Assembly (NCBI GenBank): GCA_002633005.1
Contig: NMRA01000014.1
Coordinates: 1,580,635-1,644,634 of the forward strand
DNA from: Phoronis australis
Lineage: Eukaryota; Animalia; Phoronida
Direction of reading: 5' to 3'
DNA: 64,000 bases
Below are positions 1-64,000 of this stretch, piece after piece (position 1 is the stretch's first letter; every line of letters begins with the position of its first letter). The notes under the pieces were generated by a model. It did no database searches. It had not been told where the DNA came from and saw nothing but the letters and a program-made list of their open reading frames with translations. The translations under genes and the position numbers were made by a program.

Positions 1-739
1 TTCCTGCAAGACAGGTGATCTTTAGAAAACATAGTTGGGGATAAAGAAAGACAAATTGCAGCAACGCAAACGCTGGCCTCCTTTCACACAGCTTGTGAAG
101 CAGGTCTCAAATAGCAACACAACTACGTTCCCTAAAATTTCAGCGCATTTGTGGATTTGTGCAAACACTGATAGGAATTTCTTCGGCTATTTCATCTTCT
201 TTGCTAAGTCAATTTTAGCTTTGATACCTACCGAGAGTAAACCCGTTGAAAAAGTGTAACGTCACTAATTTAAGGAACAAGTTTACTTATTCTGAGTTAA
301 TATTAGAAAATATAATAAAGATGATGTGACAGCAACAATTACATTAGAGAGTAAAAAGTCTACAAATGAGCTGTTAGGACTGGTTCTCGCAACCTACCTC
401 AGAGGTCCATTGAATAAAAAGTAATAGAAATTTCGTCTTACACATTTATTTCCGAAAAATAATGTAAATCTAAAGTGTAAAGTCTCTGAAGGCACACCCA
501 TTAGTCTTCCTGCTAGTTACTCAAATTTCTAAATTGCAATGTGCTAACAATTAAAAGACACACAGTTTATTAAGTAATTCGGCAGATTCCATTCCGGCGC
601 TACTCTCGTTTTTCAAACTATTTGTGGGTCAACTTATCAACATCCGGTGACATCACAGATAAGTTGGCGACGTGCGTAAACAATACGTTGGAAAACAACA
701 CTTGAGTGCCCCAGAAATGAAAGCACGGGTCCGCTATGA
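1..739. repeat. Copy 1 of a ~750-bp direct duplication flanking the assembly gap
   Basis: 1-739 aligns nearly base-for-base with 1558-2310 (scattered substitutions, one ~13-nt indel); copy 1 stops exactly at the N run. Confidence 0.9.
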
Positions 740-937
740 NNNNNNNNNNNNNNNNNNNNNNNNNNNNNNNNNNNNNNNNNNNNNNNNNNNNNNNNNNNNN
801 NNNNNNNNNNNNNNNNNNNNNNNNNNNNNNNNNNNNNNNNNNNNNNNNNNNNNNNNNNNNNNNNNNNNNNNNNNNNNNNNNNNNNNNNNNNNNNNNNNNN
901 NNNNNNNNNNNNNNNNNNNNNNNNNNNNNNNNNNNNN
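740..937. other. Assembly gap (198 N)
   Basis: Run of N characters. Confidence 1.
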
Positions 938-1557
938 ATCGATACACGCGAAACAACCAAACTTCAAAGTACCAGTAGGCATTGTAGCTGAAAAAATAAC
1001 AATTCTAGTCAGTAATAAAACACTGTCAAATACGTAACTAGGTAAAAATACAAGTTTGACAGAGCAGGCGACAAATATCACTATATTTTTGTTGTCATTA
1101 GTGTTCACCTGATGACCTATGACGTCATCCAAGTAGTTCCAACAGCATCAATATGAAGGAACTGGAGGTTTCTACCTGACACCAAGTGTTATTTATATCA
1201 CAGAAAAGTGAGGGATAAACAGGTTATTGAATGGTTCCGGGGTTATTAAACGTATTATGAGGAACTCGATGGTTTTTAGAAAAAAATGTGATCTTAGGCT
1301 TCGCCTTTGAGTGATATCTTTTCTAAAAGCCATCTCTTCCCTCATAACACGTTTGATAACGCCAGAATCATTTAATAACTTATATTTTTTCACATGAACT
1401 GGAATGTGTGTGATTAATTTGTGCAAGTTTTAAAGTTTTTCTCATTGTTGAAAGATGTCCCGCCTATTGTGCCTTCGCGATTCAACTCACCCCACTTTCC
1501 TTGAGTTAAATCAAAGCGACTTATACCCTCAGTGATGAACTCAGGTTTCACGCAGAT

Positions 1558-2310
1558 TTCCTGAAAGACAGGTGATCTTTAGAAAACATAGTTGGGGATA
1601 AAGAAAGACAAGTTGCAGCAACGCAAACGCTGGCCTCCTTTCACACAGCTTGTGAAGCAGGTCTCAAATAGCAAGTCAACTACGTTCCCTAAAATTTCAG
1701 CGCATTTGTGGATTTGTGCAAACACTGATAGGAATTTCTTCGGCTATTTCATCTTCTTTACTAAGTCAATTTTAGCTTTGATACCTACCGAGAGTAAACC
1801 CGTTGAATAAGTGTAACGTCACTAATTTAAGGAATAAGTTTACTTATTTTGAGGTAATATTAGAAAATGTAATAAAGATGATGTGACAGCAACAATTACA
1901 ATAGAGAGTAAAAAAGTCCATAAATGAGCTGTTTGGACTGTTTCTCGCAACCTACGTCAGGGGTCCATTTAATAAAAAGTAATTAGGGCTTAAGTCAGAA
2001 ATTTCGTCTTACACATCTATTTCCGAAAAATAATGTAAATCTAAAGTGTAAAGTCTCTGAAGGCACACCCATTAGTCTTCCTGCTAGTTACTCAAATTTC
2101 TAAATTGGAATGTGCTAACAATTAAATGACACAAAGTTTACTAAGTAATTCGGCAGATTCCATTCCGGCGCTACTCTCGTTTTTCAAACTATTTGTGGAT
2201 CAACTTATCAACATCCGGTGACATCACAGATGAGTTGGCGACGTGCGTAAACAATACGTTGGAAAACAACACTTGAGTGCCCCAGAAATGAAAGCACGGG
2301 TCCGCTATGA
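1558..2310. repeat. Copy 2 of the ~750-bp direct duplication
   Basis: Matches 1-739; near-identical spurious ORFs at 35-259 and 1592-1810. Confidence 0.9.
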
Positions 2311-4977
2311 CATGCTTGTTGGTGCGTGTGCGATTAAAATCGTCATGCAAATGAAAGGCTGAGGTGTGCGTCAAAATACATCGAATTAATAGATAGCCTA
2401 ATTACACGCAAAAAGCGATAATTGTCGCGTGACCGAGATCACTATGCTTGGAAAAATCTTGTTACTGCCGCCATTAACCCAAAAGAGCGCGCATGCTCGG
2501 TTGACGCAATTTTAGTTGTAGTACGCATGCTCGGCAGAGGAACCTACCCGGATTTTACAGTAAACCTCCGACGCAGCGCCCTTCTGTGACTACAAAAATT
2601 TTCATTGAGAAAGCATCAACTCCAGAAATTATAGTTGGTTAATGGCCACGTCAAGAATTTAAAGTGGGGCACAAGAATGGACAATTTACCGCTGTTTAGC
2701 TGACAATGTGAAATTGCTAGCCGAAACGCTTTGGGGACTAAAACCAGTACACTCAAGTCATCCGATCTAGAATCTAGAATTCTTGACGAATGAGTCGACA
2801 ACAAATATCCCAGATAATTCGCCACTTTCCTGCAATGTTAGGGTTGGTCGAACCTTATAAATTCTGAATTTTTTTGAGTTGCTGATGGTTTCGATTTTCT
2901 TGGTGGTAACGGGAACAAAATGCTAGGGTTATCAGGATAAGATAGTGTACTGTATTTCGTTCCATCAGTGTCCTTGTCCTAATGATTGTTGTGTGTCTCA
3001 ACACCGATGAGTAAAGGGCAGCCCATTGTTTATATTTATGATTTTGCCTGCAAAGAGGCTCCGACTTCCACCATGTTAGTGGGCGAAAGCTCGCCTCAGT
3101 GCTTACAAGTAAACAGGTGCTAAAATGGCAGCCATACATTGGTCAGTGCTAAAAACAAAGAATAATCAGACTATGTTCAAGTCACTTTTGATATAAAAAT
3201 CCAGTGGGAATTTTGACTAAATGATCACCCCTGTCTCCTTCACGCAAGCCACTGTTTGTGTGAGTAGAAACTTTTAATAGTGTAGCAGATAGCGCAGTCT
3301 TAATCTATAGTTAAGAACAATGTTATACTCGACATATTTGGAGAAGGTTTCCACTGTTCTATTTAAATCCGAAATAATTATTTGCTTTACAAATAGACCT
3401 TGCGTTCAAATACACTTTCACTTCGGTAACATAAAAGTCTACGTTGAACTCCAAACAAATGAACGTAGAATTGTTGGAAATAAAGAGGAGATAAAAATCC
3501 TGAAAGTAGAAGGAGTATCCCCTGCACAACAACTAACGGCAGTCGATCTTTGAGCTCGATGTTATGTCAACTGAACGATCAATGTTTTCTACATATTTCA
3601 ATCTATGCTTTTGCTCCATCTTCTATCACATTTCAAGGATTATTTAATCTTTTGCGCGAGATATTCTCGAGTCACGCGCCAACCGATCACGCTGAAGTTA
3701 AATCTCACCACTTAAAACCCACGTCCACGTTTTCTGTGATGTCATCGGATGGTTACAAGGACAACTATCCCACAATGCATTTTGAAAAAAAACGACAGCA
3801 GTGCTGTAGATAAACAGTTTCGCATTGCTATGAGCACTGTCAATAGATTATATATACGTAACATATTTCTCATTGGTTAACAAAAAAGAATAACATTCGG
3901 ACATTCCGATTGGTTGGAAAACAAACTCAATAATTCAATAACATTCCAATGTTGAGAATGTATCTGCAAATTGCACCTTCTATTGAGAAATGCTCTCGGG
4001 GCTTGCGGTTGTTGCAACCACAAAAACAGACTAAATTCATGCATTCCACACAAGTTCGTATCTTTTCGGCACACACAAGATTACAAGGCGTCAAACGAAA
4101 CAACAAAACGATTCACTATACTTTACCGGCTCATTCCCATCCCACATGCATACGACAAACATTCAAACCGAGGCTTGCGCACTCGGCTGATGCCCACATA
4201 CGTAATTCTGGGTGTCATTCACTGTCATTTCACGGCAGTCAACATCATTTATGGAATTTACTGTTTGGGAAAAACTGGTTTACCAAATTACAATCTTCAT
4301 CGTAATAGACAATTTACGGGTTTCTAACATTTACAGAAAAGTGGGGCGAAATCGTCATCTTGTAGCGTAGCCATGTAGGCGGAAAACCAATGTGAGGTCC
4401 AACAAACCTCAGGCAAATTCCTGCAGTTCAGTAGGCCTAACAGATTAGCACCTGGCAATAAGAAGTGGGACAAAAATAACTTTTTATCTCCTAAAAGGTC
4501 TACCACTTAAACAACAAAATTTGCGGGATATTTTGATTATAATTAGCAAAATCAGGACTTTTAGTACATCTTTGTTGACGCATACGTGGAAATCGGATAG
4601 AATTGAACCCTTGACATGTTGAATTTTCTCAAGTATGGGCTTTCCTGCATGTTGAGGTGCATGCGCACAAATACCGTCGGCGTCTGGTCAAGGAAGTCTG
4701 ATGAGAGTCAATGTATTCCTTAATTGGGGTGTGGTTAGTGGGCCCTCACACACGTACCAAAAGTTATTCCTATCCGAAGACCAAATTCCTCACCTGCACC
4801 CATGTTTCACGTGTGGAGTATTTTTGATGCGTGTGTGCAATTAGAGGCGTAAGGATGGAATATGTACCGCAGATTTGGGACAGGGGTTTATGGAATTGAA
4901 ACCAGGATTTAGAGGCGCGGTCTTGGAATCGTTTCCACCTCCTTACCATGCAAAACGACAAGTCACTTCATACTTAC

Positions 4978-5148
4978 TGCTGGTCTCTTCCATTCAATGT
5001 CAGTGTCGCTGCCGTCGGCGTAGATTGACCAGCGGCTAGGCAGAAAGTGCGGGTCTTCATACAATCTGCCTTGAATAAGTAATCTTTCTCGCAGTTCTTT
5101 GAAGGTCGTCATTACCGGAGACTTGAGTCTGATGTTATGTTGCAACAT
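4978..5148 (-). CDS. First coding exon of a calpain-family cysteine protease (start of the CysPc domain); the rest of the gene probably lies left of the window
   Basis: Translation ...MTTFKELRERLLIQGRLYEDPHFLPSRWSIYADGSDTDIEWKRPA matches the calpain N-terminal pattern (F..LR..L...G.L[FY]EDP.F.......I.WKRP). It is followed immediately by a phase-0 GTAAGT donor (4977-4972), the usual calpain intron position after WKRPx. Start is ATG 5148 or 5112; in-frame stop upstream at 5164-5166; candidate acceptor tttacag at 5325. Confidence 0.78.
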
Positions 5149-6605
5149 CACTAGGTATGTGTTCTATTTTTATCTGCAGACATAGATTATCTTCTAAGGT
5201 TAACAGACGTTCTATCCATTTTTTACCGAAATAATTACGAGTTATGTGTCCCAGAATGATTTTCCGGAGTCGTCAAAGGGTCACTAGCATCGCCGGCTAT
5301 CGTGGCTCCAGGCGTTTCGAAAACCTGTAAACAGGCTGTGTTTGTAAGTTAAATGCTCTCTCGAAACAATGTTGGTTATAAGTGTGCAAAGGAAATATAC
5401 ACATGGAGACTCCCAGACATTTTGGCAGACTCCGCCTCACTACTTGCCATCATCGTCAGTATTTTTTAACTTTAAAGACACCTTTTCCGCTTCATTTTCA
5501 ATAAAAGCTTCATGAAAGGGATTTTAACGCAAGTACGTCCAAGCGAAACTTAAGCCCAAAAAATGTTCATTTGGCATACAACTCCAAATATTTTCAAACT
5601 AAACTGGATTTAATATTGAATACTTTAGTTAACATTTTATTCTTGATGGTGCAGACCTAAAATGGCTGCCGTAGTGAGTGACAGCTGATTCGTGCATTGC
5701 GAGTTTTTCTTGGAAGCCTCACCCACTTTTTAAAAGCAGCAAAAATCAACAATAAAAAGGGCAAACACAAACGGAATTTGAAAGTTGCTAAATGTCCGTA
5801 ATTTAACTGCCGAAACTCAAAATGCGTTCTAAATTGGTGAATGTAAAATAAACAATAAACTTCCATTGAATTTGAGACGAAATAAATCCTGGAAAATAGC
5901 GTAATAATATTGTCATACAAAAGCATGAACAGCCTGGCACATTCAAATTTATGACTATTAGAAAATTGACATATCGGAAATTTATTCGGCTATTTTTTAA
6001 AGTGACAAAAAATGGCGACAAAATCTTTTTGAAATCAGTCCCTAGGCGGATTCTGATTCACGACCTCCATCACCGGTCGCAGTCCAACGCTTGTCAGCTA
6101 CCTAAAGAATTATTAAGCACCGTACTCTTCAAGTTTCCTGGTTCCAACGTTCGCTAGACCACAATCCACTCTGTGGGAATGCTTAAATGTCTACGTAGAA
6201 AACCAGCAAACAACATCTGTACAAAACGATAGCGTTCATATACAGATTGTTGCCATACCAGCTAACATGTTAGGTAATGTAATGGCTGTCATAGCAAACA
6301 CAGCAAATGCCTGACTGTTCACGCGCCAGAGGCGTACATTTGAAGAATGTAATTTTCGAACGCCTGGTGATTAAAAACGCCGACGCCTTGGCTATGCTGA
6401 AAATAGCGCAAAATTGAAATTATCGTGAAATGATCACCAGTTTACAATGTGACGTGACACAAAAAATATTCCAATCTGGATCCCCATGGGGGTGAAGAGA
6501 GACACACAAAATTCGAATACGAGTGTTGTGTCAAAATGACTTCCGCAAACGTGCAATGTTGACCAAAATCGCGATGCCTCATTCTGAATAAAACATTAAG
6601 ATCAA

Positions 6606-7224
6606 GGGCCCGGTCCAAGAAATTGACTTATAATAAGTTCAATTTTTGATTTATTAAGTTTAAGATTTGTCTTAAGTTTTTGACTTAAGAAAAATCTTAT
6701 TATTTTGCGTTCCAAGACTGACTTAAGTTTTTGTCTTAACTTTAAGTCAACTCTCACCTTCATGTAACCTTGGTACAAAGCTGTATAATAAATATTTTGA
6801 CGACAGTCTTCATACAGCTAGCTGGCTGGCTAACTTTCATGATGAGTGAGTTTAAACTTGACGCTATTTGAAGCCAAGCGTCTCGCTTGGCCCTTTGTGT
6901 GACTGAGCTGGAAAATTTTGACGATAGAATGTCATTGTATTCGGCCACACCAGCAACCAAGCGAGATAGCTCGGCTGTAAAAAAGTTTGGCTTTCGTTTA
7001 TCCATGTCTGCTGCGAAAGCGTTTCTTTCTCCACCTCCAAGTTTTGAAACTTCCACATCCGGTAAGTTACGTCAAACTTAAGATAAAACTTCTGTCAAAA
7101 ATTTAAGACGAACTTAAGATCACTTTCTAGGAACAGACTTAAGACAAACTTAAGATTTGTCTTAAAATTTACTTAAGTTTATTACGATTTGTCATAGTTA
7201 AGACAGCTTTCTTGGAACGGGTCC
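6606..7224 (-). mobile_element. Non-autonomous PIF/Harbinger derivative retaining a Myb/SANT-like (Harbinger ORF1-type) fragment
   Basis: TIRs GGGCCCGGTCCAAGAAA / TTTCTTGGAACGGGTCC, flanks CAA/CAG, many CTTAAG subterminal repeats. Internal minus ORF MDKRKPNFFTAELSRLVAGVAEYNDILSSKFSSSVTQRAKRDAWLQIASSLNS fits the Myb_DNA-bind_5 pattern. Confidence 0.85.
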
Positions 7225-7895
7225 CAGGACACCAAATTGTCCACAGAATGACATGAATTATGTACAGCTGAAGAGGACTTTTTAAAATGGATTATATTTT
7301 TCTTCGTGATTTTTCATTTATCACTAAATCGTGTCAGCCCAGAACTTAAATGCTGGTATTTTGAAAGACACTGCCATCGCACACGTTTAACTGCCTTGGT
7401 AGACATGGTTGGTATATCCTTGTCACTAAGTTCGGAAGACTCTACCTATCCTATCAAACTTCTGGATGGTTAAAAAATTTTGTATTGCAATCAGGACCAT
7501 CAAAACAGTTATTCGTCTAATGGGGGTCTCTCCTCGAGGAGTCTCACAGGAATCCCGCGGCTGACCTGTAGCCCAGAGTACGTGCCGTAGACGCAACAGA
7601 CTTGGGATTTGGGAAGCACTTCTGGATAGAAACCTTCGCTTTTTGTCCCCTAATTCAAGCCTCGCTGATCAATCACTTAAATGCCCACCATTTTGCTTGT
7701 GCACCGGATTCAGCATCTACTACAACGCCACCTGACAATAATGCTGACCGTCAGCAGAACTACGGCGTTATGTGGGCATCAGTGCGCATATCCCAGTATA
7801 GATACTCTCTTAGTTGTAAAAATGTGGTGAGGAAACGAACAGGAAAAGTATGATAAACGTGTTTTTTTTTTAATAGAGCCAAATAGTGCGCAACT

Positions 7896-8400
7896 TATAC
7901 AAGGCCTCCTCAAGTTTAAGTCTATAGTCTATCCTCGCACAGTGCCGAGTATTCTGACATGCATTCTGGATGATCATGCAGATGTTTGAAGAAGTTAGAC
8001 CCTCTGTTAGACACATGCTCAGATTTACGTGTATTCAGATGTAGACGAGTTTTGCCAACATGATAAAAGGCACCACAGCCTGAACAGAAGAATTCATACA
8101 CTACATGCGACCGTGTGTGAATTCTGAATCCTGGACAGTGCGAGAACAAACTTAAACTTAAGGAGGCCTTGTATATTCATTGTATATAACCACTACTCCT
8201 GAATGTGGAAGTGCGGCACCACCTTGGTCTTACATTGTTTTGAGGTTATTGTCTCGAGCAGCGGCTTGTTTACCCTTGTGTTATTGACCTATCATGTCTC
8301 ATATCTGCATGACCTTTTGCTTGTTACTTTGACGTTTATGTCATGCTGGTTCTCGTACCTTTGAGAATGAGCAATGTACCTCGAAACATGTCAGGGAAAC
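7896..8400. mobile_element. Penelope-like retroelement remnant: inverted GIY-YIG fragment joined to a sense 3' end
   Basis: Minus strand: RSHVVYEFFCSGCGAFYHVGKTRLHLNTRKSEH...FKHL...LKLEEALY. Plus strand from ~8120: ILDSA...LKLKEALYIH... ending near 8243. 26-bp inverted repeat 7896-7921 / 8150-8175. Confidence 0.85.
8358..8395 (+). ncRNA. Minimal type I hammerhead-ribozyme-like motif (U3-A8 variant) in the Penelope 3' region
   Basis: cct-TTGAGAA-t-GAG-caatgtac-CTC-GAAA-CATGT-C-agg: core with U3:A8 in place of C3:G8, helix II GAG/CTC, palindromic helix III ACATGT, GUC cleavage triplet, 3-bp helix I cct/agg. Confidence 0.55.
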
Positions 8401-11400
8401 TGAAGTTGTGTACTATTTGGCTATTTATTGAATGTTTGACTGTGCTTCTGCTGAACAATCCACGAATTAATGCGGCACCTGCAAGCCACATAGGAATTTC
8501 TCTACAGATGGAGCAGTATACTGTTGTATTTCTAACATCAACCAATCAGAATGTGCGTACATTTTTTAACTAATTGGAATGTCCGACTGTCACTTCTTTA
8601 GTGATGATCCACGAATACTTTCCTTGGTAACAATGTCGACGCCATGACACCAGAGTTGAGCGTTTTCCTGTTGTATGGGGTGGGTAAAACACGAATCAGT
8701 TTTACAACCATCTGTAACACATTTCTTCACGCAAGAGTTAAATAAATTAATATAACTCCTCTTCTGTTGTACACTCCATCAGCGCTCACTTCAACAGTAC
8801 TTATGCCATACATGTTTGAACAATTCTCCGTTTTCCATCTCGCTTCCTTTTATCTCAATTTCATGGACGGAAAAAATCGTTGCTGACCAGTAGATGTTCA
8901 TTTTTAGAACACAACGGATTCATAGACGAAAAAGTTGCTCCTGAATTCGATTCTTTTTTTGGAATAGTGTTTCCGGTTTTCTTGTCCGATGTTAAGCAAT
9001 CGTAGCACCAAGACAGGGCGCGTATGTGATTAAATTCCCAATCATACAGGCGAAACCCATTTTGAGCCCGTGGAGTGGGGTTTGACTGAACATCTGGCGA
9101 CCAGTGCCAATTGGTCCAGTAAGGCTTACATTACAATCCTTACACACAAGCAAAACACGTTTTTCCCAAAACATTAAAGTGAACTTAACATTGACATCTA
9201 AGATTTTTTGTTAGCGGTAGCACCTTTTCTTGTCGCTACTTGTACCTCTTTTTGCTCGACGAAGTAAGAAACTTGAATAGAATCCCCCCTCACTTATTAC
9301 TTTCGATTTCTGTCACTTGACTTCCCATAGGTGTACGATATCTCTAGGAGGCACTGTACAGTTCTCACTGTGTTTTTGCTGGTGATGCACTGGACTTCCT
9401 GCCTTTCCCTACTCTATCAAAAACTCTACGAACAAACTGAAAAATCACAACAAAAGGGTTACACTTGACCATGAAAACTTTATTTTGTCTTGTATTTTTT
9501 ACACTTTCACTTCCACAGGAAATAATGCCATGCTTCAAAACTGTAACAACAAACGTAAAAGTGCAACTTTTTACTCCGCCACAAACCACGATTTCCTTAT
9601 GAAAGCAAATTTTTGCTGACTATGCACATTTGGTTCAAAGAGTCAGTCAGCCAACTGAATGTTTTTACAGTTCCAGGTCTACCAGAAATTGCAGTTGATT
9701 TTTCAGTCGCTGCACTGAAATTCAACACTGCCACAGGGAGCCGTCATTTTGAAGGAACAGCCTAACTATTGGAAGGATGGGAGCGAGGGNAGGAAGAGAA
9801 GGAATGAGGAAGGGAGGGAGATGGTTCCCTGTCTGGCAGAATGAGTAAATCAGGGGCATTTTTGTAAGTAAATGGTTCTAGTGACACTTGTAAAGTCTTC
9901 GTCGGTTGGACCTCTGGTCATCCATCGATGGGTCTCTGTGATTGCCACGCTTGAACCGGCTCAAGATTGTCAAGTAAACTGCAGACTTCAATGGACAATA
10001 GCAGACCTGGGTCACGTTCAATACCTGTCTCACTACGAAAAATATGTAGCCAGAATCACATCACAAACTCTCATTGAAAATACCCGGCGATATGTTCCTT
10101 TTCTGGCGAGTCACTAAAGCGTTATTGAAACTCGACCATGATTGGCGTAAATGGATACCGCCATATTTTTCTTTTCGCTGTCACAAAACCATAATGTCCT
10201 TTTGGAATTATTTTTCAATAATTAGTAGTTCAAAGTATTGTAAATAAAATTATATTCACTTAACATTCTTTTCGTAAAGATTTGTAGTAACTACCGAAGC
10301 ACGAAACTGCTCCAAAATAAGGTCAAGTCAGCTGGAATTTTCACAAGACATACGTTGATTCTTACTGCAATGTATAAGTCGCTCACTTCCCGAGAGACCT
10401 CACATTCACTTGTACACATGGATGAGAGCGGTGCTATGACTTTTGTGTGCAACAGCGACTGTGGTGTACAGCAATGTTCGTCAAAACGGTTAAGGTGGGG
10501 TTGGATTTTATTGGTGAAAAATCAACTTTAAGTAATTTCGAAATGTCTTAGATGAATTAAAATTTACCTAAGACATTTGTACAACAATGCATTCAACTGG
10601 GGTCAATCTGAGTAAATGCCTCTATAGTCAACGACGGCAGAATTGACGTGACTTCATACGGTAGGATTGACGGCTGTTCACAGTGTGATTGTGGAGCAGT
10701 GGTCCCATTTGCAGCGCCCTTCAGGCGTTAGTCGTTTGCGAGTGCGCATCTCTGGTTTTAGTACCACCAAGAACTTTTTCAACCATTCCAGAATTTACGC
10801 CACACAGCCCTTTTATCTGAATATTGCAACTTTCGCCGGAATCGGAGGTCGGGAAATTCTACTCCAGCCATCTTATTTTCAAATGTCGAGAATTTCTAAT
10901 GCACCGCGCTCCACTTTTATCGAAATTTGAGCAGACTGCTAACATTTTGTGAGTTGTACTATGACGTAAAATCCCAAATCTGCATGCAACAGTTATAGTG
11001 TTTTGTAACCTTACCTAAACGAAGCTTTCAGGTAAGAACTGCTTCGTGAAATGATTTTACAAATAAATTTCTAATGGCGTGATTGTCGACAAACGATTTC
11101 AAGTACGTGTTTATCCTAACGGATGGAAAATCGTAGCTAGAAAACGCTGGTGAAAACATAGATTGGGTTGCGCAGACGCAAAGCACTTGGGAGTTAAACG
11201 AAGTCACGCAAGTCTAAGTAAAATAATGCGTCTGAAAGGCAAGTGTTTCTCGAGTCTTGAGATGTTAGGACTAAGACCACAGATCGAGTGACCGAATTCG
11301 TCAAAATCACCAACTGATGGTTCAACAAAAGCCCTTGCTACCACGTGTTCTGGAATGCATAAGTTGTAGAATGTACCGTCGATGAAGTTTTTCATGGAAC

Positions 11401-13416
11401 AAAACTTTTTGCCTCGGTGTGACCACCAAAAATCAAGATGCCAAAAGTGACCAAAAATTGCGAATTTTGCATTTCTCTCCAAAATCTCAATTTCACGGCT
11501 GTTCTGGTTCGAGAGCGGAGACAAGTTTCCAAACGCACTTGACGTTAGGATAAAATGTGTCATTACCAAGCAGAGTTTTTCCAATTTCCATTTGTCTGAA
11601 GGGTGTACCGGTATTTGCAGTTCAACTTTCGGTCTAAAGAAGGAAGTGGTTTCAAAATGGCGCCACTTCCAGATCCGGCTAAAACAAAGTAGAACCTACT
11701 TGAGATGGTGTGGGGGGAACTTTTTACTCCAAACATTTTTGGAAAACTCACGAGGACCATTCGCGGCAATAGCTCACCATTTAGTCCACATAATTACCAG
11801 AAACCTTGGCCCGCCCCATATTTTTGTTGGAGCTAATAAGGCCCGAACCGTGGTTTTAGGCCTTCCAGTATATCCTAGCAAAATGGCGGCACCGAAATGA
11901 TTGATAAGCGAGGTTGAAATGTAAAATTGGAAGATAAATTTCGTTGTTTAAAGTCTATATACGACGATTTCTAGCCGCACATTCCTCACGAGTGCCAAAC
12001 CTTTTGAACCTTTAATTTGATGGTATTATAATTAACTTGAATACCCAAAAACTTCCACCTTTTTTAACAGAAAAGTCAAAATTCGCACAAATATTTTAAA
12101 TACTTTAGTTGATGCTCGTGGTTTTCAAAGTTTGTTTTGAAAACTACGCAGAGTACCCAAAGTAACTTCCTCTTCCTGGACAAAAGGTAAAGGACCTCTC
12201 GTCACACACGTATATATGACATAAACTTTAGACAACGCCCAACAGTTGGCGTCAGTGTGCCTTTTCGTATTTCATTGTCATGAGGAAATGAAAGGGTTAA
12301 GAACAACTTGATACCTCCGAATCAAAAGTTGCAAAATGACAAATTTTTGAAATCATTGGAGTAATTCAATAGGAACCAAACAACAGGATTCTCTTAATTT
12401 CAGGAAATGTGAAATGGTCACAAAGGTGCAAAGCACTCCAAGCAATGCTGTTGTCGAAGGCAAGGAACAAGCAAGTGAACGCACGCGCTTAACGGAGTTC
12501 AAACTGAGGTCATTAGGATTTGCTTAGCAATTGTTTCTGACTTTTTGGAGCCCAGAAAATTTCGATACACGATTTTTGTTAGAGAATGCAAGGACACGTG
12601 AAATAGGGTGTTTTTCATAATCCGGATCAAACATCATAATTCGTTTCGATTTCCGGTTTATTTTAATTTTATACGTATTATTCTTCCACCAACTTCAAGA
12701 GACCAAGAACAGAACTTATCAGACAAAATTAACCGTCACAATCTCCTTGAAGTTAACCTTAAAGTATGTCAGGTCGCCAAAAACCGACTTTCACCATCCG
12801 ACGCAACATTCTAAGACAGTTGTGGTAAGTTTCCCATGTCAAGATCTGCAAATATGTACGCCATTTTCCAATTATAGGTTTCGAACCCTCTCAAACTGGT
12901 ATTACATTATCCGCCTTGAATTATCTCTCTCGATCTATAGCATATGCATATTTTTCTTCCTCAACGTGAAAGTTATGATTAAATTTAAATAACTGAGGGC
13001 TAGGCCAACGTCATCTTTTTATTAATTCAGATGAATGTTCCTAGATTCAACGGTCTGCCACTCTGGACAAAGATAGTAGAGTTACATGTAGAGTCTTTGG
13101 GAAAGAACAATGAGAAGCCAAACTGGACACCTCTGGTTGGTTATCGAATTGTCTTTCGTAAAACACGACTGGTCAGTAATTGTAAAAGTAAGGACGGACT
13201 GAATCAGCAATAAGGACCGCACTAATGAGATACTGTTTTCACATTTTGTATAACGACATAATGTATTTACTTTTCCAACAATATATGTATTTACTCTACT
13301 CAGCTATGCAAGTTTCTGATGGGTAATAAGCTAGCAAGACGGAATCCATAAAAATTTATTGATGTGTAGTTTTTCAAAAACACAGATTTTTGGGACAACA
13401 TCCTTCAAACGTATTT

Positions 13417-13790
13417 GACACACTCCACATATACGGGTAAAGTAATTTATTGTATCCCTGACCATGCCCGTATTTTTGTAATGATTAATTTACACTTTGA
13501 ATGAGAACAATTCAATTTAAGGAGGTTAATCTCTAACATGTAAACCATGGCGCTGGGACATGTAAACACAACAATAGAATGCCACATTTGTTCCTAGAAC
13601 ATTGGTTGTTGATACACCCGACATATACGGGTAAGTAGTAAATTACATCCACGGCTATGCCCGTATTTTTGGAATAATTAATTTACACTTCGAATGAGAA
13701 CATAATTCAGTATAAGGACATGTCAGTTACGCGCAAGAACATGTAAATACAGCAATAGACCGCCATATTTGTCCCTCGAAGATTGGTTGA
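13417..13790. repeat. Diverged tandem duplication, two units of ~180-195 bp
   Basis: Units start near 13417 and 13611 and share catatacgggtaa...atgcccgtattttt...attaatttacactt.gaatgagaaca...catgtaaa.ac..caataga..gcca.atttgt...attggttg. Confidence 0.85.
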
Positions 13791-14024
13791 GAACGAGAGT
13801 GCAAAAGACGGCTTGGACATTCGCGGTGCAGATCATATAAGCGGATTGCGAACGAGGAAAATCGCCTAGCACTCTGGCAAAGCGTGTAGCAGACTTCATG
13901 GCCAGCCGCGTGCTGGCGTTATCTCAGTGCAGAGTCTTACTACCTTGGATGTACCACCAAGTGCAACAGTCGTTTGCTTCCCTAGGGCCCATTTTGCGGC
14001 TCCATATATCATGGGCGGCGAACC

Positions 14025-15163
14025 TACACTCTTTCGCAGTGCTACAAAAGGTATCACTGTCAAATGTTGTTTAACATGACTTCTCATTGGTTAAAGTTAT
14101 GAGAACGACCTCATTAACATTCAGTCATTCCCATTGGTTGAAGTCTGGGAAATTCCTTTCAGTTTTTGCAGTTACCGAGTGTGGGGACCACCTTTGACTT
14201 GAATAGTTGCATTTTATTAAAACGGACAGTAATCGAAGTAAACAAAATCAAAGGAACCCGATCCAGTGGCTTCAGCCCAGTCAAGTAGAGTGCATAAAGG
14301 CGTGTGCAAGTGGTGGCGATGTGATCGGTATACTTCCGACCAAGGCACGCCCACCCACGGATTTTCGTGTGTCCTTCATCGTGTTTCCACCACAGCCGTC
14401 CTCACCTTCTGATCGTCCCCAATATACATAATACTACACGGTATGACACTCGGGACAAGGAATTCCAAGGGTGCTTCACTTCAGCCATTCATATCAAACA
14501 CAAAACTCAATAAAATTACACAAAACAGGGTTTTAACAAACTATTAGCAATTGTTCTTTCTTCTAATACCATTCACTGTGTCCTCAGTGCTCCAGCGAGA
14601 TTGCAACAAATTCGCGGTCAAAGCACTGTTACCAAAAAGCGATTGCGTACTTCCAACTTTGACTGTTCGAGGTCAACGACGGTACAGCAAATGCCGATTT
14701 GTCTCGGAATGTCACGACATCGATAACTCCACGTGGCACTCAGCTAGACGATTTCGTAACCTTCCGTGATGAACCGGCAATTGCCGTCCATCCGCAACTC
14801 ATCGGATAATTCCGTACCGTCCTTGACCTCGAACCGTCAAAGTAGGAAGTACGCATGGGCTTTTTGGGAACATTTTTGTGCTTTGACCTCGAATTTATTG
14901 AGAGCTCGCTGCAGAAGGACATCCTGAATGGTATTAGAAGAAAGAACAACGGCTAATGGTTAGTTGAAACCTTGTTTTGTGTAAATTTACTGAGTTTTGT
15001 ATTTGATGTGAACGGCTGAAGTGAAGCACCCGTGGAATTCCATGTCCCGAGTGTCATACCTTGTAGTATTATATATAGTGTATTGGGGACGATCAGAAAC
15101 TGAGGACGCCTGTGGTTTCCACAGGGCCACTTTTCAGTATAGATGGCGCTGTGTCAGAGACAT
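14025..15163 (+). mobile_element. Non-autonomous AcademH-like element, copy 1 (interrupted by the 14391-15114 insertion)
   Basis: Homologous to 44534-44923 and, inverted, to 54043-54418. Imperfect TIRs TACACTCT..CACAG.GC.AC; RecQ-like Q-motif remnant IQWLQPSQVECIKACASGGDVIGILPTK. Confidence 0.7.
14391..15114. mobile_element. Foldback MITE with ~310-bp inverted arms and an 8-bp TSD (P- or hAT-superfamily-like)
   Basis: Ends CACAGCCGTCCTCA... / ...TGAGGACGCCTGTG; perfect TSD GTTTCCAC at 14383-14390 and 15115-15122; arms about 14391-14700 and 14800-15114. Confidence 0.88.
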
Positions 15164-16899
15164 AATGATAAATAGCATCATGCCTCGTTGTCCAATGAGT
15201 ACAAAAAACACGCACCTTTAAACTGGAAAAATGCCCTTCCTTATTTGCATGAACAGCTGCTCTTGAGTTGCTCGTTGTAAGTGAACAGTGGTTTGTATTC
15301 AGAATTATTTTTAGATTACTCAGATTTCTGTGAAACCACCCAAGGTGCTATTGCGTTCCCACACGTTAGAGCTAAACAGTACAACTGCCACTGTAAACTG
15401 CTGCGACATTTCCATTCCTAATTACACAATTGCTGACGCGTTTCTGCCCTGAACAGTACTATCTGAAATCATGATTTATTTCCCTGGAACTCGACATTTG
15501 AGTTTGACAGGTTTCTACGCAGGCCTTAGTGTTTTTCATACAACAAAAAGGCTGGCGAATTTTGAGTGACCTTCAAGAAATTCCCACAGAGTAGTTTACT
15601 TCCCTAGTCCAGAAACGAGTATTGCAAATCTACATCTTGTGATGTTGATTTCTGAACGTCACACAGGGGTAAACTACGATTACTAAAGACCTGTTCTATA
15701 ATACACAACTATTTTCACTTTTTTACAAAATTATTCTAAAATTAAATTGAGACACGTGTGGTTAAATATTAAGAAAATCATAAATTGGAAATATTAAGAA
15801 AACTATGACTTAAAGGAAGCTTCAGCCAATCCCATGACCTATACATTCGATCACGACAACTTTGAGGAAAGACATTGGCGAGGCTGATAGAGCGCTTGTT
15901 AATTGTAATAGCATTGACTATCTATTTATCAATAAATCCAATTCATGGGCTAAACACGGGTTTATACCCAGCTTTTCTGTAAAGTCAGATAATAGCATGT
16001 CTTTATACTCAATTACTACAAAGCAATTTCCCTTTCATCTTGCCCATATACCCTCATTTGACAATGTTTAAATAATTTTTTATCCACAAACGAATATATA
16101 AACGAGATGTTAAAAATTTCTGGTATTACACAAACCGATCAATGTCCCTACTTTTACCAAGCTCTAGACATTTCAGCATATGTTTTACAGCTGCTTCTGT
16201 GACTTTTCTGGGACTCCCTACATTATTTGTTAAATAAAGTTCTAAACTTTTATATAGAATCATCTGTATATCACTTTTTAGTCTGCTTCCTTTGCAAACC
16301 AAGTAAAGACTTTAATATTATGTTTATCCATGCACAATACTGTACTTATACTTCAACGAACATGGGACTCAACCACGTTTTAATAATTGTAAATTAATCC
16401 TGTTTGAGACTGTGAACGATATTTTACTCAAAACCTCGGATAACACTTATGGAAAGTTTTGCGGGCATCTATTTAAAATGAATAGAATAATATAATATCC
16501 TTTTCATACGAGTGTGATTGTGCTTTTTAACCGCTTTTTCATTTTATCATGATGTTATTGATTTTTTTTCGTAAATACAGGCCTATGTACATGTAAATAT
16601 ATTTATTCGGTTGTTTCAATTGGAGCGAGTGTGATTTTATGCAAGTCCTTTCCCTTGATTCTGCTCCTCTTGAATGATAACCCGGTGCTAATTTTACACC
16701 CAATCACCACGAGTTCCGTTTCAAATAAATATTTTGTTCATTATTGTATATTGCTATTAAAATTTTAAGAATTATGTGACTGGGGCCACCCAGCCATGTT
16801 CACTAATAATGTACTATAAAGAAAGAAAGTTAAGACACGTTGTTATTGTTGCCTCGTGCGTGTTGTAACCATAGCTATAGGTTTTGTGGTCACCAACAA

Positions 16900-18188
16900 A
16901 TAGTGTAATTCAAAGATATTTATTATTTGTACCTACCAAAACGTATTTGTCTAAATTCACTGTACAACTAAATATAACATGGAAGTCCACAGTGGATTCA
17001 TTACGTATACATGTCGTTAACTTAAAAGACAAACACCAGAAGGCCTCGTACTGGTATGCTGGTGCATTCCCCATGACTAGCCCGGCAAACACGGCTTTTC
17101 AACACCACTAAAATTCACGAGATGGTTTCAAAAGATTCACAATGGATATCAGAACGTCATTTGAACGTAAAAAGGGGAACTTTCACATCCATCGAGGACA
17201 AACTGGGTCCAAAAACCAACAGGATTATTAAATAATAACATGATATGATAAAAACAAATATGGAATCGTCCATTAATCAACTCCTTTTCCCTTTTTAAGA
17301 CCAAGTAAAAGCTATATTTTGTGCTGTATAAAATATCTATAACCTAAGTGCCTCCACACACTTCTTTCCTTGTCTAATAGTCGCGTTTCATAACCTTTCT
17401 ACTTTCAGGAAATTGTAAGCTACCGTCTTTCTAGTTTATCATGGGTCAATATGTCCATGCATCAGTGATGAAGTAAATGTCATGCAAGACCTGGATCTTC
17501 AAAAGAGTTGGCAACATTACCAAAAGTCACTACCTCGTCCAATGTACATTACATTAATTGTAAAAAAGATGACGAACTGTCCACATGGTGATAGAAGATT
17601 ACCACATTGGTAGAGATATGATTTAGGAGAAGGTTTGGGAGGGGCTCAATCATTCTAAGACAGCTGTGCACATGAGATATGTTGAACCGTTTCCTTAAAA
17701 GGATACCAAACCCGGTTTTGACGTTTGAACAGGTGATTAAAAACGACTTTCCCATCCAGTTGTCAGAAACAAAATAATGCTCTGTAACCCTCAGCAACCT
17801 TAAAAAATTTGGAACAGAATTTTAAAATTCCTTTCAAAATTCTGCTAAACGGGTAAGCGTGACCTACGCTTTAGGCGAGTTACACGACAACTGTAGGGAA
17901 AGACCAACCACCAAGAACCATCATACCTAATCTATGTCACAGAGAGTGTGAGTTCTTAGTTGAATGTTGGTTTATCATTCAAGTGGATGCCAATAATGCC
18001 TTAGCATATGGCAGATCAGAAGGTTGGTTGAAATCACATTACAGGGGTTAGCACCCTTTTTAAATATATCGAGTATGCATACTGTTCCTACTTTCTCCGA
18101 ACACAAACTGATTACCATTGCGTGTTTAATCAATGCTGCTTGCGATGATTCGAATGAAGCACTCCAAACAGAACACGGAAATGCATTT
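16900..18188 (-). other. Probable innexin 3' UTR with candidate poly(A) signal
   Basis: AU-rich non-coding tract after the stop codon; minus-strand AATAAA at 16924-16919 followed by GU-rich sequence (alternative signal at 16607-16602). The end is not determinable. Confidence 0.4.
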
Positions 18189-19385
18189 TTAAACTGTTGC
18201 CGCTGGCTTGGGATGATATGCTGTTCTAAATCTCTTGAAATTATCCCATAAGTGGCCGATCAGCTCGGCGATCACAATATCGTTCGTGTTGATACTTATG
18301 AGCTTTAGAACAAACACACCGTCTTGGCGAAGGTACCTCTCGGAGAAAACTTTCAACAATTTTGAGTCGTTTCCACCTTTGTAAAAGTTCAACATCACCA
18401 AGTACTTCTTAACGTATCGGTAACGTGTACGTGAAAACAGACCACGTATCCATGGTAATATGCCCCAAACAGTAAGTGCCGCCACCAACGCCATCCAAAA
18501 CCAAAGAAATATAAATATTTTTTCGTTAAAGAGATTGATTGGTAGAGCGCACTGCAAAGTGTATCGATGGATATTCTCCATTCCACCCAAGCGACGTATT
18601 TCGAAGTCACACAAAGTCACGCGTGGAAACCGATGTGACTCTTTCCAGTCAGTACCATTCGTTAACTTCTGTAGCACCTCAATACCGAAAAACATGTAAT
18701 CGGTAGCAAGAAATTTGTTCAAGAGAAAAATTTGCCCAACAGCGTTACATACATATAGGACTTTGATACCGAGATAAACAGTGATGAGGTTGTTGCCAAA
18801 CTTTTTGCCGCAGCCGAGACAAAGTTTTTCACTTAACACTTGTTTGAATTTGGCGCAACAGCCAGTGCCGCGCTCCCGTTGGAAGTCCAAATAGCGGTCC
18901 ATATGTCTTACTACAAACTTTAGCGTCTTATCACGAATGTCGGGATTCAGATGCTCCGAATGGTTGACACACTTAACAATTCCATTAATGTTTAATCCAA
19001 CACGAGAGCAAAATATCCGCCACAGCACGTGCGGGAAAAAGTAGAAGGCGGCCATGCAGGCGAGAATGAAGGGCACCCATTGGTAGTAGGCGACTTCCTT
19101 CTCTTTGCGGGGTGTCAGTGTTTCCGGCACGCCTTTATCCGGCGGTACGTAGTAGGTGTTCGACACCCAACAAATGTTGTTGGCATATTCCTCGTGGTTT
19201 ACTACGAAGTGAGCTGGACACCAGCAGTTTATAGGGTCACCGACATATTGCTTTGAGCCAACGATTATCATAGCGATGACAAGAACCCCGATGGTGTACC
19301 TGTGGTTGAGACGATCAAAGAAGTCGTCGTCATGGTGAACGGTCAACTGAGCTACATTGCTGACGATGTCTAAGAAACTGAACAT
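18189..19385 (-). CDS. inx: Innexin (gap-junction/hemichannel protein, UNC-9-like), 398 aa, encoded in a single constant exon
   Basis: DDDFFDRLNH before TM1, KQYVGDPINCWCP and NICW in EL1, YYQWVP signature at TM2, FPRVTLCDF and QCALPINLFNEKIFIFLWFW in EL2/TM4, YLRQDGVFVL in the C-tail. Acceptor tgtttctatttcAG|A ATG (AG at 19388-19387). Confidence 0.98.
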   Translation of the reverse strand: MFSFLDIVSNVAQLTVHHDDDFFDRLNHRYTIGVLVIAMIIVGSKQYVGDPINCWCPAHFVVNHEEYANNICWVSNTYYVPPDKGVPETLTPRKEKEVAYYQWVPFILACMAAFYFFPHVLWRIFCSRVGLNINGIVKCVNHSEHLNPDIRDKTLKFVVRHMDRYLDFQRERGTGCCAKFKQVLSEKLCLGCGKKFGNNLITVYLGIKVLYVCNAVGQIFLLNKFLATDYMFFGIEVLQKLTNGTDWKESHRFPRVTLCDFEIRRLGGMENIHRYTLQCALPINLFNEKIFIFLWFWMALVAALTVWGILPWIRGLFSRTRYRYVKKYLVMLNFYKGGNDSKLLKVFSERYLRQDGVFVLKLISINTNDIVIAELIGHLWDNFKRFRTAYHPKPAATV

Positions 19386-21986
19386 TCTGAAATAGAAACA
19401 CGAAGGTGGTTAATAGTGACTCAGAATATGTCCATATATTAATTAAATCTATCGAAAATTAGGTATTTATTTATACGCTTTGCTACCTAAGTGTAACGTT
19501 ATTCGGTTGGTGGCTACTTTGATCACATCATTCCATTTGTCAGTAACCCGCTTCTGCTCGCGCCTCGGTGGTGAACGTACAAGAGCATTAGTTCAAAGCT
19601 CCTTTATAGAACCCCGAAATTATGATTATTTCCAACAGTGCCAAGCCTTTAAATTTTCAAGCGGTTGTCATAGTACTTGACTCAATACCACAATGATTGT
19701 CTAGCGAGAATAGTTTTACTGGGAACACAGTTTTGAACTACACAAACGATTAGTCAATTTCTCAGTAAGACTACATTCATGATTCTTAACATACCTCAAG
19801 CGGAAACAATCGTCAGTGTGCATTTAAAGCCCGCATGCGCAACATAGTCCGGTAATAGGCATGGCATTTGCACCTGTTATCATTACCGTTGGGGCTCGCG
19901 AACACCGTTTGACTAATTTCATGCTCAACATGACTCAGACCTCGTGGCGTAATGACATGTATGGGGGTACAGGAAGCTTGTTCTTTCCAGACATCAAGAA
20001 GTCATTACGCAAGTTCCAAATGTCAAGTGAACGACGCGTTTTCAACTTGGAAGATGTTTTTGTGAAGCCCGTCGTGCAGAACAACCGCGTGCTCGTTATT
20101 GCGTTTTCGTTCATTAGTTTGCCATTAATTTGAACTTGTGTAAACGGTGTACTAAGCTACAGAAATGTTGGCACTTTGAGGACGACTTTAAAAAAACACG
20201 TAAGAGACTTGTTCCGTTTCATTTTCGTAGAAAACCCTTATCAAAGAAATGGCAACTTAAACCAAACTAGACGCCATTTCTTAATGATGTAATGTCAATG
20301 CAAAATAAACCCAATTTCATGAACAAAAATTCACTGACAAGGTCGCACAGGTGCGCATTTTAGCTTTTGAGGGTGTCTTCTGGCTGGAAATTGGTCATGC
20401 AAAGTTTTTAGTGAGGTCACAGAAACTCTGCGGAGCAAAATAATTTTGTTTGTTCGAAATAAGGGTTGCCAGAACAGTAGTTTGTATAAAATCATTAATA
20501 AAACTTCAGTACAACAAATCAATTATTCCATGTGTCAAAAAAACCCATAAAACTCGATAGAAGACCAAATGCAGCGATCCCGACGGCGTGAGAAGCAAGC
20601 AGCCTACTCCGCAGACGAATGGAGGCTTATGGAGTCTTTCTGCATACAATTTCTTTCCAAGACAGAATGTTTTGATTAAGGAACTCTCTAAATTATTACC
20701 AAAACTAACACGATGATGCTGGCTTGTCAGTTCAATTAAAGCTCTCCGAAACAGCATATCTATTAGAAGCGCGCGGTAAAGATACAACTAAGCTAGAAGT
20801 ATGAAATTCTCGCTCGAAATTTCTCGTGTATTCGATCACTTCGGACTTAGAAGATAATATAGTATAAATAGAATCATCTTTCGCACAAGACATATCCATA
20901 AAAAACAAACGCTTTTAATTGGAACGGCCGCCACTCACAGATCTACAATTAGACGACGGCTCGTTCACTTTTTTGTCCAAGCTTTAACATTTACCAGTAG
21001 TTTTTACAAAAATCTCTGAACAATATCAGATTATCTCTAGCCATTTCAAGTCTCGTAGCTCCACTGCGTACTGAAATGTCAGGCAAATTTAATGGCGTTG
21101 AGAAATGTTTTCTCAATTTTCTACCTAAACAATCGTGCCCACATGTCACAACAGGGTGACAGTTATAAAGTATCGTAGATGGACAATGACATCACTCGTA
21201 ATGTGTTTTACATTCAGGCTTACGTCGTCATGTGCCAAATGTCAAAAATTTAAGGATTCTCTGCTTCATTTCAGTTAAAAAGACATAATCGAATTTCAGC
21301 GCAAACCGATTCCCAAATGGCTTTTTCTACATGACATATTTTCGCAATAGACATCGAAAGTTATAGTAGAGAATAATTTTCCGACTTTACAACTAAAAAA
21401 TTGGGACCACTGTTAAATGATAAAATTCATTTTTGTAGAATTGATGTAGCACGATACGTATCTTTATGCGCGAGCTGAAATGCATTTGTGTGATTTCTTT
21501 CCATTGCCCACAAGTCTCAAGGCACAGAAATTATTTGTTATCTGAATAAGGAGCAAGTTGAACGGAGACCAATTTCACACATACAAGGAAAATCGCGATG
21601 GCCTAGATCTACAGTTCTTGACGGCAAGAAGCTTTGTGTATTATACCCGTGTTCTTCAATTTTTAAGCGAATTTAGTCCAACGTATTAACCCACACTCTG
21701 CGTGTGAACAAGAAGACCAGAAATTCCAATGATGGATCCATTAGTAAAAAGCTATTTAATGGTGTATTATTACCTCATGTCAGGTAACGGTCTGAACTTG
21801 GTGAATGTTTACACAGACAGTATTAAAAATACGAACACTACATGTCAATTAATGCGGCCGACCTCCGGCATTTTATTAAGCAGGTACAATGTATTTAAAT
21901 AACTGCAATCAAGCGGGCCAACTGCTGCACTCATTACTAATCAATAGGTGAACTACCATAGTGTCCTTCCAACGTCAGACAATCCA

Positions 21987-22138
21987 CATTGGCGGATCTA
22001 GGATGACGCAAGGGGATCACACTTTTCAACGCAGGAAAGTGTCCATGGGGGCTCTAAAAACGGCATGCTGACGGTATTTTTCGTAAAAAAACAACATTGG
22101 GCTCGACTCTTTTTAAAACTCAACCGATTCCGTCACTG
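21987..22138. mobile_element. Short hAT-type MITE relic
   Basis: Ends CATTGGCGGATC... / ...GATTCCGTCACTG; same end motif as 23891-24041 and 38533; no TSD recognisable. Confidence 0.45.
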
Positions 22139-23890
22139 GTTTTCAATAATGTGTTAAGTTTAAGAAATAATAGAAATGAACAACCAAACACGAGACGCAA
22201 AATAGAAGTGTTTAATGTTATGAGATGACTGATAGGATTTAAATAAAAGTTTCGAATGCTGTGTTTTATGCATTGCTCTCCAAAATTTAATCAAAATTGT
22301 TTTCGATGAATACAGGTGCAAAACATTCCAAACAGCGCTGTTGTCGGTATGAGGAGCTATCAACATTGGTCGTTTAGGATTTAACACTCAAATGTTGCAT
22401 AAAACAAAAAAGATGACGAAAGGATAACTTAGATAATTATAACAGGGTGTTCGGAATTTAATCCTAAACTTTTTTATCGCCAAACGAAATTTGTCCATGT
22501 TATTGATACTGTTGTTTTGCTGCGAATTTGCTCTTTTTCCTGAATTTTAATAGAAAGACATGATCATGTAACCCAATTAATGTCAGAAGGATTTGTACAA
22601 AGTCAAAATCAAATTCTGTGTTCTTTCTACTTTCAGAAAATTGATATGCAATTTTACATAATTAAATTCTACAATTTTGTAGATATTTGTCTGATTGCTT
22701 TTACTAGTCGGCAATGTCTCAGACAACCGTAGGTTTAAAGAGGCATTTCGCCGCTGTTTAACTGTCAAAGTTAAATTTGTAACCCGGTGAAGCGCTTTAG
22801 ATTTAATGGCATTACCAAACTCATTCGATCTTGAATTGTTGTCGATTGAGCCGGCAACTCGAATAACAGGCAATGCGTAAATGCGTACATTTTTAAAGTC
22901 ACAAGTCTAGTGTAGGCCAATCCCAATAACGTTCGGAGCGTTTTCCTGAGCCGCTGGTGGAAAGGGGAGTAGAATCCTCTCACGGTAAGCAGAGATATTT
23001 CAAGGTAGCAAAAGCCCAAATTCGGTTTTCACTTTTTAGCCAGCTAAACAAGGCAAAATGCAGCTTGATATTTAAGTATACGAAATAAACGACAACATAT
23101 TTGGTGAGTAAAATCATTTTCAGAATATACATTATGTATACAATCAGATGATAATTATATAATTCTTGCATGAAGTCAAAATAAGGATCTACTGCTATGT
23201 GTAAAAAGTCGAGAAATGGCATCAAAAGCATTTAGAAATTGTTTCCTTAATGTCTCAATTATTTGTTGACATTTTAACTTCATAATGCGTCTGTGTTGAC
23301 TCTACAACCAAGGTATGAGAGCACACCCTACTGTTCTATTAGTGGATCAGACTCTACTGGCATGTCAAACGAGACTAGATCTAGTTGTGGTTAGCTTTAC
23401 AAACTTACTCAAAATTCAGCGAAATTTGTGAAATGAGAATGACTCAACCCCCACGCAGATGTACTCCGTCTCCCATTCATATATGTTTCTAAAAATATTC
23501 TTCACGGAGATTCTTGGCTCCATATGTCAAATGGTCGCCATGTTTCCCGCTCCTGCTAATTGTCGTAATGAGTGACGTTAAAACAGCGCCTGTGAGTTAT
23601 GCCATTAGGTGAGTCCCGAAAGCTGTGCTTGAAATTATTGAGAGCAACATAAGTGGTGCACGAATTATATCAGGTTACAATATAAACGACCGGTTTCTTA
23701 AAATAGGGTTAACATTTGAAAGTAATTATCAGTCATATTATTTACCTTTTTCTTTCACCTGGGATCGCAGAATAAGCTGATTCATGGACAAATACGTCAT
23801 AAAAGAATGATAATTTCATCTTGTTAACCTACATTATCGTTCTGAAGGAACAACGAAAGATTCACTAAAACTATTTCAAGAGTCCACTGA

Positions 23891-24041
23891 TAGTGGCGGA
23901 TTAGAGGGGGCCAAGGGGCCATGGCACCCTAAAATTCTCCCAGACTCCATTTGGCAGTTCGGGGTGCGAATGTCTGACGGGCAAAATCCTGGCTAATACA
24001 CTCGCCGGGCCCCCCAACTCAAAATCCTGGATCCGTCCCTA
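23891..24041. mobile_element. Short hAT-type MITE relic
   Basis: TAGTGGCGGAT...GGATCCGTCCCTA termini with a G/C-rich ggggccatggcaccc interior; TSD not recognisable. Confidence 0.5.
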
Positions 24042-26692
24042 GATAGCTAGATGAACTACTGCAAACCAAAACAGTTGCTGCCTACATTCGTCACAAACGA
24101 GTTTTACTTACCCTCACTGTTTTGAACAATTTGATCTCTGATCTCTTCCTTACGAAGCTGCATGTAACTGGTGGAATTTTAATAAAACAAGCACGTTTTA
24201 CTTTGTAATTTAGAATTCTATGAACCATGTGTGTGTAAGAATTACTTTGAAAACGACGGCCATTCTACAAGTTGAAATGTAACGTTATCGCAAGTTTGTT
24301 TTCGCCGTTAAAGTGCACAGAATATTTCCGTCTGTTCCAGCTTCTTCAGTGATTAGATTTGTCTGTGCGGATGAGTCGGAATGTTTTCTTCCATATTGCC
24401 AGAACGCACATTCAGCGTGAGCCCAATTAGTGAAAAACGAGTTTATCACACGAATAATTCGTCAGCAGGTGTTTTCCATTTGACTGCTAAGAATTGAAAG
24501 TAACACCGCGAAACGTCACCTAAGTTTCCCCATCAGAGACACACATGGTGTTTACATGTCACACAAGCAACCGGACACAAAGCGGGTTCACAGGAGACGT
24601 TGCATAGGCAGACATAGGGGAGACATGATTAAATAACACCGTCAGCATGCTGGCACGGTTTTCGAGGACATTTTCCTTAAAAAATGGCTGGCCCTTACAA
24701 CACCCTAAACCCGCCAGTGTGTCGTTGCCGTCACATAGATAATCCAACAGAGAAAGGATTCACGTGGTGTCAAGGACCCGAAAACAGGGATGATTGATCA
24801 CGACGTTTTCATGTCACACAGGTACCCCGATACAGGGCGGATTCACATATGTTGAGCTACCAACACACGGTTTATAAAACATGTACCCTAACACAGAAAT
24901 CATTAAGAATGGTTGTTTTAAAGAGACTCAGTAGTAAGTCAAATTTGTTCCGAATTAGATAAAGAATTTTCACTGTTTAATTTTTGAATCTCCGGCAGTC
25001 AGCCAGAAATTCATTTGCGCAGTTTGACCTTTGAAAAAAGTAAAATAACATACACGCAGATGGAGATGGCTTTAAAATATTCTCATCTTTTGATGTTTCA
25101 AAACTATGTCGATGTTTTCCGAGTAAATGAACAAAGTTTATAGGTATATTGTGCGCTGTTTCAGCGATGTGACAACTACTTTGAGACATCTCGTTATTTC
25201 AGGACGAGGGCGAGTGTCACGTGTTTTGAGTTAATTTTGCGACTGCTACGAAAATTCGAGTTGTGAAGTAAGATAAGATAACAGTTCTTATTTTCTATGG
25301 TTAAACTGTGTTCAAAATGAAGATCACGAGTGTTTTGTACGTTGATAAAATTCTTCATTCTTATTTAATCTTATTTTGAAATTGGCCATTTTCAGCAGCA
25401 CTCACTATATAAATGTAACTTACTTGAAGTACAGGAAATAGCAGCCACAGATACAAGATATCTTGCAGGCATCACTAACAAGCTGTTATCATTAAAAGAA
25501 TGATTCATTAAATTGTAATATTTTTGTGTAAACCAAGACCTAATGAGAGAACAAGTAACAAACCGTTAGGTATAGAAGTAACTTACTGACAGATAACCAC
25601 TAATCATACACTGTTATAACGGGAAGGCTATTTATGTTCTTATACAGACGATCAGAGTCACTGAAGGGATGCTAATCTATCGACTATAGATCAAAAAAAA
25701 AAAGAACAATAAACAACAACAGCAACAAAAAAATCAAAACTAGCACGGTTCTCTACTTGAGGATGTACTACATTGAGTCACTGTGGACACATGTACGCAG
25801 GTTGAACAATTAGTTTCTCGTCCCTGTTTTCAAACATTAAACAAGACACATACAGATTATGACCATTTATGTGCAACTTTTCGTATTATTTGTGTGATTG
25901 TTATTAATATTTAAACTGGAATAAAGAGCATATCTTGACGAACTGAACAGGTAATAACGATTAGGACAACTGTTTCCATTGTATCGATCAGTGGCACACG
26001 CATATAAAACAATCTTTTTCACCAGGTCTTATATTACTTTCGCCCTACAGGCATGTTTGTTATAGATTGAAGTTATTGGGCTCAAAGTCAGGAATTGCAT
26101 GACTCGTAACCACTGAAACAAATATTGGTTCGACAGAGCTGAAGGTTATTTCACCGTTAACCGTTCAGCTTGTTCGTTTAGTTATTTTGGCTTAACAAAT
26201 ACTGTACCTGTAATCTTTTTTGAGACAAAAAAACGTACAACTGAATTCACACTTTGTTTTGCCATGGAATACTCCGACATGTTGGAATCGTTGTTCGCAT
26301 AAAAATGTTGTAGAAAATTAAATCTCTGCAACTGTCTCTCTCATTTTGCTTGGATGGAAGACATATTGCCAGCTTAAAAGCACAGCTTTAAAAGGATAAC
26401 CAGAACTCAAGAAAGTCTGGGCTCCGATGGCTCGTTCGTTACTGATCCGGTAGGCCTGCAGATTGTCGGTTAGTTAGTAGCTTAAATGTTACAGCTCAAT
26501 GATCCGTAACTAGACAACTAAACGTAGTAGCGAAGTAAAACTTTGTGTTCAGCTTGACTACTGTACAACAACAGTTTCAAAACTTTCACGAAGTTGTACC
26601 TGTAATAGATTTAACAATTAAAACACATTTTAACGTCAAGAGCGTTGCATCGAAAATGTCCCGATGCGTTTTCCATTCGTCTTTCAACTCAC

Positions 26693-26835
26693 CCTGTAGA
26701 TGTTCGCTGGAAGAACGACTCTTCCTCAGATAAAAAACTGATATGGTTTGTTGGTTCCAGACGAATGTTGGGATACTGTGTTTCTTTTGTTTGGTCACCT
26801 CCTGTTCGCCGTGTTAGTCGAGCAATGGGATCCAT
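26693..26835 (-). CDS. Candidate innexin variable first coding exon V1
   Basis: gttATGG start; open for 47 codons + 2 nt: MDPIARLTRRTGGDQTKETQYPNIRLEPTNHISFLSEEESFFQRTST-GG|GTGAGT. GG plus A(19386) gives Gly in frame with the innexin ATG. N-terminus resembles V3 (MDAIARIL). Confidence 0.72.
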
Positions 26836-26929
26836 AACACGTTGGAATCATTCCGACCGAAATAAGTAGGATGAATCGGGGCAGATAAAAGGAACCCACT
26901 TAACCGCTTGACAAAATCTTGCAGATGTT

Positions 26930-27070
26930 TCGAACGCCAAAGCACGGACTGCTTTCTTTATATATTCAAAACAAGGTATCGGTTGATTACCGAAAGCTAA
27001 ACGACACCAGGTTCGCGCCGACGTTTGTTCGAAACACTGATTGGCGATGATGTCAGAATAGGTCCCGCCT
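26930..27070 (-). promoter_or_regulatory. Pol II promoter candidate for V1
   Basis: On minus, in order: GC box GGCGGG (27069-27064), TGACATCA, CCAAT (27044-27040), TATATAAA (26964-26957), about 120 nt upstream of the V1 ATG. Confidence 0.6.
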
Positions 27071-27950
27071 TCCCCAAACCGCATGACTGAGAATCTTTGA
27101 AATTGAAAGCATCGAGTTCAGGGTAATAGAAAAGGTATAAGGTTGCCAACCGCGCCTCTGAAGATCTGTCCGTTTCAATACAGGCAACACTGCTTATAAC
27201 TATTTAAACTATTGACGCACATATGCATTCAGTTATCCGGGTTATCTGCTACCTGACTGTTCAGTCTATATTAACTATATGCCAGTATCACTTATGAATA
27301 ACAATGCTGAGAGCGCCCGTTGAACTGGCAAAGTACTGTGAAACAATGTAGGTACTACCGAGCGTTCCTCATGTAAGGGAACCTGGGCAGCTTGCTATTC
27401 GTTATTAGTAGATTGGGTCTCGTTTTGGTGTATGTTGTTGTTTATGCTTTGAAAAACAAAAAAATAATATCCTTATATCTGCTTATAAGTGATGAGACGG
27501 TGCTTTTTACTCAGCTCAAACCAGATTCCCTGAATGATTCAGTGGCTCGATTAGCCATACAAATCTGGTTAGATGCATTTCGGTAATTTATTTACATCAG
27601 CAAGTATGTTAATATTATTGCCCGAATGAACTTAATAACGTACTAAACATCTAATTACTTCATTCTAATTATTAACACGTACATGCAATAAGTCATGCCT
27701 TGTTTAGGAAACTCAAATATTATACAAAACGGGCAGTGCATTCTACGACAGGAATAAACACCCTACTTCCACGCTTTAGTCAACCCCTTTCACTTCCGTT
27801 ACCAACATTACTGCGGTGTTAATGACATTGGTGCTGTCGACATGCTGACGTTTTACGTTAACCCCAGGGATCCGTTTTATCAGCGGTCATATGCCCTTGG
27901 CGTCACGTTATGACGCAGCGACGGCAGCAGCGGCTTCGGGCGACTGCAGC

Positions 27951-28059
<109 letters not shown>

Positions 28060-31000
28060 CGTAATAAACAACAGAAGCATTCACTGTCGCAGCAGAGGCT
28101 CGGCGGCGGAAGCGGCGGCAGCGGCAGCGGCGGCGGTAGTCACGCTCTAGCTCATGGTATACAAGCAATAACAGGACGATCATAGGCAGTTATGTAGTTA
28201 GGGCCACAGTGCGCTTATCCCAGAACAACACGTTCAAGTGGCATTTAACCTTCATGTCTTTTGTTAAAAACAACTTTGGTTTTGCTCAGTGACATCACTA
28301 TAAAATTGGCCTTATCTTGATCCTTAACTTAAGTTTAAAATTGGTTTCTGGGGTCGGAAGAACTCGACAATCCCTTTAGTCAAACAAGCAGCGTGACCTA
28401 AAATTTTCTGTTGTTAGTCTGACGAAGTAACGAGCTGACAGTTCATTTGAAGCCCTGAGATCAATTTAGTTTGGCTAAGGAGCAATTTGAAACCGACAGT
28501 ATAAAGGTTACTGGCTTATTTCAAAAGTCGATTTTTGACAGAAAGCATGGGTTCATGGCGCTTTAACACATGAAGGAAACAACGAGTAAAGTGCTGGTTA
28601 GTTAGTGAGTAAATAATACGCTAAACACGGTGAAATCAATGTACACATGCCCTGGTCATCGGCTGTTTTTTTTTTTGGAAAATTAATAGTTTTATATCAT
28701 TAAAGGTTTGAGAAAGCAACTGGCGGTGGTGGAGTTCGAAGTATATCCGTAATGGCAGAAAGACATCAGCATCACGCTAATATACAGAACGGAACAAATT
28801 TCCTAAACAGTTTCACGGTTTGTTTGTTTGCTAATTGAATTATACGACCTATTCAGTAAAGGAGTGTGTTAATTTGTAGACCAGGACTGTGTTTGTTATA
28901 GATCCTTTCTTCTGTGCAATGATAATGTCTTCTCAAATAGAGGGCGCTAGTGAAAGTACAAACATGTTCCACTTGAGAATCGGACTCTTTTAATGGCAGC
29001 TGGATTCAAATTTATAATTTTGCAATACTAGAATGGCAACGATTTTTTTAGTTTAATTGACAAATGTTGTGTTGATAAACTTTACCGATGGAGCACGCTT
29101 GGCTACAGCCAGGAGCAATACCAACCGGCTTTTTTGATGAAAAGATAAAAAGCGCACCTACGTATCTCATCACTAGGCTAATGCATTGCAGTCTTTCAAA
29201 ATTAAATACAAGATGCCTAGGTATAATTCAGTCAAGGTTTTCCCATCTTCAGACACGTCACTGCAAGAAGCATTTTTTCACCGATTGCTCCGTGCGTGGC
29301 TTAATTCCCCTTCTCCACCGCGGCGATGATTTTCATATATGGTAACTAGCCGTGGGCTCATGACTCACACTGTAGGACTCGTGTTCACTGCACTAGGTCT
29401 CTGTAAGTTCAAGCTCTGTAAACAGAGCTGGTGGCCAGGTGACGGGCATCACGTGACCAATGAATTATGAGTCAACTAATTAAATAAGTATGAAAATAAA
29501 TGAATAAATAGCACTAAATGAACTGTGGGAAAAAGTTGTCAAAACGATGTTACCAAACGTTTGAAATAGACAGCAATGGGTGTCTTGATCGTGCACAACT
29601 GCTTCGTGTTAAGTCAACGAAAATCATGTTTTTTGTTCTTTTATACAGTTTTTACTTTCGTGAGTTATTTGCTAGCGTCGACTTTTGATGTGTAGTAGTT
29701 TTCATGCGTTGGTCCTAAACGTTTACCAGCGTTCCTCTTGCACAACGTAAACTGAACATCTCCTGGATGTGGCGTAACTCAGTAATTAACCGTAGCCCTT
29801 GTATAAACTGACTGTCATGTACAAGGATTTAGTTTGAGTATGTTTAAATCTATACATGATGAATGTATGTTTACATTGGCTCAGGGTGGCATGTTACAAC
29901 GTCTTTTTGAAATAACAAATAATTGCTCGCTGTCTACCTAATTTTATCCTTCGTGGGCCCGATACGTACACGCTAGGTTGGCGTTCTCACATCTACCACT
30001 CTATGGCTCTTTCGTCTCATCAGTGTTTTAAGCCAGTGTCTTTTTCGAAAGTGAGCACACAAAGAAAGTTATCATCACAACGAAATCAAAAAGCATGACT
30101 ATTTATCCCCTTCCTGACATGGGTATCTACCCCTCACTTATTAAACTCGTCTAGAAAATGTACTTTAAAGTGTATTTGATGAATAAATAAATACCGCTAA
30201 TGAAAATATCACCAATCATGCATTGCAAGTAGCCAGATTTTTACTGCGTTGGTGTTTTATAACTTGCAGTCAAAATTAGTGTCAGGGTTATGAAAGAAAA
30301 GGAGACATAAGACGTCAGTAATCGAAGCCTCCCAGATAAAAAGCTACACGGTATGCTCTGGACATTCAATATTCATTGGTAACGTGAGGCTAACAGTAGA
30401 TTGTAAAGCATAGGCGAAAAAAGTCTGTTTGAGATGACTTTTCATCCGCGTAACTTCTTCAACTATGGTAAAGCGGAAAATATCAATTAGTAAAGATTTA
30501 AACAGAAATACAAACAAATGAATTCAGCTACTATGTGCACAAAAACTGAGCAGCAAGAAACCGCAACTTAGAAAGTATGTCAAAGACAGATTATCTGAGC
30601 TAACTGAGAAGCACAGAGTTCCTAGATATGAGCAAGGTGTAACTGACAATGTCGTCTGCTTGCACTCGTCACATGCCCCACCCGTATACCATATCGTCCT
30701 ACTTCACTCCATGACACCCCTCTTTGTACCATTGCATACAAGGGTGCAAATAGAATAGTCCAATATACGTACTTATACATAGGCCTATGAAGGTATATGT
30801 GGGCACAACAGGACACGGCTCTGTTGTTCACTGGAAAAAGTACCCCCCCCCTCCTATAGCACCGATTAGCTTGCGTTTGCTTCGTCCCGTGTTGAACACG
30901 CCAATGCGCACTCACAAGCGACGGAGATTAGATACTGACTAACTACTAGACAAGAGTTGCGGACTTCACGTGATGTGATGAGCACTTAGACACACGTATT

Positions 31001-34000
31001 AAGACACCCGGATGTAATGAACATTTAGGACAGACATGTTAAGAATACGGAAAGTAAAACAACCAAAGAACAGTGCGTAGAATATCGATAAGGAAATAAT
31101 CTATACAAAGGTTAGTAAAGCCAAAATCTTTGGTAAAGCTAGTTTTGTGAACGTTTCTATTTGCTTAACATATGTCATCAACTGAGCGTGATCTTCTTAA
31201 GTAAACATTTCAAAAATGTTTATTTGACAATATTAATAACGATAAGCTGTTAAACGGATTTACTAAGCACGTGATCGTCTCATTTGTTGACTAAGCTCAG
31301 TTAGTTCGAATACACTTCAGTCAATGTCTGTATGTATTGAAGCGACCCCTACAGGATGTTTTCCACGTTTAGTCGACATTTTTCAGAAACACCTTCAGAC
31401 GCATTCATTTTCATCGCGGTATTCTTCTAAGTTATCAGAGTTGTGGTTTGTGGAAGTGTATAAAAAAGAAATTATCCAAACTATGTCATTGTTCAACGCG
31501 CAACCCATGTGGCTATCAGGGGCGGTTGCTGTATGTTGCTGTAGGTTCACGAGACGGATGGCCAAAAATTTATTTCATCATCTACAAGACGGAATGGCTA
31601 CATGGAATCATTTAGAACTTTCAGATACTAAATGCTTTATCCATTGCTGTCCAAAACTTCGTTAGGAATTATTTTCAAAATGTTCTACTTTTGCATGAAA
31701 ACGACTTTCAAAAATAGGGAATTTATGATTTTTATGAAAAATTGAGAAAACTGTAACAACGCTTTATGATTAATTTAAGTAAAAAGACAGAGTCATGTGA
31801 AGGAAGTATTGACAGATTGGTATAAAGTGAAAATCTTTCTACCTTCAGAAAAAGTAAAATTACACTGATTAAAAATCTGTATTTTTTGTAGACATTTTTT
31901 TTGTCTATAACTCATTTTGCGCAAAATAGATACAAAAGATAATTTTGATCCCGTGTTTCAGAAATTCAGGGTAGCTACCAAGCTGAACCTAGTGACGCCT
32001 ATTGACAACTAATGAAGGCAGAATCACAACAGACTGAAGTCGGCGATGTTTGCAAGCCATTCACTTCCGAAAACACTTAACAGAATCAGGTCTGTTCCGG
32101 ACTATTTGTTCAAACTCAGAACTTTATTCGAAAACCGAAGCGTTTACATTTGCTCTGCTGGTAAAATATCGATTGAGAGTTTCTATGATCGTCATACGTA
32201 ACGCAGAACTTTTATCTAACTTGACATAGGCCTACGTTAACCTCGAGTCATTGTAGTGAACTTCATACAAATTTTTATTTTGTTTCCGTGTACTTAGGGA
32301 CGTTTTCTTTGCTAAACAACTTCATCCAATATTAATCCCCGTTTTTTAAAGCGTTTTACTCTACTTTGATGGTCAATAAGTAAAAAAAGCAGGAATAGAC
32401 CGCCGAACAGTGTAATACATTGCAGGCACTGTGACCCGCTCCCCCACAGCACCCTTACTAGACACACACACACACCATTTCAGGTAGGTGCATACAAACG
32501 GTTACACAAGCAGTCATTGCAGACTTACAATTTCAAATTATTATTAAATAATGTTTGAGCACGATCCGCAGCAAATGAGTTTCGATTTTGTTTCTTCATT
32601 TCCAAGTAAGTCATATACATGTCCACTCCATCTGAAAAAACTGTTTCCTGCGTGTTTTCTGCAAAGGCCTTTGTGGGTTCGAAAGCAGTAAAAATTGTCA
32701 ATTGCGTTAATATTCAGTTCCCATGCTAGAGCGGCGTCCATTGACAGAGTTTCTAATCTTGTCAGTAGATTTTGAAAAATGGTGAAAGACAGAACGTTCT
32801 TCAGTTGCAAGAACACCGAACGACTGGCTGTTCTCCCTGAGCAATTGTCCCAAGCAGTTTACGGTATATCCCCAGGTGGCTTCAAAGAGCTTGCCTAACT
32901 TGGTTCAACATAGGCGGCGGCACATGTTTTTAAGTAGGGTTATATGTGTAAGAGTAGGAGCAGTGAATTATTTGTGACATTTTATCACAAAAACAAAAAT
33001 AAAGCTGAACACTTACTTATCAAATAGTTTGGCGTTACTAACAATCTCTCTCAATATAATAATAATATAATGACAAACGGGCGGAAGTTTTGTGATACGG
33101 ACTTAATTCGCGGTAAACCAGTAAATTTGAATTTCTCAAAGAAGAAAATTCTCGTCTTAGATTATTCATATGACCTAAACCTATTTCATAATCCCTACAA
33201 CAAAACATAATCGCCATATATAGGGAAATACAGAGGGCAACCACCGTGATCTTGAATGTGACGCACATTTGAGACGCTCGAGTTGACTTCGCACTATTTC
33301 AGATAAAATAGTTCAAAAACAAAGTTGGTGGCCCTTAACTTTTTATATTTCATAGGAAACGCGAGCTGTGTCAAAGCAAAACACCAAAGAAAAATGACGT
33401 TGCGACTATTTGTGTAGAAGTCAAGTTGAAAACGCTTAACTTTGAGGTACTCAAAATCCAGAAGAAAAAATACTTTACACTGACATATGGAAATCAGTAC
33501 ACCTGGAAATGTGCTTAAAGCCGCAAAACATAAAACTCACATTGTACAACGAAATTAATCCATTTTTAAAAGTATTTCAACCATTATTGTTATTAGGGAT
33601 GACTTTTCAGTTGCCCATGTAAATTTCGCATTTCTGCCGCACGTGCATCTGGTAAGACGACTGTGACGGAAAAACCAATTCGGTGACTCCGCTTTTGCAT
33701 ATAATTGTCCAAAACATAGACTATTAAGGTTTTAAAAAGTTCAACGGTAAACTAAAACTGTGTCGAACAGCCTTAATAGATCTAAGTTCGTACGTACGCA
33801 CTCAAAATGTCAAATTTGACGGAATAATACGGATTTGGATGTTGGAGCAAATTATCGAGTGCATAGGTTGAAATTAAGCGATCATTCGTTGTCTGAGCTT
33901 GCGTGTTTTGAAAGTATTAAGAAGGAAATGTAATTTGTGTTGCACTCCCTTTGCCACCGGGAACCCTTAACTGATACGGTCCCCGGGGACAGTGACCCCC

Positions 34001-36732
34001 CTGGTCCTCAGTCTCTGTGTCACTGATAGCAATTGCAGAGCCATAGCTATTGATCCCACACTGCATATCGAAGTGATCATTAATATATGTGCAAGGATCA
34101 TTACAGGTGTTTATGAGCATAAACTACGAACAAATGTCAATGTTATACTTAAAAACGTACCCGCATATGCATGCTAAAGAATCTATAATATGAGGGGATT
34201 TCCCTCAACTGTTTATTTACATCGACCGCTGCCGTAAGATACTTGCACAATGTGAAAAATGGCTAATTAAGCAAACAGACTTAAGATTACAAAAGAACAC
34301 CTAAAACTCAGAGCCTTGATCTAATGACGATTGATAATCATTTTCCTAACAAGCTAACAGACTCGCAATCTATTTGCCTAGTTATACATATTTTATGAAT
34401 ATTTTGAAACCACTCAAACTATTTGGATCGATTTAGAGACCTTACATTACAGCTGCGATTGTTTTCTCAACACGCCAATAACGTCAACGCCTGGTGCTTA
34501 TTTAATCAGCCTCCCTATTGATTTCCCGCGCTTTTTGTAAGGTGGGGCAGCTAACAGCTTTAGTTTTCATTTGGCCAGTCGAGTTAGTGAATAATGACTC
34601 GAGCAATCAATACAGACAATAGAACTCTCAAGTCAAACTGTGATATTTGCAACACATCCTAATGTGTAAAACATACATACGAAGACCGAGCACAAAAGTT
34701 TTTTTTTAATCACTCCAACCAGCAACAAAAACGTATTTGCACAATCCACACATTTACAAACCAGACTTCCTATTTGTACAAAATGGTCCCCTCGTGTAAT
34801 TAATCTTTGAAATAAGAATTGCAGACATTGTAGCACCACTGTCATCGAATTACGTCGGATACGGGGTTGCAATAGACCTTCGAAGAAAAAATGTGTTACG
34901 TAATTTTAGTTGCTATGGCGGTTTGTACAAGTCTGTCTTCGGGTATCTTGACCGGATGAAACAATAGAGGGCTCTCCTCCTCCTCCTCAGAAAACGGTCT
35001 ACGGCCAGGGAAGTGATGCAACTAAATGCAGTCGAAGGGACAAGAGCGCTTCCAGCTGTAAGCCACCAAGAGAAGGGATTGATATCACTTGGGATGACCT
35101 CGCAACAGGGACATGGGAGACGCGACACACGGTGTTAAAAAACAAATGGAATATGACACTAAGGACTGATACAGACGATTGTTGTACGATTGTTGACTTT
35201 CTTCAGTGATATCATACGTGATGTTAGGTTCTTTAATTCTATAATTACTCATATAAGTACGAGTTGTCCTTTTTACTTCGCGCCAGGTTGTTTCCCGAAC
35301 TACAACTGTTTGCGCTTCAGCTGACTCCACAAACTGTCGACAGCTGGTGCAAATTGACGCATCGAATTATTGAGACGGTTAGTGCTCCAAAGATCTCACA
35401 AAATATTTGAATTTTAGGATTATGAAAGTTGTTTAACAGGGCACTATTCTTATTCAACAAAATTAAAGCCTCCATGTAACTGAATTAAAGTGGTTGCCGA
35501 ATTTACGAAACTGTAAAGCTGACAGAGGTCGACTTATTTTCCCATTGAGGATGACATCTTCACTGATGAGAAAAGGCTGCCTTTCAAATGGGCCCCGAAG
35601 TAACATTATTGCTTTGCACTATTTTGTCGGAAGCTGCACTTGTCCAGGCCATGTTCGCAGAATGGGAGGAAATCATTAATTTATGACGGCTTACGAGGAC
35701 GCACTTCTCCTATCGGAAGTTGCCTTCATTGTCACGATCGCTTGAGCAAATTCCACTGTACAAAACGCACTTTTGTCGAGTTTAGCAGAAATGGCCCACT
35801 AACCGGTTCATTTCACAAACCCTTCCCCCGTCATATATCAGTGAGCACCAGGTTCTATGACGTAACACAGTACGAAACGTTTTGTTGCTCATTGTAATTC
35901 CAGATACCTCACCTTCCGTGTCACCCTCATGAAGCATCAGGTGCATAGCAAGGTTGCTCATCACCGTCAGATGTCACCAGATGAAAACTTTTGCCCTCAC
36001 TAGGATGACCTTTCCCTCATCTCAGAACTCATAATAACAGTACGATTCCTCACTACCTAAGCAGTGTTCGTTCATTGAAATTGACGCAGTAACACTTGCA
36101 GTGTATAGGCTACACTCATTGTAACTTATGTCATATTTACGCGTAGACTTCAGAAAACACAAGTAAAACAAAAATATAATGAAAACGCCGAGTTTAGCAA
36201 GTCTATGAAAAAGCAAGTTTTGATTAAGGCCACTTACCGCTATAAAATTTACATTCTCTTGTTCCATACTTGGTTTAGAGGAACTCATCGACAGTTAGTT
36301 GTTTCTTAAAACCAAGCTCATAAAAAACTCCCGGTAACATCTATTTTGACTAAGCAACAAATGAAGACCAACTTCATAACTGTATGTTACCTATATAAAA
36401 CTTGATTTTGACTGAAGGCATGTGTTTAATGTCGCTTTAATTAGGCTGCAAAATTTCATGATTTGATTTTTGCCATCTGATTTTACGTCTGGAACGCAAT
36501 GCCCTCTTTTTGTAATCTTTTTTATTCCACTGACGCTCATCATATCACGTTTCTTAATATCCTTAGAATTAATTTTAAAAATAGCCAGAATATAAACGGC
36601 GCCCAATGTGTAGCCACAATCTACAGGCACTGCGGAAGTGGATACAGTGAACCACGTGATTCCTAACTGCACCGAGTTCCCTAAGATCGATCTTGATTCG
36701 ACATCATCAGATAGTCCCCTTCAATGACTTAC

Positions 36733-36830
36733 CCGCCTAACCCGTGAAATCCGCCTCGTCTGTGATGATGGTGATAATAGCGACGGTCAAAAACATGGAA
36801 ATTGTCTCCCGGTCTCCAGTGGCCGTGCAT
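36733..36830 (-). CDS. Candidate innexin variable first coding exon V2 (His-rich)
   Basis: gctATG start; 32 codons + 2 nt: MHGHWRPGDNFHVFDRRYYHHHHRRGGFHGLG-GG|GTAAGT. Phase 2, in frame with the innexin exon. Shares H[WY]xPxDxxH[VI]F...RYxH...GF.G[LI]G with V3. Confidence 0.68.
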
Positions 36831-36954
36831 AGCTTTTGAACCAGAGAACTCGCATATAGAACGTCTTCAGTCTTTTAACATTTTAATGGTTACAATTCTG
36901 CTATTTGCTAACCACGTATTGCCTTTTCTCAGTTGTACTCTTGTAACATGCGGG

Positions 36955-37080
36955 AAGTGATCTGCGCATTACGGCGACCTTGTGGCTGGTTTTATAACTC
37001 ATCGATTTCATCCCTTCTCAATATAACAGGTCCACGCGTAACAGTGAAATAAAAGAAAAACTTTTAACCGCCATTGGCTG
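36955..37080 (-). promoter_or_regulatory. Pol II promoter candidate for V2
   Basis: AGCCAATGG (CCAAT 37077-37073), TATAAAA (36996-36990), Inr-like TCACTT (36960-36955). CCAAT-to-TATA spacing is within 1 nt of that at the V1 promoter. Confidence 0.6.
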
Positions 37081-38532
37081 AGATTGAGGACAATTGCTGT
37101 ACACGTGACTTTATTCTTTGTTGCGGTTGGTCGATAGAGAATCTTGGAGCAGGTAATTAGCCATGAGGGGCAATTGTACACTGAAACAGCCGTCAACGTA
37201 CTAATAACAATTATACACTTATTGAGAGCTTTGTGGGCCACGTTGTGTATACATAAATAATACATGAATGACTAGAAATTTTTCAATTAGCGAACTGTTA
37301 CGCAGAGATACAAATAGCTTTAAAATTGGCGTTTGGAACCATCAGGACGCGAACGCTGACTTTTTCGTTTAATTTCGCTTTTATTTTATCCCGGCTCAGT
37401 TATCCTGCCACAATCTCCACTGGCATCACATAATGTTCTCTATTATGAAAACAAAACGGAAAAGTTCGCGATAGATGTTAGCCAATACTCAGCCCTGTTT
37501 AAGGGTTAGTTTACCGACTAGATAGATGTCAGAAAATTTTTACATGAGGTTTTGGCAATGTTTGGTTCAGTGGACGTCTGGATTTCACACACACGCTTTC
37601 CTGGTATACACGTACTGTCATACTCGTGAAAATTTATAGTTTTTACTGTGATGTGACTACATGTATCAGTGACACAAGGTAACTTTACTTGTATAAGACG
37701 ATTTTCTTCGCGTTTTAAGCAATTCACGTGAAAAGCGTTTGTTCAAACCCCGACTCTCACGTTCTACGTTACGTCGAAGCTGTAAACCATGTACAGGGGC
37801 TGACTTATCACTGAAGGAACACTGTGCTTATCACTTCCTCTTTGCAGATATTCTACACTTTCGTGAACAGCTTGTTTGCGAGGGAACATTTCTCTCACCA
37901 GAAATTGCGCTCGTTGAACGACAGAAAGTGATGTGAGTGTGAAAAGTACGAGATCCCGACGGCCGAGCGAATAGGCCCATGCTAAAATAGCGCAGCACAA
38001 CTTCCAATACATGGTAATATCTCGTAAAGATTTTTGCGCGATCTAATTTTCGCGGCCCAGTTTCCAGTGACACCGATAGATAGCGTTACCGCCGTAGTCA
38101 GACACAAAAAATTCACCTCTTATGCCCCAGTAACAAAAAGTCTCCAACCTCAATCCTATGTGAGTGTGCCACCAAAATAGCCATATGGACCGACAGTGGG
38201 GGTGATGATCTGGAGATTATCGGCATCAAAAATTAGCAATCGCCGCTTTGCGCAACCAGGGCGATTTTCTTAATCGTTCAATCATCTACACATGTTAAAG
38301 GTACCGTATCGCGCGGCAAAAAGAAAGTTTTCTGAAATGAGCAGCTACTGTACCCCCGCAGTCACAGTCTAACGTTCTGCCGCTGACTCAGAGCAAAAAT
38401 CCGCTCGTTAAATGACACCAAACATTCAGAATGTGAATGTGAACATAAGCACGGAAGTCTAATAATTTTTCACAGTACAACCCAATTATCGATATTTGAT
38501 ATAACCATTCGAAAATTCTTAGAAAACCGTGG

Positions 38533-38720
38533 CAGAGGCGGATTTAGGATATCATAAGGGTGCCCAACATTTTGTCTCGTAGATAATAGCGCAAAGCGCA
38601 ATAGTAGAGGCGCGTAGTGCCGAATGGGGAAGGTCGGGAGGGGTTCCTCGCTTCCGCCCAGACGAAAATTTTATTTTTGCCCCTGCAAACAAGCATTTCC
38701 TTGATTTCTGAAGTATAATC
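38533..38720. mobile_element. hAT-type MITE relic (5' part)
   Basis: Begins CAGAGGCGGATTTAGG, like the 21987 and 23891 elements; the other end was not identified. Confidence 0.35.
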
Positions 38721-41124
38721 AGCTCTCGACGGCTCTACTATGGTCAGGTGATTAAAAAATTGGAAAAATTGTAAAATTTCAAGCATTCAATCGCACAACC
38801 TAGTAATCAGAGCGCGCGTGCTCTTCGATTGCGCCACCAAGCTTCCAACTACAATACTTTGCTAAAGACGTATTGCTAAAAACTATATGTGCCTGTCTAT
38901 GGTCCACGACGTTCGCGCGCGAACCTGCTTCTTTCCGTTATGTTTATTTCACGCTTTGTAATTTGTGCAACCAGTTCGTAGCAAAAGTTGTGTTTAAAAC
39001 GGTCTTCAGTTGCCCCATTGTTCGTGTTGGCATGAACCACGCGCTTGCTTTGCAAATCGTCTCAATTTTAATGTTTGACAAAGAGAGAATTATGAGTTTC
39101 TGATTCACTGAGGCTTTGATTAAAATTAACATGTTACCAGCAGCTCCTGTTACTTCATCGTCACTCAGCTTCCGTTTTCTCTAAAAAAAGTGAAGTAATT
39201 TTCTTCATTGCAAAGTCGAGCAGACGACGAAGCGGATTGGTAGTGCACAGCGCCACTACCGGTCGCTTGATATATCGTGACCGGGAGCGGCATTAATTAG
39301 CCCTAGTTACCGTTACGATAGCACCGGTTCTCTGAATCCGGTGTGAAATTGGGTCTGAGCCCGCCCCTCCCCACACGTGCACACGAACTATAACTCCACA
39401 CATTGTCAAATTTGTTTCGGCCGTATAATGTTACAGTAATTACTAGGGTTAATTAATAAACTCAATATTTCCTCACACTTTTGCTACTTTATTTTTTTGG
39501 GGGCCGCCAAGGGGGGGAGGTCCCCTGGGCCCCCTACACTTTATTTGGTGGCCGCCAAGGGGGGGTTTAAAGCCACCTATGCGGTCACGGTGATCGTGAT
39601 GTCGTTTTCGAGGTTAAACGTCTAAGATTTTGAGGGAAACGATGGAGACCGACTGAAGCCAATTGAAACTACTAATATGCGTAGTGCCCATGTTACTCCG
39701 GCGAGATCAAATTGTACATTAGGTAATTAATACCAACTAATGTAATTCTACACACTGGCAATTCGAAAATATAAACTGAAAACTCAAACATACCCACATA
39801 TGGGTATTTAGTATTACGAATGTCAATAGCAATCACTCTCCAACATGCTTGCCGGGAATTTAGACAAAGCCCGTATTTACCAAAATATTGAGAAACCAAA
39901 TCCCTAATCGGTTTCCCACAACGTATTCATGATCTCCACATTATTGTCATCTCTGGCTCAACAGTAATCACCTCTATTTGTGACCCAATGCCAGATCTCG
40001 GGCACTCCAGCGAATCTTTCACCGGAGAATTCAGTAGGATAACAGCTGTGCACATGTAATATACAAATAATTAACATCGAAACGCTGATTCCATTACAAA
40101 AATGTCCACATCAAGTTCTTTTCGTTTTCCAGCCTTAAATTGATTGTAATTTTGAAATTTCCGAGCTAATCCTAATTATGAAAAGTGAAACACAGTCTGA
40201 TAAAAATGATATATTTCTGTTAAGCTTCTCCTGCTTTCGCAGGTTGTCAGCTAGAAAAAGCTACGCTTGTTAATGACACGCACTGTTGCCTTTAATCATC
40301 TCACGAGAGCTACCTGAGCCTTGTGGAAGGGGAATTTTCCCATGAGGTGAATCTCCTATCGCCACGTCTTATAAGTCATTGCCTACAGTTTTGATTACTT
40401 TAATGTCTTCAAAGAGTTGGTTTTAGTTTTTGGATTACTACGCCCACCTCTATAACCCCATGGAAGATCTTTATAGGAATCGATGGTGTGCACAAAAATC
40501 AACAAACCAACAGATGAGTTAATGTTTTGGAAAATTTGATTATTGCTGCTGTGTCACCTAGTGAAAATTGTAGTTATTAGTCAGGGGACCACTACGGCGG
40601 CTCGACTTATTAGTCTCATCAGGCCCTCTGGCGGCTGTATACGAAATAAAGTGACATTATCGGCGAGAAAAGTGATTTTCTGAGATCAGCCGCAACGCAG
40701 GATCAAATTCACATCCTAAGCGGTCGCCGGTCCATCACTCTGATGGGAATGACAGGTAACCCTTACTCGAACGCTGGAATTGAATTTTAATCGTGTGTAA
40801 GTAGCAACGTCGCCGACGGGGATTTTTCAATGAATCACAGACAGCAATGAGAATACGCCATGTGCAATTAAATCCCATGAAGACACCGTATTTTGTTGTT
40901 TTATAGTTCTGGTCAAAGTCAATAACCTCAAGAAGCCTAACAACGACCTCAAAAATGCTTTTTTATGTCGCAAAGTTGATAACGTCCCATTATATGACAA
41001 GGTCGAGAATAAAAATCCCCATATCTAGTTCCCAACTCATTTACAGTCCACCGAGCTGAGAATGTTAAAAAATGACTAGGATGCGCCTCTTTGAAGCATG
41101 GTTTTACTCAAAGGCTTCGCGTTT

Positions 41125-41185
41125 AGGGGCATGCGCATAAATGCGTGAGTGCGCGGTAACCGGAAGTGTTAGTCCATCTTTGAAC
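41125..41185 (+). promoter_or_regulatory. Cluster of housekeeping-type promoter motifs
   Basis: NRF1-like GCATGCGCA, ETS CCGGAAGT and YY1-like CCATCTT within 60 bp. Confidence 0.35.
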
Positions 41186-41672
41186 TATCAGGAATAATGT
41201 ATTCTTTTTATGTGTAACTCATACTAGCCACTCTTTGGTCACTTATCAACAATGACTCAATGAAATTTAAGGAAACCAACATAACACGCACGCATGACCA
41301 GTCCAAACCGAAATCAGGAGCACAAGACGGATATTCGGTAAGGGAGATTCCATTGGTAACGACATACTGCAGATGAGGAGTGTTTTAGTTGTGAACCTAA
41401 ATTGTACTGCGTCCAGTGGTAAAGCGTTCACGTATTGCATCGTTGTTAAAAAAAATAAAAAAATAGAAAATAAAGACCTTTAAGTACACGCACAAATAGG
41501 TCTAGCCCACTTAAATGATTTTAATTGAAATAAAACGATATAGATAGTCAGACAGGATGGTGTGCTTAAATAACACAATACCTGCATTTGACATTACGAC
41601 ACGTATAATAGTTATTTACGTTGGATGTCAGAGGCAGCTGTGAATGCAGACGTGTTACTCAATCATGCTCTT

Positions 41673-41730
41673 GTCAGTGGCCAAGTGGTCTAAGCACAGA
41701 TTGAAGACCTCACGTGCGTATGTTTAAAGC
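41673..41730 (+). repeat. Possible decayed tRNA-derived SINE head
   Basis: A-box-like TGGCCAAGTGG followed by TCTAAG; B box degenerate; no cloverleaf. Confidence 0.25.
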
Positions 41731-44533
41731 AACGTTACTACGTCATCTCTTGCAACACAAAGTCATACCGATACCCTACAACAAGACGACGACGAATTTA
41801 TACTAACGCGCACACGTAAGAAGGAAAGACCACGAGTATAACATTCAGTGCATTAGTGCTTGGATTTGACATTACTTGTCCTCATGAAAAACAGCTCACT
41901 TCGGACAAAATACAGATAAACACAGTATCTCTGCTGAACATGAATCTTCATGATTGCTCAACTTGACATATTTTTTAATAGTGCATGGTGTTAGTTAAAT
42001 TCAGTCAAAATGTGACAACGAGAAATCTCCTAAACTGGTGCTCCAGAAGCGAGTCGCCATAAAGTGAAAAGGAATTTCTCGACTTCCAATCAATGGAAAC
42101 GACCGAATGTGTCCTCCGCTGTTCCGTATACCAATGACAACCCGGAAACATCAAGATATTACAATTCTACTCCGTTCAAACACCGCCTATGCCCTCTATT
42201 TCTTAGAAAATCATATTATATCAGACGGAATTTTACGAAAGCAGGAGACATTTTTCTATACTCGCTGACCATTCGCAATGCTTTGACTTTATTCCTGTCG
42301 TTTTCATGATTATGTTCGACGTCATTGTAGGTGCTTCAAGTCAGATGTCATTAAGTCTTGTACTAGTTAGTGCGTACTTTGTTCAGATTCTTGAAATCAA
42401 ATACTGAAATGTTGACCTGTGGCTATATTCACCCGCACAGGTAAGGAATGTACGACAATTACACTATTGCGTAGCCATTTTCCGATACGGTGGCGACTTA
42501 CGTAATGACGGAGAATTATCATATTCTATGGGCACCGCGTTTTATGGGGCCATTTTTAATCAAAGTGTTCAGGGTCAAGAGTGCGGGGCCTCACAGAGTA
42601 AGCGATGCTCAAAGGAGTGTTGGCATTGTAGTGCTGCTCAAAGAGCTTGCACACAAAAAGCGGTCCCCTAAAAGTGCAGAGACTCGCCAAGGCGCCTTGA
42701 ATTTACAGTTTGGATTTTTGCACTGTGAAATTACATAGCGGCAAAATCTGCAAAACTTAAATTTGCGCAAAATGTATATATTTAAGAAAAGTAGCATTCT
42801 TGATACTATAACTGTCACGTGACGAGAGCAGGGCCTCTGACTAGCGGCGGTGTGTGAACACCTGAAATAATTCAATTCCACCAACAAATTGCCCAGTAGA
42901 CACACTGTCTTCGTCATGCAGAAGCGGTACAAGTACTTCTTGTCCCTTTCATTACCTCCGTTAAAAGGAAGTGAGGCTCAGAAAACATGTTTCAAAACGT
43001 AAAATTGACGGTTTTCACCACACTTCCTTACCCAATGCTCAACACAACCCCACGTTAGGTTCTGAAAGCAAATTTACTACACATTTCAAAAATGTGGTCA
43101 CAACTGATGGCATCCGATACAACATTGCTACAGGGGCCTTTATTTTGAAAAAAGTGTATTTACAGCCGAACTAGTGGACTTTTGTCATTCCCAGCATGTT
43201 CACAAACACATGTAAACCAGATGGACTGAATCCNCATTTAATTAAAGTACACATCAAAACTACTGCCAAACCTGGCGTCCCCAAAAATCAATTCATAAGG
43301 AGTGTATATTTCCTGCGGCTACAGTCTAACTCTGTAGATCTTTCTCAGCAAGCGATCCCGAAGACTTGTCTCCCCTGGACCGACGGTGTCGCCACTAGCG
43401 TTCGGCACAATAGTGCTGAAAAAGGTGTGCGGTGAGTGGTGAAAGTGTGAGAAGAACTGAAAAAAATATGCCGAACAAAAAGTGCTATAGGACAGTATGT
43501 CGTAATGGGCTGTCACAACAACCAGAAGGAGTTGTACGCGTGAAAGCAACCAATATGCAGTCAACATGACAGAAAACGTCAAGATTGTCCGTGTTTGCCG
43601 CCGTTAAGATGTTTGTATTCCTAAGAAAGAAGCCAATAAGCCGGAGAGAATGGTTACGTTCAATAAACAGAAAATAATACAATAAAATTAAATAATTTTC
43701 TGTAATTGAAGAAACGTTGGGTCAAATGAAACTTTTTGTTTAAATTACGATGTTGACATTTCTCAAATATTGATGAAACTGAGTGAGCCGTGACATGTAG
43801 TGGAGCCGGCCGAACCACAAAATAAAAAATAATATGAATAATGACTTCATTTTAACAACACCAAGTGGTTCAAATCGCTTTTTGATATTGATTTACGTCA
43901 TTTCTTTTTATATGAAAGTGAGGTTTTAAGTCAGCAAACTGATATCGTACGGGGGTGGCGATCAGGTACAATATTTTCCCACGCCTAAAGAAAAATAACA
44001 GTTTTAGGTACCGTTTTATGAAGTTTGTGTCCAGATAATCTTTTTTAAAAGTATCATTATCATGACGTCGGTTGTTAGTGTTAAGTTTGAATATTAGGGA
44101 TCAGTTACACATGACACGTTATCGGCATCTGGAATTGCGGTTATTCAAGACTAGCAGAAGAGTCATATGCAGTTTGTTTTTCTCACTACTGTAAAATTTG
44201 TGCATGTTTTGGGAGTTGGGAGTATGACGGGTAATTAAATAACTAGTGAAGGTACTCATATTCAAGTGTACTGTTAAAAATCGAACATGCAGGTAAGATC
44301 TATCCATTACTTTGCTTCTTGTCGGCGACTCTTCTCGTCTCCGAATCACAAGCCTGAAGCAGACGCAATCTTCTCAATTTGATTTAGTTTGGTAAACAGA
44401 GCCCTGCAATATTACAAAATACTTACTGATAGCCAGTGACTTTGGTAATGAAGTAGACTGCGACTCTGCCATGATTTAAATGAATTAAATATGCTTCTAC
44501 GCTATCACTGGTGCTGAACTGCATTGGTTTCAG

Positions 44534-44923
44534 TACACACGCTCACAATGCTACGAAAAGTGGCACTGCCGAATGTTGTTCAACACGACTTCTCATTGGT
44601 TAAAGTAATGAAGCCGACGTCATAACATTGAAACGTGGGATACCCTTTCAGTTTATTGTTACGTAGTATGGTGACCACCATGAAATTGAATAGTTGCAAG
44701 TTAATAAAACGGGCAGTGATCGAAGTAAAGAAAATCAAGGTAACCCCGATCCAGTGGCTTAAGCCCAAACAAGTATTTTGCAAGAAGACGCGTGCAAGGG
44801 TGGCGATGTGATCGGTATACTTCCGACCAAGGCATGCGCATTGATGCCCACACACGGAATTCCATGTGTCGTCAATCACATTTACACAGGGCCTCAGTAT
44901 AGGTGGCGCTGTGTCAGCAGATA
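44534..44923 (+). mobile_element. Non-autonomous AcademH-like element, copy 2
   Basis: TA...TA termini; 9-bp TSD TGGTTTCAG (44525-44533) / TGGTTTCAT (44924-44932); contains WLKPKQ...GGDVIGILPTK remnant. Confidence 0.75.
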
Positions 44924-46861
44924 TGGTTTCATCGCCTTAAAGTCGCGTGATCACGTGATCACGTAATGGTGGTCTCTGTATTTTCATAGGTCAATAGCTA
45001 GATGGCGATAGAATATTTGGCTCACAGAGCTGAGGGCCACCTACTGTATATCAACTAACAATAAGTCTTAGGTGGTGATTTTAGTCAGTGGGCCCTGAGC
45101 TGTAGTCGAACATTTGGCGAGTACTTTCACCTGACAATTCACTTTTTCGAATATGACTAAATAAAGTTTTTTCAAAGCATTATTTACAGTGTTACTACAT
45201 TTTAAGTTGCCAACTTGCTGTAGAAACATTTTACACGGTTTCAACTAGAGGGCGGTGTGAGGTTGTTTATTATGTTCTGCTTATTTAAGATGACCTGTCG
45301 AAAGGGCATGATTTGAGGATAAGTTTTATAGAAACGGCTTGCTTTAAATTTCATTCTATAGTGACTTTAACGAAAATGAAACCGAAAGAGGGTCGTAAAA
45401 TTTTCTGTGTGCACTGAGCGTAACCGCAATTACAATGTTTATGTGGAGTCATAAGAAACAACAATTAAAATTAAAAATGTCATTGACATAAAGTACTGGG
45501 AGAATGGACACAACAACAAGGAGAACAGGGCCAACTTAAAAGTTGGTTTCCGCAACAATTACAATCATTTCAGAACATAACTGATAATTTTATATGAGTA
45601 CGTGACCAATGTAATACTAAACGTTGGCTGTTCGTCTTATACAGTGTGTGCGATAGGTATGACCAACAGCACACAAATGAACTGCATCAGCCTTTATCAA
45701 ACCGCAAACAAAGATCTGATGGTGTACGTTTTACTTAGTAGATTCTTTCGAAAAATGGAATGAATAATTATTCATTTTCAAACATGTTTGAAGAACGACG
45801 CCACTTGAAACATTGTTTGTCATGAATAACTGACACCAATTGTATTTTCAACAAATGAAAGGTGCCAATTCCTCATTAATTTTACAAAAAAGTCAATTTT
45901 TTAGTAATTGTTATCACATCTTCGTATACAATTGACATATTGCAACATAGCTTTTGACTAAAATGGAGAAATTTAGAAGTTTGATTTGAAATTTCAACAA
46001 TGGGATGAATGCTGAACACTATTCAATTTGTTGGCTTTTAGCACGCCTCATAATCATAAACATGGAATTACACAAATCTATGTTCCATATTACATATATT
46101 TTCACTGGGCTCACCCAAATTGTTTCAAAAGTGTTACCTATAGATTGTAAATGACTATTTACATCAATGTAGAGAAGGACACTATGAGGCTAGGAGAAGA
46201 TTCTGAAGTAGTCGTCGAGTGGATCGTTGTTTGGATTTGATTACTTCTGGAAAACTGTTTGCTATTGATGTCCATGTTATTCGTGCCGGATGGCTTGCAG
46301 GCAGTGAGTTGCATGGCGACACCATGTGGCGACATCATGCGTTAGGACAGGGTAACACCTTGATACACCTGTGTAAAGTTGTCGTCACTCAACCGTGGCG
46401 TTATCGCTGACCGCGTCAAAACACCGGCCGAATTTATCTCTGAGCGTATGCCAAGTGCGTTTTACAGCCTGAATGTTTAGACTATACGACTGTGAGTTTA
46501 ACTCAAGGAACCTTTTTGAAACGCGAACTGTTCATTCAGGTTTGAAGTCCAACGAAAGACGAGTGACTCACGTTCGTTTAGTTTGGGAACAGTACAAGTA
46601 ACTGTCACGTGGTCCATACCAGGGCGTACAGAGGCTGAACACAGATAATTGGTTTTCCTCTTACGTAATGAAGCACAATGGTAAAATAAACTGGAAATAG
46701 CGAAGTTGTTGGGAGTAACTCTCGTTGGATTTTGTGTCTCTTTGTGTAAAAACATACTCGAAAAGGATGACGTTGCTTGTCAACTAATATAAAACCTAAC
46801 ACGAATAGAACATACATTTAACAAATATCTGAATAATTTGGCAGCAAACCCTCATGTAGAC

Positions 46862-47020
46862 AAAATTTGTTGAACAGACAACAATGTTCACGATTAATTT
46901 TGTCAACGATTTTCGCTCGAGCTTTTTGCATCTTGATGATCGTCAACGATGAAGAAAGCTAGAGCGAATGTTCGTTGAAAATTATTAATCGTGAACATTG
47001 TTGTATGTTCAACAATTTTT
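46862..47020. repeat. Imperfect palindrome (~160 bp), probably the core of an old MITE
   Basis: ttgttgaacagacaacaatgttcacgattaat ... attaatcgtgaacattgttgtatgttcaacaa with near-continuous pairing to a central gatc; weaker symmetry extends to about 46797-47092. Confidence 0.85.
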
Positions 47021-47405
47021 AACCTATATCTGTGAATGTTCTTAATAAGTTTTATTAGATATGAGATGGGAAAAATAGCTTAACTCGTGTTTTTTTCTAC
47101 GCTGAATCTAATTCAGCTAGCAGTGAACAAGTATGAACAATAATTTGTAGTCGACTGTGGTTAGTCAGAAAACGCTCAATGAACTGTCACTTGTTTTTCG
47201 AATAACTAGTATATTGAACCTAACCATAGGAAATTTTGGACTAGCACTTCATAATATGTGAGTACAATTTTTGACTGTAGAACAAGGAACACATTCTCAA
47301 AATAGAGCATGCCCACGTCTTGTACGCACAGGGTCACACGCCTGTAATGGTCAAATCCGACTGTTTGTTTCGTTCACCTAGGTTATTAGAAAATAGATAA
47401 CTCAC

Positions 47406-47566
47406 CCGATTCCAAAACCCGTTCCGTGGGAGTAACGTTTCTCCGTGTCCCTGAAAATATGACTGACGTCGGCGGGTGTGTAGTGCGCCGAGGTCGTGGG
47501 GGTAGGAGCTTCTCTACCGGCCTGTGCTCGTGCCTGCCGAATTAATATCCGGGCAATCGCATCCAT
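47406..47566 (-). CDS. Candidate innexin variable first coding exon V3
   Basis: ACCATGG Kozak context; 53 codons + 2 nt: MDAIARILIRQARAQAGREAPTPTTSAHYTPADVSHIFRDTEKRYSHGTGFGI-GG|GTGAGT. Phase 2, in frame with the innexin exon. Similar to V1 at the N-terminus and to V2 in the C-terminal half. Confidence 0.75.
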
Positions 47567-47589
47567 GGTACATCGTTGCAATTTTACGG

Positions 47590-47832
47590 TTGCTGAGTCA
47601 AAACTTGTTCTTAAGTGACGATGACTAAGGTTAGACGATCAGACTCGATGTACCTGTGGTAACGTGTACCAATGGTTTCCAAGGTAATTATATTTTAACC
47701 AACTTCTCCTATGTCCTGTCCAGATGCGCCATGAACCCAATTTGTCAAAAGATTTTATCCGCCGGATGTAAACCATTGCAGATTGCTGGTCTCAATTTTT
47801 GGAGTGTGACGTCAACCAAACCCCGCCCCCTG
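47590..47832 (-). promoter_or_regulatory. Pol II promoter candidate for V3
   Basis: GC box GGGGCGGGG (47829-47821), perfect CRE TGACGTCA (47807-47814), AP-1 TGACTCA (47594-47600). The GC box + TGACRTCA module mirrors the V1 promoter. Confidence 0.55.
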
Positions 47833-50800
47833 CCACGTTAAAGGTGTTGCTTTTTAGCATATCGCTGACAGCGAATTTAAAGAATTCTGTGCTATCTTGC
47901 AACTTTAGCTATAATATTTCCATTAAGCAATGCACCTGTGCCGGTTGTCTAACCAAAGGAGATAAATGAGTCTTGGAGTTTATGTTCCCAGCATGTCTGG
48001 TCCTGGCTTGTTTGTTGATTTTGCTTAAACTTTACAATGTAGCATTCGAGGAACCGTGATGAGCCAACTAGACTTTAGTTATAAAGTTAAATAAATAACT
48101 AGAGGTGTTGAGTGTCAGGACTCAGTAAACAAACTGACCTATGACAGTTTTCACCCGAAGACTGGTGCCGAGTATGATGTGGGTGTCAAGGAATGACAAA
48201 AATATGCTACCTGACCGAGTCTGACTTGAAGGTCCGAGTTGTGAAAGATTGTTCAGTACTGTCGAAATGTTTCACTGTAAAACACTGTTGCACAAAGGTG
48301 GGTTTCGCATGGTGTGTGCACAAACACTTTTATAAGAGTAAAACCTACGTGTAATTGTCCCCTTGAAATTATGTAAAACTTGCTTTCTCATAAGAAGTTT
48401 CCTCGAAGAAATCAGGAATAAATTTTAGATATTACACTGATTTGGGTTTTGTACATAACAAATCAAAATTGTTGAATTCCATTAATCCTACTATGGAGCG
48501 ATAAACGAGTTTAATGTTACGGTCACGTTTAGTGTGGACTGCGACTTGCGCAGTTTCCACCGAGTGCGAAGTGAAGTTTATACGCTATACGTCATCCTGT
48601 GGTGAAACAACTCGCTTCACGAAAAATCAGTCCGTTTCAGAATGCATTTTTCATCGCTAAATCAAATATTCATATAACGGAGACATATTCCGAAAAAGTT
48701 GTATGTTTTATTGTTTTATAAAGATTTTTAATGGCCTTTTGAAAGAGACTCACCCAAAATCTTTGGTTACGACTCCAAAAAGTCACAATTCATGAAAATG
48801 CTTTAAAAGTTATCAACTAATACACGTCGGTTACTGTTTGTGAATAGTGAGCGCCTGCCGGAATCTTTGCGAATACAAGATACATGAACATGTAGGTACA
48901 GGACAAGCAGACATGCGCATCCGTTCTTTCTTCAATATACAGACAATGCTTTAGATTCCCGCTCTTTATAAGATGTTTATGGCTTAATTAGACTTTTTGT
49001 TTTTGATTGACTTACATATTGTTAGGAGAGAAATCAGGTCACCGTCTGTAAAAATATTGTTAAGATTTGCTTATGGACATGTTTGAGTTGACCTGTAATA
49101 TAACTTTTCTACATTGTTTGAAGCAACGTCGCAAGGATTGTTATTTCCAAGAACGGGCTATACAGATGTCAATGTAAGATCAAAGTTAAGTACGTATGCA
49201 ACGATTAAATGTAATCTTAATCTTGAAAATTATAATCTCAAATAAGCTGGATTTGCCTCAGTTATGGTGCTCTAGTAACGAGTTGATGATTGAACAAGGT
49301 GACCATTCATATATTGACAGTTTTTTATTGTGTTCTTTCAGATCACCTCAAATTATTAAAGATGATTATCATTTTGTTTGAGTTTTTCTTCATTTAGTGG
49401 ACCAAGGATAAACTTTAAGCAATTAAGTGTTGATGAAGTGTGACAACATACTTTAAGTTCAAAAATCCTGACTTGGCAATTTGGTGAAATGTGTTCCTCA
49501 TTCACCCACTTTTGGTGCAAAGCAACTGCACAATCTTGCAGAGATTGAAATCTGTGTTTTTGTAGTGTACTACGGTCCCAAGGCCTCGAAGTTGTAAAAC
49601 AGCATATGTGTAACATTTTAAAAGTGATTTAAAACTGCTTGTTTGCTTAGAAAGGACGCTCGTAAACGGAATTCAGAATGCACTTTATCCCCGAAATTTC
49701 AATTGCAGTTAGCTTTCAGAATGACTACCACGTACTGGGGGTAATTATAGACGCAAGCGTGATAACGACGAAAGGTTTTCCACTGTTTAATAGTCTTACA
49801 GATAACTGAGCACTCTGTTTCGCATATTTTCATTGAGATTTTAGGTTTGCAATTTCAAACGAGTTCTAGCTCGTGGCTGACGAATCCAACGCACCATTTA
49901 AACTTGCGATACTTCCGGCGATTTATGTAGGTTGTATGGCTGGTAAAAGGTTAAGGCCTCGTGTGGCGACATTAGGGGTGTCAAATATCGCGGAAAACTA
50001 GCTTACCTATGCTTCAGTAATAATCAGTCAGACTGATAATGTAAACACACGGGGCTGGAGAATTACTCTATATGTGCTCTACATGTCAATCTGTTTTAAT
50101 AATTACCTCGTAAATGGCTTAGCCTAATCACCACAGACTCATCTTAGTATACATACGTTTTCTTTAGGCAGTTTTTTGTGCCTTAAAGTGACACCGTTGT
50201 ATTTCACTACGTCGTAACCGACGTCTGTTAATCAGTTCATCCTGCTCACGAACACATCAAGATTTAATTAACTCTGCAGAAGAGTCCTTTACATGAGACT
50301 ATTTTAATTATGGAAAAGTAAATTTTCGCTTTACTGCATTTGTTGTTAATTTCATTGTCCCCCGATATTGTTCTTTTAGTGCTTAAGTAAGCGTATTGTG
50401 TGGAGCGACAGAATCTTTCTTTCCACATGGTTTTTAGAACGGCATCGTTTCTTGCGCGTTAAAATGTGCTTATTTAACGCGTACAATTAATTATTCTACG
50501 AAGAACAATTATTTCACGCGTACCTATAATATAATCAGCGCGCGTACTTTGCCTCAGTACGTCTGCTGAATTGTATCCATTCAACGATTACAAGCGGAAG
50601 TCTACACAGTTTTCTTAGAGTAGTCAGGGTAAATGTTCACTTTCAGTACGCTTAATGAAACAAAGTAAACATCCCCATTCTTCATCGAATCTGTGCGTCC
50701 AATAAGCGCATTTTCACGCGCTCGTCTAAGGGCATTTTGGCGTTTCATAACTTCAACGTATGGCGAGGTAGACGTGCTGTTTTGAGAAACATTACGTCTG

Positions 50801-53800
50801 TTTGAGTAACATAATTACAACTTAATTACCTTGTTGTAGGCCATACCTGGGTATGAATCAGACCGAAATAACCACACGAGGATTATTATGTGGAAAACAA
50901 ATGTGGTCCAGCCTGCAGTTGAATGAACGCCGGAAGATACCTCCAGCGAGAATGGTGACGATACGCACACGCATGACACATGCTCGTTGTGTTGACTGGT
51001 TCTGCCGCACATAAAGCGAGTAACAAATCGATTTCACAAGGTGCACAACAGATTATGAAATTGTAAGACCACAGCTTTCGCACGTTCGTGTTTGTACTCT
51101 TGTATTGTAATTCTTCAGGATGCTCGAACAACGTGACTGCCATATAAACATAATTTATTCACCTGTAAAAGGGTTTAAGGGTACGAAACAAACACGACTC
51201 ACCGACCACCAAAAACGGTTCACGGACTGTCAGTGAGTCGCGTTTGTGAGCACGAGTTTTTGGGGGTGCCTAGTGAGCAAGCCGTCTTTCGAGAGCCGCG
51301 CTTGTGCGATAGCAAATATATAGTTACACAGTATACAGTATCTTTGGCGATAGCTATGTCGTATTTGAAAGTCGGAGAAACGAGTTTATCTTGTAGATGA
51401 CCCGTGTTTATAATTCAGCAAACTATTCTGAATAATTATTCAGATGTTCTAGTGGTGTAGGCGACGGCTTCTCGATCGGAAATGGGGTATTCCAGAGCAT
51501 ACATCAGAACAGATCCAGGATAAGAGAAGATAACGAGGAGACCGGACTACAATCGAGCACTTGACGATCTCCAAGAGCATTCTTTCTAAAACTGTTGATT
51601 TGATGGACTTGTTGGGGGGCGGTTGGGTTTCAAATTTTTTCGCTGCCTCGAACATGACGGCGGAATCGGAAATTCAAATCTCGAGGACGTCACTAACTAC
51701 TTTCATTAACTCACCGATTTACCGGTTGGGTTGCAAGGTGCATGTGTTCGCGTAGTGGCGGAAATCACCTTCAAAAACTCGTTTACCCATCGCGAATTTA
51801 AAAAAAGGCTGATAAAAATGGTAGAATATTTCTTTAAGATTATGTAGAACCTTATTGACTTGTCGTTGTATTAAACCAAATATCTACAAAACTATAGAGT
51901 TTAATTCAGTAAAAGTTTACATTTTTTTAAAGCAGAAAGCGGTAGCATTTTTATCATTAAAATAGTTGACTTTATACCAATCTGCTCAGTTACGTGACCA
52001 TGTGTTTTATGTAAAACGTAGCAAAAAAGAAAGGCACATCTACAGCAAAACAAGAACATCACCAAATTTAAATGTTCAAGATGAAATTTCAAAAAACGCC
52101 GCTACAGTTTTCTAAATTATTATTTCGTTTTGGTTTTATGAAACCTTTGAGTTTCTTCATAAGAATAGTGCAAAAGTAGAAAGTTTTAAAAACAATTCTC
52201 AACAGCGAATCCGATCAATAGTTCGTGTCAGGTACGATGTTCCGACGTTTGCCAAATTTGGCCATTTTTCGAGAGTCCTAGGCAACCTTAAACCTTTTAT
52301 CCAGCAAGAAAAAGATTCAGAGTCCACGATCCCTGCTACGTGAATATCTTACGACTCAAGATTAGTATGGAGGCTTATTAATAGTTTATATGTCAAATAC
52401 TGACATGTTTAGTAGTAAGAATCAAATCAACATAATACATCGACCTTAAATATTTATCCAAATCGCTATATATATGTTAAGCCGGTCTAAATATGCCAGT
52501 TGGGTCTGCGTTAATCAGAGCAATCTGCTGATGGGAAAAGTGAGAACACACATGTTCTTTCCTAGTGCCTTTCAATGATATATGCATGACATTGACAAAT
52601 GTAACTTAAAGATAAGTTTTCTTGACTATTCCAACTTACTTCATTATTTTACCATCAACATAGGTCTATGTGCTTTATATGGTGAGTACTATAAGGCACG
52701 ATAGCGTGTGACGGTACAAAAGAGTGGCCGTCACAAAGAAGAACTTCAAAATCCAAAGTACTAAGTACCCTTTTGAGAAACATTGATGTCAAAAACACCA
52801 TTCCTAGAAATAGATTCTATCGATTCTATCACTTAACGCTCTAAAAGTAGTCTCAGCTTGACCTTTACTTAGAAAAAGTGACTAGATTTTATTTCGTTTT
52901 CAAGCGGTATCTCGGCACCTCCAGAGGCGCTCGGCCCTTACTGCCCACGTCTACTATGACAGTGAGTTGTTCGACATAATGAAATGGTTTGATAAAGAAT
53001 CATTTTTAACATTCAAAGAACACATCTCAATCGGGTCCATGCTATTCATCAGTTGCTGCGAGTATTGGCCCTGGCGGAAATAGTCCGTATGAATGGAAAC
53101 CGCTCGGTGAATCTTCACATGCAGACAGCTATTAAAATGTAAAGAGAACAGAACGAAGACACACCCTGTACCACATGCGAGTGCTCACTTCGAGTTTCCG
53201 AGCCAGCTAAGGAAAGAATTTAAAGAGTGAGTACCCAAAGGCAGTATCGAAATGTTCAGTCTTCCGTCTCGTCCACTGTGCTAAAAAGGCACACTAAGGG
53301 TCAGTTAGCTGCGGATGCACGCTTCTTTCGGTTACACCGCATTCACCTAAGTGCGGACAATTTCGGGCCTCTAGGATGTTTCTGAGCAGGGCCGTATGAA
53401 GAACCGTAAGATGGCGCTATGGAGACTGAGGTGCATATCAGTGACGAGTCGCATGAAACTGTACCGAATGAAACAGTCTCGCTAAGGCGGAGATACTGCA
53501 AGAATTGCATAGTATAAGACAAATATTTGGCGTAGAAAGAATTGGCTATTTCTAGTGCCGCTGCAGACTGAGGTCAAACTAAGTTGGCTCCGTTACCGAA
53601 CACGAGGTAGAGTTGCAAGTTTATGTTAGTGTACGCCTTAACGCAGCTCACAAACATCAATCCAAGTTATACTGCTGTTGCGGCTAAGTAGGCTAACGAA
53701 CCAACAACATGCACCGTGGTGACACCCAGACTTAGCTGTCTGTAAGCCAAGCATGGCCAATTAAAGAGAAATAAAGATTAAGCCATCATAGGTGCATAAA

Positions 53801-54042
53801 CTCTGTAATCAGTCACGGCAATCACAAAACTCGTTAGTGGCGAAGGAAAGCTAATCTTGCATATTTTTGACTCTGAGTCTACATTAATGCTGCTATAAAT
53901 AAGTGTTCGGTCAAAGAAACGAAATTTTGATTTAGACCAATTATCACTATAAAGTTTGATGGCTCATGAAAGTGACTCAAGTCAGAAAATTTGACAACCC
54001 CCACTTCACTTTTTGGCAGACATTGTCAACAGATCATGATTC

Positions 54043-54418
54043 TACCCTCTGACTCAGCGCCACCTATACTGAAAAGTGTCCCTGTGCCGGAAACATGATG
54101 AACAACACACGAAATTCCGCGTGTGGACCTCAGTCCGCATGCCTTGGTCGGAAGTATATCGATCACATCGCCACCACTTGCACACGTCTTTATGCACTGC
54201 ACTTGTTTGGACTTAAGCCACTGGATCGAGGTTCCCTTGATTTTCTTTACTTCGGTCACTGCCCGTTTTAATAAATTGCAAATATTCAAGTCAAAAATGG
54301 TTTCAACCAATGGGAATGACTGAGTGTTATGACGTCGGTTTCATTACATTAACCAATGAGAAGCCATATTAAACAACATTCGATAGTGCTACCTTTCGTA
54401 GAACTGTGAAAGAGTGTA
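54043..54418 (-). mobile_element. Non-autonomous AcademH-like element, copy 3 (inverted)
   Basis: TIRs TACCCTCTGACTCAGCGCCAC / GTAGAACTGTGAAAGAGTGTA; degenerate 10-bp TSD ATCATGATTC / ATTATGGTTC; IQWLKSKQVQCIKTCASGGDVIDILPTK. Confidence 0.75.
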
Positions 54419-54548
54419 ATTATGGTTCATAAATAATCGATGGAATTCATTCTGCGTAACTAACACTGTGAGTATATTTTCAGAGGCTCTGTACTATTGC
54501 TGTGGTTATATAAGATTTTCTTTCGTAATACTTGATTTTTAGATTTAA

Positions 54549-55169
54549 GGTAACTGTGAACTTAATTTAACAGGTTGTATTTATGTGCAAATATTGTAAA
54601 TTCTGTTAGCTCCAACCCCTACAAAGTATATACTTTTGAAAGGTGACTAAATTTCCTTACAAAACCTATTATTCTTACTTACTTTTGTTTATTTTTTAAT
54701 GAGCAGTGCATTTTTAGTAAAAAATTGACTCTGAACAGAGATTTTAAAAACATTGTTCTTCCAATCCTATTGGTCTTTTGTCAACATGTTGATACCGGCA
54801 TTTTCGAAGGAACGTGTCTCAGATTTTTTAAATAGGTCCTAGTCTTTCAGAAAGATGTCTTCAAAAATCAAGATCGTTTTTGCTCAAAATGCTCTAAAAA
54901 GTCGATAATTAAAAAACTAAGACATATAAAAAAATCTGAGAAACGGTTCCCTCTAAAATGCCGGTATCAATGTGTTGACAAGAGACCAACATAACTGGAG
55001 GAAAAATATTTTTAAAATTTCGTGACTAAATAAAGACAACTAAATGAAAATAATAAATTTTGTTAGGAAATTTATTCTCCTTTCATATATACTTTGTAGG
55101 GGTGAGAGCTAACAAAATTTAAAATATTTGCACATAAGTAAAACCTAGTAAACAAGGTTCACAATAACC
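54549..55169. mobile_element. Palindromic Kolobok-type MITE
   Basis: TTAA on both sides (54545-54548, 55170-55173); termini GGTAACTGTGAAC / GTTCACAATAACC; arms of about 250-300 bp are inverted copies (e.g. ttgataccggcatttt / aaaatgccggtatcaa). Confidence 0.85.
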
Positions 55170-57808
55170 TTAAATGTCACAGAATTCGTTCTACACTCAG
55201 ATGCGATTGGTTGTTCAGGCTTGTAAAGAGCTATGCTCGCATAAAACAACCTCGCGTTGTTGAGAGCGGTCTCAAGAATTAAATGACTGGCAGTTTCCGC
55301 GCCAATTTTCACCTCTTATTTGTGCAAGGAACAAGTTGAGCTCAGTTCCACCACTTTAAAAACTCCAGTTGTGGCTGAAATGCTGATTTCTGGCACCATT
55401 AAAGTGTAAGGTTAAAAAAAACTAAAGAAAAATTATATATTTGATGTTGTAGTCAATTAGAAATCGCACACCAGTTTTATTTGAAATAAAAGGCGTAACA
55501 ACACAAAAGTTGCATCCGGAAAATGTAAATTATATGTTAGCATTCATCAACACTAGGGGCAGTGTTTTCAGTTTAGTATGTGTCAGATTAGCCAGCAGGT
55601 GGCGCGATAGTGAGGGAGGACTAATAAGGTTACGATAAAAGCGTGGAATTGATAAGATGAGTTCTTGGTCCCATTACAAGTTTTATGAACTTAAACTTTT
55701 ATAAATCACGGAAAAGTCTTGATCGATATCTATAAAGATTTACATACTCAAAATGTGTGCGATTACTTTGACCAGTGTATTAGCCATTAGTAACAACCAT
55801 CTCCCATCGCTTTTTCAAGTCTTCTGTCAAGGAATTCCTCAATTTGCCTGTTTTCTTTGCAGGGAATGGCATAGAGTAACATATTCAGACTTCGTGAAAT
55901 GGCCCAAAAATGGTAAAATCTGATTAGAGGTGCTGCGATTTAAAATGCAAAAGTAAAATCGCCTCCTCGTCCTCTAGAGGCCACTAGTATCCGGTCCCTC
56001 GTGATCAGTCACCACTTTAAACTGGTAGTACACAGAGCTAGAAAAACCAGGTCCACACAGCTGTATACCTCTTTTCACTCCGGTGACTCAGCTGGCCAGC
56101 AACCTGGCCACAGTCGCTACACTGAGCACTGCCGAGTTACATGTACCAGAGTTACAGATACAACCACAAATCGCAAAATCAAGTATGGCGATTTGCTGTA
56201 CCATCATGGCGATTACCATCGACATTTAAGTGTCAACACGATCGCTTTGTAGACATACATCTATGCAGCAATGAACAGGGCATCATATATGTACAGGTAA
56301 TTATGCTTCGCTTGGCAAGACATGGCGTTTCAAAGCTTGCTTACGTTCCTCAGTCCTGAGAATTTTAGGAAAATTAAGAGAGACCTTGAATCAAGTTGAT
56401 GCTGGAGGGCGCTTTTTATTTATTTTTTATTTTAGTCAGTGAATGCAAATCTCAAAATGGATCGGGGAGAAACCTCCATTTCTCCCTGTTTAGAAAGGAA
56501 AATGGAATTAACCGTTTTGTTCTCATGGGCCTGGTCATATTTTTGAAGTGATAGGATTCAATTTCAAATTTCCATTAAGACCATTAAAGCCACCAGCAAC
56601 TCAAATAAAGGCGTCAGCCTTGTATTCATGTTGAATCCCGACTAAAGTTGCAGACTCCAAAACGGCGTATTTACGAGTTGCCTGTGAGTTGACGGCTCAT
56701 TCGGCAGTATCCCAAGATTGTATTAGAGTGTTAAAAATTTCAAACCCCAAGAATTCAACATTTACAGCTAAACAGGAGCGAAATAAAGCTTGGAGCTAGG
56801 AACCAATTGGTTCCTAGCTTGGAGTTAGCGAACGTTGGTCTCAAAATGGGTCGGGCAAAGACCGGAACCACTTGTGCTTTTCTGCCTTTTCTCTATTATA
56901 CACAATGCCTTGGTTCAGTCAGAGCCATACTCTTGTGCCCAAGGTAAATTACAATCTACCCCTCGTATGCTTTTTACGACAATTTAGCTGATAGTCGGTT
57001 CTCGACTTCATTTTGCCGACTTCGGCATAGTAATACCTTCTCGATCGAACAGTGTATTCTTATTGTAGGATTATATCTCACCTCTTGTCTCTCCAGTACT
57101 CAAACAAAAAATAGCTTCTCTAAGACACATCAATGATCTCCTCACTATCTGCCCACTGGTTTGAGAACGCGTTTTGGAAGCCGTGGAAGCCAGCAATCGA
57201 TGTCTTAGGCGGTATCCAGTGCAGTGAACACCCGCACTCAATGCACAACAAAGTTTGAGACTGTTAATTTAAATCTGAAATAAAACTTTCCGATTTCCAC
57301 AAATTACTGACATGAACCTATAATTTCTGGTTCGTTCTTTTGCACGTGCTCAGTGGGGCATTATCAACGGTAAGTCCAACGTTGTCTCGCACTCAGCCTG
57401 CATGTCCTTGCGTCAGAGTCCTCTGGATTTTTCGAAAACGAGGCCACTTGGTCAGGCGTTTTCACCATATTAGTCCACTATACGAACTAATTTATGTACG
57501 TATTACACCAATTTCAAATTGTTTCTTATTTCTCTCATTTCTGTAAGTTTGGAAACAAACATTTATTTAATGGCTTCTCAGTGATAGCAGTATCACGCAG
57601 TTCGTTTTGACTAATACGAAAGTAGAAGCACAGCTTTACTGTAAGCCAAAACAGTGCTTTGGTGAGTGACATTGAGAGCAGTAGGCATGGTGATCACAAC
57701 CCACCTTTATCATCTAGATTATGACTCACAATTGTAAAACCATGCTTTTTATGTCCATCAGGTTTAAATACACCGCACCGGTTGACCGCATCCTTGACCT
57801 ACCATTAA

Positions 57809-57887
57809 AGGACCAGGTATCAGAATTGTCCACCAAGCTCTAATTAAATTTTATTGTGAATCTATCAAGCTGGCTTCCCCTGGTCTT
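57809..57887. mobile_element. Very short Kolobok-like MITE
   Basis: TTAA-AGGACCAGG ... CCTGGTCTT-TTAA. Confidence 0.4.
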
Positions 57888-59249
57888 TTAACGACAAACA
57901 TATTAAATATTATAAGGGCTGTGTGAAAACACCAACAAAGGATTATTTAAGAAGAGAATTACACGGAATATTTAAATAGTACCAGACATCACCACCCTGA
58001 CAGTACCTGTAATGGCATTACGTTTTGAGTACAACTTTCTAATGTGTAAAAGCTCAGAATTAATTTTATCCTGGTAATTGTTACTGCTTTGTTTTATACT
58101 ATTTTTCTTTTCAGTGAAACGGTTTACGGTAAATAGGAAAAATATTTTCAGCGATCGTCCAGAAAATGGAATGAACTTTTATAATTGTCGGATGTATGAA
58201 CATACAAGATTTCATAGACTTTTCGGTGTACCATATATCATTATCAGGGTTATACCAGTCATAGAACAAATAACAGCCAAGCTGGTTTTTACGAAATAGT
58301 GTCGGTGAGCATACTTAAAGTGCTTGAAATCACCAATTCCATATCAAAATACCAAAAAAGCAAGCCCACCAGACGATCAGCTATCAAATTAGAACACTGA
58401 CGTCGATTACGTTACGAGCATTTATTGGTCGTAAAATTGGATCAAACAATCATGACGCTAGTAGTCCTTCATTGCGCTTAGGGTGAAAAGTCGTCAGATA
58501 TCGCTGCTAGTTTTCCCGTGCTTTATGCAATAATAAGGAATGCCGAGGCGTTGCGTTTGTGGTGATTGTGGTAACGTAATTCTTTTCACTTTCACTCTCG
58601 AAACCAGAGAAGCGCTAATATGGCACAGGTTTGTACAAGAAACTGACGTGTAGCTGGACATGACATACTGGCGCTGGGTACGTTCATACATCACACTCAT
58701 GTCCGTTAAGCTAAGAAACTTTCAATTGACATCTCTTTTCTTTTATTTTCTTGTTTTGGGGAATTCACAATTGTGATATGCAATACTATTAGGAAAATGT
58801 AATGATCCTGACAATGTAGTCACTTGTCAAAACAAGGTAAATCGTGGTTTCAACACTTTAATACCACGTACTAACTGGTCATGGGATTGACTATAGAGTG
58901 AAGACACAAGGCAGAGACTCGGGCAAGTTCAAGCTGTTAATCCGCGAATCTCTAAAACTGAGATCTCCCTGAACAGAAATATATTGGCCGGGTCTATTTA
59001 AAGTGACCCGACTTTTGAGGTGTACAGCTGAGACGGAAGGGTATTATCCCACATATATTGAAATATATGGATGGAATGATATGTCTGGTTTGTCTTCAAT
59101 TCAGTGTCGGATAAGTGCAGAAAAAAAGAGTTCATTCTGTATTAATAATGATCAGATATTACAGAATGATGTGTGAGGCGAAACTGAAACATACCTGCTG
59201 AGGAAACAGCAAGTGCAGGACCTGTCTATGACTGAAGCCGGAGTGACAG

Positions 59250-59700
59250 AGCTTAGCATCTTAGCTTCAAGAACGCAGCAACCGAATTCAAGCAGTGATT
59301 TCTTGATTTTACTTCTTGTTTGACATCACTGATTTTTGACGACGTAATACCAAAGTCTCTACTGCAACATCTCGCCGATTTTGGAGCAATATTTGAACGG
59401 GACAACTCAACCCATGAAGAAATTCGACAGTTCGCAGAAAAGTTTCTCAGGTCACATGGAAGAGATTTATTTCCACTTCTGAGAAGGGCATTGCAGATCG
59501 TGTGTGTCTCTGTGGCAAATTGCAAAAGATCCCTCAGCAAAAAACGAAACTGATCAAAACTGTCCAGAGATGAACAATGAGTCGCGTTGGCAAACCTTGC
59601 CATCCTGTCAGTAAAGAAGGAGTGTACGTCTTTTACACAACTTTGACAACATCACTGATAAGTTCGTTGGAAGTGTTGCAGAAGATGGTGTTGAAAATTC
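59250..59700 (+). pseudogene. Decayed hAT transposase, C-terminal dimerisation domain
   Basis: LFPLLRRALQIV..VSVANCKRSLSK / KLIKT / RLANLAILSV / NFDNITDKF across frameshifts and stops matches the Dimer_Tnp_hAT pattern (ERSFSKLKLIK..LRS.M...RL..LA.LS). Confidence 0.8.
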
Positions 59701-61537
59701 AACAGTAGATCGAATCTCCTTATTCCAGTCTTGCCGGGTGAGTGTCAGTGAAGTTCTGACCTTTCCAGTTTGTACTTTTCTTGTGCTGAATTCCACAGTT
59801 TTGTAGATTTAATAAATGCATTCACTATAGTCTTACCTTGTTTAGAAATTACAGGCACGGCCAAAAACATTCTTCCATGAACTAAATACCAAGTTTCCCA
59901 TTTGATATAGTTGTCTTCGAACACACCAAAAGTCCTCGCTACAACACTGCAAGTTGATTTTAAACAACCATTAATAATTTTGAGAAAAAATACATATCAT
60001 TTAGGAGGAAAAACGCACCTCTTCGCTAACAAAAATCCTTTCCTGTGCACAATAACTAAATATTTTTGTCATATTGGATATGCCATCCCTTATATGGTAT
60101 TTTATTAAGCTATAGTTTGAGATTTGTTGGATATCAGCAGTTAGGCCACCTGTTGGCTGAAAATGTAGATGTGCTCTCTTTGTTTTCATTGGTTGGTTAC
60201 ATTATGGTTTGACTGTACTACTCTGTTCCCACAATCCATTGCAATACGAAGTATTCATCGAAAAAAGTCAACAGTCGTATGGGATACCTTCATTTCTAAG
60301 TGATGGGTGTCGGACGTTTATGATTGATGATAGGTTAGTGTTTAGTAACCGAACGCCATTGATAGCATTTTCCGAAAACATTGAAAGTCCTAAAATTGTA
60401 TCCACGGAACAATTCATCCATTCCTTGAAGTGTGTTAGGTGCACAAAAATAATGCCTGGGCGTTTTCAATCAAGCGACCATGCTTTTTTTCTATAAAATC
60501 GCGATTATTTTCATGAAGATCGCCGTAAGGTTTAAAGGTGTGAATTTTAACACAAATGCTGTCTCCGTTTACTCTTTTAGCGTCTTTTAACCTGAGAACC
60601 TAATTGTCAAAAAGGCGAAACGTGATCACAGGCTTATTTTTGTGCACACAGTGTGTTTCTGTGATCATTAAGTATTCTAAATGGTTGCATGGACTGAACA
60701 TTTATGGATTGAAGCACCGTTCGGCGCTCAGTTTCTCCCTGCTTTCAAATGGCAATTCCTGGCTACCAGTCCTGAAAAGTATTGACATCAGATTCCAATG
60801 TTATATAAAATGACCCAGTTGAATTACATATTAAATATTAGCTACCACTAGAACGTAATTTTTGTACTGGAACTTGAACTCGAAATTTTTTGTAATATTT
60901 TCTGTCCTACATTTTAATCAATGATAAGTCTCTATTGTTTTGTGCTTGAATATGGTTTACATGTAGGCATACCGTGAGTTTCTAGTCTTCTTGAGGGCCT
61001 CTTCAACAAACTCTAGTAAAAACTCGAGACTCCAAGTAAATACTCGAGAGTTCAAGCCCAGACTCGAAGTTGAGCTTTAATGATAGGGTCAGAAAGTGCA
61101 AACTAATCAAACAATCTAAGTCGTCGGCCCATCACTAAGAAACAATAACAGATTGCACAAACTGTGCAGATCTATGCCGCCACCTGGCGGTGATGGCGAG
61201 TACTTCCACGTGACATTGGCTGGCGTAAATGAAGGTAGGCACTTTGATTTGCTACTATTAAAGTCTTTTGTTATAACTGCCAGGCATGTCAAACAGGAAG
61301 TAGCAAAAGCCATGATGAAAACATGAAACTTTAATTTATTTTGACGTGAGTTTTTGTGTATTGTATTACTAGTTGTAGCGAAAAACCGAAATTAAAAAGC
61401 TTCTCAATACTGTGTATGCCCGGCAGTCAATTAATTACAGTACTGACACTTTTTAAAAGTAATGCAAGGCGCAAATATGATTTGAAATCCGGCAAGACGT
61501 CGATGCTTTCCATGGAGTTAAAACAATGTATGTATAT

Positions 61538-61605
61538 TACAACAACACTAACAACAACAATGGTAACAACAATAACAACAACAATAGCAACGGTCACAAC
61601 AACCA
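61538..61605. repeat. Degenerate (ACA)n microsatellite
   Basis: acaacaacactaacaacaacaatggtaacaacaataacaacaacaatagcaac... Confidence 0.7.
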
Positions 61606-63050
61606 AGGCATAACGGATAACACTCTCACCGGTTAATATCCTATCAATTGTTGAACTCAATAGATCTACGATCGACTTAAGGTTATCTCAAACCTTATTT
61701 AGTGGCCTCCAATGTAACTCGTATATAATAACCAGGATTTGTCAACTAGTGAGTATATATTTTCTGAAAGAAAAAGGATCAGGGATTATAAAAATATGTT
61801 TATGCGGCATTATTATTATTACGTTAACACTTTTTAAGTCACAATTTCATTGGATAGAGTTGTATACATGTGAATGAAAATGATTTATTTACATTCGTAA
61901 TTATATGTCACTGTAATCTTAACATCAGATTTTTAATTTATGTATTTGTGTATAATAATTATATATGAATTTCTTTGTATTTATTTATCCCAGATACAAT
62001 GCCACTTGGCGCTTTCTGGGTCATGTATATTCATTCTATTGAAGATTTCGTAATAAACATTAAAAAAATCATATCTAAGAAAGGCACATTCATAGCAAAA
62101 TACCCTCTTAGTCGATTTTAATGAAACCTTTTTAAATGAAAACTTCACCAGTCACCTCAAAAACACTATTAGGAATTTTCGATTAGTCTTTTAGTTTGGT
62201 TTCTATTACAGTTTACTCGCAAAAGGTAAGCTACTTCTGTCTTAACCATGTTCCCTATTTCAACATTCACTCGCAATGCCAACTGAATTTGCAGTATCGA
62301 TGAATGTACATGTAACCTCCAATCAGTCACTTCAAAATTGCGGGGTATGAAGGACGGGGTGACGAGGCACGAATGAATGCCGGGATCAATTGTAGTGTCA
62401 TACAGTTGGTTTTTGATAATAGATGCCAAAAAAATTTACTTTCTCCTTGAATTGCAGGGAATTGCAAGATCACGAAAATCGAAAATGTGTTTATAAATTA
62501 CTTTCTTCGTAAACATTTCGCAGAGTTAGATGACACCATTGTTCCGGCAATGTGTGGTGGTGAGGTACGTATGAGTTGTGGTCGGTTCTTCTAATTTATC
62601 AGGTGCGTGTTTGCACTTCATACTAATAGCTATTTTAAATTTGAGATTAGAGACACACTGGCCACGATAATGAAGGAATTTTTTGTTTGTAAATCACTTT
62701 GGAAAAGAACATTAGTATTACCCTGATTAATATTTATGGACTAATAAAGAAGGATTCCGTGAAAATTTATAAGTATCTCGGACTCCTTATTAGACTAAAA
62801 GTTTCTGACTTGACAATATGTGAAACATGGAATTAAGTCGAAGAATTCGAATTGGACTGATGTAACTGTACGCAGCAAAACCCCCCAAACGCCTGAGAAA
62901 AGGTAAAAAACCTTCCAGGTATAATTTGATTGAACTGTGGCGACTTGCCACTTGTAAAGCAATTTATTTGGAAGAAAATAAATCAAATTAGCTGACTTTG
63001 AAAATAGCCACGCCATATTGAAATTTACTATCCCGCCAGAAAGCGATCAG

Positions 63051-63280
63051 GGGTCCGTTCCAACAAACAAATCTTAAACTTTAGCAAATTTCATAATAAA
63101 TCTTAAATTCTTCTCAAGACCGTTTCACGAAAGATTTTGAGTTTGACGTAAGGGTTTGGTATAAGTTTTGTCTTAATTTTGATTATCTTACCAGATGCGG
63201 AAGTTTCAAAATTTGGGATTTGAGACAAATCTTAGACTTAAGTCAAAAATGAACTTAAGTCAGTTTCTTTGAACGGGCCC
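63051..63280 (+). mobile_element. 230-bp Harbinger MITE, same family as 6606-7224, opposite orientation
   Basis: TIRs GGGTCCGTTCCAA / TTTGAACGGGCCC; perfect CAG TSD (63048-63050, 63281-63283); internal cttaccagatgcggaagtttcaaaatttgg matches the reverse complement of about 7037-7066. Confidence 0.85.
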
Positions 63281-64000
63281 CAGGTCTTTGATGGACAGGC
63301 GTTCAGCGCCACCTACAGATCCCATGTAATGCGGACGGGAGGTTTCAACCTACTGGCTTAAACAGGCGTTTTACACTTTTCGTGGTATTATAATGCCGAC
63401 AAATGTACCAATGCCTTGCAAGAATATCAATAGATGAACAAGAGCATCATGGTCCATACATCTCCCATTGAGAAGAAGAACCCTCGACAGTCAGTGGCTG
63501 CGGCTTTTAAAGCAGGAGAATTTCGATACCAGTCGGTGTCAAAAATTTAAAATATATTAGCGAACTTAAACTAATCAAACAATGCGAGAAAATGACTGTG
63601 GAAATTATTCCGCTGCTTTTAAATTAGTGAACGACTATTTAGTAATTGAATTTCTGTCCACCAAATCGGATCGGGTTCAATTGAAAGTCACTTTCGGACT
63701 CCTATTACCGTAAAGAGCACCAATATGAAAAGTCACCCCCCCTAAAAGGTACGACTCGAGTTTTTTGTTAAAATAACCAAGAATTGACCATTTCAGTGTT
63801 AGCTTTTTTCATATTATATTACATACAAGACGTTTTGAGAGAATATGCAGTATTCCCATATAATAAAAAAGTATTTCTAAAATTCTTCAAAAGGAAATAC
63901 AATTCACAAATGATGGAGTTTTGTTCTTTGATGTCATGTTGACGATGATAAGGGATCGAAATATTCATGTTTGTAGAAAATAATTTCTTGAAAGTAAAAG

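Follow-up and report, generated by a model that had tools for sequence, protein, structure and literature searches.

Tandem variable upstream exons that are spliced to a shared constant sequence are familiar from the clustered protocadherins and UGT1A, where the bulk of the protein, which determines specificity, comes from the variable exon; in the protocadherins, each promoter carries a conserved CTCF-binding element and promoters are chosen stochastically cell by cell. Within the innexins, the closest counterpart is found in C. elegans, where isoforms of UNC-7 differ in their N-terminus. The excerpted text of PMC7455501 describes UNC-7a-j, whose N-termini ahead of TM1 measure 24-168 aa and among which one form is unextended, and unc-7b with its own first exon and promoter, whose product confers rectification with UNC-9. 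For the Drosophila gene shaking-B, excerpts of two accounts report the transcripts ShakB(L), ShakB(N) and ShakB(N+16), the last being a longer form of ShakB(N), and tie alternative transcripts to rectifying synapses; ShakB(L) and ShakB(N+16) differ up to TM2, a difference that replaces the pore helix, TM1 and the first loop (PMC2663713, PMC5412853). In Limax valentianus, four cloned transcript variants (innexin 9x1-9x4) are described for the nervous system; their likeness to the gene studied here is that of variants of one molluscan innexin, the excerpted text giving neither an exon layout nor the place at which the variants differ (PMC8049302). Our literature search found no paper describing variable N-terminal extensions of innexins as a general design.

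The window, by which we refer to the entire 64,000 nucleotides of Phoronis australis DNA that were analysed, contains an intact innexin core that is transcribed from the minus strand, with RNA depth over its exon in runs X2-X4. Two or more distant upstream exons, likely three (V1-V3), are spliced to this channel exon in transcripts from the locus. The features are:

16957..18188, minus strand, 3' untranslated region with approximate far end, placed from stranded depth in X4 and X1 contigs reaching 16957; repeat-derived reads overlie the bin 17584-17979
18189..19386, minus strand, coding part of the constant exon, a leading single A followed by the complete 398-aa innexin
26693..26835, minus strand, V1 coding exon part, 143 nt adding 48 aa, with a GT-AG intron of 7306 nt to 19386
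26795..26851, minus strand, predicted out-of-frame upstream ORF at V1, 18 codons, beginning 16 nt before the V1 ATG and overlapping it
26958..27069, minus strand, predicted V1 promoter from a motif scan, GC box and CRE-like TGACATCA (27069-27048), CCAAT (27044), TATA (26964)
36733..36830, minus strand, V2 coding exon part, 98 nt adding 33 aa, His/Arg-rich, 17346 nt to 19386
36787..36855, minus strand, predicted out-of-frame upstream ORF at V2, 22 codons, beginning 25 nt before the V2 ATG and overlapping it
36990..37077, minus strand, predicted V2 promoter from a motif scan alone, CCAAT (37077), TATA (36996)
47406..47566, minus strand, predicted V3 coding exon part, 161 nt that would add 54 aa, from donor, phase and start context
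47514..47573, minus strand, predicted out-of-frame upstream ORF at V3, 19 codons, beginning 7 nt before the V3 ATG and overlapping it
47688..47827, minus strand, predicted V3 promoter, GC box and TGACGTCA (47827-47807), TATAA (47692)

The constant ORF (18189-19385) encodes the whole innexin, comprising the N-terminal helix, four transmembrane helices, both extracellular loops and the C-terminal domain, and the acceptor at 19386 leaves one A ahead of its ATG, as the earlier note had claimed of a complete 398-aa channel in a single exon. This core matches the Pfam family Innexin (PF00876) with an E-value of 1.4e-99 (333.9 bits vs a cut-off of 25, residues 20-383). In an alignment of 82 sequences, C54, C72, C259 and C279, which amount to two cysteines per extracellular loop, are invariant, and so are the YYQW motif (Y100-W103) and P118 of the PxxxW motif. 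The predicted structure of the core (pLDDT 87.8) adopts the four-helix large-pore fold, its N-terminal helix lying at core residues 2-14, and finds its best Foldseek match in INX-6 (5h1q, E 8e-14).

V1, V2 and V3 are each ATG-initiated, of phase 2 and end in GG/GTRAGT (the slash marking the exon end), their donors are spaced by 10.0 and 10.7 kb, and the products would measure 446, 431 and 452 aa, so that the sequence facts reported earlier for these exons all hold. On the minus strand of 19501-64000, three of the five RG/GTRAGT sites close an ATG-open phase-2 frame of at least 30 codons, compared to an expectation of 0.045 and to 0 of 200 shuffles that reach three, in a test that is post hoc as the pattern was derived from the finding itself; looser donor patterns yield a smaller excess (3 vs 0.61, p 0.035; 6 vs 3.1, p 0.10).

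Splicing of V1 to the constant exon is documented by 14 junction reads in two of four runs (joint 19386/26693; five reads with five starts in X3, nine reads with seven starts in X4), the joint being absent among those listed for X1 and X2. For V2, four reads in one of two runs (X4, with none in X3) stop at 36733 and carry 30 loose letters that equal window 19357-19386. This junction was read from loose-end letters rather than a listed joint because a GCA repeat at 27946-28059 separates the acceptor from the donors of V2 and V3; repeats crowd the loose ends at 19386, and the junction partners given here are those among the matches listed, so that further exons may join it. Mapping of V2 and V3 covers about 19% of each run at a likeness threshold of 96%. 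The three raw-read runs belong to a single study and are paired to the window by species label rather than by individual, with low read counts, and X3 and X4 are bulk samples of unstated tissue; junction reads of V1 and V2, for which the earlier note proposed cell-type-specific use, co-occur in one of them, X4. The proposal that alternative upstream exons extend the product of one constant channel exon in frame at its N-terminus is thus borne out by RNA reads at two of three junctions (26693 and 36733 to 19386), whereas 47406 to 19386 is without reads in X3 and X4. No joint from V3 to V2 is among those listed, which speaks for the layout of alternative upstream exons.

Motifs of a promoter precede each of the three exons, in line with the proposal that each is separately transcribed, and it is these motifs on which separate promoters are predicted. 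The pair of GC box and CRE occurs twice in 64 kb, only at V1 and V3, with 0.01 occurrences expected, and the distance from TATA to ATG measures 129 nt at V1 and 126 nt at V3. The CCAAT and TATA motifs assigned to V2 are frequent in the window, with 123 and 35 hits. V1-V3 could also be internal exons with more exons upstream. The relatedness of the three peptides, which had been proposed for all of them, is confined to part of the set. V2 and V3 are alike as peptides (p about 0.001) and V1 and V3 by their promoter element, their peptide likeness (p 0.03) resting on the first six residues and falling to p 0.30 without first and junction residue, and the similarity of V1 and V2 is not significant (p 0.41). 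Nor do the three promoter-exon units align significantly as DNA (p 0.17-0.77), and self-BLAST reveals no long similarity among the 10-kb units. For V1/V3 and V2/V3 at least, we infer an origin in old duplications of a cassette of promoter and exon. In a comparison of V1-V3 with 47 distinct extensions from relatives, the best pair (V2 with a His-rich abalone extension, p 0.005) is not significant after 141 comparisons, and for V3 against longer proteins 0 of 18 candidates scored, which is weak evidence.

The same layout is found in RefSeq models of other lophotrochozoans, and unc-7 (excerpted text of PMC7455501) provides a tested case; novelty of the arrangement, of which the earlier note knew no description in this lineage, is therefore not supported. 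Sets of isoforms named 'innexin unc-9(-like)' are present in Lingula anatina, Haliotis, Patella, Magallana, Pomacea, Biomphalaria and scallops, and resemble the window gene in an identical core with varied N-terminal extensions whose junctions fit phase 2; these isoforms are automated models, known here as proteins alone, with cores that are about 50% identical to the window core. Among the records listed, five to eight extensions are found per gene; two Haliotis genes have eight each, and seven are found in Pomacea. In Lingula, the nearest named relative (XP_013415386-92), five extensions precede an identical 398-aa core, with Gly as junction residue in four of the five and two extensions clearly paralogous (score 97). 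Among 28 pairs, the Lingula X1 extension alone shows a likeness to V2, and a weak one (p 0.002-0.013). In molluscs, the junction residues of 49 distinct ends, a count in which orthologous exons recur, include R 12, W 9, G 9, M 7 and K 0, as fits a phase-2 junction. Abalone, oyster and scallop share one strongly conserved long extension (BLOSUM scores of 196 and 193), and one core starts with Leu in most listed forms, so that its start codon has to be supplied by a variable exon.

We consider it probable that the window holds one lophotrochozoan innexin gene whose upstream exons, likely driven by their own promoters and acting as first exons, are spliced to a single whole-channel exon, with extensions that likely alter gating or rectification and leave docking unchanged. 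Once translated, each extension would place a flexible stretch of 33-54 residues, as judged from models, before the predicted pore-funnel helix, a region that in INX-6 forms the narrowest constriction of the pore (excerpted text of PMC5146279). It is this attachment to the predicted pore-funnel helix from which a likely effect on gating follows, and the previous wording of a cytoplasmic tag understates its fusion to the first residue of that helix. The docking loops are common to all isoforms, as proposed earlier, since the extensions are added in frame upstream of one constant channel exon that contains both loops. UNC-7 may serve as working model, in which one core bears several alternative N-termini and one of these acts as a charged voltage-dependent plug. 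As in unc-7 (excerpted text of PMC7455501), multiple upstream exons yield different N-termini on an unchanged core with shared docking loops (V1 and V2 from reads, V3 by prediction), whereas the window core resides wholly in one exon, its extensions are non-nested and the function of its isoforms is predicted, the two genes not being established orthologues. Like shaking-B, the window gene makes alternative N-terminal transcripts from a single innexin locus; unlike there, the N-terminal helix, TM1 and both loops belong to the constant exon and the extension is merely added.

V1 and V2 could be live isoform exons and V3 a silent or decayed duplicate or part of another transcript, as depth over 47019-48200 is zero in both runs examined (X3 and X4), against nine and four junction reads of V1 and V2 in X4. 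We regard this as unlikely in light of a V3 frame with 53 open codons, canonical donor, correct phase and the optimal start context ACCATGG, of the absence of a second long ORF nearby on either strand, and of a promoter element common only to V3 and the active V1; the data cover just two bulk samples. V3 is thus a predicted exon, backed by this element and by its peptide likeness to V2, and may be used in tissues or stages outside those sampled.

Somewhat less likely still, the upstream exons would chiefly be alternative promoters or leaders, whose upstream ORFs divert most ribosomes beyond the exon ATG, with nearly all protein being the plain 398-aa form and the extensions tolerated by-products. 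The constant exon indeed carries a start codon of its own and encodes a complete channel, the predicted upstream ORFs on all three exons terminate 55-109 nt ahead of that ATG, and the peptides V1-V3 match no Pfam family and are mostly dissimilar, with no homolog found for V3 among 18 candidates. Extended forms may be minor, because the predicted upstream ORF overlaps each main ATG and the start contexts of V1 and V2 are weak. Against mere leaders stand the excess over chance of three long coding-phase frames behind strong donors, the optimal start of V3, and in relatives the conservation of extensions across gastropods and bivalves as well as the mollusc core that needs one to start. The ATG-free stretch from upstream-ORF stop to constant ATG was considered as evidence and rejected (p 0.14). 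As a separate and new observation, all three predicted upstream ORFs share the same relative frame, each covering its exon's start codon. The gating role of the extensions can be combined with these ORFs in a bolder scheme, which we regard as doubtful: ancient, expandable phase-2 first-exon cassettes of lophotrochozoan innexins would add gating peptides to the pore-funnel helix, and here the upstream ORFs would set the proportions in which extended and plain subunits are made from the same mRNA, each promoter producing octamers of mixed composition in which the number of plugs is tuned. If true, such cassettes would be a translational dial for the rectification of electrical synapses.

A protocadherin-like identity code, in which each cell would acquire a different innexin tag, controlling which cells it couples to, by stochastic choice among tandem paralogous promoters looped by CTCF, is very improbable, since the tandem and evenly spaced arrangement of the exons, their common donor and phase, partial paralogy and an enrichment of CTCF-like sites (11 vs 3.7 expected in the window, by a CTCF consensus) are opposed by the lack of any of these 11 matches (at most two mismatches) in the 400 nt preceding V1, V2 or V3, by pairing-determining docking loops that all reside in the constant exon, and by only three exons in units without long similarity. 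The analogy drawn earlier to protocadherins and UGT1A is therefore limited to the bare tandem layout, as the variable exons contribute 33-54 aa (7-12% of the protein) to a complete channel.

The locus is a compact, RNA-supported example of one gap-junction gene likely making several differently gated, mutually docking channels. The principle has already been shown by unc-7 and the locus is no new kind of system; the layout stands unremarked in automated annotations of brachiopods and molluscs, where the conservation of some extensions spans snails and bivalves, and offers concrete isoforms for rectification tests to mollusc neurobiologists recording from identified electrical synapses. A search for a close relative of the window gene found none. 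In a quick tree it groups with long-branched Rotaria rows inside a set containing Lingula, and upon removal of these rows, in a second quick search, it is placed beside six Lingula genes with an SH-aLRT of 88, a value at which orthology is not established. In the Lingula X1 model, residues 21-75 of the extension fall under a pLDDT of 50, and the helix is intact at 79-91.

The channel at this locus is contained in a single constant exon, whose 398-aa ORF occupies 18189-19385 on the minus strand and is preceded by a pyrimidine tract and an AG that leave one A (19386) ahead of the ATG. Its product is an innexin by Pfam (E 1.4e-99), with loop cysteines and a YYQW motif that are invariant in 82 aligned relatives, and a structure model of this core (pLDDT 87.8; best fold match INX-6) places the N-terminal helix, residues 2-14, within the constant exon. 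This organization, and the three upstream exons described in the earlier note, are borne out by the sequence:

V1 exon, 26693-26835, minus strand: ATG start, phase 2, GG|GTRAGT end; 446 aa once joined
V2 exon, 36733-36830, minus strand: ATG start, phase 2, GG|GTRAGT end; 431 aa once joined
V3 exon, 47406-47566, minus strand: ATG start, phase 2, GG|GTRAGT end; 452 aa once joined

Three of the five upstream minus-strand RG|GTRAGT sites close an ATG-open phase-2 frame of at least 30 codons, where 0.045 would be expected and 0/200 shuffles reached this number, with a pattern that was derived post hoc from the finding itself; looser donor patterns weaken the excess (p 0.035 and 0.10). The encoded extensions, which constitute 7-12% of the protein, are hydrophilic without a hydrophobic stretch, those of V2 and V3 being net basic.

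Splicing of these exons to the constant exon has been confirmed for two of the three proposed junctions, and the interpretation attached to them is partly supported. Among the RNA data sets, X1 consists of contigs with a small word share, X2-X4 of raw reads from one study carrying the same species label. In the region 16000-27850, compared with all four, stranded reads show transcription of the constant exon from the minus strand with a 3' UTR reaching about 16957, and a joint 19386/26693 connects V1 across a 7306-nt GT-AG intron in X3 (5 reads, 5 starts) and X4 (9 reads, 7 starts); it is absent in X1 and X2, whose coverage stops short of the 5' end. The region 36300-48200 was compared with X3 and X4 at 96% likeness, with about 19% of each run read. 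Four X4 reads stop at 36733 and continue, over 30 unaligned letters, with the sequence of 19357-19386, thus demonstrating that V2 splices to the same acceptor as V1. Both exons are present in this one bulk sample, so that the cell-type-specific use proposed earlier is a hypothesis. In the same fraction of the runs, V2 has no depth in X3, V3 has zero depth in both bulk samples, and the joints listed include none from V3 to V2. V3 is thus a predicted exon, the sampling being compatible with its use elsewhere. Reads from elsewhere pile up by the thousands on short repeats of high copy number at 17700-17930 and 23927-24040.

The proposed kinship of the exons holds in part. In 28 pairwise shuffle tests of the three peptides and five from Lingula, V2 and V3 are alike (p 0.001), V1 and V3 less so (p 0.03; 0.30 once first and junction residues are removed) and V1 and V2 not detectably (p 0.41); no alignment of promoter-plus-exon DNA is significant, and self-BLAST of the window shows no long similarity between the units. 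TATA boxes are found 129 (V1), 166 (V2) and 126 (V3) nt ahead of the ATGs, and a GC box followed after 7-8 nt by a CRE-like TGACRTCA, a pattern set after being seen, occurs exactly twice in 64 kb (0.01 expected), at V1 (27069) and V3 (47827), so that predicted promoter motifs accompany each exon as claimed. V3, devoid of reads, is thereby tied to active V1 by promoter and to active V2 by peptide, and the three can be read as an old cassette duplication with much divergence. A GCA microsatellite of 38 copies (27946-28059) precedes the V1 ATG by 1.1 kb.

An out-of-frame upstream ORF of 18 (V1), 22 (V2) and 19 (V3) codons overlaps each ATG, starting 16, 25 and 7 nt earlier. All share one relative frame (p about 0.003 with randomised 30-nt leaders, post hoc). 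The 55-109 nt between each stop and the constant ATG contain no other ATG, an absence without statistical significance (p 0.14). Were these ORFs translated, extended and 398-aa subunits could both be made from one mRNA. The plain 398-aa form would also result from a candidate non-coding first exon ending at a strong minus-strand donor at 51203, with a TATA box at about 51412, 210 nt upstream, and a leader without ATG. Further minus-strand donor candidates with upstream TATA boxes are located at 51715 (51715-51743), closing a 9-codon phase-2 frame with a leader overlapping a repeat, and at 48754, where upstream ORFs are all closed. A TATA-like box at 19475 (minus strand), 90 nt upstream of the acceptor, lies near slight stranded depth in X4 (0.53 over 19564-19959), possibly reflecting a proximal promoter or unspliced RNA.

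The likeness to clustered protocadherins and UGT1A drawn in the earlier note extends to the bare layout and nothing more, since here the variable part is small and the docking loops lie in the constant part, which renders them identical across isoforms as had been anticipated. The window contains 11 CTCF-like matches (3.7 expected), near-perfect at 55592-55605, 61177-61190 and 45242-45255, and 0/11 lie within 400 nt upstream of V1-V3.

Related proteins suggest a wider distribution. Of 1456 matches, the best come from lophotrochozoans (Lingula, Owenia, molluscs) and share about 50% identity with the window innexin, which quick trees place beside Lingula genes without firm support. RefSeq 'unc-9(-like)' isoforms are numerous among the members listed for ten clusters, at most 15 each; the core begins in one of three ways in 107/113 proteins, the other six being fragments or divergent. 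Within one gene the cores are identical and differences are confined to the N-terminal extension, with at least five extensions on a 398-aa core in Lingula, at least seven in Pomacea and, for two Haliotis genes, at least eight apiece among the proteins listed. At mollusc junctions, R/W/G/M account for 37/49 distinct ends and K for none, in a count from protein records alone that includes repeated orthologous exons and a few entries resembling intron read-through; this bias fits a phase-2 junction at which the constant part opens with G. One mollusc core begins with Leu in most forms listed, and must thus obtain its start codon from a variable exon. The extensions of Lingula isoforms X2 and X3 are clearly paralogous (score 97), one long extension is conserved in abalone, oyster and scallop (scores 196, 193) and others are kept across gastropods. 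From these extension sets and their conservation, the layout is judged widespread and, in molluscs, under selection. The strong gastropod-bivalve conservation and a His-rich class across gastropods (P0126, P0152, P0222, P0142, P0192; P0158, P0160, P0178), of which the literature found holds no description, make the mollusc extensions a good target in themselves. The full-text literature, with most subscription papers outside it, yielded no paper on variable first exons of single-exon lophotrochozoan innexins; the nearest published case, Limax innexin 9x1-9x4, may show the same arrangement (PMC8049302).

In a model of the Lingula isoform X1, a natural stand-in, the extension is of low confidence (21-75 under pLDDT 50) and the helix intact at 79-91. 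In the octameric INX-6 hemichannel, the pore is at its narrowest where the N-termini constrict it (PMC5146279). Since the helix is kept in the constant exon, the extension would be fused to the pore-funnel helix and, by analogy, likely change gating rather than merely tag the tail; for the cytoplasmic N-terminal tags proposed earlier, the in-frame addition is supported, and the word tag understates this predicted location. A tested precedent for several N-termini on one innexin is C. elegans UNC-7, whose ten isoforms fall into six N-terminal groups; unc-7b has a promoter and first exon of its own, and UNC-7b rectification depends on charged N-terminal residues (PMC7455501). Drosophila ShakB isoforms diverge up to TM2 and are thus of a design unlike that of the window (PMC5412853, PMC2663713). 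The arrangement is therefore already known in kind, and the locus adds a further member.

The window also contains a Myb/SANT-like domain fragment (PF13873, E 3e-10; 6763-7071, minus strand) with a diverged second copy at 63075-63288. It is likely transposon-derived, such domains being associated with Harbinger-type elements. A plus-strand frame with several stops at 59200-59700 resembles a decayed hAT-type transposase end, and MITE-like inverted-repeat elements and related copies are located at 14389-15116, 46862-47020, 54543-55175, 44534-44917 and 54049-54418. Positions 1-739 and 1558-2310 are 95% identical copies on either side of a 198-N gap, and this duplication is probably artefactual, from assembly or haplotypes.
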